DNA from: a virus
Lineage: Duplodnaviria; Caudoviricetes
Reading direction: 5' to 3' (one strand)
DNA length: 64,000 nt
Virus record (IMG/VR): IMGVR_UViG_3300027566_000003
This document shows, in pieces, positions 1-64,000 of the stretch. The position numbers and the translations under genes are program-made. How positions within the stretch are numbered: the stretch's first letter is position 1; each line of letters opens with the position of its first letter. The notes below the pieces were generated by a model. That model was given only the letters and a program-made list of their open reading frames with translations, was not told where the DNA came from and ran no database searches.

Positions 1-610
1 TATTCCAAAATACATTTCTATGTCCAGAAGTATTGTTTTTATTTTTACCATTTTGTCTATTTTTAAGATTTAATGAATTACTAGTACATCTCAAATTATC
101 TTTACAATTCTTTAATGAATCTCCGTTCTTATGATCAACTTTTATATTCTTGTCATTAACTCGCATAATTAATTTAGTTAAGGCTAAATTTCTAGTCATA
201 TATTTTTTAGTTGCAATGTCACAAATAGTTAAAGTTGTAGTTATATAGTATCTTCCTCTATCTAATCTTGCAAACCATGATAAATCTTTTACTAAATCTA
301 ATTCTTCAGTATCTATTTCAACATCTATCCTTCCTCCTTTCTTACTATTTACAATCATTATTGTTTTATCACTATTAACTATATATTCATTTCTTGTAGA
401 TTTAGGTTTATATGTATTGATGTCATTTACTTTCCTATTTAAATATTCTTCATTAACATCAAATTTCTCAGATAAAATCTTTAAACATTTGTCAGGTACT
501 TTTTCTCTTCTAAACCAATCCCATATAGTACCAGGACTTACTCCAATTTCTTTAGCAAAATTAGTAATATGAATGTCTCTATCTCTAATTAACTCTTCAA
601 ATCCAATCAA
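1..610 (-). CDS. HTH-fused HNH homing endonuclease (3' end runs off the window)
   Basis: Manual translation from TTG at 610, which overlaps the TGA of the upstream gene: MIGFEELIRDRDIHITNFAKEIGVSPGTIWDW (XRE-like HTH)...VDHKNGDSLKNCKDNLR...NNTSGHRNVFWN (HNH followed by the start of an AP2-like region). Confidence 0.85.
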   Translation of the reverse strand, partial: MIGFEELIRDRDIHITNFAKEIGVSPGTIWDWFRREKVPDKCLKILSEKFDVNEEYLNRKVNDINTYKPKSTRNEYIVNSDKTIMIVNSKKGGRIDVEIDTEELDLVKDLSWFARLDRGRYYITTTLTICDIATKKYMTRNLALTKLIMRVNDKNIKVDHKNGDSLKNCKDNLRCTSNSLNLKNRQNGKNKNNTSGHRNVFWN

Positions 611-3600
611 TTATTATATTCTCCTTTTTCAGTATAAAACATCTCTCGAAGTGTAATAATATCTTTCCTTAATACTTCTTTAGTTTGATGCCTTAACCAT
701 CCATAAAACTCATTAGCTAGAGGTGTGGCTAAAGAACTAGTATATTTAGTATATCCATTCCTAGAAACGTCCTCTTTAACACTTCTCATATGTTTCCAAA
801 AACCATAATACTGCAATTTTATTTTAGTCATAAATCCAACATTATCTTCTAAAACAAATCCTTCGATATATTGCCCCTTATATTTATAGTCATCTGCGGT
901 TACTTCTTCATACCATTGATAGAATTCTCTCCAATTATCTAATATCTTTGCTTTTACTTTCAAAGGTATATTATATTTATTTGAAAACAACTGTATTTCT
1001 TCATATGATTTTTTCTTTGGTTCATTGATATCATTCTCTACAATTTCTAATAATACTAAATGAGGGAAAATATATTTAATCATATGAGGATCATTAGTGG
1101 GATCAATTACTTCAAATACTAAAGTTGATTTTTGTTCTTTGAGATATTCCTTTATCTCTGATTGCTGGTCTAGAGTAAGAGTATCATTAAATATATCTCT
1201 AAAATATCCTGCAAATTCACTATTAGGATTTGATTTTGAGCTAATTAATAATTCATCTCGACTAGAATCATACCCTACTAAACCTAAGAACCCATTGTAT
1301 TTTACCCATGCCGTTACAGGGAATTGGAATACATTTTTAAGATTATCTAGTTTGACATTCTCTCTTTGATTGACGTTAAAGAATTTTTCATAGCTACGAG
1401 CTACCACTTCTCCAGTTTCAATATTAAAAAATAATCCTCTCGCTTTTATAGTTTGTTCATCCCATATATTTTTATAGAATGCATCTTTTGTAAAATTAAA
1501 AGAAGATATGTGACCGAATTTAGATTCTCTGACATATCTATTCGCTCTTAGTTTCTCTATTAATTCCATATTAGAAACTACAATCTCTTCGGATTTAATT
1601 GATTCAATTTTCTCTTCAATAGGCTTAAAGATATTATTTTTAACCTCAATAGTATTAAATCCTTTGTCATCTAATGTGACAATCCTTAAGTACCCTCCAA
1701 ACTCACATTTTCCTTCGAGGCAAAAACATCTTTCATTGATTTGAATTGGAGAATCTGCCACGTTCCTATGACCGTGGATTTGGTAATAATTATTTGGAGT
1801 TGAATTAAGAAATCTACCATTGACCATTTCCATTTCTTTATATTCTCCAACTCCTTTGATCAATTGTTCTGTGGCAAGAAATTCAAATCTTTCTGGTATT
1901 GTACTGATACCACCATGAGTAACAACTACTACTTTATTATTATATGTATAATATGCCAACTGTCTTAATTTTCTATAGAATATTCTTAATTTCTTCTTAT
2001 CTATTTGCAATTTATTCAACTCTCTTTTGGTAACTTGCTCAAATTCTTTACTCTTTGTTGGCATGTCGTTAGAATAGTCCCACAAATGACAATTACCAGT
2101 AATAATAACCCTACCATCAAGTCTAGTAATCAAAGTTCCTTTAGACATTGTGCAACAATAAGTCAAATTATTATATTCTTCTTCCGTAACCGTTACTGGA
2201 TGGTTAACACTTCCATAATAAAATATACTCGCAACATATTGATATTTTCCATTAGAAAAACCACTTCCTTCTTTATAATCATATTTACAAATAATTCCGT
2301 TTTTTACGCACATTTCTTGAACAATATCTATATTTTGACTGTTAATTGTTCTCCACTCAATATTATTGGCTTTTAAATATCCGTCTGATTTTATTAATGT
2401 ATCTAAAAATATAGACACTTGTCTTTGATTAAAGTATTTCCATTCGTTAGGTATTAATCTTTCATTATGTATTTTATTGAATATATCTCTAGCATATTCT
2501 CCATATATTCTTATGTAATAGGGTTGTACTCTATTTAAGTCACTCATTTTTGCTTTTTGAAAAGTATAAGGTATGTCCATTCTATCCAACAATTGCTTAA
2601 CACTTTTTATTTTTCTTTCTTTGCTAAATTTAAATTGGATTCTCTTTTTAATAGAATTTGGATTACCTTTTATATTATCCACAATTGTAGAATCCATTAT
2701 TACCCATGTTAATAATCTAATCCAATCATCTTCTATATTAACTACATTATCATTTGTATACCCCCATAGAGTAAAATCACGTTCTTCTAAATTATGTTTA
2801 TTCAAAAGATCTTTTGCTTTAACTTTTTCTCCTTTATATATTATATCATGATTAGGCGTAACCTTATGTCTGATATTATGACTATTGAAATTGATTATAG
2901 TATTTGATTCTTTTTTAATTGTTTCAATTGGGTTATCAAAACTAATTTCTTTTGATATGAGGTCATATTGTGCCACCACATCTTCTTTTGTAATATTTTC
3001 TATAACTTTCCAGCCATCTTTTGTAAGTATTTCAGTTCCTTTTGCTAAACATTCATGGTTCCCTTGTAAAAATATCACATTTAATTTATCCATAACTGAA
3101 AACAAGTAATTAAGTAATTCTACATTCTCAATTCCTCGATCAACATAATCACCAACAAATACATATAGTTCATCTTCTTTTAATTCTCCACCTAAATATT
3201 CTTGCAAGACGGTATTACATCCATGCAAATCTCCAATATGATGAATCTTTTTATAATTAGAAAAATCTAAAGGTGAATATGTAATTGTGTCCCAAAATTC
3301 TTCTGGTTTAATAGCTTTTACTCCACTAGAAATCTTTTGAGACTCAAATCTAGCATACATATTGTCAATTACAAAATCATGCACTACTTTATAATCAGGT
3401 TTCCTATTTTGATTTCTTTCTTTACAAACTTCAATAGGAACATCTGTCATATCAACACAAATGATTCTGTATCTATATGTTTCTGCCATACTTTTATATC
3501 GATTTAATTCAACTGTTTTAGAATTAGTTGCATCAACAACTACAAATTCTCCACGAATCATTCTTTGTTCTAGAATATCAAATAACAATTCCCAAACTTT

Positions 3601-4728
3601 TTTATCATTCTTTTGACTAATTCCATACCTTCCGTCAGTAGTCATTATGGGAGACTGTAGTAGTAACCTAATATTGTCTGCACTTAAAGCATATTGTTCT
3701 AAATTATTATCTTTAATAAATGTACTCTTGCCACAATTACCAGTAATATTTATATGACCATCTCTTCGTAAAACCAACATACCACTTGGAACAGTAAAAC
3801 AATACTTATGTCCATCTAGTGTTTTATATTCTTTAATTATTTTATCCTTATATTCTTCTCTCCCTTTTGTAGATATTCCTACCAAATTATAAGAACATTT
3901 ACTCACACGATAAGTAATGGGTTTGTCTTCTCTTTCATCAATAGATATACCACTTTTATAACCAGTAGATGAAAAAACATATTGAATAAAATCAGCATCT
4001 TGTTTATTAGTAGTATAATAAGCAATTGAGTTGTCTTGTTTATTAATCGAACCATCCCATTTTATACATTCATCACTAATTATATCTAAACACTTTCTCG
4101 ATAGGTTATACCAATTATGAGGAAAATTTTTTATTCTCAATGGTGATTTGAACATAAAATTAATGTACCCTTCAACATTTGTCTCATTGTATATTTTTTC
4201 TTCAAAATCAATATTGCATTTATTTAATAAAAATCTTATTCTTTCTATTTTTCTTTGTTTTTTAATTCTTATTCTACATCTATTGGTGTCTCTAGGATAA
4301 TTGCCATCTGCACAAATAGCAACTGTCAATCTTAATTCAAATTCGTTAAGTTCTGAATTTTCATTACCATATGTATTAAAAGTAGTTATAAATTTTCCTC
4401 TGAAGCCATGATTGTTTTTTAAATGTTGTTTATAAACATCTGAAAAAACTTTTTTATTTATATTGCCTTTTGAACTTATATATACTAAATTATGATCCAA
4501 AGAAACACATTGACTAACTCCTTGTGTTTGAATTAAATACAAATTGTCTTCTTTATATTTGTGATATTCCAAGGGACTCACCAACTCAGAGCTTCCGTCG
4601 TCATTATATTGTAAAACTTTATCTCCTTCAGTATATTCTGATATTCTTTTCCATTCTACTCCATTAAAATATTCCGTGTCACAGTCTACACAAGCTGGAG
4701 CACCCCTAAATAATGTTAATATCCTCAA
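607..4728 (-). CDS. Polynucleotide kinase / metallophosphoesterase / T4 Rnl1-type RNA ligase fusion with two inteins (1373 aa precursor, 734 aa spliced)
   Basis: After intein removal: P-loop GAPA|CGKST; phosphoesterase motifs GDLHG, GDYVDRG, GNHE, HGG, HGH; ligase motifs KARGLFF, RSYEKFFN, KYNGFLG, FEVI, EGFVL, KIK. Confidence 0.9.
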   Translation of the reverse strand: MRILTLFRGAPACVDCDTEYFNGVEWKRISEYTEGDKVLQYNDDGSSELVSPLEYHKYKEDNLYLIQTQGVSQCVSLDHNLVYISSKGNINKKVFSDVYKQHLKNNHGFRGKFITTFNTYGNENSELNEFELRLTVAICADGNYPRDTNRCRIRIKKQRKIERIRFLLNKCNIDFEEKIYNETNVEGYINFMFKSPLRIKNFPHNWYNLSRKCLDIISDECIKWDGSINKQDNSIAYYTTNKQDADFIQYVFSSTGYKSGISIDEREDKPITYRVSKCSYNLVGISTKGREEYKDKIIKEYKTLDGHKYCFTVPSGMLVLRRDGHINITGNCGKSTFIKDNNLEQYALSADNIRLLLQSPIMTTDGRYGISQKNDKKVWELLFDILEQRMIRGEFVVVDATNSKTVELNRYKSMAETYRYRIICVDMTDVPIEVCKERNQNRKPDYKVVHDFVIDNMYARFESQKISSGVKAIKPEEFWDTITYSPLDFSNYKKIHHIGDLHGCNTVLQEYLGGELKEDELYVFVGDYVDRGIENVELLNYLFSVMDKLNVIFLQGNHECLAKGTEILTKDGWKVIENITKEDVVAQYDLISKEISFDNPIETIKKESNTIINFNSHNIRHKVTPNHDIIYKGEKVKAKDLLNKHNLEERDFTLWGYTNDNVVNIEDDWIRLLTWVIMDSTIVDNIKGNPNSIKKRIQFKFSKERKIKSVKQLLDRMDIPYTFQKAKMSDLNRVQPYYIRIYGEYARDIFNKIHNERLIPNEWKYFNQRQVSIFLDTLIKSDGYLKANNIEWRTINSQNIDIVQEMCVKNGIICKYDYKEGSGFSNGKYQYVASIFYYGSVNHPVTVTEEEYNNLTYCCTMSKGTLITRLDGRVIITGNCHLWDYSNDMPTKSKEFEQVTKRELNKLQIDKKKLRIFYRKLRQLAYYTYNNKVVVVTHGGISTIPERFEFLATEQLIKGVGEYKEMEMVNGRFLNSTPNNYYQIHGHRNVADSPIQINERCFCLEGKCEFGGYLRIVTLDDKGFNTIEVKNNIFKPIEEKIESIKSEEIVVSNMELIEKLRANRYVRESKFGHISSFNFTKDAFYKNIWDEQTIKARGLFFNIETGEVVARSYEKFFNVNQRENVKLDNLKNVFQFPVTAWVKYNGFLGLVGYDSSRDELLISSKSNPNSEFAGYFRDIFNDTLTLDQQSEIKEYLKEQKSTLVFEVIDPTNDPHMIKYIFPHLVLLEIVENDINEPKKKSYEEIQLFSNKYNIPLKVKAKILDNWREFYQWYEEVTADDYKYKGQYIEGFVLEDNVGFMTKIKLQYYGFWKHMRSVKEDVSRNGYTKYTSSLATPLANEFYGWLRHQTKEVLRKDIITLREMFYTEKGEYNN
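2092..3051 (-). mobile_element. Intein 2 (320 aa) inserted directly after the phosphoesterase GNHE motif
   Basis: Begins C-LAKGTEILTKDGWK and ends TYCCTMSKGTLITRLDGRVIITGN followed by a +1 Cys; LAGLIDADG-like blocks LLTWVIMDS and FLDTLIKSDG. Confidence 0.93.
3736..4692 (-). mobile_element. Intein 1 (319 aa) inserted in the kinase Walker A motif
   Basis: Begins C-VDCDTEYF and ends HKYCFTVPSGMLVLRRDGHINITGN followed by a +1 Cys; LAGLIDADG-like blocks LTVAICADG and ECIKWDGS. Confidence 0.93.
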
Positions 4729-4948
4729 TCTTCTTTCCTCCTTTTAATCCCAACGAAATCCACATTTCAATTGCTTTCTAATAGACTTTCAATGGCATAT
4801 CTAACTCTTTGAAAAGCACTTGCTTCAGCAGAATGAACCATATTCCCTATCATATTATTTTCATCTAAACATTTGAATGCATAACCATAGTACCTATCTT
4901 CTTCTTTAGTTACATAATCTAAGAGTTTTTCTAAATTATTATCCATTA

Positions 4949-5242
4949 TTACCTCTCCTCCACTTCATTTATTTCTTGTTGACTCATATACTTCCTTGCC
5001 GTAGGGCAAACATATGTAATATTAACTTGTTTAATCTCGCCTTTATATATAAACCAAGTAGAAACAATAAGATTAAATATTGTCGAAAATCCAAATAAGA
5101 TCAAAGCAAGTTCTGCCTTTGACACAATACCTTCTTGTGGTATTGCTAAATTAAATAAGCATCCAAGCAACATACTTAAAGAAACGCTCCAAATTACACT
5201 CACTGGATTTTTACTTAAATTGTAATTAAACCTTTTAAACAT
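4949..5242 (-). CDS. Small membrane protein, two predicted TM segments
   Basis: Hydrophobic stretches VIWSVSLSMLLGCLFNLAI and LALILFGFSTIFNLIVSTWFI; good SD (AGGAGG). Confidence 0.6.
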   Translation of the reverse strand: MFKRFNYNLSKNPVSVIWSVSLSMLLGCLFNLAIPQEGIVSKAELALILFGFSTIFNLIVSTWFIYKGEIKQVNITYVCPTARKYMSQQEINEVEER

Positions 5243-5279
5243 GATTCACCTCCTTTCATAACCAGACCAAAACAATATT

Positions 5280-8200
5280 TTATTTACTCTGACTGTTCCA
5301 ATCTAAACAAACTTCTTTTCCATTAACCAAAATACCGCCACAATTACAATATAATTTATATTCTGTTTCCGAATAATAATTTTTATATGATTGTGAACAA
5401 GTAGCACATGTAATATTATTTTTCTGACACCATGATCTTAAATTAATTATATTCATTTTTAAAACTTCCTTTCTACCAATCAAATATTTGATTCAAACCA
5501 TTACAATAGTACCACCATAATCACCATAATATGTACAAACACATCCTACAACCTTATATTTAAACATTACTTCTACTTCTTTGTCATCTGTTGGGACAGC
5601 AAACATTTTCCCAATTGGCCTGATTGTATGTAATTTTCCATCTAATGTTTGAACATAAATATCTCCAATAATATTTTTATCTTCTGGTAATTTACCAATA
5701 CCATTATTAAGTTTGATATTCAATCTATGGAATATTTCCACTTCTTTCTTTTCTTCTTTATAAATATTCCAATCGTTAAGTCTTAATATACGATTACTCA
5801 TATTAAGTAATCCTGGTCTTGGATGAAAATGATCATCCCACATTATGCTTCCGTTAACACATTTTACTTTCCATAATTCATCTCTAACAACACAATGGGC
5901 TTTTAAGTTTGGATTTTTTCTCAATTCATTTACCATTTCTAATGTATTCATTTATATAACCCCTTCCATTATCTCTATCACACTTCCTACAAAACAATGA
6001 AATCATTTCACTCTCAAAATATTCTCCACAATGACTACAATTTCCACCAAACATTATTTTATGTTTATCTCCATCATATATAATATATAATCCATATTTC
6101 TCAGATTCTATTGCAAAATCTAAAATATATTTACCTCCAACTCTACCACAACCTTCACATGGATGAGAAATATGATTTAAACAACCTCTGTGTTTACATG
6201 GTTCTCCTTCTCTCATATGTTTAATCCTCCTTTCTTATTCTACTGACTCATAATTTTTAGAATCTACCCAACTCCAGCCTCCAGAATAAATTAAGAATTC
6301 GGTTATTTCTTCTGTCCATGAATTATCATATTCTCTTTGCTTTTGTTCATAAACCCTAACTCCATACACTTCATATGTTTCTTCCTGTTTATCTTCGTCA
6401 TCTCTGTAATACGTATAACTTTTATATTTTATTTTTGGCATTATTATTTTCACTCCATTCTAATAGGTTAAAACGATTATTTTACCTTACCAATCCTCTT
6501 CCCAGTTCTCCTACAAACCACATTTCCTTTCCAATAAACTAATTCAGATTCAAAATGAAGTCTTTTGCATTTAGGACAAAACAGATCTCTCACTCCTATC
6601 CACAATTAATAAACTCATTAACATAATGATCGACCAAAGTGCCATCCCATTGAATTGTATATACCTTATCTGTGGAATCGAATTCTACATCGCAATCCAT
6701 ACAAAACCACGTTGTGAGTGTCACTTTGTTTGTTTTTTCACTATGGCAAGCCGGACAAATATGTACTTTCTTATCATTTTTTGTGTTCCTCATTTTTGTC
6801 TCTGCTTTTGTTTTGTTAGCCATTTATGTATTCCCTCCGTATTTTTATTTTCTACTTATAGTATATATTGTTAAGGTTTAAAAGTCAAAATAATTTTGAA
6901 AGATCATTATGATAAATGGGTAACGGCATAGTTATTATCGCAAATATGATTGTAGATATCACTTTAACTTTATTAAATTTAATATGAAACCCATAATTGT
7001 TTGAAAATCCATAAAACAGGGCAATCAATACAAAATATAATAATAAGAACATTAATATACCACCTCTTTGTTAAAAAACTGATTAAAATGAGTATTCTAT
7101 TCATTAATTTCTTCATTTGTTTTATCGTCGATTAATTCATAATCACTCCCTTTCATATACTTATTAACTTTTGCAATAAATACACATGAATCATTATCTG
7201 GATGCTCACCTATAATGATATCTTCTTTAATATCATTATACTTTTCTATTGCGTCTAATTCTTTTTCAAATTTATAAATTCTAGGATAATAATCCATATC
7301 ATGTCCAACAATCCACATAATTGTTTATCACTCCTTCCTCGAAATCAAAGTTTTAAAGTGTTTACAAAAATCTAACCACCCATTCCCCATATTTAAAAAT
7401 ATTTTCTATTCTAGGATCTAATATATTCTTATACATATTATTTTCCCTGTCTGTAGGATAAAATTTACCTTCATATAACAATTGAAAACGTAATTTTATA
7501 ATTCTATCTGCACATCCATCTCCTCTATCTTTATAAATTTCTAAATTACCATATCCATCTTCAATTAAATTATCAATCTTTTCTTTTAAATCATTGATAT
7601 TCATTAATTATACCCCCTCCAATACTATCAATTATTAGTTTTATTCGTCTATCGGATTATTTGTTAACTCTTTATTATTATCAAATATTTGTAAAAATTT
7701 GTTGCCATCTGTATTAGTATCCACAACAATCATAGTAAAATCTTCTGCCCTATAAACAAACTTAGGTAGATGTCTATAGGTAAAAATCTCATTACTATAA
7801 TACTTTTCCGTTTGGAAATCATCTTTTGTCTTTGCAAAGTAAACTTCATTTGCGTTTTCATACCAAAAATATTCCCTACTATCATCAAGAGGTATCACTT
7901 TCCAATCATCGACATACCCAAAATAATCATAAATTTGTTTTTGAATGGTAAAATAATCATCTAAAAGTTTCATGAGAATTCCTCCTTAAAATAGCATAGA
8001 CTCCTCGTTTGTTGGGATTGGGAATAAATTATTCCCAATCCTTATCAATAACATCTACAGCCTCTTGAACCGTGTTAAAATATTCTTCTCCTGAAATTGT
8101 TTTAGTCATATATTTGAGACTATCGCCTTTAGATGGATTAGTTTCTTTTAAAATCCAAATGTCAATACCTCTATGATTATGAACAGAGACGTATTCACCT

Positions 8201-9495
8201 TTATCAGTTGTCATAGTTTTCATAATAACACTCCTTTTTTAATATAGTAAGTTCATTATAAACTATTTAAATTAATTTATAAAGTTGTAAATGAAGACAT
8301 ATTGCCAAATGAAACTAGATTTTATTGGAACGCCTTCATTAATTCTTGAATATTTACATGGTATTGATTCACAGTTTCTTCTAATTTTAAACGAATTTTT
8401 TCTTCTATTTCAACAATACTACATTCTTCACAAAAACATGCAAAAGAGATATATTTAGTATTATTGTTAATATCCGAAAATATCTTATTCAACTCTTCTT
8501 TCTTAAGTCTTTTTGTTCTCATTTCAGATTTAATTTCAAAATAATTTTTAGTTTCTTTAATGAAACTCCCATTCTCCTTTAATGAATCTAATTTCACTAT
8601 CCGCAAGTATTCCAATTAATTTATAAATTTTCACATTTTATCTCCATTCAAATTGCTTTTTCATTCCATGCATTTAGATACTAACTCAACAGCTATATTT
8701 AAACATTGAATGTAATATTTTTCGTTTCTTCTTCATTCATATCGGGAATTATTTGTCCTGTTTCTAAACTCAATCTTGGGACAACCTCACTTTTAAGATC
8801 ATTTAAGACAGAAATAACATCTTTCTTTTGAAAGTCTTTATTTTTATCATTCCATGTTAATCGCATTATGACTTTACATTTCCCTTCATTATGGATACAA
8901 GAAACTTCTTTTACTGTATAATTTGTAATATCATTATTCCTAATAAATTCATTTATTACTTTTTCAAAATAAAGTGTGTCAATTGAATTATAACCATCTA
9001 CAGACCAACTCTTTACATCTCCAATAAATTCAAATTCTTTTGTATTCATATTAAATATTTTCTCCTTCCGATAAAACCACACTTTTAATGCCTATTAAGG
9101 CATATCTTTTTTAATTCTACTACATATTCAATCATTGTATTAATTGCAATTTGTTCACCATCGTATTCATTGCAATCACCTGTATAAGTAACTATAACCC
9201 CTATATTATTTAACTGATGATAAAGAATATTCATCTCATCTTCCAATATATTTCCAAGATGCTCCATATCGGTAACAATACTACTTTTATATACATTTAA
9301 ATCATCTAATTGTGCTTTGCTTATTGTATCAATAATATAACCACCTGTAGAATACAAATATGGATTGACTGTATAATAATTGTCTGACTTCCCATGTACT
9401 TTAAATGGATTATCAAAATCAATTTCAATAATATCTTTGCTAACAGTATGCATAATATTCAACTCTGGAATAAAAACTGTCATATAAGTTTTCAT
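5280..9495 (-). other. Array of ~14 short hypothetical phage ORFs, several with CxxC zinc-ribbon motifs
   Basis: Tightly packed minus-strand ORFs with SD sites, e.g. 6596..6823 CPAC...CMDC and 5926..6216 CSHC...CRKC. Confidence 0.75.
6860..6888 (-). promoter_or_regulatory. sigmaA-type promoter
   Basis: TTGACT-17 bp-TATACT upstream of the 6823 ORF. Confidence 0.75.
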
Positions 9496-9511
9496 AATTT
9501 ATCAATCCTTT

Positions 9512-9979
9512 CTAACTAACCTTTAACCACTCAGGAACATTCCCTTTATACTGTAGTATATCCTTCTTCTCACCCACATAATAAGCCCTATATGCCTTTA
9601 CAACATCTTCATGCCTATACTCTATTGGCATTGCTTGAGCAAACTTCGTTAACCCCTTATCAGGCAAATTAGGAACATCTAAACCTAAAATAACATCTCC
9701 TGATTTATGATCTTTGTTACCATATCTTTTTCTATATTCATCATATAAAGCTAGACCCAAATTTCTTAACCATAACCAATTAGATAAACTTTCTCTTGTC
9801 CATAAGGAGCATGGGTGGTTTTTGTGCGTGAGTTTATAGGGAGATTTGTGAGATTCATTTGTAAAGTAATAAGTACTACATAAAATTTGTGATGTTTCCA
9901 ATAGCATTTTTACAACATGCTTATCACAATGATATTCAGCACATTTTTTAATGTCTAAGTCTAGGACAAATATGTTCAT
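9512..9979 (-). CDS. Pyrimidine-dimer DNA glycosylase (T4 endonuclease V / DenV-like family)
   Basis: MNIFVLD...CAEYHCDKHVVKMLLETSQILCS...YKLTHKNHPCSLW...EYRKRYG.K.HKS...FAQAMP..Y...DVVKAYRAYY; likely start is Met24 of the ORF-track entry. Confidence 0.85.
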   Translation of the reverse strand: MNIFVLDLDIKKCAEYHCDKHVVKMLLETSQILCSTYYFTNESHKSPYKLTHKNHPCSLWTRESLSNWLWLRNLGLALYDEYRKRYGNKDHKSGDVILGLDVPNLPDKGLTKFAQAMPIEYRHEDVVKAYRAYYVGEKKDILQYKGNVPEWLKVS

Positions 9980-10579
9980 TATGTACTTCCTCCTTTTGAA
10001 TATAAAGCTTAATATAATTATTTTAACATGATATAGATGTTCTTTCAATAATTATATTAAGCTTTATTTACTATTCTAGATTTAAGTCAACATAAATGTC
10101 ACTTAATACAATTGGTCTTTTCGCTTGAAGCAATAAACTTTTAAATATTTCTTAATCAATAATGTCGCCAGATATATACGATTTTCCATATTCATCAGCA
10201 TATCTGCATTTGTGGACATAATATTGTTCTAATGTTTCAATTTTGGTAACTACTAAATCAGCAATATCTCTAACTCTTTTAGTTTTAAAGAAATTTATAA
10301 ACGGAGTTAGTTTATTATATATTGTTAATCGATCCTCTTTTCATTTTAAAATCCATCCAAAGAATAAATTTATACACAATTCTTTTCTATCCAATCTTTA
10401 ATAACACTTGGTGTTACTGCAAACATATATCCATTATCAAACGATTCCCAAGATACTCCACTTATCTCAGATTTGTCCGTTAAATATTTTTTACCTTGGG
10501 GATTCTTTATTATAACAGTACCCTTCACATATCTCCATAACCATATACCATTATCTAAAACTAATTTTCTCATAATTAA

Positions 10580-11230
10580 TCACTCCTCACTATCACCAAG
10601 CATTTTAAATTCTTTCTGCAACCCCTCTAGTCCTGCTGAAGTAACCTTATGCATAACAAAACCTTCAAATTCACCTTTCGCTTCAAGCACAGTTTTGTCC
10701 ATTTGCTCATTAAAACTACTTTGAATAAAAGGAACGTTACTTTCAATTTCTTGTCGCAACATCTTAATGCCACTGAGTATCGCTTCTTTATCTGCTTTTG
10801 TTGGTGCTTTTTTCTCACTCAATAACGCTTCAGCTTGCTGAGTAAGCATCCTAAGTGACTTTCCGATCTTTAGCATTTCTTTTTCAAACTCTTTCTCAAA
10901 TTCCTGCCGTTTATCAAATTGTGGGCAGTCTTCAATCATTCTACCATCTAATCGTCTAAGTGTGACAGGTACTCCATCTCCCACATTCATTGAAGTAATC
11001 GCCTCTGTAAATTGTGAATATGACATTTCAACTTCAATATAAGGTTTTGTATTAGCATGAAACCAATCCCTATTTAACATTCGATCAATTTTTGCAGGAG
11101 CAATTTTGAGTTTAATTGTGTGACTATGTTGAATAGAACTTCCAAATAAATTCTGGCTAGAACTACATGAACTCCTTGCGAGTCCTAACATTGCAAAACT
11201 TTCATGTTCAATAGTTGTACGATCATCCAT
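10580..11230 (-). CDS. Conserved hypothetical protein
   Basis: 216-aa ORF with strong SD; HESFAMLGLAR...LFGSSIQH pattern resembles mobile-element hypotheticals; function not recognised. Confidence 0.7.
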   Translation of the reverse strand: MDDRTTIEHESFAMLGLARSSCSSSQNLFGSSIQHSHTIKLKIAPAKIDRMLNRDWFHANTKPYIEVEMSYSQFTEAITSMNVGDGVPVTLRRLDGRMIEDCPQFDKRQEFEKEFEKEMLKIGKSLRMLTQQAEALLSEKKAPTKADKEAILSGIKMLRQEIESNVPFIQSSFNEQMDKTVLEAKGEFEGFVMHKVTSAGLEGLQKEFKMLGDSEE

Positions 11231-11284
11231 GATATTTGACCTTCTTTCTTTAAATATTTTTAAACTTAATATTGCTCGGTATAT

Positions 11285-11347
11285 TTAGTGATAATCATGC
11301 TTTCTAATTAATGAAGTTCTTTCTTGTTCAAACCGTTCTCTTAACAT
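11285..11347 (-). CDS. 20-aa small ORF (MLRERFEQERTSLIRKHDYH)
   Basis: ATG at 11347 preceded by GAAAGGTG SD; lies directly downstream of the structured element at 11380-11520. Confidence 0.4.
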   Translation of the reverse strand: MLRERFEQERTSLIRKHDYH

Positions 11348-11379
11348 ATATACCACACCTTTCAATTTTTAAATAATTT

Positions 11380-11520
11380 CCCCCTAAGTTCATTTCCTTG
11401 GGGGTCGGAGCGTCTTCATCTGTGATACACCAGATGTTGCCCATAACACTTAACTGTCTTATATTAGTCAGATATAAGATTAGCTCACCTTTCACATCTC
11501 AGTACGGGTGATTTGGGCAA
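11380..11520 (-). ncRNA. Candidate structured RNA (three-way junction plus two hairpins)
   Basis: Nested stems TTGCCCA/TGGGCAA, TCACC/GGTGA and TCTTATAT/ATATAAGA, then CATCTG/CAGATG and CCCCCAAG/CTT(A)GGGGG; GC-rich for this genome; intergenic. Confidence 0.55.
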
Positions 11521-12176
11521 ATGTAATTTTCTATTTTAAAAAATCTAACACATTCCCAACATCGACAGATAAAATATCTGATATTTTATTCCACTCTACA
11601 AATTCCGTGTCAAATTCTTCATCTTCTGTGTAAAATAAACCTTCTGGAACAATACTTGTGATTACGCCTGAATGTTTATATGCACCACTATTAATAAACG
11701 TGATATTCGCTCCAATAAAGATTATGAATGATTTGTTTTCTTCAGGAACAGTTATAATTCTACAATCTCTCATAATTACTGTTTTCATCCTAACATTCCT
11801 CCTCTAAAATATCTTTCAATTCCTCAATCACACTTTGAATCCTCATAATCGTCACATGTGGTAATACACCATGTTTATCGCTCGATAATTCTAAAAACTC
11901 AATGGCCTTTCTGATAAATGCGATATCGCTTTCTCTTACCATTATTATACACTCTCCTCCCAAATAAATCAATAGTTTAGAATATTTTATTTTCCACTTT
12001 ATTATACTACCACAGAAAAACAAATATTACAACTATTCTTCATCAATTATTCTCATAATTTTATGTCCATATTTTCTACAATGACTAATTGCCTCATCTC
12101 TGAAATAAAAAGCATCGATCCAAACATCAGTGTCATACATTTGAAACAGGAAAATGATTATGGGTAATTCAAATCC

Positions 12177-12384
12177 GAACCTCTGCACACGCTAAAGCGT
12201 GGCAGGTTCTTATGTACTCATGAATTTCTTTTATACTCTCATTTATAGGTATTGTACTCATCTATAAACTACAACATATAAATACTAATCATTTTCCATA
12301 AGAATTTCACTAACAATTAGTCCATTAACTAAATTGGCGTTAGTATCAAGCCCGATTCTCGACTTGTTTTTAATATCTAATATT
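12177..12384 (-). ncRNA. Putative TnpB omegaRNA/reRNA scaffold, element 1
   Basis: Region between tnpB stop and right end; shares a near-identical ~55-nt block with element 2 and shows covarying stems. Confidence 0.6.
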
Positions 12385-13837
12385 TTAAAATATATTCCTT
12401 AACATTATTTTCAACTCTGAATTTTTTAATCGCTCTATCTCAATATCATGTAAAACTTTAAAGCTTTGAAATTTCTCAAAACATAAATCCCTATTAATTG
12501 TTTCTAAATCATCATTAACATTCATAATAAGAAAACTGCTATATAAGTCTCTCTGTATCTTAAATTCACAAAAATCATTCCATCTTTCGTCTAGTTCCTT
12601 TTTTTGTGAATTGGTCATTAATATGATTATATTGACTAGCTTTCACTTTCCAAGTATCAATTTTCTTTAAATTCTTATCAATCCATTTTAATTTATTGTC
12701 CAATATAGTCAAAAACATAGCTGGTGCTTTATTTGCTAATGATTTTCCAAATCTTTTTTTCTTGTTAAACTTACCTGTCTTTTTATCGACAGTAGTATTC
12801 TTAGCTCTAGCTTGTAACCCCTTGTAGCTCATTGTCTCAACCTTAATATCATTACCCAATGTTAAAATATAATTAGCAAGTCGATTATGAGATTGCTTTC
12901 TAATTTCTCTTTGCTTTCGTTGCAATTCTTTTAACTTCATTTGAGTTTTTATATAATGATTGGATTTGATCCATTTGTTTTTATCTTTGGTATTAATTGT
13001 ACCGTTATCGTTAAACTTATTAGGATTAGTAGAACGTCTGGAACGATCCATTTTTCTTTGTAATACTCTCTTTTGCTTTTCAATATTTTGTACTTCTGGA
13101 ACTAATTCAAGTAATTTGACTTCACTATTAGAACAATAAGCTACAGTTTGGGTTCCAATGTCTAAACCAACTACACCATCATTATTATAATGTTTAATTT
13201 CGCCTGTATCTTTGTTGATCTTTATTGGAGGAATTCCATCTAAAACTAACTGAACATAATAATGATATTTACCTTTAATTATTTCTCGTTTAATACGGCA
13301 ATATTTTACTCTATTTTGTAAAGACATATGAACATATATATCATTCTTCTTGATGATCACAGGAATTTTTAGTCCTGCAAACAATATATTATTATCTCTA
13401 AACCTAATACCTTGTTTATTAGTTTTTCCTTCAATGGAATTTAATTCACCATAAGACTTATATTTAATCTTTTTAGCTTTATGAAATATTAATCCTTGGA
13501 AAGCATTAAATGCTCTTGTAGCAATTTTTTGAACAGTCATAGCATCAATATTAAAATATTTTCCCATTGGTTTAATAAAGTCATGAAGTGAATACTCTGT
13601 TAATTTATACTTTTTGTTCAAAGTATTAAATATTTTATTTCTATCTTTACCTTTATATTTACAATTCTTTTGGTATTCTTTAGATTCTCTCATATGGTTA
13701 TATCTTTTATGCAATTCAGTAATGCAAGCATTATAAATTTTTCTACATTTCTCAAAATTCTTATCCAAGACATCATCTTGAAATTTTTCTGTTTTTAGTG
13801 GAAGAGTCAAAACAAAATTAGACAGAGTATTCACCAC
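12385..13837 (-). pseudogene. tnpB: TnpB RNA-guided nuclease with +1 frameshift in an A7 run at ~12599-12605
   Basis: RuvC motifs GLDIG, IKVETM and (second frame) QRDLYSS; KELDERWNDF continues in the 12385..12618 frame, matching the intact copy at 32107. Confidence 0.85.
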
Positions 13838-13882
13838 CTTTCATTAATTTATTATATCATGTTTGTATATTAATTACAAAAA

Positions 13883-14034
13883 TTATTTTCCTTGATTTTC
13901 AATATATTGTTTAACTGTTTCCAATGATACACTACCAACCGTACTAACAAAACTACTTCCACTCCAGAACTTTCCACCCCATAATTTAGTTTTTCTAATA
14001 TGAGGAAATTCCTCAAACAATCTGTAAGCATTTT
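13883..14034 (-). pseudogene. tnpA: 3' remnant of IS200-type transposase
   Basis: Translates to AYRLFEEFPHIRKTKLWGGKFWSGSSFVSTVGSVSLETVKQYIENQGK*, fused directly to the left-end hairpin; HUH motif missing. Confidence 0.85.
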
Positions 14035-14196
14035 CTTGTTTTAGCATAAGCTAAGGCTTAGCAGTTATGTTTCATTTGTATGAATAATTTCTACTTGCAT
14101 GATTTACACCTCTTGTATTCTATTATACTCCTATTTATTTAATTTTTCTACTGTTAAAATTTATATATTTAATTTAAAATGCGTGTTTGAATTGAT

Positions 14197-14970
14197 TTAT
14201 AAATATTTCTCGATATATTCCCTGTCTTGTGTAAAAATAGGAATATTTTCATCAATTACCCACCTGCTTCGCATAATCCCTTCTTTATCATATTGCTCTT
14301 TTACAATACAAATTCCACGCTTTTGATAAGTTGGCAAATCATTAAAGTTAATTTCTTTCTCTTGAAATAACATCTCTTGAATTTGATTACATGTTTTATT
14401 TTGTAGTTGTTTGTGACTAAAGTTTGCCTGACCAACCATTTGTATAGCATTCCTAGTTGCGTCTTGTTGTCTCCAAATAAAAGCGTTGCATACTTCCTCT
14501 TTTGGAATATTATAAACTCTACTATCAAACATTGCAGTTCCGACTCTTGAATAATATCTTTCCCATTGCCTACCTTCCTCGCCACTATTGACTTCAAGAT
14601 TATTTACTTTTTCTCTAAAACCTTCATTAAAAGCCATAGTTGCCATACTTGCAGAGATAGAAACCATCTTTTGTATGTTTTTATCAAACCATGCTTGAGT
14701 AGTAAGAGCATCGTAATCAGTAATTAGTAAAGTTATTTCATCACTTTGAGTATACGCAATTTTACAACCCATAACATTCTTACAAAGATACTGTGCTGTT
14801 TCCCACATACTATTCATTAATATCATATCAAATGGTCTTTGGAATCCTTTAGTGAATGTATGAAATGCTTTGCCATCAAGTCTGATTAATGTAGGCATTC
14901 TTTTTGTTAGATGTTTTCTCTCAATATTTTCATAACCCTTCATTCTATCTCCAAGATTATCTTTGCTCAT
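14197..14970 (-). CDS. thg1: tRNA(His) guanylyltransferase Thg1-like protein (3'-5' polymerase family)
   Basis: DRMKGYE, RLDGKAFHTFT, YTQSDEITL, KMVSISAS, FDSRV, WRQQDATRN; start MSKDNL with SD GGAGG. Confidence 0.92.
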   Translation of the reverse strand: MSKDNLGDRMKGYENIERKHLTKRMPTLIRLDGKAFHTFTKGFQRPFDMILMNSMWETAQYLCKNVMGCKIAYTQSDEITLLITDYDALTTQAWFDKNIQKMVSISASMATMAFNEGFREKVNNLEVNSGEEGRQWERYYSRVGTAMFDSRVYNIPKEEVCNAFIWRQQDATRNAIQMVGQANFSHKQLQNKTCNQIQEMLFQEKEINFNDLPTYQKRGICIVKEQYDKEGIMRSRWVIDENIPIFTQDREYIEKYL

Positions 14971-16015
14971 TTTTATCTCCTCCATACTTCCATTTACTCA
15001 TTCGTTCTCTATCTTTCAATATCTAAAAGACTATAAAATATCTATTTCGAAGTGTATTATTTTCTGATTGTTACTCCAATTAAACCTTTAATAATTTCTT
15101 CCTTTTCTTTAGTATAAATTCTTTTTAATTCTAATTCATAATTAATTGTATTAGTCTCAAGAAAATCAATAAATTTTCTATCAAATTCCATTCCGTCTTT
15201 AACTTCAATTGTAATATTGACATTATATTTTTCTATTTGATTGTTTTTAGTTTCATCAAATTTCTCTAAACAACTTTCTAACCAGGCGTTTCCCCACGAA
15301 CCACTTTTCTCATCAATTTTAAGTTTGTAACACAATGGATAACTACTACTAAGTTGTTCAATAATTCCAATCTTTCCTATGTTGTCATGATTCATTGCGT
15401 CTATTATTTTAACTTTATCTCCTACTTTAAATTTATGCATTGATAACACTTCCTTTGCTATTTTTATAACATAAAACTCTACTTTCGTATGCTTTCCCAT
15501 TTACCAATAGGACAATCTGGAAAATCCCCTTGATGACTAATCGCCCAATTTAAGTCACTGAAAATCATCTTATTATTTTGTAATTTACAATGATAATCTA
15601 TTGAATCAATTGTTCCTGTTTCATAAACTATCGTATAAGAGTGTAAACAATTATAGCATAACTGTGGCTCTAAATAATGTTCACATATAATTTCTTTTGG
15701 TATGAATTTATTTTGTTTATTACAAAAAGAATAAAACTCCCATATACCATTTTGTTTATCATACTCATCTTTAAAATATCTGCATTCTTTATCAGAACAA
15801 GTTTCTTCCAACTTATTTTACCTCCAATTCCATCGAAACTTTTGATTTATCCCCTAACCTAATCTCATAATTAACTCAAATATATTTTTACACTTTTTAC
15901 ATTTAATCCTTATCATTTCACTTGTTTTCAATGGGTCATTATTTAGATTTTCATAAGTTTGGACTGTATCACAATCCGCACAAATCCATTCTAATTTTAT
16001 CATTCTTTTCACTCC

Positions 16016-16453
16016 TTATTGCATATTAAATAAAATATTTATCAATTTATCCCTAGCATTCCCATACTTAACCATACGATCATAATCTTTCCCAGTTGGA
16101 TTCTTGATTCTAGACATATTCATATTGTCCTCTAAATCTGCTAACTTAACATTAATAGCTAATTCATCCTGACTTATGCGATCAATATAATCATCATAAC
16201 TCTCGTTTTTACGTCTAGTCAAAGTTAAAATATGATTAACTAATTCATAATCCAATCCTTGATTTAACAAATCTTGGTCTGTTAATTTTGTGTCCTCAAT
16301 AATATCATGCAGCACAGCAATAATTCTTTGTTTCTCATCTTTAAGTTTCATCATAACTCTTAATGGATGCAAAATGTAAGGTTCGCCACCTTTATCCAAT
16401 TGCCCTTCATGTGCTAAAGATGCTATTGAAATTGCTTGTTCTAAAGTCATCAT
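16016..16453 (-). CDS. HD-domain RelA/SpoT-type hydrolase (small alarmone hydrolase / Mesh1-like)
   Basis: AISIASLAHEGQLDKGGEPYILHPLRV...AVLHDIIED...VKLADLEDN. Confidence 0.85.
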   Translation of the reverse strand: MMTLEQAISIASLAHEGQLDKGGEPYILHPLRVMMKLKDEKQRIIAVLHDIIEDTKLTDQDLLNQGLDYELVNHILTLTRRKNESYDDYIDRISQDELAINVKLADLEDNMNMSRIKNPTGKDYDRMVKYGNARDKLINILFNMQ

Positions 16454-17566
16454 TATATTTAATCCACCTCTCCAATCATAATATTTTCCATTAATTCTAC
16501 CACTTCATCCTCAGAATATCTATCAAAAAGATAATACATTTCTCTATCTAAACTATCTAATATATTCTTGTTATTTTTCGCTTTAATGATACCTGCTTTG
16601 ATTAAATTGTTGAGTGCCACCATCGCATATGCTTGTGCTTCAGAATTTGTCATTTGAATATCCTCCTTTTATTAATTTTAAACTAAATCAAAATCTCCTT
16701 TTATGCTATAAATTAAAATAATCCCCAAATAAATCTACCCTAATATGGTTGTAATTTCTTCAATGCTTTTTTCGGTACAATACAATTAGTAAATTCACCT
16801 TCACCGTATTCGCTTAATTTGATACCAAATCCTTCAAGTAAGATTTTATCATCTTTATTACACGCTATCCATCCTTTTAACATAAATTCAATAAACATTA
16901 ATATAATAATTTTCAAGGAAATCATCAATTAGCATTTTCCAATGGTTATTATAACCATGTTTATTATATAATTTATCCTCGATATTTACTTCCCACAAAT
17001 TTACTTTTGCACAGTTTGATACCCAGTCTGATTTTTCGATAAATTTGGTCAAATATCTTCTACCAAAGACATCAAGTTTTGTTTTATCTTGTATATTTCC
17101 TAGATACTCTTTCATGCAAAACTTTTTTAATTCTATAGGGATGTATATCTCAATAAATTCTGTGTCAATATCTTTTAACTCTCTGCAATAAAAATTTTCT
17201 TTCCGATCAAATATTTTAGCTTTATTAATATCATTTGTAAATATTAGAACATTTTCATCTCTTAATAATATTTTATTAATGTTCTCATTTATGTAACCAT
17301 TTATTGTATGACAATAATACATTTTACTCCTCCTTAAAACACATAAAAAGCAAGATTTGCTGGTATTATTTTAAATCAATATTTCTTACTCCTAAAATTT
17401 CCATTGCATCTTGTATTTCAAAATCTTTCAAAAACCCTCTTTTAAAATCTACATCTTCAATCATAGATTCCTCTGATTCATACCAACTATAACCAAAATC
17501 AGTCATTCCTTCATTGTTTTCATAGGAATAAGTTATTAGAAAATTATTATCCACATAATTCACTCC

Positions 17567-17743
17567 TTATACTCTCATATTCCATTTATCAATAGCATCA
17601 TTTTCTGTTGCTCCATTATTCCCGTCTACCCATGCACCTTCAGCACCACAAGACTGACATTCTATCCACATAGAACCCCAACCACCTTCTTCTCTAAATT
17701 CACCTTCGCCTCCACAAAATGGACATGGTTTAATTTCTTTCAC
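17567..17743 (-). CDS. Lar-family restriction alleviation protein (58 aa; below the ORF-track cutoff)
   Basis: Manual translation from GTG: MKEIKPCPFCGGEGEFREEGGWGSMWIECQSCGAEG...AIDKWNMRV; SD AAAGGA. Confidence 0.8.
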   Translation of the reverse strand: MKEIKPCPFCGGEGEFREEGGWGSMWIECQSCGAEGAWVDGNNGATENDAIDKWNMRV

Positions 17744-18454
17744 TTATACCATTCCTTTCTAAAATACTAGGAAAATATAATTTTATCCTACTTTTCAATC
17801 TCTAATAAGTGGTATTCCATATTTCTCTTTCCAATATTCTACTTGATTTAACGCCTCTGGTTTAGAATACACGTAAACTGCATCGCCAATCTGATTACCT
17901 TCTTCATCTTTTATTCTAACTACCCACGATCTTTCTGAACGAAAGTGCCACATATCAATACTAAATGGTTTTGCATTATGATATTCTATTTCTGTGTCAA
18001 CACTGTCTAGAAATTTCATGTGGTACTCATCTCCTTTAAATTAATAACACTCTGTCCAATGTTCTCCGGTTTCCTCTCCCCATTGTGAACGATGGTCAAG
18101 TAAATCGCCCTGCATATTATAATCACTATCGCATTTATCACAAGTGTTTGTAAAACTACTTAGAACAACTTCTTCTCCACATGAACATTTACCAATAGCT
18201 GGTTCAGTATAACTCCACTTGTCTTTCTGTATTCCTTCGGCAATTACATCATATTCACCATTAATACATTTTTGGTAATTCTCTTTATTTGCATCTGTTA
18301 ATAATACATTGCCTTTTTCATCACAGTCAAAGTTAAATCCACTACCAGGAGTATCACTCCACTCAAATGATAAATAATACCGAACATTAGTTTTTCTTTC
18401 ACGCTGTTTAATGATTTTCATATGTATTACCTCCTAGATTTTCTTCTTGACAAT

Positions 18455-18483
18455 AGTATATACCCTATCACAATTGAATGCAA
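18455..18483 (-). promoter_or_regulatory. sigmaA-type promoter
   Basis: TTGCAT-17 bp-TATACT upstream of the 18421 ORF. Confidence 0.6.
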
Positions 18484-18511
18484 TAGGGTATAAATAATTA
18501 TTTTATGTTTA

Positions 18512-19912
18512 TTATGTATTCGAAAATAGTGCCTTGAATATTTCTTCTAAGACATTAACCACAATACTATTTCCAGCCATCTTATATATTTGACTATTTG
18601 AAATACCGCTATCTTTTAATATGTAATAATCTTCATCATCAAAACCCATAAGCCGGAGGCACTCCAAAGGAGTTAGTTTTCTAATTCTATATGTATTTTC
18701 TAAATATAATCCAGTATTACTACCCAAACCTCCTCCATTAGTTTTCTGACAACATGCAATTCCTTCACTATCATAAACTCTATATCCTTCTTTATAATTT
18801 CTACTTAAATTATTTTTATCTTCTATCCATTTTTCTGTTGTATCAATACCTCCAACAAATTTTAATTCATTGTTTTCGAGTATCTTTGGTTGCCTGTTCC
18901 CTCCTGTCATTGTATTAAGCGTAGGACTTAACCCATCTGGGTCATACACCCTTCTTATTTGCTCGTTTCCTTTTATATCTAACATTCCAACTTGCATAAT
19001 CCCTGTTCTGGCGGCGTGATTGTCCAATCCTTTACCATAATTAGCATCAATACAACTACAAATATCATCTTCTTTTATTTTTACTGTTCCATGATTTATT
19101 TGCATTGCTACTTGTGGTGGTTCTTTATACATAGAAGAAGTTAAAGTGCAACATAATCCATCATCTCTTATTTGAGTATCTTGCATTTTTGTATTTACAC
19201 AAACCATATCCCACTGATGTCTATCTAATGACCCTCTTCCTCCAGACCGTACAGTATTAGAAAATTCTTTTTCTTTTAATTGTTCAACTAATTTTTCAGT
19301 CTTATCTTGATTTATATAATATTTTTCATCTACATCAGGTTCGAGTAAATCCCTTAATCTTAAACCGTTATCAAATTCTTTTGGAAAATTGAATTTTTGT
19401 ATTACATCCTTACGTATACTAATAATAAAAATTCTTTCTCTATTTTGTGGTATTCCATGATTTTTTGCATTCAATATTTGTTTATAATTTACATATCCAG
19501 CTTCTTCAAGACTGTTTAACATTTCTTTGAATTCATTTTTAAATTTCTTTTGGGTTAAACCTTTAACATTTTCCATTATACAATATTTTGGTTTCTTCTC
19601 TTTAATAATTCTCAACGCATCGAAAAACAATATTCCTCTTTTATCTTCAAATCCTAGCTGCTTTCCGGCATTACTGAATGCTTGGCATGGGGGCGAGTAA
19701 CATATCATATCACAATCTGGCAATGACCTTTCATCAAGTGTAGTGATATCTGTTACTTGATAGTTTGAATTATGTATTACATTATAACTTTTTATTGTTT
19801 TTTTATCTTTTTCTATTGCAGATACAACTTCATAGTTTACATTTAATCTATCTAATGCTTTGGAATATGCTCCTATTCCAGCAAACAATTCTATAACTTT
19901 TAACTTTTCCAA
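18512..19912 (-). CDS. DNA (cytosine-5) methyltransferase with long variable (TRD) region
   Basis: Motifs ELFAGIG (I), PPCQAFS (IV), ENVKGL (VI), PQNRERIF (VIII), RKLTPLECLRLMGF (IX), AGNSIVV (X); no cognate REase nearby. Confidence 0.95.
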   Translation of the reverse strand: MEKLKVIELFAGIGAYSKALDRLNVNYEVVSAIEKDKKTIKSYNVIHNSNYQVTDITTLDERSLPDCDMICYSPPCQAFSNAGKQLGFEDKRGILFFDALRIIKEKKPKYCIMENVKGLTQKKFKNEFKEMLNSLEEAGYVNYKQILNAKNHGIPQNRERIFIISIRKDVIQKFNFPKEFDNGLRLRDLLEPDVDEKYYINQDKTEKLVEQLKEKEFSNTVRSGGRGSLDRHQWDMVCVNTKMQDTQIRDDGLCCTLTSSMYKEPPQVAMQINHGTVKIKEDDICSCIDANYGKGLDNHAARTGIMQVGMLDIKGNEQIRRVYDPDGLSPTLNTMTGGNRQPKILENNELKFVGGIDTTEKWIEDKNNLSRNYKEGYRVYDSEGIACCQKTNGGGLGSNTGLYLENTYRIRKLTPLECLRLMGFDDEDYYILKDSGISNSQIYKMAGNSIVVNVLEEIFKALFSNT

Positions 19913-19990
19913 TGTATTTTAATCCCTCTTTCTTATATTATTATATTTATACAATAAAGTATGAATATTATCGGAAATTTATTTTATGTA

Positions 19991-20723
19991 TTAACCATTT
20001 CCAGCAAACTCACCATACAATTCTTGTCTCATCCTTTTAGCATATGCTCCGGCTTCTTCTAACTGGTTTTTCTTAAACCTCTTTAAACAAGTATTTTTGC
20101 CATCTACCATAAGTTGAACAGACCACCCACTTCCATTCCAAGAGACGTTGCGATGACCAGATTTATTATTAGAATTTTTACCACTTCTATGTGTATCATT
20201 TGGTCCAATAACCGTAATTCTTAAATTTTCTTTTCTATTATCTAAGGTATCGTGATTCCAATGATCTACTGTAATATTAGGATCTGTTACATTCATAATA
20301 AATCTTGCCAAATAAATAGTTTTATGTGTTTTCTCGCCATCTGTTTCTTCATATAAAGTGTACGCAGAATAATATGTTTTTGTACATGGTTTATAATGAG
20401 TATTCCACATGTAATTAACTTCTTTTAATCTTTCAATTTCGTCTGCGTCTACTATTATTTCATGTATATCTCCATTTCTTTTTTCAAAATAAAGTGTTGC
20501 CACTTCTCCTTCAATTTTGTAACTATTGAATCCTTTATTATTCTTCTTTATACATCCTACACGACCCCTTGCCTCCTAGTAATTCTTTTGCTGTAGTTAT
20601 GTAATTTTTATTTCCACATTTACATTCGCATCTATAATATTCTGCTGTTTTATGTTTCTTACTATAATCTCTTTCAATAACTGTTAATCTACAAAATTCC
20701 CTACCAATTAAATTTTCTATAAT
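19991..20723 (-). pseudogene. HNH/AP2-type endonuclease split by a 1-nt insertion at ~20558
   Basis: Upstream frame IENLIGREFCRLTVIER...YRCECKCGN...GKGSC joins GCIKKNN...GEVATLYFEK (ORF 19991..20503, VDHWNHDTLDNRKENLR) if base 20558 is removed; likely ATT start at 20723. Confidence 0.75.
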
Positions 20724-20756
20724 TAATCAATCTCCTTTATTATATTTCATTTTTGA

Positions 20757-21258
<502 letters not shown>

Positions 21259-21774
21259 TTATTTCCTCTTTCTATTATTTATTTATTACTTCCGATCAAT
21301 TCTGGTTTTTATTGCAATTGTTCATCATACTCTTCTTCTTTACAAAAATAATCACTCGCTCAATATCTTTTATATTCTATTTCAGGGACTATTAATCTGT
21401 AATCATTTCCGTAATTAGTTTTCTGCTTGATTATTTCCAACGAACGACTATTTGTGGCATCAGTATTATAATTAATCATAAATCCTAATATAAGAATTTG
21501 TTTCGCAATATCATCAGAAATATTTTCAAATCTATTTTCACATAGTTTGTCGCAAATATATTTGGTTTTATCATCAAATCCATCTGTATAATCAACAGTA
21601 GTATAACCCCACACATATTTACCACTAGGAAATCCATTTTTAAACATAACATATACATAAAAATGATATTTTTTATTTGAATCACCATTTTTATGCAAAG
21701 ATATTTTTAATGTCTCTTCATCAGGAAAATATGAAAACAATTTATTTATTTCATTTAACATCTTTACATCCCCT

Positions 21775-22344
21775 TTATTGTTTGTTACTCAACAACTCAT
21801 AACTATCAATACCATACCTATCTCTAATAAATCCAAAATACCTATTATATGTATCTTCATCATCCATATTTGCAAAATCTTCTAATGTATGACCATAATT
21901 ACATGCTAAACTATCATTCAGATTCAGCATCATTTCTAATATCATTCTGGTTTCATATTCCAATTTAATCTTTCTATAATTATTTAAATAATACTCCTGT
22001 GCTGAACCTCCAAACTTTAAACTCATAACCTCCCAATCAGATATCATTTGTCTTAAATAACGATCAGGGATCGGTTTAGGTTTGCCATTTTCATCTAACC
22101 AGTGATCCCAATGATGAGGATTGTTTTTGTAATGATGTTCCCATGCTTTATCAAATTCTTCTTTAAATTCATCTTTGTTTATGTAAAAATATTTTGCATA
22201 TGCTACAAACTCTTGTGGACTGAATTTACTTAAATCATGGGTGATGGCGTGTTTGTATAGCCCCTTCGACCAACAAATTTTAAATATATTCTTCTTGTGT
22301 TCTAATACATATTTAAAGTAATCCCAATATGGTTTAATATTCAT
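21775..22344 (-). CDS. HD-like hydrolase (DUF5662-like)
   Basis: H...HAITHDLSKFS..EF...AWEHHYKNNPHHWDHW...MISDW. Confidence 0.65.
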   Translation of the reverse strand: MNIKPYWDYFKYVLEHKKNIFKICWSKGLYKHAITHDLSKFSPQEFVAYAKYFYINKDEFKEEFDKAWEHHYKNNPHHWDHWLDENGKPKPIPDRYLRQMISDWEVMSLKFGGSAQEYYLNNYRKIKLEYETRMILEMMLNLNDSLACNYGHTLEDFANMDDEDTYNRYFGFIRDRYGIDSYELLSNKQ

Positions 22345-24128
22345 TTAATAATTTCCTTTCCTTTAAATATATTTGCTATTTCAAAACATTCATCTAATTT
22401 AAGATTACCATCAATATCCAATTCCCCAACATAAAATTCTCTCCCTTTGGAGTCTTTTGCAAAATATTCTTCTGTAAATTCATATAACTTTGCCTTAAAT
22501 ATTTCTCCTATTTTTACTTCTGCTAAAATTTCTGTCTCATCGTGTTTATATAAAATAAAACCTTCTTTTGCTTTTACTTTTAAATACATTATCAATCATC
22601 CTTTTCTTCTTTATTAAATACCACGAAAATTGACTTTCATTGTACCCTATTCTTCCTTTAGTATTTTTCTATATGTCTTTTGTAAATATCCATCATCGTC
22701 ATATAATAATCTTTTTTGAGACTCTTGCATTTCTTTTTTAGTAAGGTCTTTACAAAATTCATCAAATTGTCCCTCATACATAGGTGTTACTCTTATATCT
22801 AAATAATCAACTAGATTTTTATTTCTTACACATTCATCACAATACCAACTATCATGATTAAAACATATATGATATGCTTCACAACAATTTTTTCTATTGC
22901 CCATTATTATTTCTCCTTTCATAATAGGTTAAAAATGACTTTCATTTACTTACATACTTTTCAAACCATTCGTTGTCATTACCAACGTCACGAACACTAA
23001 TTATATAATTTTGATTAATTACTTCTATATCAAGACTTCCTAAACGATATTTCATAAATGGTAACTTCTTTTTTAAATTCCAAACTGTAAAGGTGACATA
23101 ATTATAATCAATATCATATTTTGATCTATCCACAATTACTTGATTATTAAACCATGTCACATCTTCACAAGCATAAAATTTTCTGCCATTGGATAATATC
23201 ACTTCAATCATACTTCCCACCACCTATATCTAAATCCTTGGAATCCCTTAATTGTGAATGGTAAATTTTCGTTCCTTAAATCTCTTAATAATAACAAACA
23301 ACCTTGCCATACTCTGCCAGTTACTTCACAGGTTAATCCAGATAATTCATCACCCTTGCCACAAAACTCCATTGATGATTCTACTTTATTATTTTTAATA
23401 AAATATAATCTATCACCAATGTTTAGACTCCTAGGCATTTTACTTAAAGTCTAAAATTGATACGCATCTGGGTTATTTAATAAGAATTCTGTTTCCTTGT
23501 CATCGTTTTTATATTCTGATTTAGAAATCGTGACCACAATATCCATATAAATTCTCCTTTCAATTGGCTTAAAACATAACATTCGAAGTACTAATCTTTA
23601 TCATATAATCCAAAACAAAGGACTCTATCCGAATATCCAACATCATGAAATTCTAATATACATTCCTGACGCATCCACGGATAAGGATATGACATCTTTG
23701 ACAATTGTTCATCTGTTAGTAATATCATATAATCCATTTCTAATTTAAAATCATCGTCAAAATCTTTTAATATTGCTCTTAATTGTCCAACTGTTTTTAT
23801 ATTTGTGTTCATTATTCTATTTCTCCTTTACAATCCTTAATCAACACTGGCACAGGTGAAATTCCAAAGTCCCATCTAGACACTAACCCACACTTACTAC
23901 ATTTATAAGTAACAAATTTCTCATCACTAACAAAACTATCACTACTTATTAATTCATTGAAGCATAAAGGACAATAACAAAATGTTTGTTGATTACATTT
24001 GTCTAATTTTTCTACATAATAATTCAATTCTTTTTGTTTATTTATGTTGTATTCGCCTGTGATATTTTCATAGTATACTAAGTCTCTTTTGAGTTTCCAA
24101 ATTTTTAAACGATAATATAGTTTAAACA

Positions 24129-24863
24129 TTAATTTAAACCTCCTTCGATTTCTACAACATTAAATCCTAACTCCTCTGCCTCGTTTCTATCAAAACCGCT
24201 ATCTAAATGCATACAGTATATTTTATTTCTTAACTCTTCAGGAATTAATTCTGTAAGTCTTCTCAATGACAAATGAACATTACCATTATAATCTGCTTTG
24301 CAAGTATCTTGGTATAGATAATTAATCTTACCTTCTTTAAATCCATCTAAAATATTATCTTCTATGTCACAACTGTCACCACTATAATAAATAATATATT
24401 CATGTTCTTCTTCAGAAGGATTTTTAACTAATAATAGCCCAAATGTCATAAGTTCTTTAACATGATTATTTTCTAGGAAATATAATCCTAAATCTAAACT
24501 ATCAATCATTACAGAAGGATCAAAAGCACAATTATCAAATTCGCAATGATCTTCTGTAACTCCCATAATTTCAAGTAATTCAATAAAATCATTATCAGCA
24601 GAATGGAATGTTGGTTTAATTTTCTTGATAAAATAACAGTAAAATATGAAACTACCTAGACTACCTATATGATCTGGATGAGTATGGGTTACTACAATAT
24701 GAACTTCATTAACATCTGATAATAGATTTAGAGATAATATTCTATCAAAAGTCAATTCACCACAATCAAGAAGTAATAGTGTGTTGTTTTCTTTGATGTA
24801 GGCACTTGTGTTTCCTAGTTTTGTGTTGAAAGCCGAACCTGTTCCTATGAATTTTAATTTCAT
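24129..24863 (-). CDS. Metallo-beta-lactamase-fold hydrolase (RNase Z / phosphodiesterase-like)
   Basis: GTGSAF, LLDCG, THTHPDHIGS, YSGD, VHLS, CMH. Confidence 0.88.
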   Translation of the reverse strand: MKLKFIGTGSAFNTKLGNTSAYIKENNTLLLLDCGELTFDRILSLNLLSDVNEVHIVVTHTHPDHIGSLGSFIFYCYFIKKIKPTFHSADNDFIELLEIMGVTEDHCEFDNCAFDPSVMIDSLDLGLYFLENNHVKELMTFGLLLVKNPSEEEHEYIIYYSGDSCDIEDNILDGFKEGKINYLYQDTCKADYNGNVHLSLRRLTELIPEELRNKIYCMHLDSGFDRNEAEELGFNVVEIEGGLN

Positions 24864-25142
24864 TTATTTTACGCTCCTTAATAATTTATTTAAAATCATG
24901 TTCTTTTCTCCAAGCAATTACATTATCACAATTATTAAATTTCCATGTTTTAATTTCCATTCTTGATTTAAAACATTCTACATAATCAAATTCTGCAATA
25001 ATAGTTAGTTCACTATCTTGATGGAATTCATCACAGTGAGGGCAGTATAGCATTTTGTTTCTCACCTCCCTTATATATTATAGGGAATTACCATATTTTT
25101 GGATGTGTCAGGACTTTACATAATATATTATTTTGCTCTTAC

Positions 25143-25257
25143 GTTACGTTCTTCGTTCCCTACGTAACCCCGAAGGTGTGTCTCTTAATCCATTACCACT
25201 ATTACTATTAATTAGAGTATTATAAGAGAGATAAAGATTAAGAGATAAGATAAAGTA
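25143..25257. other. Origin-like stretch just downstream of the primase-like gene
   Basis: GTTACGT/ACGTAAC inverted repeat (25143-25168) followed by short AGATAA-type repeats; non-coding. Confidence 0.3.
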
Positions 25258-26844
25258 TTAAACCTTAACAATATTATTATTTTTATAATCCATTAAATCC
25301 TCATAGAATCTTCTTCCGCATAGTGATTTTATTTCTTTATTCTCAAAGTTATTTATAATACAATTATTAAATGATTCTATATAATTATCTCCCTCATTAA
25401 ATTCAAAACATTTTTCTTCTTCAACATCCTTATCCTCTACAATATTTAAAGTAATTTTATATTTGTTTGGTTCTTTCATAAACTTATGCTCAATAGGAGT
25501 ATTTCTTGAAACAATTTCTATAAATTTATTTTCTGATAGTTGATTGACTATTTTTATTAATGTTGGTCTTGATAAATCTGTTGCTAACATCATTAAACTA
25601 TATGGAAAATAAAATATGCCTGATTTCTTAGCATACCTCTTACTGTGGATAAGCATCGAGTATAATACTAATTTGTCATTCTTGCTCTTCGCTTTAAGTA
25701 TTTCTCTTATTTCTTCATATGTAATCTTTACTGTTTTTACTCCACCGACCAAATTAAATTCATGAGTATAAACATATTCAATAATATTATTTATGTCTTT
25801 TAAAACATTATTCCATTTTGTGGTATAACATTTCTTATCCTGTTGGTTCATCCATTCGGTGATCCACTCTTTACAATCATCTCTTGATACTTCAAGATGT
25901 TTATAATATTTAGCAATATTTATTAACGACTTCCATCTAGTACCTGTTCTAGTTAAACCAGTTTCAATTAACTCCTGAATTGCTTCAATTGTAATTTTTT
26001 CATCAATATTCTGGTTGTATTGAGTCAATGGATTGTGTGTTTCTTTTATTTCAATATAGTTTTCTATGTTCTTTACACTTGTTTCAATTTCTTCAATGTC
26101 AAATATTTTATCTAATATCAATCTAAATAGAATATTATCCATCTTTTTTATTTTAGTTATATGTAATGGATCTCTAATTTGTCTTAAACCTTTACTATAT
26201 TCACAGAAATAGCAATAATTATTTTTATCAATTTTATTATTGAAATTAATCCCTAAAGGAAGTTTAACTCCTAGTTTATTTGTTGGTCTATATTCTACTT
26301 TACCATAATTATCTCCATCAATAATTAAATCTTCTTTTTCTTTTAAACCCTCTTTATCTAATACATATTTGTGAAATCTCTTTAGTAAATTTACTTCTAT
26401 CGGTTCATCAAAAAATATCTCTATATGATAACCTTTACCTCCTGAAAAACTAATATTAATAAATTCATCATCTATCCCTACTTCCTGTAAAGCATGAACA
26501 ACTTTACTTGTAACCCATTTCGCTTTCTCTATATTTTTCTTTTTCTCTTCTTTATCAGTTTTATCTTTTTGTCCAATATCCACATCAAAACATATGAATT
26601 TACTATCTTCAACTCCTTTCATATCCCTAGCAAAGACACCTATAGTTTTAATTCCATCAATATGATTTTTAACTATAGAATCCGTTAATATTGGCCCGTT
26701 AGTCTTTTCTGGATAATCCTTATAATAATGAATTGAAACATAAGTATCTGCTTTTGTACTCCATATAAGATATTTGAATCTTTGTAATATGTATAAATCA
26801 TTAATTGCTTTAACAATTGCCTCTTTCTCTGGATTTATTATCAT
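25258..26844 (-). CDS. Archaeo-eukaryotic primase (AEP)-like protein with C-terminal primase-C/HTH region; putative replication protein
   Basis: TIGVF...FICFDVD (motif I), ISFSGGKGYHIEIFF (motif II), VEYRP...GVKLPLG; C-terminal wHTH-like LSRPTLIKIVNQLSENKFIE. Confidence 0.7.
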   Translation of the reverse strand: MIINPEKEAIVKAINDLYILQRFKYLIWSTKADTYVSIHYYKDYPEKTNGPILTDSIVKNHIDGIKTIGVFARDMKGVEDSKFICFDVDIGQKDKTDKEEKKKNIEKAKWVTSKVVHALQEVGIDDEFINISFSGGKGYHIEIFFDEPIEVNLLKRFHKYVLDKEGLKEKEDLIIDGDNYGKVEYRPTNKLGVKLPLGINFNNKIDKNNYCYFCEYSKGLRQIRDPLHITKIKKMDNILFRLILDKIFDIEEIETSVKNIENYIEIKETHNPLTQYNQNIDEKITIEAIQELIETGLTRTGTRWKSLINIAKYYKHLEVSRDDCKEWITEWMNQQDKKCYTTKWNNVLKDINNIIEYVYTHEFNLVGGVKTVKITYEEIREILKAKSKNDKLVLYSMLIHSKRYAKKSGIFYFPYSLMMLATDLSRPTLIKIVNQLSENKFIEIVSRNTPIEHKFMKEPNKYKITLNIVEDKDVEEEKCFEFNEGDNYIESFNNCIINNFENKEIKSLCGRRFYEDLMDYKNNNIVKV

Positions 26845-26891
26845 TACTATTTCTTGGTCACTATTCCTTTCATTTTCACATCATGGTCAGT

Positions 26892-27077
26892 TTAAACCAT
26901 AGGTCTCCACCGATTGCACCATTCATCAAAAGCAGATTGTAATTCATTTGATTTTGCGAACTGCACAAAGGTATCTCCCTTAGTTCCAACGCCAACCTTT
27001 AGTGGAGTAATACCTTTACTAAAATAGAACTCAGCCTGAGTTAAATTATAAACGAATATGTATTTTCGCTCAGTCAT
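26892..27077 (-). CDS. Small DUF5659-like putative DNA-binding protein
   Basis: YIFVYNLTQAEFYFSKG...FVQF...AFDEW; same size and architecture as ORF 62884..63087 and also precedes a replication-type gene. Confidence 0.45.
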   Translation of the reverse strand: MTERKYIFVYNLTQAEFYFSKGITPLKVGVGTKGDTFVQFAKSNELQSAFDEWCNRWRPMV

Positions 27078-28127
27078 AATTGAAATGCTCCTCCGTTTGT
27101 TTAATTTGCTCCTAATATTTGTTTGAAAGATAATTTTATTTCTTACCTAAGTAAATCCATACACAATCATTTTATTGCTAATATTTCTCACCTCCTTTTA
27201 TTAATAATGATTATTTATTCTTTGGTTCAAACATTCCACAAATACAAGGGGAAACCAATTTCTTCATTGTAATTATCTGGATTATTTTCTTGTGGATTAT
27301 CACAATCAATTTGCAATATTTCATAGAAACCATTTATCCTATTTTCACAATCCATTGTTTTTCACATCCTCCTTTATTTTACTTCTTCATTCCCCTAACT
27401 CTATCAATTACTCTATATCTTTTCTTACCAATATTCTTTTTACCATATCTTTCTTGAACTTTTTCAAATCCTTTTGCGAACTCAGGATCTTTACATTTTC
27501 CTTCAATAATTGCATCAATATCAACTTCTGCAAAATAACCTTTATCTTCGTGCATATTTTCACCTCCTTTTAATAAAATTTCATACTCTAAATATCTGTT
27601 ATTTTTCTACCCCAATCAATACGATATTGTGCTTCTAAATCCCTAAGACAATCTTGATAATTTTTCATCACTTCACTCATTACAAATGGTTTTATGACAA
27701 CTTTCAAAACTTCTTCTAATTTATAATTCACAATATACCCAATAATTTCATCATCAGTTAATATTGATAATTTATCGAGAGTTGATTTAATCATTGTCGG
27801 TATTAAATTAACATTTAGAATATTATCTTTTCGTGCTAGTTTTAAAAGTCGTTCAGATTCTACTATTTCATAAATTAATTCACTAATAATATGAGTTTGA
27901 CTATATTTATTAGTGAACCATTCAGAAAAACTTGTTAACGGAATAATATATTTCTTTTCGAATTTCTTTTTGTATTCTGCTTTTACAACAATAAAACCAA
28001 TTTCATTAGTATACACGTTTGTATCTTTAATAATTTCTTTTGGTATTTCTTGATTGAATTCATAATTAACATATAACCTTTTATTCATAATTCTTAACTC
28101 CTTAACTTATATTTCTACCACATATTA

Positions 28128-28156
28128 ATTATACTACACAATAAATAACATGTCAA
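28128..28156 (-). promoter_or_regulatory. Consensus sigmaA promoter
   Basis: TTGACA-17 bp-TATAAT. Confidence 0.85.
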
Positions 28157-28183
28157 TTAATTTATTTTTGAATTTATAATTAT

Positions 28184-28204
28184 AAAAGGGAGAATAAACT
28201 CCCT
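28184..28204 (-). terminator. Intrinsic terminator
   Basis: AGGGAG/CTCCCT stem followed by a U run on the minus strand. Confidence 0.6.
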
Positions 28205-28279
28205 AATATTTACCTTTCTTCTTCCATGTAATTATCTCCCATATTAATACTCATCTCCTTAACTTAATATCTATCCAGA

Positions 28280-31200
28280 TCAAGGTTCCCACACAAACAA
28301 TTTATAATCATCTTCTTTTAATACAGGCCAAACATCATCACCATCTTTAACTTTGCTTTGTAGAAAATCACAAATAAGTTTGCCATAATAATTATTAAGT
28401 CCTTCTGCAATGATATATTCGCTGAAATCATCTAAATCATAATTACTTGTTGCTATTATTTTCATATATAATCATTCTCCTTTTTATCATAATCTAATCC
28501 CGTAAATCCCATTTTATGTAATTCAGTTAATTTTATTTTCACTTCGTGTAAATCAAACAATATAGCATCCTCTATAAATGATGTTAATTTAGGCATACCA
28601 TTGTCATAATTTCTTTCGTAATATTCATTAATAAAATTATATATTACATATTTTTTGTCCATATTCTCACCTCCTTGAACTATAAGTATAACATATTATT
28701 TACAATAATGTCAATATTTATTTCCTGTTTATTATTAATCTTCATAACCTCGAATACCTTTGATTCTTCTTATTAATGATTCATATTGAGCTTTTGCAAT
28801 TTTTCTAGATACTATTGTGAAAAATTTATCATTGATTTTCTTGATTAATTCTTTTATTTTGTTGGCCTCTTCTTGGGTGACATAAAGTTTCATAATTTAA
28901 TTTCTCCTTTAAAATGACAATTCTATTTCTTTTGTAATTTTAATTTCTTCTCAATGTTGTTTACCAATTCTTTAAGTGTCCACCCATCAGCAAATTCAAA
29001 TCCTTTATTCTCTGAGTCATTTTCATGTGCTACCCAGTATAAATGACTATCATCAAACCCGAAGTCTCTAATTAATTCACAATTATATTTCTTTTCAATT
29101 AATTTTTTAGTTAATTGCATCTTATTTTCTCCTTTCTAATTCCATTCAAATAATGCTTTGTTAGGATTTTAATACAATTCATTTTCATGTTTATAAATAC
29201 CAAGTAAACTCCTAAAGCTATATCTTAAATTATCTTCTGCTTCTTCAACCCATTTAGTTTTTAATCTCTTTATAACATCCTCAAGTTCCACATCTAATTT
29301 AGCATAATAACTTATATTGATATCATTGTAATTTCCTTTATATTCTAGGTAATGCCAATAGTCATTATTTTTTGTAAAACCAAGAGCTAAAAACATCTCA
29401 TCTGTCATTTTCATTAATTATTTTCCTCCTCTTTATCAAAATTTTCACATTCGGTTATCGGTAAATCTAGAAGTCCAAATCCATCAGGATCTATCTTATT
29501 ACTAGGAGCTTTATCACATATATACCAATCATAAAATTCCCAATTTTTGCAGTGTCTACATATCGATCCTATTAGACGTTCATCTATCCAAAAACTTACT
29601 TCTCTCATTTATATTACTTCCTCCTTGATATGTTCAATTAATTTAAGTATTTCTTTAGTGTTTTTATTTATTTTACTCTCTAATAATATATCTTTAAACT
29701 CTTTTTTACTCACAACATCCCAAGACCCATATCCTTTTGAATATTCACTAATTTCAATATTATACTCTCCCTCCCAATCACCAATTTTTTTCATATTATG
29801 TTTAGTAATTTTCTCAATATCAAGTGCATGTTCTAAGTAATAAGTTCCATCAGAAAGTGGATATTTATCAGAAAACATAGATGATAAATCTTTAATGGTC
29901 TGCTCATCTAATTCAAGAATGCTATTAATAGATTTAAGTTTATCACAGTATATTTTAACTTCTTGATATTCTTTATTAATCTCTTGAAGATATTTTAGAT
30001 ATTCATTTAATTTCTTAGTTTTTCTACTTTCTACCTTGTTTAGATATTCATCTCCTGCTTGAATTAGGCTTTGTTTTACCACATTTCCAATATTATGATA
30101 ACAGGTGTCGCATATGTAATTTCTAACTAGATGGGCTTTTTCTTCTGGCAATGGGTAATAATTTGTAACCATTACATATTCTCTATCTTCAATTTCTTCT
30201 TCTTGCCTTGAAAAGACTTTAAACTGATAACCACATAAATCACATTTAATATCTGGTGAATGACTCATTTTTATTTCCTTCTTTCATAGTTTTATTTAAT
30301 AGTTTCAAAGAATGATCTTAATGTATCCTTAAATATTCTTTTGTCACTTCCCATAGAGCATCACAAAATTCCATTCCATAATTACCGTAGATTTTATTTC
30401 TTATTCTTTCATCAAGCATTTTTAATGCACAGTTAATACAACTACAACCTAATAATATCTCAATCATCTGCCCAATATTCAAAAGTGGAATTGACATATT
30501 AAATGGTTTATTGTGTCCATCCCATGCAAATTGTTTACCATTTAGAAAATCATTTCCAAGACATATAAACACATCTCCTTGTTGTTGGCGTTCAGACCAC
30601 CATAATCTTAGATAATCTTGTTGCTCTTGTGTAAGTTCTTGAAGTTGAGATACGGTAATTCTTTGTTTCATTTTAAAATCTCCTTCACTTTCAAATGCTT
30701 TGAGTAGTTTATGAGAGTCCATTTCTCTAATTGTTTTGTTTGGTTTCATTACTTAATTCCTCTCTTAATTTGATGTTTGATATGTATGCTCTAAAATATT
30801 CTTAATAAGTAACTTTTCAAAGTATACACTGCCATCATTTAGCTCATCTGCATTATCTTCAACATCATCTTCTATTCTTCTTGCTAATTCTTTTGCCCAT
30901 TTATAACGATAATCTTTAACATCTACTTTCATTTTATCAACTCCTATAAATGTTGTATTTTATGGTAAGTTATATTTCAAGGACAACTATAACCACAATG
31001 TCCATATTTAGCCGATACAGATCCCTTTGCTAAAGGCATATAGCAATACTGACAATATTCAATTTTATAATCTCCTTCATCGTATGTTCTTAAATGTTCA
31101 TCAATTAATTCTTGCATTTTATTTTGATATACTTTTCTTTCTTCGTCCGTTGATAATCTATCAATATACGATTGCCTATATTTCCAAAACCTAATTAATC

Positions 31201-31809
31201 TACTTTCCAGATATTCTTTGCTTTGGTATTTTCTTTGATATTCATCATTTGTCATTATATAATCTCCTTTTCATTTTAATTTCTATTCCCTCGAAAGATG
31301 TCTTTGCTAGGATTAATCCCAATTAATATGTTCATGAATTTTTGTAATCTTATCAATATCTACTACTTTAAATCCAATTAATTGTTTTGTAAGTCCTCTC
31401 TTAACAGACGTAAATCTATAATCATCATCTAAGCTCATACAATAACATTCACTATCGCTATTAAAATACTCAAATTTCTTTGGTAATGTATAAGAAAATA
31501 TAATCCATTTACATTTTTGGTCATAATTTATCTCTCTGTATTTTAATTTGTTTTTCACACAATATTCTTTAAGGATAATTTCTAATTGTTCGATAGTTAA
31601 TTCTTTCATTTACATCATCCCTTTCCTGTTTGCCATTTTATAAATTCTTTAGTCTCTTCATCTTGTTCCATTAGTGCAATTATCCGAGAATGAAATATTA
31701 TATAACTCCAATCATCATCTTTAATATTATACTTTTCTTTCATTTCTTGTAAGATACTTTTTGAGTATTCTGGCTGCTGTACTTTTTCTTCATTGTTCAT
31801 AATTCTCAT
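28280..31809 (-). other. Array of short hypothetical phage ORFs
   Basis: Consecutive minus-strand ORFs with SD sites; no recognisable families. Confidence 0.7.
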
Positions 31810-31906
31810 CCTTTCTTAACCCGACCAAAGTGGGATTTTATTGTTTATCTTCTTGTATTGTGATTTCCATTTTTATTTCCACAAATGCTGTTTTAGTATG
31901 ATTTCT

Positions 31907-32106
31907 GAAACACTGCACGAGCTAAAGCTCGGCAGGTTCTTATGTACTCATGAATTTCTTTTATACTCTCATTTGCAAGTATGGTATTTCATTCACATTT
32001 TACACATATAAACACTAATCATTTTCCACAAGACTTTTACTATCAATTCTATCATTATAGAAATTAACGATAGCATACGGCTCGTTTCTAAACCGTTATT
32101 TAATTG
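31907..32106 (-). ncRNA. Putative TnpB omegaRNA/reRNA scaffold, element 2
   Basis: Lies between tnpB stop and right end; stems covary with element 1. Confidence 0.65.
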
Positions 32107-33558
32107 TTAGATTACATTTCTTAATGCTTTACTTAAATCCAAACTTCTTAATCTTTCAACCTCAATATCGTGTAATATTCTAAAGTCATTGAACTTCTCA
32201 AAACATAAATCTCTATTAATTGTTTCTAAATCATTATTTACATTCATAATCAAAAAACTAGAATACAAATCTCTTTGTATTTTAAACTCTCCAAAGTCGT
32301 TCCATCTTTCATCAAGTTCTTTTTTATTGTGCTCATCACTAGTATGATTATATTGACTAGCTTTAACTTTCCAAGTGTCAATCTTCTTTAAATTCTTATC
32401 AATCCATTTAAGTTTATTATCCAGTATTGTCAACAACATTGAAGGAGCTTTGTTCGCTAAACTCTTACCGAATCTCTTTTTCTTATTAAACTTACCTGTC
32501 TTTTTGTTGATAGTAGTATTTTTAGCCCTAGATTGTAATCCTTTATAACTCATAGTCTCAACCTTTATGTCATTACCTAATGTTAATATATAGTTAGCAA
32601 GTTGATTGTGAGATTGCTTTCTGATTTCTCTTTGTTTTCTTTGAATTTCTTTTAACTCCATTTGAATCTTGATGTAATGTTTTGATTTAATCCATTTAGT
32701 TTTATTTTTAGTATTAATCGTGCCATTTTCATTGTATTTGTTAGGGTTATTTACTCTTCTAGAACGATCCATTTTACGTTGCAATATTCGTTTTTTATCT
32801 TTAATATTCTGAATATCTGGAGCAAGTTCTAATAGTTTAACATCATTCTTAGAACATATTGCTAAACTCTGAGTTCCAATATCCAGTCCAACTACACCTT
32901 CGTTGGTATAGTGTTTAATCTCTCCAGTGTTCATGTCTATCTTCTGTGGAGGAATTCCATCTAAAATCAATTGAACATAGTAATGGTATTTACCTTTAAT
33001 AATTTCGCGTTTAATTCTGCAATATTTGACTTTATTTTGTAATGCCATATGAGCATAGATATCATTTTTATCAATAATCACAGATAATTTCAACCCTGAA
33101 AATAATACAGTATCATCTCTAAATCTAATTCCTTGTTTATTAGTTTTTCCTTCAATGGAGTTTAATTCGCCATATGCTTTATATTTAATCTTATTTGCCT
33201 TATGGAATATTAATTCTTGAAAAGCATCAAATGCTCTAGTAGCAATCTTTTGAACTGTCATAGCGTCTATGCCAAAATATTTACTCATTGGTTTAACAAA
33301 ATCATGTAATGAATACTCTGTCAAATTATATTTCTTATTCAATCCATTAAATATTTTATTTCTATCTTTCCCTTTGTATTTGCAATTTGCTTGATATGCT
33401 TTAGATTCTCTCATGTGATTATATCTCTTATGTAATTCAGAAATACAAGAGTTGTAAATCTTTCTGCATTTTTCAAAATTTTTATCTAAGATATCCTCTT
33501 GAAATTTTTCAGTTTTTAACGGCAAAGTTAAAACAAAATTAGACATAGTATTCACCAC
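32107..33558 (-). CDS. tnpB: TnpB RNA-guided endonuclease (IS605 OrfB)
   Basis: RuvC-I GLDIG, RuvC-II IKVETM and RuvC-III QRDLYSS intact; own promoter TTGTAA-17-TATAAT at 33571-33599; no canonical CxxC zinc finger. Confidence 0.93.
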   Translation of the reverse strand: MVNTMSNFVLTLPLKTEKFQEDILDKNFEKCRKIYNSCISELHKRYNHMRESKAYQANCKYKGKDRNKIFNGLNKKYNLTEYSLHDFVKPMSKYFGIDAMTVQKIATRAFDAFQELIFHKANKIKYKAYGELNSIEGKTNKQGIRFRDDTVLFSGLKLSVIIDKNDIYAHMALQNKVKYCRIKREIIKGKYHYYVQLILDGIPPQKIDMNTGEIKHYTNEGVVGLDIGTQSLAICSKNDVKLLELAPDIQNIKDKKRILQRKMDRSRRVNNPNKYNENGTINTKNKTKWIKSKHYIKIQMELKEIQRKQREIRKQSHNQLANYILTLGNDIKVETMSYKGLQSRAKNTTINKKTGKFNKKKRFGKSLANKAPSMLLTILDNKLKWIDKNLKKIDTWKVKASQYNHTSDEHNKKELDERWNDFGEFKIQRDLYSSFLIMNVNNDLETINRDLCFEKFNDFRILHDIEVERLRSLDLSKALRNVI

Positions 33559-33602
33559 CTTTCTTTATTAATTATATCATGTTTATATAATAATTACAAG
33601 AA

Positions 33603-34022
33603 TTATTTGCCTTGATTCTCAATATATTGTTTAACTACTTCTAATGAAACACTTCCAACCGTAGATACAAAACTACTTCTACTCCAGAACTTCCCACCCC
33701 ATAATTTATTTTTTCTTATGTGTGGGAATTCTTCAAATAATCTATAAGCAGTTACTTGTTTTAATACTTGAATGCATTTTGTAACACCGTATCTAGGATT
33801 ACAATTAATAATCATATGTACATGATCTTTATCAGTTTCAATATCAGTAATTTCAAAATCATGAGCTGTTGCTACTTCCAAACATATTTCTTTCAATCTA
33901 TCAGAAACTTTACCAGTTAATATTTTATGTCTGTACTTGGGACAAAATATCACATGGTAATTGCATTTAAATACCAAATGTTCAGAAACATGATAAGATT
34001 TATTTTTACGATATGTTTTAAT
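33603..34022 (-). CDS. tnpA: IS200-type HUH (Y1) transposase
   Basis: NYHVIFCPKYR, DKDHVHM (HUH), LWGGKFW, VKQYIENQ; frame open from ATT at 34022 (track starts at TTG 33977). Confidence 0.93.
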   Translation of the reverse strand: MKTYRKNKSYHVSEHLVFKCNYHVIFCPKYRHKILTGKVSDRLKEICLEVATAHDFEITDIETDKDHVHMIINCNPRYGVTKCIQVLKQVTAYRLFEEFPHIRKNKLWGGKFWSRSSFVSTVGSVSLEVVKQYIENQGK

Positions 34023-36773
34023 TAATTATCATTCCTTTTCTCCGCACACGCTTTAGCGTGGCGGCTATGTCCCGCATTGTATACATGTTTAGATATTCAG
34101 ACATACCACTAGCTTGATCATAATTTTCATATCTAGTAGCATCCCTTATGTCTTTATACCACCATTCTTCTTCTTGATTATAATAGTTATTCTCTTTATT
34201 AATAATAACATAATAACTATCATTTATTTTCATTATGTTTTATTCCTCCCATCAAAACTAATTTTAATCTATTGCGTCAAATCTCCAAAAACCATTATTA
34301 ATCTGCCACAATGGAAATAAAGATTGTTCATTTTTCTCATTTTCAAAAATAATATCTTCGTCTCCGTCCCAACTAATATATTTCCATTTACCTCTATAAA
34401 TTTGTTCCTTTTCATTAAAAATATCTCTCTGATAAAGATTAAATACTTCTCCTGAATTAAAATTAATACTCTTTTTTGGAATAACTTCTTTTCTTAATTC
34501 TTCCCACCATTCCTCTCCTTGATATGGGTAGACTCTCTCTTCTCCTGCCATACTTTTATTAAAAACATCTATTCCGTCAGTAAAATCATAATCAATTTCA
34601 GTTTCTCTTCCGTCATTTAGAGGCCAGTTGCAATTCTTATCTAATTTATTATCATTAAATTCTACCATAAAAACATTCATTGCGTTCCGAATATCCTGCA
34701 TTGATTTTCCTACAATTGTTAGGTTTAATTTCATATTATTCTTTCCTTTCTTTAACTAAATCAAAAAATAATTTTAACATCCTGTATAATCAGAATATCC
34801 TTCTTCTTTTTGAAGTCTATAAAATTCATTAATATCTATTTCATCTAGATTAGGCCAACAGCCACTACTGTAAGGAAAACACTGACTACAATATAACCAC
34901 TCAAACAAAACATATTTGTCTTTATGATTTGCAAAATATTTATATACTTCACCCTCTCCATGACATAATTTACATTTTGGGTTAGCGTCATCTTGCATTT
35001 AGTTTACTTCCTTTCTTTTCAAACACCACTGAGGACTTGTTTTCATGTCTCTACCATAAATTTTCTTCCATTCCATAATCCAATCCTTATCAGTCGCTTC
35101 ATAAGTGGTACACGATGATTCATTCAATCACCCGCTTTAGTTTAGATTTAATATATTATTCAACAAATTGGATAGAAATACCTTTATTAATCTCCACTAT
35201 CATCCCAGTGTCCATTATTCCAATCTTTTGCTATTGGATCTTCTTTATAATAATGATAATTATTGTTTAAAATATCACATAATTTGCCATCTCTGTAACA
35301 GTAATTATATTTAATACAAGAAATACAAGTGTTTGACATCATCATAATAATTCCTCCTTAAATGCACTGTAACAGCTCATAAACCAATTTGTTAGTCATT
35401 GTTAAGGTATCACTAATTTGAGCCTTACAATGGCATTCTGGACTGTCTGAGAGTGTTTTGTTAAGATATTCAACATAGACTTTTAAAGCATCAGAGATTA
35501 TATCCATTTCTTGTTTTGAAACTTCTAATGTCGTTGTGATTTTCATTTGATTGATTCTCCTTCAATTTTATTTCGATTATCTCTTAACCATTCTTCAAAT
35601 GCAAGAGAATATTTTCCATTGATATTTATTGGTTTATTATTCGGTTCAATTTCTAACTCTTCGGCTCTTTCCTTAAATGATTTAATTGTCATATAAATAG
35701 CTCCTCCCTTAAAACTGACTTTTTATTTGACTACCCATATTTTCTGTTCAAGCAAGTCTTCTGGTGAAAGAGAATTATTCAATTCGGTAAAATCTTTTCC
35801 ATTAAATACTGACATATCAAATAAGTCATATTTAAACCCATCTTCTATTCCTATCTCATTTTCATCTATGCCCACCACACCAATTACAACAAAAACTTTT
35901 TTACCTGTTTTGCTTTTTTGACCTGTTGCTCTAAATAAAACTTGACCTTGCATTAAATTTCCTCCTTTCAATTTGCTGATTCATCGTATTAAAAATTTAG
36001 AAATATTAAAATATCTTGAGCAATCTACACAATCAATTTCGCAAGTTAAGACATTACGTTTTATATCAATATCATCAATGCTTAATAATTTTATATTGTT
36101 ACTATTTAATCCATCCAATTGCAAACAAGCATATACCCAATCTACCTGTATGTCCTGTGTACTGCGCAATGGAGAATCGAAACAAACATGAATATTATCT
36201 CCTTTACTTTGAGATAGCAATAATAAATTTATTTTATCTATGTTTATCATTTCTCTTACTGGTTCTGGATAATTTAAGTACTCATTATAATCAATTAAAA
36301 CACCTATATTTTTATATCTTTTTAACATTTTTAATCAGGTCCTTTCTTCTTCTCAAATAAAATGAAATCGCAGGTTTAAATGCTCCTATTTTTTTAATTG
36401 CTTATTTGCCAATTCAGGCAAAACATATTTTACACATATTTGATAAGGAATTTTTCCTCCAATAAGATTAATCAACAACGCTTGCAATTCATGCCCTTTG
36501 AGATTCAAAACAATATCTGAATCTTTACTTTCGCAATCATTATATTCTTTAATAAGTTTAGAAATAAGTTTATCTTCAGAGAAATCAAATTCAAATTTAG
36601 TATTCAGCATCTATTTCCAACTCCTTTAAACTAATATGTGTGTTTCACATGTTGCCATTAAGATAGATTCTATTTTTTCATAAGTTAACTTTAATTCTTT
36701 ATTTTATCTTTTCTTTCTTGGTAAGTTAAATATATGTCACTATTAATCTCATTTATTAGATTTACAAGTTCCT

Positions 36774-37346
36774 CTACTTTACGCATAAAACACTCTCCTT
36801 AAACTTCCTATTCAATTCATTAACCTTATCAGAAACCTTGTTAATATCTTTTGTTTCTTTGATTCCTCCATCTACCATTTGAGCATTACAACATCTAGTC
36901 CAATAGCGGTCAGTATTAAGATATTTACTTAGTATGTATTTACTATTCTTTTCAATCACTTCTTTCCCACACTTCTTACATTTACCAATATAAGATGTTC
37001 CGACATGATAAGCTGTACCAGTAGAACTTGCTCCTATTTTATATAATTCCGTTTCAAAATCTCTGCTATTATCTCTGCTCTCTTTACCTGAAACAGAACA
37101 ATACCAATGACAAAGTTCATGGAGTAGTGTATCGTCAAGAGTTAGTTCATTGTGTTTACCATCGAATAAAAATTCTGCCAATACTAGTTTTTCAGGGATT
37201 TTACCCTCTCTATCTTTATAATGTACACTTCCCATTACACTTTTATATCTTCCATTTAAAACTATAGGAAGGTCAAAATCTAAATCCCATAATTCTTTTG
37301 CGTAGAATTGAGCTTTTTGGACTACAACATTAAGACTAATTGACAT
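36774..37346 (-). CDS. SprT-like zinc metalloprotease
   Basis: LNGRYKSVMG...LDDTLLHELCHW...F..EL..IG followed by a CKKC zinc motif. Confidence 0.85.
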   Translation of the reverse strand: MSISLNVVVQKAQFYAKELWDLDFDLPIVLNGRYKSVMGSVHYKDREGKIPEKLVLAEFLFDGKHNELTLDDTLLHELCHWYCSVSGKESRDNSRDFETELYKIGASSTGTAYHVGTSYIGKCKKCGKEVIEKNSKYILSKYLNTDRYWTRCCNAQMVDGGIKETKDINKVSDKVNELNRKFKESVLCVK

Positions 37347-37812
37347 TTAAGATTACTCCCTTCCTCTTTAATAAAACTTTGCGCCATTTAAATCTCTTTC
37401 TAAAGATATCTCTTCTTCACATAGACAATTATGACATCTTAAATAAATTGGTTGATTATCATAAACTCTAATTACTCTTGGTTTTCTTAATACTCCACAT
37501 TCTAATTCAAAAAATGTTTTGGTATTTGTTACAATAACTACTTCATGTAATTTGTTTTGTACTTCACAATTGTTACAATAAAGATAATCATCTTCGAGAG
37601 TAAAATAATTCATGTTTTTACATCTCCATCCAACGAAATTCTCATTTTGTTTTATTTAATTTATTCTTCCAATCTCTATAATAACATCTCTCGCAAACAT
37701 ACACTTCTTCGCCAGAATCAAGAATTATATGCCATTTAGACCACTCACCACATTTGCATCTGACTAGGTATCCTATGCTTTTGTAGTTTGTTTTCAATTG
37801 ATTTTCTCCTCC

Positions 37813-38496
37813 TTACAGATTTAATTCAAGATACACATCATCTAGTTCATCTTGGGTGATTCCGATATACCGTAAACTTTCCTTTGGTGAAGAGTGATTA
37901 AGCAAAGCTTGAATACGTGTAATATCTACCCCTGCATCATACAGAGCAAATGCAAAACTTTTTCGTAGGGAATGAGTAGAAATAGATTCTTTTATGCCTA
38001 CAGACTTTGCTGCTTTGCTTAGAATAACATGCGCTTGTTGTCTCGTGATAGCTTCATTTCCTTTTCTAGAGGCAAATAGGTATATTTGATCGGGTTGAAT
38101 AGTAGCAAGATATTCTGATAAAGCATTTTTTACGTTTGTATTGAATGGGAAGTTTTTTGCTTTACTGGTCTTTTGTTCATGCAATCTAATTCTATCACGT
38201 ATTTTACCTTTTTCATCCATTACATCTAAAACTTTCAAATCCAACAAATCACTAATTCTTAAAGCAGAATTGATTCCAAGTGTAAACAATGCCCAATCTC
38301 TTAACGATTTTGATTTTAGATATACTTTCATTTCTTCAATCTTAACCTTATCTTTAATTGGTTGAACCTCTTGCATACCACGACTAGTTTTCAATTTTGC
38401 TCCGCAAGAAGTGCATTTTGTAGAATTTTTTAGTGCCGGACTACCACATTCTTTACATGTTTTTGTGAATTCATTTTTCTTTGTCACCACAATCAC
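37813..38496 (-). CDS. Tyrosine recombinase with N-terminal zinc ribbon
   Basis: Catalytic R (SALRISD), K, HSLR, H (LNHS) and Y (LRYIG) all present; N-terminal CKEC...CTSC. Confidence 0.92.
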   Translation of the reverse strand: MIVVTKKNEFTKTCKECGSPALKNSTKCTSCGAKLKTSRGMQEVQPIKDKVKIEEMKVYLKSKSLRDWALFTLGINSALRISDLLDLKVLDVMDEKGKIRDRIRLHEQKTSKAKNFPFNTNVKNALSEYLATIQPDQIYLFASRKGNEAITRQQAHVILSKAAKSVGIKESISTHSLRKSFAFALYDAGVDITRIQALLNHSSPKESLRYIGITQDELDDVYLELNL

Positions 38497-38500
38497 TTCC

Positions 38501-38620
38501 TTAAATCTTCGCTGTGTGACCTGTATTTACCTTGTAAGTGTTTGTATCAACAGGTTTGATGTTGATGTACATAACCACTGATAAAACGATTAGAGCAAGG
38601 ATTATGAGTTTCTTATTCAT
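38501..38620 (-). CDS. 39-aa secreted signalling-propeptide-like ORF
   Basis: MNKKLIILALIVLSVVMYINIKPVDTNTYKVNTGHTAKI; SD AAGGAGTG; basic N-terminus, hydrophobic core, polar C-terminal tail. Confidence 0.65.
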   Translation of the reverse strand: MNKKLIILALIVLSVVMYINIKPVDTNTYKVNTGHTAKI

Positions 38621-38633
38621 GATTGATCACTCC

Positions 38634-38732
38634 TTATATTTTATTATTTTCATTCTTATGCGCTCCATAATTAAATAGCAATATTGATGCAAGTGCTAGT
38701 AGATAGATTGCTGTGTACATTATGTATTTCAT
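38634..38732 (-). CDS. 32-aa hydrophobic peptide
   Basis: MKYIMYTAIYLLALASILLFNYGAHKNENNKI; SD GAGGAGG. Confidence 0.55.
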   Translation of the reverse strand: MKYIMYTAIYLLALASILLFNYGAHKNENNKI

Positions 38733-38922
38733 TATTGAATTCCTCCTCTTTCCATTGTTGAAGGATTTTTAGAATACGGATTGCCTTTTCTTTGTTGATT
38801 TTGTTAGTCATTTCAAAAAATCTCCTTTCGAGTAAAATATGTATTCTTCCATCTTTGTTCGTAAGTCAATGGTCTACTGAAGTATTTTTTGATAGCATAA
38901 ATCCACAGTTTCTTAGGAATTA

Positions 38923-39465
38923 TTAAGCACATTTACATTCAACTCCTTCAATTTTCTTAATTAAATAAAATCCTACAAATGTTGTATAATCTCCTCGATT
39001 GCAAGTTTCTGGATTATGTATTATTTTTCTGCTATTGTCTCGATTGGTTATTTCATATGCTCCTCTTTTGTGAGACCATGTACCATCATCATTTTGTCTG
39101 TACCAGTGGTAATCATCATCTGCCAAACACAATGCTACTTTCCAACAATTTTCTTCTTCAATATATTTTTTATAAGTTGTTTTAAGAAGTTTATAACCTA
39201 ATCTTTTTAAATCTCTTCTTGCAGAATTAATTATTTCTTTACTCGTTTCTTTTGGATCATGATAATCCCTAAAGCAATCTCTGCCTCTTCCACCTAAAAA
39301 TCCTGGCTGACAATAATCATAATTTTCATAATGTCTTCCGGTGTATGGGTTTAAAGGTTGATTAATTGCATAAGTATAACAATTATTTGCTTTTCTTTTA
39401 TATTTCCTTTTAGCAGAATCATTAAAGGTTAAGCCATTATATTTAGACATAACTCCTTCTCTCAA
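38923..39465 (-). CDS. Papain-fold (Cys-His) putative amidase/peptidase
   Basis: NNCYTYA...QPG...DYHWYRQNDDGTWSHKRG. Confidence 0.55.
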   Translation of the reverse strand: MREGVMSKYNGLTFNDSAKRKYKRKANNCYTYAINQPLNPYTGRHYENYDYCQPGFLGGRGRDCFRDYHDPKETSKEIINSARRDLKRLGYKLLKTTYKKYIEEENCWKVALCLADDDYHWYRQNDDGTWSHKRGAYEITNRDNSRKIIHNPETCNRGDYTTFVGFYLIKKIEGVECKCA

Positions 39466-39535
39466 CTCCTTAATATATTTTATTTATACTTTATTATACA
39501 TTAGATTCTTTCTTATTACAATAGTCAATAGTATT

Positions 39536-42500
39536 TTACTCATATCCAAATGCTTCCCATCCATCACTCTGTTTGTCGTCTTGGTTGAAATAAATCCACA
39601 TTAAATACCCTTCTCCATCGACTCCAGAAACTTCAATACCTTCTATATTACTTTCATCTTGATCATATAAATCTGACTCTTCTTCGCTTAATAAATGCAA
39701 GGGCATTGTAGCATTAGTATCTTTTACAATATACCATTCTTTGGTATTCTTATCATCTATGATAAGTATTGGTTTATTAAGATATTTTGTTTGAATATCT
39801 TGTTTAGATAATTTATTTAATTGATTCATTTTAAAATTCCTCCAATAAATTTGTTATTTGTTTGGGTTATAACTTTTAAGAAACTCAAATCCAATTTCAG
39901 TTAAAGTATATTCATTTATCCCGAATTGATCTTTAACTAAATCACACTTTCTTAAATTGTCAATCAATGTGTCAAGTTCAGCTTCTTCATCTGTTCTATA
40001 GCAATCTGTAATATAAACTCTATGTTCGTGTTTTACTCTTTTTAATAAATCCATTTCTTTCTCAGTGAATTCTGATTCAATGGTTTTAATTATCTTATTT
40101 CCCTCAAATTTGTAATTAATTTTCATTTAAAATTCCATCCTTTCTTATCCAAGCAAATAAGTCTTTCAAAGATTTTAATTTATTTTTCACCGTTATAAAT
40201 TTTAATTGCCAATTCTCCAATTTGATCATTTTTCCATCTTGTAGCTACGCAAACCAACATAAAATCTGGTCTATGACAAATACCACGATCAGGACATTCT
40301 TCTCTATAAGAACTTGTTAAATATCCATCACTATCCATTATACAGAACCAATCAGGATCATCATATGCTTCTTTCGCCAGACGCTTTATTCCTTCATTGG
40401 GATAAATTAAAGTTTTTGCTTCTTGTATAATTTCAATTGCACTTTTCATTAAATATCCTCCTTTCAAATCCCTGTTTCGTGCTATTCTATTTTCCCATTA
40501 AGAAACGGAATACCACTCTTAATCAATTCAATTAATTCAAGAGCTTCCGACTCATAATTTATAACTAATTGCTCTGCTATATTTGGATCAATTTTACCTG
40601 AAGTTCTTTGAATAATTAGTGAACCTGCAACACCATCTTCAACATTTAACCTCATAAAGTTTTCTTCGATTTTTACACTTTTAACTTTAAACATATTTAT
40701 TCTCCTCTCATAGCATGAAATTCACGTTTTATCTTACTTCAACTCCTAAATCTTTTTTCTTCCATAATATTTTCTCCTCCTTTAATTTAATAATATATCA
40801 TTTACATTATTCTTTTAAATTCAGTATACATTTCGCTACATAGTGATACAGGATCTCTAGAGGTAGTATCACTCATAAGAGTATGATAAACTAAACTTCC
40901 ATTGTCAAACTCAATTATTATGTCAATTGGTATATTTATACCTTTCCATTTAAAGCCTTGACATGCCATTTTATCTTCAGATACTAATTTGACAATTTCC
41001 CATAATCTCATTTAACCCACCTCGCTTTCATCTGCTGCCCATTTTAATCCTCTAATTTCACCTTCAATTATAGATATCCTTATTTCTTTTCCCGCAATCG
41101 CATCACAATCTTTATTAGGTCTTACACCTTGACTTCGTTGGTATTCTAAAACATCAATAATTTCTGATTGTAGTTTAGTAATTTCTTTGTTGAGTGTTTG
41201 GATTCTTTGACCAATATCATATAGATGTTTCATTTGTTTTGCTCCTTTCTTTCAAACAGATCTAAAACTTTCTCTAATGCGTATACTTTACCATCCCTGA
41301 ATGAATATGTTAAATCTTTTAAATATGGTTCCTTTGCAGACTCCTCTGCTTCTTTTAGGCATTTCTTCAATTTTTTCTTTTAATTCATTAATATCCATAA
41401 AAAAATCACTCCTTTAATTAAATATTTGAAACTGATTTAAATTAATTAAAACTTCGGTTCATATTTAACTGCTTTTTGTTCATAGGTATATTCAATTTTA
41501 CCACATTTTTTACAAGTCCTACTCCATCTTTGTTTCAAAGCATCTCTAAATGAAGTTTTAGGCCACATATGAACTCCTTGTGTCTCATATTCTCCCGTTG
41601 AATATTCTTCCCTATATTTTTCAGGATCATATTTTACTTCATTCCATTGATGATTACAATTTCTTTCTAAATTTTCTTGATTTACTTTTGCTTCACGCAA
41701 TTGCTGTTCTAATCTTTTAATATCTTCATAACTCATTACATCTTCCTTCTTTCATTCTTAATTTTAAACACCATTAAATCTATCATTTAAAGTACAAAAT
41801 CTAAATCTTTATAGATTAATTTCCTAATATAATCAAAATCATTAATGCCTTTTAACAATAATCTTTTACATCTTTCCAAAATTTCTAAATAATTAATAAA
41901 GTCATAATAATTATGTGTTGATTTAAATTCATTTTGTATTTTGTTCATTAGTTCTTCGTCGGAAATAGTTTTAATTTCAGTTAATAATTGTTCTTCTTGC
42001 ATCATTAGTTTAACTCTGCTTTTACCTTCTCCAGACATTGTAGTATAAAAATACGGAAGATATTTTAAGTTTATCATGTAGCACCTCTCATTTATCTGTG
42101 TTATTGTTTATCATAAATTATTAAACAACTTGTTTTAATTGTTTGTGGCACACCTACTGTAATATATTTAATATCAATTAAATCTTCCCTACTTATTTTA
42201 TTCTCTGTTAAAAAATCGTTAATTTTTTTATCTATAGATTGCCCATCACTTCTAATTTCTTTAACTTTTAACATTTGAATTTCTCCTCTTAACTGCTCAC
42301 CCTTTTGTTGAGTCAGTTTACAACAACATCAAATCAGGCATTTATGCCAATTGAATAACTTCTATAGTAATTCTGATTTTGTTACCTTTTAAATCTTCTA
42401 TCATTTCTCCTAGTGAGCAAATGGGTTTATCGTAAGTTAAACAACCATCTAGATATTTTGTAAAATCTTTATCAAGATAAAGAGATACTTCTCCATCGTG

Positions 42501-43462
42501 ATTAACATCAGGGAATCCTTCAAAAGTTCTTCTGTATACTTTATCTAAGTCTTTAATAAAAGAATTAAACAATTCGGATTCTGTTCTCTTTGTAAATTCT
42601 TCAAGCCACTCATTCCAATATTGTTCTTCTGAGATTTCTTTGATATCTATTTCAATATCTTGGTTATAATCTAATATTCCTTTCCATCTTTTTGATTTTC
42701 TAACTAACTCAACAATCTCTTTTGCACGTTCTTGTGTCCGGCAATACATATTTCCAAAACCTTCTCTTGTGTCTTTGTTGCACATTCCGATTTTTTTAAT
42801 CATAATATAATCACTCTCTTTCTTCTTAATTAATTTTAAATCTCTTTTGCAGTTTTAATTGCAAGTTCAATACTTCTATATCCTTCGAATACATTAAAAA
42901 ATTCTACTTTGTTTTCAGTGTGATCATATTTCTCAACTATAAAGAAACCGTCACTATCTAAATAAATTTGATTCTTACCAATTTTCACTGACTCGCCATT
43001 TAAAAGTTTTACTAAGTCTTCTTTACGCATATCGCCAACTCCTTCTGTCCTGTAAATTTAGGTTTAATCTAGTTATTTGAAATTATACATTGGTAATAAT
43101 TTTTGACCGCAATATTTACATTGTTGTGTATTACTGGCTGTGCCTGTAAAACAAATTGGACAGTAAAATCCTCTTGCATATTCATTCCACTGTATTTTAA
43201 TAGGTTTATCTTTATTAGTCAAAAAGTTCACTCCTTTCAATTCTTTAAATAATTCCACAATGTCCGCTATTGTATGCAAGACAACTTCTTCATCTACTCT
43301 GAAACCCTCTTCGCCTAAATCTTTCCCAATACAAGCACCAATATATCCTTCCTTATTTTCTATAAAATGCTCAACATCATTAATATTGTGAACACACCCA
43401 TCGCCATGAGAAATGTAATAAAACCTGTCATTTTTACCCATCTTAATCATCCTTTCACTCAC
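39536..43462 (-). other. Array of short hypothetical phage ORFs
   Basis: Consecutive minus-strand ORFs with SD sites. Confidence 0.7.
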
Positions 43463-43725
43463 TCCATTAAATCTTCAATCTTAACCCCTAATGCATTAAC
43501 TAACCTTAAAGCATTTTCAAAACTAATATTGGTCTTCTTACTAACTTTTCGATATTGATAAATTGTTTCAATACTCAATCCGGTTTTATCTGCTAAACCC
43601 TGACCATTCCTATGATATTCTGAATTGTCAATAATTCTTACTAGATTGCTTTTTATGACAGTAGAATCAGTTGCATTGTATTTTTCTATAAGTGATTCTA
43701 AATCCTTCTGCTGAATGTGATTCAT
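43459..43725 (-). CDS. XRE/Cro-like HTH regulator
   Basis: GQGLADKTGLSIETIYQYRK...NISFENALRLVNALGVKIEDL. Confidence 0.85.
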   Translation of the reverse strand: MNHIQQKDLESLIEKYNATDSTVIKSNLVRIIDNSEYHRNGQGLADKTGLSIETIYQYRKVSKKTNISFENALRLVNALGVKIEDLME

Positions 43726-43777
43726 TTTTCTATGTATTCACCTGCTTTCTAGTTGATTTGTTTTCTCTCTTGAGTAT

Positions 43778-43806
43778 AGTATATATCTTGGTAATTGGTA
43801 TGTCAA
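43778..43806 (-). promoter_or_regulatory. sigmaA promoter of the XRE gene
   Basis: TTGACA-17 bp-TATACT. Confidence 0.8.
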
Positions 43807-43890
43807 CACCAATTTAGGATAAATAAAAAATATTATTTTACGTTTTATATATTCCAAGCAAATTGCGTTTTTATAGGTACAAATAAATAG

Positions 43891-43916
43891 AAAGCAGGAG
43901 GTTTATGTCCTGCTTT
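43891..43916. terminator. Intrinsic terminator after the BRO gene (possibly bidirectional)
   Basis: AAAGCAGGA/TCCTGCTTT stem. Confidence 0.7.
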
Positions 43917-43931
43917 TTATGTATTATGTAA

Positions 43932-44897
43932 TTATTTTGATGTACTTGTGGCATATTCCTCAGTTTCGATTGTTTTATATGCTTCGGAACACAACTGCCA
44001 TTTATCATTTTTATCTATGATATCTAAATAATTAACTTTACCTTTAAGCGTACTCAGTTTATATGGATCTTTGCCTTCAACCACCCTATCCTCATTAATT
44101 TTATCCCATTCATTTTTACGTCTTGCATAAACATCAAAACTACCTAACGTCTTCATTTTACTAAATAGAGCATTATATGCTTTTGATTTATCTCTTCCAA
44201 AATATTTATTAGCAAGAATCACCATCTTTTCAGAGAAATTGGTACGATCACAGATAAATACTTGTTGACCTTTAATTAGTTCTGTATCGGCTTTTATATC
44301 GTCAACTTGACTTTGCATTAATGCTAACATTTTTGACTGTTTATATGCTGTTAAGTCAGTCACCTTAGAATTATAAGCAAATTGCATAAGCATATCATTA
44401 GGATTATTGGTTAATGTTTGTTTGAGATTGTATATTGTAAGTGTGATATTTCTTTCTGTTTCATCTTCGATAAGCATTATATTATTTTCTGTTGAATCGA
44501 ATCTACCTGTTCTTTGAATTTGAGAAATTATTGATTTTACTTTTTTCTTGAATTGTTTAGCTTGAGGAAGTAGTGAATTATAAATCAGATCAAATGCACC
44601 ATCTTCATTTATAAATATTTCTCCTCTAGTTCCTATAGTATAATTTTCGTAACCTCCCAAGTTACGAAAACTTTCTTTCGTAACAAGAAACCTACTTTCT
44701 TCATCTACATTATTTGTAATGGCTTTAGATAAATTAACTCTCTCACTTTCTTTAGTAGTACAATTAACAGCATAACCTAAAATATTGGAAACTTGTTTAC
44801 CATTAAATAATACAGTACCTTCAAACTCAAAATTTACATCATCTTTTGTTAGGATTTCTAATTCTTGTCCTTCAAAAATTGTTAATTCATTACTCAT
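43932..44897 (-). CDS. BRO-N domain antirepressor-like protein
   Basis: LTIFEG...VLFNGKQVSNILGY...FINEDGAFDLIYNS.LPQAKQFK...IQRTGRF, then a coiled coil. Confidence 0.8.
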   Translation of the reverse strand: MSNELTIFEGQELEILTKDDVNFEFEGTVLFNGKQVSNILGYAVNCTTKESERVNLSKAITNNVDEESRFLVTKESFRNLGGYENYTIGTRGEIFINEDGAFDLIYNSLLPQAKQFKKKVKSIISQIQRTGRFDSTENNIMLIEDETERNITLTIYNLKQTLTNNPNDMLMQFAYNSKVTDLTAYKQSKMLALMQSQVDDIKADTELIKGQQVFICDRTNFSEKMVILANKYFGRDKSKAYNALFSKMKTLGSFDVYARRKNEWDKINEDRVVEGKDPYKLSTLKGKVNYLDIIDKNDKWQLCSEAYKTIETEEYATSTSK

Positions 44898-47800
44898 ATT
44901 AATATATTACCATCCTTCTTTTTATTTATTTTATTATCATTGTAATATGTATTTTAAACTTTTAATTCAGTACAATCATATGTATCATCACATCCTTAAC
45001 TTATTAACCCTATGCTATTTAATAACATTTAATGGAGGATAATATTTTTCTAATATCTGATTCCCTTCATCATCTGTTTTAAACTTCATAGCTCCTTTTG
45101 CCATACCCATTGTATGCATTACATAATCATCTACTTTATCTTTCAATTCTTTATTACGTTCCATCATTATCATAAAATTTTGAGTTGTTAAATGAAAGAT
45201 CGGCATACCATTTCTATTATATTTCCAACCCGTATCTTCCCTAGAATCCTCAATACCATTAAAAAGATAATTCCAGTGCTTATAATCTTCTGTATCGTCA
45301 GTCTCATCTTTTATATTTAATTTAGCACTGACATAATTAATGCCGCACAAAGAAGCAAATTCTTCTAGTGATAAATTAATCTTATCATAATAATCACAAA
45401 TATACTCAAGTTTGCCATTTAAGTCAACAATACTATCTTTAGTTGTTTCTAGATTTTGTTCTTCTAAGGATATAAGTTCTAGTAATAGTCGATATTTTGT
45501 ATATTGTTCTGGCGTAAAATCGTTTGTGTTTTTGATTTTATTTTCTTTAATAAATTTAGAATATTCGTTCTTTAAATCTGTTAACTTATTAGAACATTCT
45601 CTTTTATATCTTATTGCATAATCACAATGTCTTTTAATCCAGATAAATTGACTATTATGTTGGTTTAATGTTCGGGGCAACGGAAGCATTTGAATATGTA
45701 ATAATATTGTGTCCTCAAAAGATGCATTTTTGAGTTCTTTTATTATTTCTTTGTCTTTAATTTTGTGAGTAAAGATAATTTTCCTCATCAGTTTTTGTTT
45801 ATATTCTTGTCTTGTCATCAGTATTTCTCCTTTATTTTTCAATTAAAAGTATTATTTGATTTGTTCAAACATATTTTCTAAACTATGTCTTGCAATTGTA
45901 TAAGGACATTTATTACAATCAGTATTCTTACTTTGCATTTCACCAAATGCACATCCGCTTTTGACAAACGTTATAACCATAATCTATCATTGCTATTAAT
46001 GCTCTATATTCGTTTTCAGTTAGTTTTAGATTTATTTCTTTTAGTTTGCTCATTGTAAATCTCCTTGAATTTATTCATCTTCTTCCCAAACTTTAATAAA
46101 TCTTAATGCATCATTAAAACCTTGAATATAATCTTTACTAATATTAGTTTGATTTTTACTAAGATTTCTAATAACTTCTGCTAACGTAGGTTTAATTTCT
46201 CCTTTAAATTCTACGTAACCGCAATTACTATATCCAGAACATCTGTCAATAAATCTATTATGTTTATCCCTATCTGCATGTTCGCAAGTAAAACAATCAT
46301 TATAATTCATAATTACTTTCCTCCAATTTATTTAGAATAAATTCGTAATTTTCTGAGAATTAATCTTCCCATCCAAACAATCCAAAATCATTACACATAT
46401 TGAAATTATCATAAATATATTCTTGCGCTTGATCTTCTGTATCAAATTTTTTATTTAGTATAGTGTAAAACCCTCCGATAGTAAGACCTATATTATATTT
46501 ATTAAATACATTACAGTAATATATTTCTGCTGAAACATTTCGTTTACCTAAATAAATATCTTTTCTCATCTTAGATTCTCCTTTCAAATTAAACTTGTTT
46601 ACACTGATATTCCCAGAATCCCCACTGATCTAAATGCCCGAAACCTCTAGTTAAACAATCAGAAATATCCGTTGAATATTTAATTCTTATATTTTTGTCT
46701 TTTATGTATTGCTCTTGCTGCTCTATGGTCAATAAGTTCCATTGATTAATTGTAATATTATAATTTTTAGGTATATCATCAAAATCTAACTCATAAATAT
46801 CCATCTTAAATCCCCTTTACACCCAAATAATTTTTATTTCATGTGCCATTCTCTCTTTAAACTCCTGGTCAACAGTCTCTAAAGAATTAATATATTGTAT
46901 TACCCATTCTTTACTTTTTTCTCTCTTTTGTTTGCGTTCAATGTATTCTTGATTATTGGAACATACATAAAATTCACTTATTTCAACATCATTAAAATTA
47001 GGTATCCAAGAAAGACGTTGACCGCAAGCAAAAGTTCTATGTTCCCATTGTTGCCCATTACAATGCAACCTAACTTTTAGTTTATCAGAAAACTTATCAA
47101 GTTCAACACGCTCATTTTCTATAATATTACATCCACAAATGGGGCAACTAGTTTCTTTGATATGTCTTAATTCCATTATCTAATCCCTCTTTCTTTTTCG
47201 GCTTAAAATGCATGTTTGATAGTGCTATAGTTTCCTTAAATAATTATTTAACAAGTACATAAAAGTAAATAACCTATTCCTGTCTCCAATCTCGATAGTA
47301 AAACGTTTCTTGTTATCTTTGAAACATTCAAAAACTTGATCCTCTTTAAATCCCTCGCAATATATAGAATTAATTATTTCAGTCTCATCAAACAAACTCA
47401 TAAAGTCTGCATTAATTTCCTTCTCAGATATAACTGATACTTTCCAATTATGAAAATTATTTCTGATTATCATGGATAAATTATATTTTTTCAAATTGAT
47501 TTTATAGACAGGTAGCTTGATTGATTTAGATGTATGAGTGTTGATTACTAAAACTGGATTAGCTTTAAGTTCCTCGTAATTGTCATAGAACAAGTAGTTG
47601 ATGGTATCTCGCACAAAACACACTTGATCTGAGAATCCTTGCTTATAAATCATATTATCGCTAGGACTGTTTACTCTTATCCAAGTGGTTGCATCAATAG
47701 GGAGTCTTTTAGAATAGAATTCTCTAAATTCCTCAACTATTTCTTCAACGGTTTTATTTTCATATTTACTTCTGTCAAAATCCAAGTTATATCGGTTCAA

Positions 47801-50800
47801 TTATAGATATTTCATAGCGATGTTGTTAGCATGACAATAAAAGACCTTAGAAATATCTTCCTCGATAATTGATACAAATTCATATCCTCTTGCTAGGTTG
47901 ATAGCTTCAGCTTGAGCTAATATAATTGCTTGTTCTTGATTCGTTGCAGAGATCTTATATTGATGTTCTACTGTTCCATTTGTTAGGGTTACAATATATT
48001 TACGTGGTATCATTATTGTTCCTCCTCTACTATCAATCTCTGTCCTTTGCCTTCTCCTAACCCAATACCATATTTTTGATAGTGTTCTTCGCACAAATAA
48101 GCCCATTGACCTATTAAATTTGTCTTAGCATCATAATTAGCTTTAGTAAATTTGTCATCTATTTTACAGATATCGCAATAAGGTAATGATGAGACAATTG
48201 CTTCTTTCATTTGTTATATCTCCTTTTGATTATATCATTAAATAACTTTTTTATAATATTCTGTATGACACAAAATTTCCTTATCTCCTACTTGTAATAT
48301 AAAATTTGTACTACTAAGAATCTTTTTTATTTTCCCTGAAATTCTATTGCAGACTATACTTTCTACGTAATCTCCTGGTTTAAAATCCATTTACTTTTAC
48401 CTCCTATAATAGTCATAAAAGAGCGATTTTAAGCTGTTTGTTCTAATTCATTAATAACTTTAAAATCCTCTCCGTCTGCCCATCCTAATGTCCATCCTGC
48501 ATCTAATATATAAGAATATTTAATTTTTCCTGTACTCAACATAATCTCTATTCTAATATCTTTAACTTTTAGTCTTTTCCCTTTTACAAAATGAATACCA
48601 ATATTATAATTATATGAAGTTTGGATATTGCAAGTCATTTCAACTGTATCTCCAATATTAACCTTTGGTTTTAATTCAAACATTTTAAATATTCCCCTTT
48701 CTTAAATACAATCAATGTTATATTTTATCTTACATTCCACTTCATCTGTATACATGCAATCATACTCTTCAGCTAAGTCTCCAGCATAAAAATGTGCTGA
48801 CAAATGAGGATCATGATTTTCAGTTGCCTCTTTCTTGATAAATGACTTTTGTATTTTATCATCTAAATATACATTATAAAGTCCGTTCTCTTCTCTAACG
48901 AATACTCTAGTTGGTAATGCAAATCTCATTTTAATCCATCCTCTCAAATTTTAATTTACTTAATATCTTTACACCAGTTACAATCTAGTAAACTAATCGT
49001 GTTATGACTTAAACAATATTTACCTTGTTTGGTATCGTTTTTCTTTACACAATATCCCCTATGATAACAATCTTCACAAGACTTGTCTTTTTCTTCCCAC
49101 ATCCAATTCATTTTTAAAACTCCTTTCATATTTAGAATAAAATCTGCCTTTTAAACTACATTATCAGAATCAATTATTTCTTCAACCTTATGTTTATATG
49201 TGTATTTGAAAGATTCTGACACATTAACATTAATCCTTTTCCCATTCTTTAATTTAAACACAGTCTTTTCAATTGCACAAGATCCACCACATTTGTTGTA
49301 TTGACTTTCATATCCGTATGATTTTATCTCTTGTATATTTGTATCTGGTAACTGAGAAATTGCCTCTAAACGCCTAAACGCCCTACTAAAATAAACTGGA
49401 AAGCACAATACATTTGCTTTGAACCCTGCCCAACTCCCATCATCGTCGTTTTCTGCCCATCTTTCAATATTGGCAATAATATTACGATTGCCTTTTAATA
49501 TTTCTTTAAATCTGAACAAAGGATTTTTGATTTTTGAAAGATATGTATAGGCATTAAATTGGTCTTCATCCCATGTCCCGAAGTCTACTTTTTGAACTGG
49601 ACTTCTAAAGAATAATCCTTTTTCAATACCCTCTTCAACTTTGATGACAAAGTTTTTATAGTTTTTAACAATAGTTTCAAACATTTAAACACACTCTCCT
49701 CTTTTATTTTTATTTTTATAATAAAAATAAAAATATACTCTTTTAAGAATTAAACCTTAGAAACAAAATCTCCATTCTCATCATAAATATTGATAAAACT
49801 ATAACCAGTTCCTTTAGGATCATAACAAGCAACATAAGTCCAATCTGGATCATTTATTTTCATCACGTTAACAAAAGTTTCTGCTTCAATAGGATTAAAT
49901 AGTTTTTCGTTTGTGTCTAGAGTAACAATTATGTATCACTCCTTAAATATTTATTTCTTGATTACATTATATTACACTTTTAAATAAATTACAATACCTT
50001 CCACGCAATAAATATGGTTTGCTTTTCGTACTTTTAAAGTCTCTGTTTGCGCCTTTGAATTCACAGTCTATCACTTGAAAAATAAACTATACAATAACGT
50101 ACAGTTAGTTTGTGGCAAGGTTTTCACCAGATATAGGAACATTGTTCTTGCTTCACATAATTGTGAAAATTCTCTAACGTCCGTTATTCGGATGTTTGAA
50201 AATCCATGCAATAAATATTAGTTGCTGTTATTGACATCCTACCAAAATAGCATTTTAGTGGATAATCAACAACCAAAAGAAGAATATATTTGATCCTCAA
50301 TATTTAATATGTCTGTTCTACTGAATTCTTTTAAAGTATTGCAAATTGAATCAGCTATATAGAAATTATTATTTTTTCTAATATTTTGCACTTGTGTTCC
50401 ATATCTTAATTGAAGAATTTTTAAAGCTCTCTTTAAAGTTAATTTTTTAGTTCTTTTAATTTCCATCTTAATACACTCCTCATAATTATTTACTAACCCA
50501 TGTTCCCCATATAAACCCACCAACGCCATAACCCATGCTGTTATATAGTCTGCTGTTATAGCGAATATGGGTTTAAATCGTTAGCACTGATTATCTTCCG
50601 AATCCTTTTGGTTGATTAGTAAGAACATAGCATTCAGACATTTTAATTTTACTAGCATCATATCCTACTGCCTCACATGCTTCTTTTAAACTATCACCCT
50701 TTAAGGTCTCAATTTTACCTTCTTTAATCCAGTGTAGTTCATAGTTATACATTCTTAAAACTCCTTTCTAATACGATAAATTTTACTTTTATCGACTTCC

Positions 50801-52700
50801 TATAAATGATAATATCGCTTTACTATTCCTTTTTTCTGCTCTTTCATATCCTGAGCAAGTTATATTTCTTGTTGTTGCTTCTCCATAACCGTTGACAAAC
50901 GTTTTATTATCTTCCGTTTTATTATTTTCGTTTGTTCTATTCGTATCTTTTACCATTCTTTCTAATTCTAATAACTCCTTAATCATACCCTTTAGTTTTT
51001 TACTTCCTTCCCTCCACTCTGCTAAAATTGGATCAGCTTTTTTGTTTAATGGATCTTCATGTGTTGGCATCCAAGAAATTGAATTGTATAGTGCTATATT
51101 TTTATTTCTCTGTTCTTCTATTTTCTTTTTTAATTCTTTTATTCTCATTATACTAACTCCTTTTCTGTTATAACTTCATTTTTATTAATACAAACAATAT
51201 CATTTTGAAATCCAATTAAACTAGGATGAAATTGTAATTTATCCTTACAATTAGGACAGTTTTTTGTATATTTACATTCTTCAATCGTTCCTTCTGTACC
51301 TGCCCACACCCAAATACCTCCTGCATAATTTGAACGCTTATTAACTAATAATTTTGACATTAAAATCATTCCTTTCTTAAATACAATAAATTTTACTTTT
51401 CATTTGGTAATTTCTTAATCAATCTTACTTGATTAACTATAAAGAAAGGAAACCTAAACATTCGTCTTTACCAATTAAAGTCATTTTAACTAACCATTTT
51501 TCACTAGCGTAAATTTCTGGTTCCGTAGTTGTATCCCATGAATATTCGTTACCATCTTGATCCCTAAAGGTATAATTCCATGCCTTTCCTGGGAATCTAT
51601 CACTTGCCATATGGTCATACCAAACTATTACAGGTAATTCAATCCTTTTCTTTTCTACTAGTTTCATAATCTTACACCTCCTTGTTATTTTGATACCACC
51701 TAGCAGGATTGTTATAAACCCTGCTAACGCTCTGAGCTTAAGGCGTATTATACCGACTCAGACCAGTGTTAATGTTTTACATCAAATATTTCTTTCCATT
51801 CTTCATTTTCACAAACATATTCTTCGCTTTTAAGATTAACAGAGTGAAAATTATAATCTTTATCAAAATGTCCATAATACATTTCACCCTCGATAAAACC
51901 ATGAACTGACTTTTTACATATTAACTTAATCATTTTTTAAAACTCCTTTCTATTCCTAGCAAACTTGCTATTGATTGGGTTAAAATTATCTAAACATTCT
52001 TTTTTCTAATAAAATATTATGCTCATCATTAAAAGCATCTGATATTGCTTTTCTTACATATTCGCTATCCATTGCTTTCTTAAATACCTTATCAAAGTCT
52101 TTTTCTGACATTCCCCTGTCAATATATTCATCGAATAATCCCTGTTTAACATCCTTTAAACTCATTTTTAATCATCCTTTCACCCAATGAATTAATAGAT
52201 TTATTGGTATCAAATAACCCTCTCTAATTCCTCTTCCCAATATCCATTACTAGTATTTTCAGTAATTTGAACTACAAATATCTTTCTACCTTTCATAGAT
52301 TTTTGAATTTCGACAATTTCTCCTTTAAGCATACTTTTTCTAATTTTAACTTTATCCCCAATTTTGAAATATTCTATAGTCTCAAAATCCTTCCCAAATA
52401 ATATTTTACATTCCTCATATGAAAAAGGTTCCTCAATAAAAATATCACTATTGTCAATAGTAACGCAATATTCTACATCATCCAATGGAAGAACACATTC
52501 TGATTTATTCTCGATAACTGCAATATCTCCTACCACAATATCTTGGAATATATCAATTGATGAATCATGATTGCTCCAATTAATATCTTTAACATTTACA
52601 ATAGGTAATTTAATTGACATAATAATAATTCCTTCTTTCACTTAATTTAATCGCTGAACCATATAACCTCGGCTGTTATAAAAAATTTGACATATACAAA

Positions 52701-52967
52701 TTATACCACAATCAACTCATCATGCCTAACTAATTCCACCTGCTTATCTGTAAACAAATATTCAAGAATTTTCCTCCTATTCTTTCCGTAAGTAAACAAA
52801 TGAGTTTTAATAAAAGCTTTCTGGCCTCTCCTGACTACATAGCCCTTTGATCTCCAACCTTCAAATGTATCAAGGTTATTTCCGTCATAATTAAATCCTT
52901 TCATAAATGCTTCTTGGGAAATAATCTCTTGATTTGCTTTTTGAATATTGATGCTAGTAATTGACAT
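52701..52967 (-). CDS. ArdC-N-like (ssDNA-binding / anti-restriction) small protein
   Basis: LDTFEGWRSKGYVVRRGQKA...YLFTDKQVE resembles the ArdC N-domain signature. Confidence 0.55.
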   Translation of the reverse strand: MSITSINIQKANQEIISQEAFMKGFNYDGNNLDTFEGWRSKGYVVRRGQKAFIKTHLFTYGKNRRKILEYLFTDKQVELVRHDELIVV

Positions 52968-55377
52968 ATGTATTCCTCCTTTATTTTATACTCAGTTAAC
53001 TTATATACCTTATTACCTACACGCTAATAATAGTATTATATATTATTTTCATATTTATTACTAGCGTGTATCTGGTAAGATATATAAATTATGCTGCAAT
53101 GGATTTCTTAGAAGAAGCGATTAGAACAACCTCAGACAGTGGAAGAATTTTAGTCACAGTTCTGTTATTCCAGACTTTTAGCCGTACTTCAGCATAGGGA
53201 ACAGGTTCAAGTCCTCCAAGATAAGCAATATGGATTATATAGCCTCGGTATGGTCTGAGTGTTCCATGTTCACCGGAATAAATCATTTGTTTGCCCAAAT
53301 AGAGTTCATTTAAATGTGATACAGATATTTTGAGTAATTTCTTTTCACTTTTCATTCTCATTAGTGTAACCTTCTTTCATAATTTTATTTTCTACTTTTT
53401 GAAGATGGCATTGAAAGCAATAAGACCATTGAAATTAGCCGGAACATTTTGACGTTGGCAAATGGATATGTATTGATTAAGGATGAAATATGACATAGTG
53501 TAATCCTCCTTTTTTATTTTTGGATGTATTAAGTTTACATCCTTTACTCAAATTCTATCAACTGTTATTGAGATTTGTGTTATACAGAATTTGAATAAAG
53601 AGCATAAGCTCTTTAATGGTCAATACTTTCATAACTTAAATCTTTGTCTTTGATAAATAATATTACCCTGTCAACTAAGTCTTCAAGTTCCTGCCCATCA
53701 TAATCCTTATAGGAATTAAAGTTAATTTGTTCCGCGAAGGGTTCAATATACTTTGTAACTCTTTCTTCAAATTCAAAAATGGAATCACCATCATTATATT
53801 TGCGGTAATAGATTTTAGAGATTGTTATAAACAAATTCATATATTTGTTAGTGGTGTAACCATAGTCAGGCATTAACTCATTTAATTTGTTCACATCTTC
53901 TTGATATTTACCATTCTTTCCCCAATATGAATTTTTAAAACAAAATTCCATTTAATCCAACTCCCTTTAAATTATTTTAGGTATCAATGCCCTCTAAACT
54001 CCCCAAACTCACAAGTCTTGACGTTATGTTGTTATTGCTTGTTTGGAGGTCTTAGAGGGCATTGACTGCCCTAACGAGTCATATCAATAATTCTAAAATA
54101 ACTTTTAGCATCTTCCTCAGTATTAGCTTTGATTTTGCCCATTATTTGGTTTTGTTTTGCCCATGCTTCATTGTCTGTTAATTTAATGTTTACATTTCGC
54201 GTTCCCATGTGTACTACTTCAGCCACAACAAAGAAAGTTTTTGAACCGTTACCGATTTTAAACATTGTTATTCCTCCTTATTTATAATCATTTAAAATTC
54301 GTGATTGGTGGGTAATTTTTTAAATAAGTCTGGCTGCCTTTGCTTTTCTAAATAGGTTGAAACAATGTTGACAAGACTTAATATTTTTTTGACCTATTTT
54401 TTCACATTTTTTACATTCCGATAAACTAATACATGTTCGGAAACCTTCGGGAATTATTAATTCTTCAGATGTGTTGCTTTCCGACTCGCTTATTCGTTTA
54501 TCCTTAAATTCATATATATTTCCCATTTACTATACCCCTTTCCCAATTCTTTTAACATTATATGCTAAATCCTCTAAAATATTTTGGAAATCTCCTCTAG
54601 TCATTTTGTCTTTTTTCTCCTCAATAATGTCTAGGTATCGTTCGATAATATTTGTTTCAATTCCCTTTGCCATTTTGCTTTTTGCAATCTCTAGTTTTTG
54701 AATTTCAGAATTAAATTTGTTAAGTTCATCTAAATCTAGATACATTTAATACACTTCCTTTCTTTACTTCGAAATTAAGCAAGTAACATTTGTTATTGTT
54801 ATATGTTACCTGCCCACCATCGACACAAAGAAGGGTTATTAACCGTGTTTTGAACACCATTCACTCTGTGCATGTCTGGCCTTTCTAAAAATAGATGCCA
54901 TTCTTGCATCATTTTCGACTTCATCCTTAGTCATTCCTAGAGCATCTAACGTAGGCTCTATATCCCATGTTATGCAATATTCATGATTACCTAGTTCATA
55001 ATCAAACATATCATAAAGGAATTGATCATCTTTTCTTGCTTGCTTCATTTCTTCTTCATGTCTGTTGATGATTGAATGAAGTTCTTTAACATCAGTTTTC
55101 CTGTAGTAACCACCGCCACCAGTTTTATAAAGCTTATCAGTTTCAGAAGGATTTAACCCTAGTTTGTTCATACCTTCTTCAAATTGAGCATTTGAGAAAG
55201 CAAAGAACATAGGGAAATTATTGATGTCCTCTTGGTGTTGGTCTTTTAATGCCTTGTATAAATTCATGTTAATACACTCTCCTTTGATTTGTTATAGGCC
55301 AATTGTTATATAATTTCCATAATCAGCCTTTTTCAATCCGTAACCACTATATACATTATAGCATATTTTACGGACTC

Positions 55378-55402
55378 AAAAAGGGAATTATGTCAATTCC
55401 CT
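55378..55402 (-). terminator. Intrinsic terminator after dnaN
   Basis: AGGGAATT/AATTCCCT stem with a U run on the minus strand. Confidence 0.65.
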
Positions 55403-55419
55403 AAATTTTATTTTATAAT

Positions 55420-56508
55420 TTATGCTGCCGTATTTAATCTTTTCATGTCTTTTATTCTGACAGGTAAAACAATTGAATTATTAAAACTAATTGGAGAATA
55501 TGCGCCATTGAATTTTATTTCAATCTCTTCCCCTTCTACATTCTTTAGTGCATCAGTCAAAAGCTTATAAGATACTGCCATACATTCTATGAGTTCGCCT
55601 GTTATGTCAGATTCTATATTCAGCGTTACTGCGTTGCCTTCAGCCATTGCATCAAAGTATATAGCATTCTGTTCGACTGCTAAAGTTATGACTCCATTTG
55701 ATTGTTTGGCAAGTTCTTCAATGAATGAAAGTTCGTCAAGTAATTTTTTAACATTTAATTTTACATTCGTTTTGTGGTCTTGAGGAAGAACTTGCTTATA
55801 GTTTAAAAAATCACCTTCAATCAATCGAGTAATAACTAAAGTGTTTTGGAATTCAAGTTTTAAGTATTTGCACTTTTTATCGACTGATACTATAACAGGA
55901 AACCCGCTAACTTTTTTATCAAGTAGAGATCCAATTAACAATTTTGTGGTTTGCAAAGGAATTATAATTTGTTTATCAAGAGTATTAACGATTTGAGCTT
56001 TATACCATGCTAATCTATGTGTATCTGTTGAAAGGAAAGTATTTTGATCGATGCATACTCCATTAAATACTGGTCTATTGTCTTCGATAGCTGAAGCATA
56101 ATTAACCGAAAAAGCTTTGATTAATTCGGGTTGTGAAATTGTAAAGGCTGTGAACGTACATTCGTCGTGTGTTATCGGGAATTCTTCAGGATCGATTGAA
56201 GTGAATTTTAAAGTTTTATTTCCCGCTTGGATAAGGTTTTCACTTATCACAATTTCGTATGTATTTTTTAATTTTGCGATAAGTTTTAATGTCTCATTAC
56301 TTAGTAACATTTCGCCTGATTCCATGATACTACCTGACAGAGTAAAGACAGTTACAACCTCTAAATTATTCGCGGTCACTGTTATTGCTCCAGTAAGCGT
56401 GGAGAACTTGACAGAATGTAATACTGGAAGCTTTGAACCTTTTGCTATAACTTTTTGAGCTTTTTTGATAACTTCTTGAAGTTCGGAAACGTTTAAGGAT
56501 ATTTTCAT
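55420..56508 (-). CDS. dnaN: DNA polymerase III beta sliding clamp
   Basis: LPVLHSV...ANNLE...DPEEFP...EDNRPVFNGV...STDTHRLA...RLIEGDFLNYKQVLP...SIVLPVR. Confidence 0.93.
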   Translation of the reverse strand: MKISLNVSELQEVIKKAQKVIAKGSKLPVLHSVKFSTLTGAITVTANNLEVVTVFTLSGSIMESGEMLLSNETLKLIAKLKNTYEIVISENLIQAGNKTLKFTSIDPEEFPITHDECTFTAFTISQPELIKAFSVNYASAIEDNRPVFNGVCIDQNTFLSTDTHRLAWYKAQIVNTLDKQIIIPLQTTKLLIGSLLDKKVSGFPVIVSVDKKCKYLKLEFQNTLVITRLIEGDFLNYKQVLPQDHKTNVKLNVKKLLDELSFIEELAKQSNGVITLAVEQNAIYFDAMAEGNAVTLNIESDITGELIECMAVSYKLLTDALKNVEGEEIEIKFNGAYSPISFNNSIVLPVRIKDMKRLNTAA

Positions 56509-56863
56509 AAGTTTTAACCTCTTTCGTTTTTTATTTTAGAGTTTATACTCTCCAAGGTATTTCAACTTTTTGTTATTGAAATACCCTAGAGAACATAATC
56601 CAACCAAAACATGATTTGAAGGGATTAAAAGTTTAATATTATGCCAACTGATAATAATTTCTCTCTTCTCATTTTAATGTATTTTCTAATTGATTCGCTA
56701 CATACATTATAGCGATATTTCCAAACTGAATGTGCTATATCGCTTGAAAATCCATCGTAAGATATTGACATATGATTCATTTTTTCAACTCCTTTGAATT
56801 TTTCCGAGTACACAAAGGGACTTTTTAAGCCCCTTTTGCATAATAATAAAACTCTTTAGGAGA

Positions 56864-58255
56864 TTAAGCAACATTATTAACAATGTTTAGGATTGCTTTT
56901 GCTTCTTCTTGGAATTTCTGTTCCTGTTCTTGATCATCGGCAGTCTGTTCTTCAGTTTGTTCTTGGTTTTCTTCGCTCAACTCTTCTTGGACTGCTGTTA
57001 TAACAGGTTCGAGGTTTTCAGTTTGTTGAGGTTGTTCCCATGGTTCTTCCTCTTGTTCAATTTCTTTCTCTTCATCCTCCTGGTTGGGAGAATATGAACT
57101 TAGTTTCCCCAATTCCGCATTGATTGCATTCAAGCGCATTTCTACACGTTTTAAATCAATGGCCTTATCTTGTAATCCTTCCTTATACTCCTTAGTTGGA
57201 GCTTGGAAGAAATTATAAGCCCATGCAGAAAACTCTTCAACGTCAACATTATTTTTTACTGCCACATAAGCAGAATATACTAACATAGTTGTACAGGTTT
57301 TATTTAGCCAAGTATAGCGATAAGTCGAATAGTTTTTAACCCTTTTATTCCCTTCTTTCTCGTCGGTTTTCTTTTTGTTGCTAATCCAAATTTCTGTTGC
57401 TTCTGAAAGATAATTGGAAGTATTTATCATATCATCCTCAATTTCTTCGGGTACTCCCAATTCTCTGAAACCATAGATCACCTTGTCAATGTTGTCCTTA
57501 GATAGTTCAATGGCCCCGCCATTATGTATTAGCGTGATGACTTGAGAAAGAATCTCGTCTCCTGCGTTTCCTTTTGCCGATAGTGGGGGTAAAGCGTGTA
57601 AAATCCAATCACTATTTAAAATAAGTCTGAATAATTTACGTGTATTACTCCCCATTGCTGCCTTGCGAATTTCGGCAGGTTTTAACCCTTTGGCTCCTGA
57701 ATTCATTTGCACGAATGCTTTTTCTGCATCTTCTTCAGAACAATTATTCATTGTTGTTATGCGAAGCTGATAACCTTTGATGATGTCCTGCCACAATTCC
57801 GGCAATTGGGAAAATGTTTTTCCGTGAAGCGTTTCCATAGCGTTAAATTGCTCGCCTTCGATTGTAAATTTCGGGAACATGGTTTTTGACATGTCAAGTT
57901 TAAATCCATCATTGATAAAAAGGAAAATGGAGGTTAAACGCTGCTGACCGTCAACAGTTTTGCGGAATTGACTCTTATCATCTGCGCGGTAGACTGTTAC
58001 TTCAGGGACTGGATTTTTGAGAAGCAGAGTTTGAATAAGGTTTGAAGCCCTCCATATTTCCCAAACATAACCACGTTGTGATTCCATGAAATCACGAAGG
58101 GTTTTAAGCTCTTTCCCTTCGCTTTCCTTTTTTGTGACAAGGAAATTTTGGAGATATTTGCCAACAGTGTAGTATTGTTTTTCAATGTGTTCGATAAGAG
58201 TTTTAATGTCGCGTTTTTCAGTGGTAAAAGTGATTTCTTTCTTTTCTTCAGACAT
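56864..58255 (-). CDS. DUF262 (ParB-like, GmrSD N-terminal family) protein with acidic C-terminal tail
   Basis: QRGYVW, SNLIQTLL..NPVP, VDGQQRLTSI, F..MNSG..L.PAEIR; start MSEEKK (Met18 of track ORF) with SD AAGGAGG. Confidence 0.85.
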   Translation of the reverse strand: MSEEKKEITFTTEKRDIKTLIEHIEKQYYTVGKYLQNFLVTKKESEGKELKTLRDFMESQRGYVWEIWRASNLIQTLLLKNPVPEVTVYRADDKSQFRKTVDGQQRLTSIFLFINDGFKLDMSKTMFPKFTIEGEQFNAMETLHGKTFSQLPELWQDIIKGYQLRITTMNNCSEEDAEKAFVQMNSGAKGLKPAEIRKAAMGSNTRKLFRLILNSDWILHALPPLSAKGNAGDEILSQVITLIHNGGAIELSKDNIDKVIYGFRELGVPEEIEDDMINTSNYLSEATEIWISNKKKTDEKEGNKRVKNYSTYRYTWLNKTCTTMLVYSAYVAVKNNVDVEEFSAWAYNFFQAPTKEYKEGLQDKAIDLKRVEMRLNAINAELGKLSSYSPNQEDEEKEIEQEEEPWEQPQQTENLEPVITAVQEELSEENQEQTEEQTADDQEQEQKFQEEAKAILNIVNNVA

Positions 58256-59147
58256 TTTATTTTCCTCCTTTTTAATAGACTCAAGCCGAAACATTAATTT
58301 TGTCATAGAGGATTTTTTAATGTTTCGGGCTTCAACCTATTATTAAGGATTAAGGTAAAATTTATTTGGGTTTGCTTATACCTTTTCAACTCTGTTAATT
58401 TTCATATCAAAATCAATTTGTACATTGTCCAAATAACATGCGCATGGATTGTTTTTATCAAGAAGAATTTCATCACATTTTACAGTAATACCATAAAGTT
58501 GAATACCATTGTCAGCCAGTAAATAGATTTTAAATGTTTTCATTATTAAAACCTCCTTCATTTTAAAGAACTTCATGTCCTTTCTAGATTATATCATATT
58601 GTGTTATGATATAATCTAGAAAGGACATGATATTTTGCAATAAAATGTCTTTTTGATAGTATCTCTTTTTAGGATATGCTTTTGTTAATACCTGCTTATT
58701 ATTTTTAGTAAGGGCTAACATGGAAATGATTTTTAAAGAATGGATCTTTTGCTTTTGGAAAATCAACTATAAAATCATTGACAAATTCGAGCAATTCTTT
58801 TTCCAATTTTTTTGTTTCTTTTGTTAAGTAACAAAAATAAAAATCTTCTAAATCAATAGCTTTCTCAAAAACAGATTGAGTAAAACATCCAGAAAGATTA
58901 TAGTTAGAAAATATTTTGTTTAATACTTGCTTATACCATTGTTTAAGTTCCATTTTGTTCAATCTCCTTTTAGCAGGTACTAACAAAGACATATCCTTTG
59001 AAAGAGAGTATTTAATCCTTTCCTTATTACTTCCTTGGCTACCTTAGAGCCAGTATTTCCATATTGTTTAATTGCCATCAGACGCAAGCGAACTTATAGA
59101 CATATAAACAACTTTTGTATAACTTCAGGAAAGGTTTATGTAATTTT

Positions 59148-59395
59148 CAAAGAGCGAACCTTTTTAAGCATTCCCTGACTAGAGGTGCTTTCCTTCTGGT
59201 AGCCTTGGGCTTCGAAGGACTTATTCTTTGCTAAGAGTCTGATTACCTCCTAATAACTTACTGCTCAGTTTGTGCTTCTTGATACCATTTTAAACTATTT
59301 CTGACTAAATTACTAGTACCTTGGAAAAATTATTTTCCTCTTTATTGTCTTAACCTGCTAACTACTTCCTAACAGGTTTTCGTGTGCGCTCTTTG
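59148..59395 (-). ncRNA. Candidate ~250-nt structured RNA in the long leader of the leftward region
   Basis: Closed by a perfect 9-bp stem CAAAGAGCG/CGCTCTTTG; internal stems AACCTGTTA/TAGCAGGTT, GAGGT/ACCTC, CCTTC/GAAGG and AGCC/GGCT; no ORF. Confidence 0.4.
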
Positions 59396-60099
59396 CTATG
59401 TACCCATTTTAAATCTTTTGCAACAATAAGTCATTTCTCAAATACAATTATTTTAAGCCTTATTAACTCGTTTTAGTGTGTTAGGTACTCTATTATCTAG
59501 GTATTGCTTATTGTAGTTAATTATTTTTAATTTTACTGATTTTATATTTTCTTTTATATATGATCTAATGGATTGATAATAGCACAAAATAGGTCGGAAT
59601 TGATTTAGAGCGACAGAAAGATGGTTTTAAGCTGTTTTATGATTTGTAGAGTGTAATTATGCTAGGTAATGTAATCTAAAGGCAAGAATGGACGTTTTTG
59701 TGGCAGGGAAATTGTTTTGGATTGTTTTGTTTGCGCTGCCTGAGTGCAGAGTATTTTATTTTTTATTTTAAGACAAAGAAAAAAGAACCCTTTCGGATTC
59801 TAGTTTAAATATACAAATGTGCTTTTATCCCAGTAAATTTGTTCTCTTACAATATTTATGCATAAATCCCAATTCATACATGGTTTTCTTTTTCTAGGCT
59901 CATAAACTTCAACTAACACTTTTGCAAAATCACTTTTGCCGATAATCTCTTTACTTATTATTTTTATTCTCCAGTCGAGTCCTGCAATTCCTTTTTCTGC
60001 TAAAACATTATGTATATTAGATTCAAATTTGTTAGTCATTGTTAACCAACTCCATTCAGTTTTTACTTATAAGTATTATATTCGCCATTGGGCATTCAT

Positions 60100-61650
60100 A
60101 TTCCTTTATTTTATTTTCTATTTTATTAATAATATTTTATGGATTTTATTATTAGAGTTTTTAATGTAGTGGTAGTGTTTTGATTATAATTGATAATAAT
60201 TTGTGGATGGTTTGTATTTATATAGTAGACATTATAGGTATTATGTGTTTGTGAGGTGAACATTGTGGATAAGTATGTGGATAACTTATAGTATACTGTG
60301 GGTTAGTCGTAATTGGTTGTTGATAAGTATAGGTTGATTGTGGATAACTTTTATATTATTATCGAATAATGATAATTATTTATCGATAAACGATAATAAT
60401 ATGCTTATAGTGTAAACACAAATACTGCTGGATACTTTAGATAGATTATGGTTATTATGGTTATGTAGTATTTAATACTATATGACATGGTTATCTTTAT
60501 TATGTATTACAGTTATTGATAATATGTAAGTGTTCACTGATTCGCGCCATGTTATAACCTCCGATTTGCACAACGAGTAAAGTTACACATTGTGTAATTA
60601 TAATCATGACCAACCAGGATAACGAGTGCGGCATTCCTGATTCCGGCTCAACTCCCATCAGATATCTCACCGATCTGATATATCCAATTCTCTACCCCAA
60701 ATCAATTCTGCAAGCTCACACGACATATCTATATTAAATTAATCTAATATTATAATAAAGTGTATATTACTCAATCCCATTTTGTAACATTCAGTATAAT
60801 TGCTGTATCCCTTGCAGGAGTAAGGGTTGAGGTTTTCAGTATAATACAATTAGCTGTATTTTGTTGTCGTGTCCGTCAGTCGTGGACAGTTACTATTTAT
60901 ATTCGTTCTTTGTAGTAGTCTGATGCATTACCCGGCACTCTGTATATCGCTTGCAAAAGGTATTACCGGGCGTGGATTACAAATACCAGTAATTTCCATT
61001 CGACAGTATTCGACACAGTACATCTATCCACAGGAAAAATCCAAAAATCGAAACCATATACATTTTAAAATGTCAAGCAAATAATAGAAATATTTTCAAT
61101 CATACTTAAATAAAATTGTCAATACTAAATCAACAACAATTTCAAAAATTATCATCTAATTATCTCTAATTTTTATCGTCTCATCATCGCAAAAATCCTT
61201 ATCTTATCCCACTTTCACACAATATAAATCACTCTAAAATAATCAATAAATCTTAAATAATTTCTAAAAATCCATAAAAACAAATCAAAAATATCTCAAA
61301 ATCACTAATAATATCAAATAAACCAAACATTCCAACAACCTTAAATCCTATACCACAACACTTTTTGATATTAATCAAATATAAATAACCACCTAACACT
61401 CACAATAAATTAATCTCAAAACAACAAATCAAATCTAATTTCACCGATTAAAATATTAGCATTAAATCTAAAATCAATCTCGTCCAAAAGATCATAAATT
61501 ACCAATATCAAATAACCTTTAAACTATTGATATATCAATCATTTCACAATATTTTTTTACCTACTGCCTAGTGATTACAACTCCATTACGAATAATTTTA
61601 TACACATACCCGATATTCAAAAATCCAAATCAAATTTATTTACATAAAAC
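60100..61650. other. Non-coding strand-switch block with mirrored compositional skew (origin or packaging/terminus region)
   Basis: One C in 60121-60240 versus one G in 61261-61440; many AAATC repeats in 61040-61640. Confidence 0.6.
60264..60347 (-). promoter_or_regulatory. DnaA-box cluster
   Basis: Three perfect TGTGGATAA (= TTATCCACA) at 60264, 60276 and 60339, plus a 1-mismatch box at 60318. Confidence 0.75.
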
Positions 61651-61665
61651 ATTATATAAAATATG

Positions 61666-61694
61666 TTGACACACTTCTTGCAATTTGATATACT
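61666..61694 (+). promoter_or_regulatory. sigmaA promoter opening the plus-strand region
   Basis: TTGACA-17 bp-TATACT. Confidence 0.8.
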
Positions 61695-61862
61695 ATAGTC
61701 AGGGTTAAATATCCATAAAACTAAATAAAAGGAGTGTTTACTTTTATGCTAATAAATATTATAGGTTTTACATAAGTAATATATAATTAATAAAGAATGA
61801 TATTCTTTTTAATTTTTCTTTTCTCATAAAAACTAATTAAAAATAGAAAGGATCTGTAAAAA

Positions 61863-62639
61863 TTGGCACATATAAAAATTAATGAATCTGTAAAAATTTC
61901 AGATAGGATCGGACAAATTGGGAAAAATAATTTTGGTAGTAAAATGATTATAACTAAATATAATAATACTGATGATATAAATGTATATTTCCCTAATAGT
62001 AATTATACTGCACATAATAGAGCATATAAAGATTTCTTAGAAGGAAAAATAAAATCATGGTATGATAAAGTAATCTTGGGGGTTGGTTATTTTGGAATAG
62101 GAAAATATAAAAGTTCTATAAATTATAAAGTAACTAATCAATATCGCTGTTGGTACAACATGCTACAAAGATGTTATGATAATAAATTACATAAAACGCA
62201 TCCCACATACATAGGATGTACCGTATGTGATGAATGGCATAACTTTCAGAACTTTGCTCAATGGTATGATCTAAACTTTTATCAAATAATAAATGAAGAA
62301 ATGCATTTAGACAAAGATATTCTAATAAAAGGTAATAAAGTTTATTCTCCTGAAACTTGTGTGTTTGTACCAGTTAGAATTAACGGATTATTTAAAACAA
62401 ATAATGTTAGTAATTTACCATTAGGAATATCTACATATTACAATAAATATCAAGCGTCTTGCTATAATGGTAATTCAACTACAAGATTAGGAATATTTGA
62501 AACTGTAGAAGAAGCGTTTATGGTTTACAAAGATTTTAAAGAAAATCTTATAAAACAAGTCGCCAATAAATACCAAAATAATATTCCTATAAATCTTTAT
62601 GAAGCAATGTATAGATATGAGGTAGAAATTAATGATTAA
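61863..62639 (+). CDS. HNH-like homing endonuclease with AP2-like C-terminus
   Basis: YRCWYNMLQRCY...YIGCTVCDEWHNFQNFAQWY...LDKDILIKGNKVYSPETCVFVP..IN...LGIFETVEEAF. Confidence 0.75.
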   Translation: MAHIKINESVKISDRIGQIGKNNFGSKMIITKYNNTDDINVYFPNSNYTAHNRAYKDFLEGKIKSWYDKVILGVGYFGIGKYKSSINYKVTNQYRCWYNMLQRCYDNKLHKTHPTYIGCTVCDEWHNFQNFAQWYDLNFYQIINEEMHLDKDILIKGNKVYSPETCVFVPVRINGLFKTNNVSNLPLGISTYYNKYQASCYNGNSTTRLGIFETVEEAFMVYKDFKENLIKQVANKYQNNIPINLYEAMYRYEVEIND

Positions 62640-62883
62640 CCCAATAAATATAAATAAATATAAAATATTTGACATTAAGTACACAATATTATAAAGTCAG
62701 GGATACAGGGATAATTCTCTGGGAATACATTTGAAAGGAGGTGAGATAAATAATAAAAATAATACAAGCACAACTAAATATTATTGGGTTTATTTACATA
62801 GCTTATATAAGAATGAAAATAAAATTATTTAAAACAATCAATATCATGACAAATTAAATTCTAATCAAAGGTGGTAAAAACCA

Positions 62884-63087
62884 ATGCAAACAATAAACAC
62901 TAATCCATCTATAGATATTAAATCTCAAAAATTAGCAGGTTATCTTATGATGAGAGGATTTGTACTTAAAGGAATAAAACCAGATACCACCCAGAATACA
63001 AAAAGAAATATATTTCTATTTAACAATACATATGAATTAATTAACGCAATAAATGATTATAAATTAATTAAAAATATTAATAAATAA
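62884..63087 (+). CDS. DUF5659-like small DNA-binding protein
   Basis: SQKLAGYLMMRGF.L...KRNIFLFNNT..LINAINDY. Confidence 0.65.
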   Translation: MQTINTNPSIDIKSQKLAGYLMMRGFVLKGIKPDTTQNTKRNIFLFNNTYELINAINDYKLIKNINK

Positions 63088-63159
63088 TATAATAGAAATA
63101 AAATAGGAGTAAAATAATTATAATAAAATTAAATCATCCGATTTATCGGTGATTTACAA

Positions 63160-63415
63160 TACTTAGTGTACTCTTATTATATTATTATTCTTTTCTTATT
63201 ATTATATTAGTATACTCTTATTACACTTATATGGAGTACCAAAATTGGTACTGTAATTCCAAACACACTTGTACTTACTGTACCCAACAGGTACACTAAG
63301 TCACTTTTACACTTCAAGTTACTGTACCTAACGGGAACAGTTGCTAATACACTCCTATCTAATGCGTGTTTCAGGGTTTACCCTTAACAAATGAAAGAGG
63401 TTATTAACAAATGAA
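63160..63415 (+). repeat. Iteron-like direct repeats upstream of a replication-type gene
   Basis: TTACTGTACC(C/T)AAC(A/G)GG twice, TACTCTTATTA twice, TTAACAAATGAA twice. Confidence 0.45.
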
Positions 63416-64000
63416 TGATAATAATTCCAATGATAATTGGATAATGATGCCTAATAACGTAGTTCAAAATATTACAGTTGATAAAATAAATAAAGATAGT
63501 TACATACAATTATTTGGTAAAAGATCAGTAGCATACCTTAAACAGCTATTAGAACTACAAAATCTCAGAGAAGATATTCATTTATCTATAGATATGATTA
63601 TGTGGTTATTAAATGTAGAAAATAATATCAAACGTGAAAGAATATATTTTAAAGATTTTTTATCTGAATTGAGTAAAAATTCATTAATTAGTTTGTATAA
63701 TGAAATTAATATCTTATCCTTAAATTCTAGTGATTTTATCATTATAAAACTAAACATATATGATTATAAAGAAGATAAAGATGGTAACAAATATAAAACA
63801 AATTTCTTTATACTTAAAGATTCTGAATACAATTCAATCATGTCTTATTCAGGAAATTTAGATAAATACAACTTACTTAATCTATTTTGTAATCTTAAAA
63901 GTAGAATGTGGAGAAATGATAATGATGTTTCTCCTGCTGAAAGAGTACCAGAAGTGGCATATCCTTCTTATGATACAATAATGAAAGATATATTTATAGA
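63411..64000 (+). CDS. Putative replication-initiator/HTH protein (runs off the window)
   Basis: Frame open from ATG 63411 (SD GAGG) to the window end: MNDNNSNDNWIMMPNN...LFCNLKSRM...EVAYPSYDTIMKD. Confidence 0.55.
   Translation, partial: MNDNNSNDNWIMMPNNVVQNITVDKINKDSYIQLFGKRSVAYLKQLLELQNLREDIHLSIDMIMWLLNVENNIKRERIYFKDFLSELSKNSLISLYNEINILSLNSSDFIIIKLNIYDYKEDKDGNKYKTNFFILKDSEYNSIMSYSGNLDKYNLLNLFCNLKSRMWRNDNDVSPAERVPEVAYPSYDTIMKDIFI

Follow-up and report, generated by a model that had tools for sequence, protein, structure and literature searches.

The intergenic dyad sites that separate accessory genes in the 64,000-nucleotide stretch of DNA analysed here (the window), which derives from a large SPbeta-like Clostridium phage, are very probably recombination joints for the exchange of those genes, as judged from sequence comparison with related phages. 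The basis of this reading is the identity of the 6-bp spacers between phages without homology of the flanks, the collinearity of these spacers, and homology that stops at the spacer edge. Fixed crossover points are the most likely reading of sites whose individual six-base centres are kept in order between phages while the genes in between are unrelated. The original prediction had proposed an integron-like shuffling system; its accessory-gene exchange was supported by spacer identity, collinearity and homology ends, and its integron mechanism was not.

The full motif in the 64-kb window was an approximately 26-bp dyad, TCC-N3-VAAA/N6/TTTB-N3-GGA, with arms of about 10 bp each (TCC-N3-VAAA), rather than the 5 bp initially described, around a 6-bp spacer; many sites had a good outer arm on one side only. 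A position weight matrix recovered 45 non-coding sites in the window at ≥10 bits (1.2 in shuffles) and 36 at ≥12 bits (0.3 in shuffles), and at the latter threshold 35 non-coding matches were found in G7, a relative left out of matrix training (1.0 in shuffles). Coding DNA gave matches only at the background level, and AAA-N6-TTT was depleted within genes. Unbiased dyad enumeration ranked AAA-N6/7-TTT top, along with TCC...TTT and TTT...GGA, and the counts of AAA-Nx-TTT at junctions for x = 2 to 12 were 14, 12, 16, 28, 48, 38, 21, 11, 14, 17 and 13; the junction-restricted motif is specific for a 6-bp spacer. The anticipated enrichment over a shuffled background was only marginal for the strict 5-6-5 form TVAAA-N6-TTTBA in the AT-rich whole window (15 observed, 9.0 ± 3.2 expected, with 15 reached in 5 of 100 shuffles), whereas the extended half-site TCC-N4-AAA-N6-TTT occurred 18 times against 2.9 expected, a count reached in 0 of 100 shuffles. 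The half-site profile was alike in the window, G4, G5 and G7, and the motif is real and family-wide. Each genome has 45–80 sites; the small-gene arrays hold 6–8 sites in every 10 kb.

All 28 positions listed in the original prediction carry T[AGC]AA[AT]-N6-TTTNN, and, as claimed, all 28 lie at gene junctions, which are those of the minus-strand genes; its count of about 30 sites missed strong ones such as 29138, 31284, 40148 and 40456. The dnaN-to-origin region had been thought to be free of copies, but sites are present past 50.8 kb at 51951, 52180, 54285, 56596 and 58633, the fourth adjoining dnaN (Table 1). The pooled offsets of the sites from the stop codon were 0 (41 sites) and 8–10 (67 sites), and in the second preferred register the stop codon immediately precedes the outer TCC. 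The stop codon served as the inner arm at approximately 11 of the 28 positions, instead of at least 14. The next start codon follows about 40 nt past the site, and some sites stand at convergent or divergent junctions. The long operons holding the sites have few sigma-70-type promoters, and the sites themselves contain neither a promoter nor a stable stem-loop like those of PeSLs.

Table 1 Dyad sites and the candidate recombinase gene in the window
Coordinates	Strand	Feature	Spacer	Original prediction	Same spacer in relatives; remarks
4749-58661	.	array of ~45 intergenic dyad sites			between minus-strand accessory genes; matrix scan
7335-7360	.	site	CTTTGA (sense strand)		collinear G5 105274, flanks non-homologous
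7992-8017	.	site	CGAGGA		G4 84269, G5 104384, collinear
9067-9092	.	site	GTGTGG	9072	G5 102809, G7 196128; inner arm = stop codon
14170-14195	.	site	CACGCA	14175	collinear G7 202186
15029-15054	.	site	TAGATA	15034	L003 19362
15829-15854	.	site	CAAAAG	15834	G5 95777, L003 18522
17340-17365	.	site	TCTTGC	absent	G4 88986, G5 93177
17765-17790	.	site	TTATAT	17770	G4 90594
22619-22644	.	site	GTCAAT	22624	G5 89030
29141-29166	.	strong site (29138), 19.8 bits		absent	both outer arms
31287-31312	.	joint top-scoring site (31284), 23.6 bits	GACATC	absent	G5 80359
37629-37654	.	site, 18.2 bits		37634	~180 bp downstream of recombinase gene
37813-38496	-	small tyrosine recombinase, 227 aa			Pfam PF00589 match; candidate enzyme only
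40148, 40456	.	strong sites		absent	
41769-41794	.	site	GATAGA	absent	G4, G5, G7
45839-45864	.	site	TAATAC		G5 62848
47199-47224	.	site	CATGCA	47204	G4, G5
49133-49158	.	site	GGCAGA	49138	G4, G5; inner arm = stop codon
51954-51979	.	site (51951)	AGCAAG	outside range	G4 122750
52183-52208	.	site (52180)	CTATTA	outside range	G4 122982
54285	.	site		outside range	
56599-56624	.	joint top-scoring site (56596), 23.6 bits			just upstream of dnaN
58636-58661	.	site (58633)	AAGACA		G4 133977, G5 45548

Six records bore the motif, namely the window and five relatives drawn from a few related metagenomes (G1, a partial contig, and G4, G5, G7 and L003). Among these six phages, 97 between-genome site pairs had an identical 6-bp spacer (12.1 ± 3.8 expected), and in 86 of the 97 neither 100-nt flank was homologous and the arms differed. 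The matches were collinear in every genome pair with several of them, including 12 of 12 between the window and G5. In the cognate-site alignments A1 and A2, the sole long invariant run was the spacer with the adjoining A and T tracts, and the block common to cognate sites was 12–20 nt of exact identity comprising the inner arms and the spacer. Such a run was AAA-N-GTGTGGTTT at the GTGTGG site (window, G5 and G7), and the spacer core alone was invariant at the GATAGA site among four phages (window, G4, G5 and G7). Where one flank was homologous, homology stopped at the spacer edge: one base past the spacer at the GATAGA site (window and G7), exactly at the spacer 3′ edge at the CATGCA site (window and G4), and past the 3′ arm at the GGCAGA site (window and G4), whose core is 16/16 bp identical to that of G4 with an adjoining protein just 82% identical. 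The same was observed for the spacers GATACA (G5, G1 and G7) and AGTCGA (G7 and G1). Identical spacers inside one genome were depleted, although the numbers are small (1 observed, 7.1 expected over four genomes), and 5-of-6 spacer matches between genomes were also low (139 observed, 185 ± 13 expected). The spacers behave like addresses, one per joint. The breakpoint check in relatives did not favour the sites, as BLAST homology end-points fell at 33% of junctions with a site and 30% of those without (odds ratio 1.18, p = 0.29), which means either that many exchanges occur elsewhere or that the test is underpowered at this divergence.

The original prediction had mentioned similar junction motifs in SPbeta-like phages, and the core motif was present at 19 sites in Bacillus phage SPbeta (4.95 expected; a control pattern with an 8-bp spacer gave 2 against 5.8 expected) and at 10 sites in SPR (1.44 expected). 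The two phages have seven or more junction spacers in common, in the same order, and the slots between them differ in length. Two joints share nothing but the 18–20-nt site, both flanks being unrelated; in one such slot, where SPbeta has the antirepressor gene yoqD, SPR has a 78-aa ORF.

The sites probably form an ordered heterospecific set of the tyrosine-recombinase type that lets diverged phages exchange gene blocks in unchanged order with no need for homologous flanks. Each joint would be a double-stranded DNA crossover site with two inverted binding arms of about 10 bp around a 6-bp strand-exchange spacer; the original prediction had correctly recognized this as the layout of a tyrosine-recombinase core site, with inverted arms and a 6-bp centre. 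Every joint of one genome has a spacer of its own, and these spacers recur in relatives with their map order unchanged. Tyrosine recombinases require matching spacers, so that a joint would recombine only with its cognate in a co-resident phage genome, and not with the other joints of its own genome. One crossover would join the left part of phage A to the right part of phage B at a gene boundary, requiring no flank homology and leaving the gene order intact. Repeated crossovers would give each stretch between two joints (one to a few small genes) an independent ancestry, which would explain why only 10–16% of the array genes of the window are common to related phages, even though their order is still collinear. 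A spacer proper to each joint, at a fixed map position across phages, suggests that two genomes exchange DNA at their cognate joints, and not that cassette circles are excised and captured; within a genome, identical spacers are in fact depleted. The arrangement is akin to recombinase-mediated cassette exchange occurring naturally.

Binding and cleavage of the sites by a recombinase are inferred, as is the choice of enzyme. The product of the gene at 37813-38496 is only a candidate for acting on them. It has an N-terminal zinc ribbon and, as read from the translation, an intact R-K-HxxR-H-Y catalytic set; among solved structures, XerA, XerH and XerD are the nearest. The protein is 66–78% identical in G4, G5, G7 and L003. 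Counting the window, five of the six records that carry the motif have the gene, which was not found in the partial contig G1. The family is widespread in small phages; Bacillus SPbeta is absent among the listed matches.

The exact identity of 12–20 nt between cognate sites could alternatively mark short conserved linker patches, as have also been proposed for lambdoid boundary sequences, which would supply micro-homology for general or phage homologous recombination or for template switching with no site-specific recombinase; we regard this as unlikely. The recombinase is putative, and the PeSLs of T4, for which linker-type patches have been proposed, are a precedent for accessory-gene shuffling in phages (PMC2839356, PMC4122927). 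However, linker patches leave unexplained why the spacing is fixed at 6 bp, why the arms form a dyad whose outer TCC/GGA is conserved even where cognate arms differ, and why repeated and near-repeated spacers are depleted; homology should end anywhere within a patch and ends at the spacer edge instead, and the sites lack the promoter or stable stem-loop of PeSLs.

Still less probable are dispersed operators or stoperator-like sites, at which a dimeric regulator or an SPbeta-type integrase-fold repressor would silence or block transcription of the early array. The sites are dyad-symmetric and intergenic in operons poor in sigma-70-type promoters, there is an MrpR/SroF homologue in the phage family, and mycobacteriophage stoperators provide a precedent with about 30 intergenic sites overlapping stop codons (PMC9283540). 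A regulator, however, needs no per-site conservation of spacers across phages with different arms and flanks, and the same conservation was left unexplained by the repressor or nucleoid-protein alternative first suggested. MrpR has only about 10 binding sites (SPBRE) in SPbeta, and SroF, a monomer, reads an asymmetric 26-bp box (PMC10516654; bioRxiv 10.1101/2025.11.27.690993). An operator of an SPbeta-type integrase-fold repressor was rejected, since the window, G4, G5 and G7 have one common half-site profile but MrpR-like proteins that are just 24–26% identical. A regulatory side role for the sites is possible. A signal acting within the polycistronic transcript, such as a hairpin that directs its processing, affects its stability or couples translation at stops, would suit sites that overlap or closely follow stop codons ahead of the next start, but it is made highly improbable by the absence of compensatory variation in the arms, non-complementary N3 positions, predicted folds no better than shuffled sequence (0 to −7.3 kcal/mol, z-scores −2 to +0.5), sites at convergent and divergent junctions, and unexplained spacer conservation. 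Arms with dyad symmetry and sequence conservation without covariation, together with these weak folds, point to a protein dimer on duplex DNA.

Among known systems, the closest to these probable exchange joints is the pdif module system of Acinetobacter plasmids. Like the pdif/dif sites of Rep_3 plasmids, which are acted on by XerC/XerD (PMC13141974, PMC6449649), the phage sites are many, consist of short arms plus a 6-bp spacer, and bound small accessory modules; spacers vary among sites, and exchange would take place between matching spacers with the crossover inside the site, recombination of pdif sites occurring when spacers match (PMC13141974). Unlike pdif, the phage arms are two copies of one half-site and hence lack the XerC/XerD asymmetry, the arrays show no alternating C/D module orientation, each genome carries 45–80 sites whose spacers are unique per genome and fixed in map position across the family, and module excision between two like spacers on one molecule is apparently avoided; the system is phage-borne and its recombinase is only putative. 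Inverted arms around a 6-bp centre are shared with XerH/difH and other single-recombinase Xer sites, XerH reading the inner 5 bp of both arms specifically and the outer bases loosely, with the centre barely contacted and unread (PMC5241119). Those sites, in contrast, occur singly per replicon for dimer resolution and have a different arm consensus, and the window recombinase has a zinc ribbon replacing the usual core-binding domain. As in integron attC/attI cassettes, small promoterless ORFs form one-directional arrays with sites at their 3′ ends that frequently overlap stop codons, but the sites are positional and do not travel with the cassette, and there was no sign of a folded single-strand attC, R/L boxes, an IntI-type integrase platform with attI, or cassette capture at a single entry point. 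The PeSL cassettes of T4-like phages likewise combine a repeated intergenic motif with hyperplastic regions and the gain, loss or replacement of small ORFs; they are longer promoter-plus-terminator units thought to be driven by homologous recombination (PMC2839356, PMC4122927), whereas the present sites have site-specific spacers and neither promoter nor stable hairpin. Dozens of short intergenic sites are also found as stoperators, which in L5-like phages often overlap stop codons (PMC9283540), and as the SPbeta SPBRE/SroF box, whose binding protein has an integrase fold (PMC10516654), but these are asymmetric, read by a monomeric immunity repressor, without conserved per-site spacers, and not exchange points. 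Engineered heterospecific lox/FRT cassette exchange (spacer rules in PMC1479339) shares the combination of common arms and mutually incompatible spacers, which limits exchange to cognate pairs and keeps order and orientation; the phage set differs in being natural and genome-wide with dozens of addresses, as deduced from comparative data alone, and one crossover at a time between two complete genomes would be enough, with no need for paired exchange.

All 28 of the junction palindromes listed in the original prediction (window positions 4754-50791) were present, and every one of them was located at a gene junction. The enrichment of the bare 5-6-5 pattern over the AT-rich background was only marginal when the whole window was considered (15 observed against 9.0 ± 3.2 expected), but it was clear at junctions and with a longer motif. 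At junctions, the AAA-Nx-TTT counts had a sharp maximum at x = 6 (48, against 11-28 for most other spacings), the originally predicted type of pattern reached its maximum at the same 6-bp spacing, and this maximum was found independently in the related IMG/VR phages G4 and G5; within genes, AAA-N6-TTT was depleted. An unbiased enumeration of all 3-mer dyads in 441 pooled intergenic regions, from which the ribosome-binding stretch had been removed, placed AAA-N6/7-TTT at rank 1 (160 observed, 72 expected) and added the outer elements TCC upstream and GGA downstream. Expectation-maximisation resulted in a 13-bit palindromic matrix (13.3 bits), T-C-C-N-W-T-V-A-A-A / N6 / T-T-T-B-A-W-N-G-G-A, that is, an intergenic dyad of about 26 bp, the central 6 bp of which are called the spacer below. 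Matrix matches of at least 12 bits numbered 36 in the non-coding DNA of the window, against 0.3 in dinucleotide shuffles, and 35 against 1.0 in that of the relative G7, which lay outside the training set. Matches in coding DNA were at background level, and the matrix scan of G8, a more distant provirus, gave zero sites. The simplified pattern TCC-N4-AAA-N6-TTT had 18 matches in the window, with 2.9 expected.

The sites were dense in the arrays of small genes and sparse among the large structural and replication genes. Stop codons occurred in two registers: at 41 pooled sites (offset 0) the inner arm opens with the three bases of the stop codon, and at 67 pooled sites (offsets 8-10) the outer TCC follows the stop codon immediately. 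The next start codon typically came about 42 nt from the beginning of the inner arm. Some sites were found at convergent or divergent junctions, those in long gaps lay at either end or mid-gap, and in many sites the outer arm was poor on one side.

The window, with a G+C content of 28.8%, carries about 150 genes, mostly of less than 150 aa and nearly all on the minus strand. Those identified include an RNA-ligase/kinase/phosphatase fusion, a C5 methyltransferase, an AEP-type primase, a Bro-N protein, a sliding clamp (dnaN), a GmrSD-like protein, and a 227-aa tyrosine recombinase. Just beyond the window, in DNA reached via identical contigs of other samples, an AgrB/MazF cassette precedes a MrpR/SroF-type integrase-fold repressor, and because of these genes the element is recognized as a large temperate phage of the SPbeta type. 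The small genes lie in long operons, since near-consensus sigma-70-type promoters are few and about 4-15 kb apart, save for a close pair near 28.1 and 28.7 kb. An IS200/IS605-like element is present in two copies with 80% identity to each other; two copies occur in the relative G1 as well, and G4 has three ordinary TnpB genes.

No near match to the window was found in phage collections, plasmid collections or genome contigs. Its copies in three other samples were 99.97-100% identical without indels and were therefore uninformative on breakpoints. The comparison was made with five related IMG/VR phages drawn from a small number of environments, namely G4 (178 kb, complete), G5 (150 kb), G7 (227 kb, complete), G1 (113 kb), and L003 (21.5 kb). 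Only 10-16% of the window proteins were common to these relatives; the shared genes were still collinear.

Coordinates of same-spacer site pairs and other features (window positions unless another sequence is named; L066 and L068, contigs of the same phage as the window)
Feature	Coordinates (strand)	Remarks
Same-spacer pair, window-G5	7332; G5 105274	
Same-spacer pair, window-G5	7989; G5 104384	
Same-spacer pair, window-G5	9064; G5 102809	
Same-spacer pair, window-G5	15826; G5 95777	
Same-spacer pair, window-G5	17337; G5 93177	
Same-spacer pair, window-G5	22616; G5 89030	
Same-spacer pair, window-G5	31284; G5 80359	
Same-spacer pair, window-G5	41766; G5 68630	
Same-spacer pair, window-G5	45836; G5 62848	
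Same-spacer pair, window-G5	47196; G5 61390	
Same-spacer pair, window-G5	49130; G5 56643	
Same-spacer pair, window-G5	58633; G5 45548	
Joint with differing left arm	G4 23465; G7 139004	about 90% identical on both sides, spacer GTGGAA and flanks conserved, left arm strongly different; gives the appearance of replacement of an arm-sized patch alone
Tyrosine recombinase gene	37813-38496 (-)	
RNA-ligase fusion gene	607-4728 (-)	1373 aa; domains of a kinase (AAA_33), a phosphatase and a T4-type RNA ligase; LAGLIDADG segment at about residues 225-279; perhaps an RNA-repair enzyme with an intein
IS200/IS605-like copy	31904-33977	
Y1 transposase in this copy	33603-33977	
Partner of the transposase	32107-33558	483 aa, without Pfam match
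IS200/IS605-like copy	12174-14043	
Homologue of the 483-aa partner	12575-13837	420 aa
Anti-Pycsar_Apyc1 (Pfam)	24129-24863 (-)	244 aa; precomputed annotation of an identical contig; 70% identical in G5
Sigma-70-type promoter	43778-43806 (-)	precedes the HTH protein gene
Sigma-70-type promoter	28128-28156 (-)	
Sigma-70-type promoter	28685-28714 (-)	
Sigma-70-type promoter	39436-39465 (-)	
HTH protein gene	43459-43725	88 aa; 93% identical in G4, promoter region conserved too
(T)ATAACA motifs	~50200-57000 (-)	repeated in longer intergenic regions, often two per gap, with G+C-rich hairpins unlike elsewhere in the array; perhaps operators or promoters serving the dnaN-surrounding region
MrpR/SroF-type repressor region	L068:6819-7802; L066:21594-22301	repressor of 327 aa, past the low-coordinate end of the window, following the genes for a 449-aa protein, an AgrB homologue and two MazF (PemK) proteins; 65% identity with the G7 repressor but only 24-26% with those of G4 and G5, suggestive of separate immunity groups
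Annotated palindrome	NC_001884: 77856-77871	SPbeta GenBank record
Annotated palindrome	NC_001884: 82394-82411	SPbeta GenBank record

The spacers were compared for 246 non-coding sites of the six genomes, all oriented by gene sense. Between genomes, 97 pairs of sites agreed in all 6 bp of the spacer, whereas column-shuffled spacers predicted 12.1 ± 3.8 such pairs, and 86 of the 97 showed no detectable homology in either 100-nt flank, with the arms differing within the consensus. The matches were collinear, with 12 pairs in order between the window and G5 and the same behaviour for window-G4, G4-G5, G4-G7, G7-G1, and window-L003; out-of-order matches were few, about the number due to chance. In the alignment at window position 9064, the sole long run invariant among three phages was AAA-N-GTGTGGTTT, and at 41766 four phages had no invariant run longer than GATAGAT. 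Within single genomes, identical spacers were rarer than chance (1 against 7.1 expected in the window, G4, G5, and G7). At the same time, 5-of-6 matches between genomes were low (139 observed, 185 ± 13 expected), so that spacers are either the same or clearly different.

The prediction that homology breakpoints between relatives coincide with the sites held in several mosaic joints, but not as a junction-wide excess of end-points. Homology confined to one flank stopped at the spacer edge for CATGCA (window vs G4), GATAGA (window vs G7), GATACA (G5, G1, and G7), and AGTCGA (G7 vs G1); BLAST homology end-points were not enriched at junctions with a site relative to site-free junctions (odds ratio 1.18, p = 0.29). 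These end-points accumulated at the edges of the sites and not at the centre, partly because the consensus arms extend alignments. The spacer patterns are the footprints that would be expected from the exchange of a left arm with its flank and a right arm with its flank around a shared strand-exchange region.

Joints of the same kind are present in Bacillus phages. In SPbeta (NC_001884, 50-100 kb), 19 TVAAA-N6-TTTBA sites were found, many of them at annotated gene ends, against 4.95 ± 2.3 expected and with no shuffle reaching 19; 16 of the 19 are strict TAAAA-N6-TTTTA, and the control with the same arms and an 8-bp spacer gave 2 against 5.8 expected. Phage SPR has 10 sites in 13.5 kb, with 1.44 expected. 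Seven spacers (TGTAAG, GATGCA, GTAAAA, AGACTG, GATAGT, TATTTA, and TGATAA) are common to both phages in the same order, at different distances from one another. At the GATGCA and GTAAAA joints, identity is limited to the 18-20-nt site and both flanks are unrelated, the slot being occupied by the yoqD antirepressor gene in SPbeta and by a 78-aa ORF in SPR. No spacer sharing was seen between the Clostridium phage family and Bacillus SPbeta except for GTAAAA, a probable chance match. These junction palindromes are unmentioned in a 2021 SPbeta review, and no description of such an address-site system was found in the literature searched.

In core sites of the Xer/Cre type, a 6-8-bp strand-exchange region that the protein does not read lies between a pair of inverted arms, each of about 10-13 bp, to which the protein binds; the exchange points are the arm/spacer boundaries, and partner sites have the same spacer. 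The junction sites share this layout, with arms of about 10 bp, an uninformative 6-bp centre and a sharp 6-bp count maximum, and they follow the boundary rule in the homology ending at the spacer edge in several mosaic joints and in the 97 identical-spacer pairs. The earlier suggestion of a tyrosine-recombinase core site is thus supported by the arm/centre layout, the shared spacers and the spacer-edge homology ends. XerH, as its structure with difH shows, reads the inner 5 bp of each arm, makes loose contact with the outer bases and hardly touches the 6-bp centre (PMC5241119).

The reading to which moderate confidence is attached is that SPbeta-like phages carry, genome-wide, dozens of mutually incompatible recombination sites at fixed map positions, by which highly diverged relatives could swap any gene block between two sites through site-specific crossover, without flank homology and with gene order kept, so that the accessory half of a double-stranded DNA phage genome would reassort like a segmented genome; selection against self-deletion would keep the spacers orthogonal. 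A tyrosine recombinase dimer would bind both arms; once paired with the cognate site of another phage genome in the same cell, the site would exchange strands across the identical spacer, giving a chimera whose join lies at a gene boundary. With every spacer unique, deletions and inversions within a genome would be prevented and map order preserved. Catalysis at the sites is something that we infer throughout. Gene shuffling at phage gene boundaries has been debated for decades, with random illegitimate joins filtered by selection on one side and conserved 'linker' sequences on the other, and the main rival to site-specific exchange is such a micro-homology ('linker') mechanism.

The 227-aa recombinase of the window is a reasonable candidate for the enzyme. 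It has a zinc ribbon, its R-K-HxxR-H-Y catalytic set is intact, and its identity to the proteins of G4, G5, G7, and L003 is 66-78%; it is the sole catalytic tyrosine recombinase, nearest to XerA, XerH, and XerD. Its family is common in small Firmicutes phages, but the hits listed did not include Bacillus SPbeta, and apart from the generic catalytic motif it shows no relation to SPbeta YopP. By analogy with pdif sites, host Xer proteins are another possibility as the acting enzyme.

A dispersed 'stoperator'-like operator reading was favoured first and then dropped as the main reading. The location of the sites inside long operons with few sigma-70-like promoters spoke for it, as did the MrpR/SroF homologue encoded by this phage family, by the phage of the window as well as by G4, where Pfam MrpR_N_CB scored 49.9 bits and PDB 8a0a was matched over the full length. 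However, the motif is the same across the phages despite their diverged repressors: the MrpR-like protein of the window's phage is only 24-26% identical to that of G4 or G5, and yet the window, G4, G5, and G7 have half-site profiles that cannot be told apart statistically. Moreover, no operator model predicts the behaviour of the spacers. Stoperator/SPBRE-type sites are asymmetric and bound by the phage's own immunity repressor, whose specificity they follow, whereas the sites described here are dyad-symmetric with a half-site profile that stays constant despite the diverged MrpR-like proteins. SPBRE and SroF boxes also differ from them in sequence and number: only about ten SPBRE sites, in promoter regions, are occupied by SPbeta MrpR (PMC10516654), and SroF is a monomer reading an asymmetric 26-bp A-tract box (bioRxiv 10.1101/2025.11.27.690993). 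The sites may have a regulatory side role.

An RNA hairpin was rejected on the grounds of weak folds and the lack of arm covariation. Left and right flanks paired within individual sites no more frequently than base composition predicts, the N3 positions of the arms were non-complementary, and the folding energies of eight representative sites (0 to -7.3 kcal/mol) were no better than those of shuffled sequence; because of these results the site is considered a sequence-conserved dyad on duplex DNA, of the form expected for a protein dimer. The promoter reading was dismissed as well, the motif being symmetric, its distance to the start codon variable in long gaps, and some sites far from starts. 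The PeSL of T4-like phages combines an early promoter with a stem-loop that resembles a terminator, whereas the sites have no stable fold, and strong promoter- or terminator-like matches are few and located elsewhere.

The joint is concrete and can be read from the DNA by one rule, the same spacer being the same address, and its presence in SPbeta, the model phage of Bacillus subtilis, makes the idea directly testable there. If true, site-specific exchange would account for the extreme turnover of accessory genes, those for anti-defence among them, in these large temperate phages and would provide a natural set of orthogonal recombination sites. Alignment and classification of mosaic phages would also change, with slots defined by address and not by gene content.

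Among known systems, integrons had been the model of the original prediction, and the evidence went against it. An attC site is an imperfect inverted repeat, 57-141 bp long, that contains R''-L''/L'-R' boxes and a GTTRRRY core and recombines in the form of a folded single strand, and an integron has an IntI-type integrase beside an attI capture site and a Pc promoter. The junction site is a 26-bp duplex-type dyad without covariation, with weak folds and without attC architecture; the recombinase is closest to the Xer proteins, its match to IntI4 covers only residues 158-211 (E = 1e-4), and no site of special quality adjoins its gene in four genomes. The known systems that come closest are pdif/dif modules and, as far as the logic goes, engineered heterospecific cassette exchange. 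In pdif/dif modules, many sites bound accessory modules, and sites recombine with each other when their spacers are identical or nearly so; the junction sites likewise bound accessory modules and have matching spacers, also between SPbeta and SPR. Modules of the pdif/dif type have asymmetric XerC and XerD arms and alternating site orientation (C and D modules), whereas here one consensus applies to left and right half-sites alike in every genome, and, unlike in pdif, the matching spacers are found in different genomes and not within one replicon.

Follow-up and report, generated by a model that had tools for sequence, protein, structure and literature searches.

What kind of RNA occupies the 300-nt gap between an 85-aa ORF (11531-11788) and a 216-aa gene (10580-11230) in this phage DNA, and what might it do for the message that carries it? 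An earlier note on the same DNA had described four features in the gap, a closing stem, a loop, a hairpin and a GC stem, and had read them as parts of a compact, so far unassigned structured RNA. All four are present, but they lie on the minus strand, which is the coding strand of nearly all genes in the window (by which we mean the whole stretch of 64,000 nt that was analysed, with a G+C content of 29%). Comparison between homologues delimits a conserved block from approximately 11522 to 11356. The RNA itself is positioned after a stop codon and ahead of the ribosome-binding site of small genes that differ from locus to locus. A structured RNA is found, in other words, where annotation had 'hypothetical' small genes only. 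The element and its neighbours are arranged as follows:

11531-11788, minus strand: upstream 85-aa ORF, with its stop codon about 10 nt ahead of P3; a homologue stands upstream of the element in locus L123
11380-11521, minus strand: conserved RNA core, P3 to P9, about 142 nt, defined by a 17-sequence alignment (A2) and consensus fold; family model R1, 144 bits; model R2 match at 11376-11527
11356-11363, minus strand: Shine-Dalgarno sequence of the downstream small ORF
11285-11347, minus strand: 20-aa ORF with its ATG at 11347, not conserved; unrelated small genes take this place at other loci
10580-11230, minus strand: 216-aa gene (phrog_6452, function unknown); in five loci it follows the element at a distance of 0.1-0.9 kb

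The 20-aa ORF, with its Shine-Dalgarno sequence, is where it had been reported to be, and a purine-rich ribosome-binding site is present 14-35 nt past P9 in all 17 homologues. No terminator-like site was called near the element on its strand and the nearest same-strand promoter-like site is at 11944-11972, which probably places the RNA inside the transcript of an operon, in agreement with the polycistronic message that had been supposed. Comparison with Rfam, which had been suggested as a check, yielded no match on the element either at the gathering threshold or at E <=10, and the same was true of a tRNA/tmRNA scan, of blastn with the element and two of the introns described below against 50,697 phage records, and of a search for further copies within the 64-kb window.

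The first homologue (L002) came from protein-guided loci around the 216-aa gene, the element being present in one of the 80 loci that carry this gene. A 16-mer scan for homologues gave mostly chance matches, while searches by pattern in IMG/VR and in JGI metagenomes of groundwater type account for the 17 distinct homologues, most of which derive from one sample series. Covariation among homologues had also been named as a check on the earlier reading, and here the outcome was clear. The RNAalifold consensus of the 17 sequences contains 36 pairs, of which 11 show double changes. When the named structure, including its pseudoknot, is compared with the same strands slid against each other, 97.1% of cells pair compared with 34-45% for slid partners, 11 pairs are changed on both sides compared with 1-4, and none of 500 shuffles reached the observed pairing values. 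Folded alone, the 156-nt stretch of the window has a minimum free energy of -42.2 kcal/mol, compared with -31.5 +/- 3.5 for shuffles (z = -3.1). The frequency of G.U pairs indicates that it is the minus-strand transcript that is the folded molecule. Its helices, in 5' to 3' order of first strand, are these:

11514-11520, minus strand: P3, 5' strand UUGCCCA, paired with 11437-11443; compensatory U-A to C-G change in L126
11486-11511, minus strand: P4-P5 hairpin; P4 is 11507-11510 with 11486-11489, P5 is 11502-11504 with 11493-11495, and the hexaloop L5, UGAGAU, is 11496-11501
11452-11485, minus strand: P6 (AGCU/AGUU) and P6a, with a variable loop; conserved AA bulge at 11480-11481; three covarying pairs
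11446-11450, minus strand: P7 pseudoknot, 5' strand AGUGU, complementary to 11409-11413
11437-11443, minus strand: P3, 3' strand UGGGCAA, paired with 11514-11520
11417-11436, minus strand: P8 hairpin CAUCUG/CAGAUG, of variable length; two covarying pairs
11409-11413, minus strand: P7 pseudoknot, 3' strand ACGCU, preceded by a short J8/7, AAG (11414-11416)
11380-11404, minus strand: P9 hairpin; octaloop L9, GAAAUGAA, at 11389-11396; bulged A at 11385

The closing stem and the CAUCUG/CAGAUG hairpin are thus as first described, and two of the original features need redrawing. The loop said to contain CUGAGAUG does hold that motif, but it is in fact a 3-bp P5 closing the UGAGAU hexaloop; the GC stem is real, but it is extended by AAG/CUU, so that its loop is GAAAUGAA and not the full 12-mer. 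Among the homologues the 5' strand of P3 is mostly in the register UUUGCC. Two pairs covary in P4 and one in P5, around A-rich J4/5 and J5/4 segments and an invariant L5; P8 takes forms that include CAUCCAAU/AUUGGAUG and CACCCA/UGGGUG; and two pairs covary in P9 (AAG/CUU to ACG/CGU and to AUA/UAU). Approximately 80 alignment columns are invariant, including all junctions and both key loops, L5 and L9, in the latter case with reference to the flanking A pairs, the middle of the loop varying (AUG, ACG, UAGG). Variation is concentrated in the stems, as compensatory pairs, and in the loops of P6a and P8. The P7 pseudoknot, of 5 bp, joins a strand 2-3 nt ahead of P3' to a strand 4 nt ahead of P9, and is nearly invariant in the family apart from a U.G pair that becomes a U-U mismatch in L123 and L142. 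No compensatory change in P7 occurs within the 17-member family, and hence the support for this helix comes entirely from the comparison between lineages given below.

Three other arrangements were considered and ruled out. A pseudoknot formed by L5 with the 5' arm of P8 conflicts with the covariation of P8, which L5 does not follow. A pairing that would join the J8/7 region to GAGC after P4 shows no covariation, and P9 is no intrinsic terminator, since it has no U tract and none was called. The P6a loop is inverted (UGACUA to UAGUCA) in L082, L124, L133 and L142 relative to the window and L002, as expected of a template-switch inversion of a hairpin, and its sequence as such is therefore probably not read.

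The fold is far from unassignable, since each helix has a single counterpart in the P3-P9 core of group I introns: P3 corresponds to the closing stem, P4-P5 to the UGAGAU hairpin, P6-P6a to the hairpin after it, P8 to the CAUCUG hairpin and P9 to the GC stem. The core stands in canonical order, with its P3/P7 pseudoknot, and the earlier expectation of a compact RNA of ribozyme type, built for tertiary folding, is borne out to that extent. In group I introns L9 contacts P5, and the L5/L9 pair is therefore located where such a contact is expected. The earlier note had singled out the two loops as informative, and they proved to be so, since scanning viral contigs for both at suitable spacing recovered, besides the known copies, a second set of RNAs with other junction sequences but the same architecture, in phages of 33-56% G+C. 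All share a helix order in which a P3-type closing helix surrounds a junction that is followed through a UGAGAU hairpin, a hairpin with a 4-bp stem and AA bulge, a variable hairpin, a conserved linker and a GAAAUGAA hairpin. In both the element family and this second set an A/U-rich heptamer precedes P3. Several of these RNAs lie within phage capsid genes:

L159, 244-544: capsid-gene intron
L160, approximately 340-567: capsid-gene intron
L164, approximately 6800-7640, minus strand: capsid-gene intron
L165, approximately 4350-5300: capsid-gene intron
L169, approximately 13650-13830, minus strand: capsid-gene intron
L174, approximately 150-430: capsid-gene intron

In L159 a 301-nt insert splits the capsid ORF between GEQVG and LSIDTMVRN, a sequence that is uninterrupted in L160 (where the ORF is a Pfam phage capsid protein), and the consensus across the join is GEQ.G|L..DT.VRN. 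The terminal U of the L159 5' exon pairs with a G of the guide (GUGGGU with GCUCAC), and the same pairing of a terminal exon U with the G of a guide just ahead of the heptamer occurs in L160, L164 and L169, in each case at a site in the capsid gene other than that of L159. The inserts of L159, L160 and L164 end in G, the join in L164 restores a conserved N-terminal motif (KT.YE.RLL), and antisense homing-endonuclease ORFs lie within the inserts of L165 (HNH) and L164 (LAGLIDADG-like). The split ORF, the U.G guide pairing, the terminal G, the in-frame joins and the endonuclease ORFs together establish that these inserts in phage major-capsid genes are true group I introns, occupying several insertion sites. 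The standard Rfam model, RF00028, detects none of the capsid-gene introns; it likewise gives no match on the element at E <=10, which is weak evidence given that verified introns are missed too.

Some further members of this set may be noted. Approximately 150 nt after the first core of L169, on the minus strand, there is a second guide, heptamer and P3 start (CUGGAU..GUCCAG AUUAAAU CUCUUC), which suggests two introns of the L5/L9 type close together in one gene. In L170 (5270-5510) and L171, which carry the same element, an L5/L9 variant lies between genes of a 155-kb gut-type phage, directly preceding GAAGGAG and the ATG that opens an ORF of 21 aa; here a core without exons may have arisen a second time, independently. 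The P8 of L123 (approximately 9500-9530, minus strand) differs from that of L172 (approximately 2385-2412) at only two of 27 nt, a likeness that suggests exchange of modules between L5/L9 lineages.

That the element is kin to these introns is evident from several comparisons. Across five lineages the P7 strands, at the same positions, are AGUGU/ACGCU, GACUG/CAGUC, GACUA/UAGUC, GCAUA/UAUGC and G(A)ACAU/AUGUC; that is, equivalent 5-mers differ and yet stay complementary, with their spacing to P3' and to P9 unchanged. Model R1, which describes the element family, aligns full-length to the capsid-gene introns (E 0.003-0.15). In the opposite direction, model R2, which was built from five true introns alone, finds its best match in the 64-kb window at 11376-11527 (35 bits, E 3.4e-6; the next match has E 1.8), and it also matches L082 and L123. 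These E-values are partly circular, the intron relatives having been selected by their two loops, but the intervening helices were not selected for. Besides the helix order that it has in common with the capsid-gene introns and with RF00028 (P3, P4-P5, P6-P6a, P7, P3', P8, P7', P9, with the P3/P7 pseudoknot), the element shares with the capsid-gene introns the A-rich J4/5 and J5/4, the 4-bp P6 with its AA bulge, the heptamer, and the sequences of L5 and L9.

Unlike those introns, the element is intergenic and approximately 142 nt long, and it lacks a P1 or internal guide, a U.G splice site, a terminal G and exons, whereas the true introns all show P1 with its U.G pair. Having no P1, no terminal G and no joinable exons, it lacks what defines an intron, though its fold is intron-like. 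In addition, J8/7 comprises 3 nt in the element but 6-7 nt in the true introns, and the active site may accordingly be crippled.

Our preferred reading, which we regard as probable, is that the element is an exon-less, miniature core of group I descent that acts in cis on a polycistronic mRNA. Transcribed within the message, after one cistron's stop codon and ahead of the ribosome-binding site that follows, its 142 or so nucleotides would fold into the P3-P9 core: P3 would close a junction holding the P4-P5 and P6-P6a hairpins, P8 and P9 would follow, and the 5-bp P7 pseudoknot would tie the segment preceding P3' to the one preceding P9. We infer that L5 (UGAGAU) would then dock on L9 (GAAAUGAA) in the manner of the L5.1-L15.1 pair of type B RNase P, clamping the fold. 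The element would have lost, or never have possessed, splice sites and a P1 helix for the substrate. The likeliest consequence for the message would be in processing or stability, with the element either marking or making the 5' boundary of the downstream cistron, and the guanosine-binding pocket of P7 may still serve a cleavage reaction.

A bolder version of the preferred reading is that the core is still catalytic without P1, as a natural ribozyme of about 142 nt that cuts or branch-caps its own polycistronic mRNA just upstream of the ribosome-binding site, or that cuts other RNA in trans. We consider this doubtful. The lariat-capping ribozyme GIR1, from the twin-ribozyme introns of Didymium and Naegleria, is reportedly also a group-I-derived core without P1, lying just upstream of an ORF and shaping the 5' end of that message. 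GIR1 is, however, said to be a eukaryotic RNA of about 190 nt, situated within another intron and equipped with P2, P2.1, P10, P15 and a defined branch site, and none of these is seen in the element, in which no conserved helices were seen outside P3-P9. Were catalysis to be demonstrated, no other working RNA of the group I lineage would be as small, and bacterial viruses would have an equivalent of the lariat-capping ribozyme of eukaryotes; activity of the core without P1 would show that selfish introns have been turned into viral RNA-processing tools.

Another possibility is that the intron-derived core has become a riboswitch-like sensor, in which the P7 pocket binds a guanine nucleotide and P7 competes with pairing between a CUCC tail and the Shine-Dalgarno sequence. 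The invariant junctions are as in aptamers, and in 11 of the 17 members the minimum-energy fold does pair the Shine-Dalgarno sequence with the P7-3'/J7/9 segment, the duplex being strong in L081, L124, L126 and L128. In the window, though, this duplex (-6.2 kcal/mol) is no better than in shuffles (-5.7), and just four of 17 members stand out at the 5% level, in a control that favours the hypothesis since shuffling destroys the Shine-Dalgarno motif. As P9 and the Shine-Dalgarno sequence are also separated by a variable spacer (14-35 nt), and no ligand-related genes lie downstream, we regard a sensor as unlikely.

It is very unlikely, in our view, that the element is instead a working self-splicing intron in an untranslated operon spacer, whose excision (of approximately 150-200 nt) would leave the upstream stop codon beside the ribosome-binding site downstream. 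In favour, the element has the core of the true introns, and the window offers a P1-like pairing with U.G (GAUUUUU with GAAAAUU), as do L081, L123, L128 and L132. Such pairings beside P3, with a terminal U.G, are however no more frequent than chance would provide, occurring in five of 17 members compared with 6.9 +/- 1.8 in shuffled flanks, and several members have no G at all for approximately 20 nt upstream of P3. At the other end, no G is conserved across the 17 members in the stretch that separates P9 from the ribosome-binding site, and L128 and L149 are without any G there. Nor are there evident exons to be joined: each upstream ORF is closed by a stop codon of its own, the genes downstream vary between loci and start independently, flanks are unrelated between loci, and the MKTYMTVF gene, which is downstream of the element in L002, occurs alone in the window at 9085-9495. 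A precedent for a spacer intron is the c-di-GMP-dependent group I ribozyme of a Clostridioides difficile 5' UTR, which is said to reshape a ribosome-binding site. The element resembles it in being a group I core in a leader beside a ribosome-binding site; unlike the element, the C. difficile ribozyme is reportedly full-sized, has P1, splices, and is paired with a riboswitch.

An IStron was also considered and rejected. In IStrons the ribozyme is 5', followed by same-strand ORFs of the tnpA/tnpB type inside the intron (PMC4227781). The window does contain a TnpB-like ORF (IS605 OrfB-type, phrog_506) at 12575-13837 on the minus strand, but this is approximately 1 kb upstream of the element and not downstream, and it recurs only in L143, as an 84%-identical copy, with no link to the element at other loci.

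As improbable as a spacer intron is the reading that the element is a stranded, functionless remnant of an intron, which appears conserved simply because the phages that carry it are close kin. In favour of a remnant, related records of 121 kb and of 349 kb lack the element, and its identity between loci (75-85%) is comparable to that of the neighbouring coding gene. The pattern of change is not that of a remnant, since substitutions take the form of compensatory pairs in stems or fall in two variable loops, leaving the invariant columns, junctions included, untouched. The flanks, moreover, cannot be aligned across most loci, though the element can, and a single copy has been kept in each phage record searched whole, these genomes coming from several samples. 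A scan of a genome collection turned up one genuine but truncated copy, on contig JAJYWX010000032.1 (L154, 7581-7726), which lacks the 3' strand of P9; this indicates that the element can decay. The contig, which is from a metagenome-assembled genome, is 12.4 kb long with 30% G+C, and is binned with a genome whose relatives measure 0.6-1.5 Mb and carry a type A RNase P; the binning may be mistaken, or the hosts may be more varied than had been supposed.

There remains the resemblance to RNase P, to which the earlier note had pointed, stating that one loop of type B RNase P RNA (L5.1) docks onto another (L15.1) and that both motifs occur here. That statement is right for L5.1, and for L15.1 the published pattern of conserved residues agrees with it. 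The P5/L5 consensus 12-mer of the element family, GUGCUGAGAUGC, is identical to P5.1 of Bacillus subtilis RNase P, being contained in nt 58-85 of B. subtilis P RNA as given by antisense oligonucleotides (PMC5066622). The conserved and essential residues of L15.1, A280, A281, A285 and A286, define a pattern AA-N3-AA (PMC5066622), which the L9 octaloop of the element fits, the comparison being at the level of this pattern. In type B RNase P the L5.1-L15.1 contact forms fast and drives compaction (PMC5066622; 10.1101/2020.03.21.001560). A relative of RNase P RNA, or a mimic of a host's type B RNase P, is scarcely credible all the same, because, despite the identical 12-mer and the L15.1-like loop, RF00011 and RF00010 gave no match on the element at E <=10, the element lacks the P4 of RNase P and its conserved regions CR-I to CR-V, and the same loop pair occurs in capsid-gene introns from phages whose G+C content reaches 56%. 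A search for RNase P in two whole phage records was also empty. What the two RNAs have in common is a hexaloop hairpin and a partner loop with two conserved flanking A pairs, which in the element sit at the ends of P5 and P9 within a group I core, and the range of 33-56% G+C among the phages argues against mimicry of the RNase P of a Firmicute host. The resemblance is best taken as a common loop-loop module, and not as kinship. Literature searches on the loop motifs and on an L5-L9 contact gave nothing relevant.

The apparent presence of the UGAGAU/GAAAUGAA pair both in type B RNase P and at L5/L9 of group I RNAs suggests that it is a portable tertiary module, useful for the prediction and design of RNA structure, for which the element offers a natural scaffold of approximately 142 nt in which to study the contact. 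The capsid-gene introns belong to a phage group I lineage missed by the standard Rfam model, and the capsid genes of metagenomic phages may, as a result, be mis-called as split, truncated or fragments. For jumbo-phage biology, the element is a compact and well-supported addition to the structured RNAs.

Other features of the window also concern RNA. A Thg1-like tRNA-His guanylyltransferase (14197-14985, minus strand) and a 1373-aa kinase/phosphatase/RNA-ligase fusion (607-4728, minus strand) make up an RNA-repair set on the same arm as the element. The sole Rfam match in the window is a pistol self-cleaving ribozyme at 51694-51767 on the minus strand, which aligns full-length to RF02679 with 47.1 bits, compared with a gathering score of 34.5.
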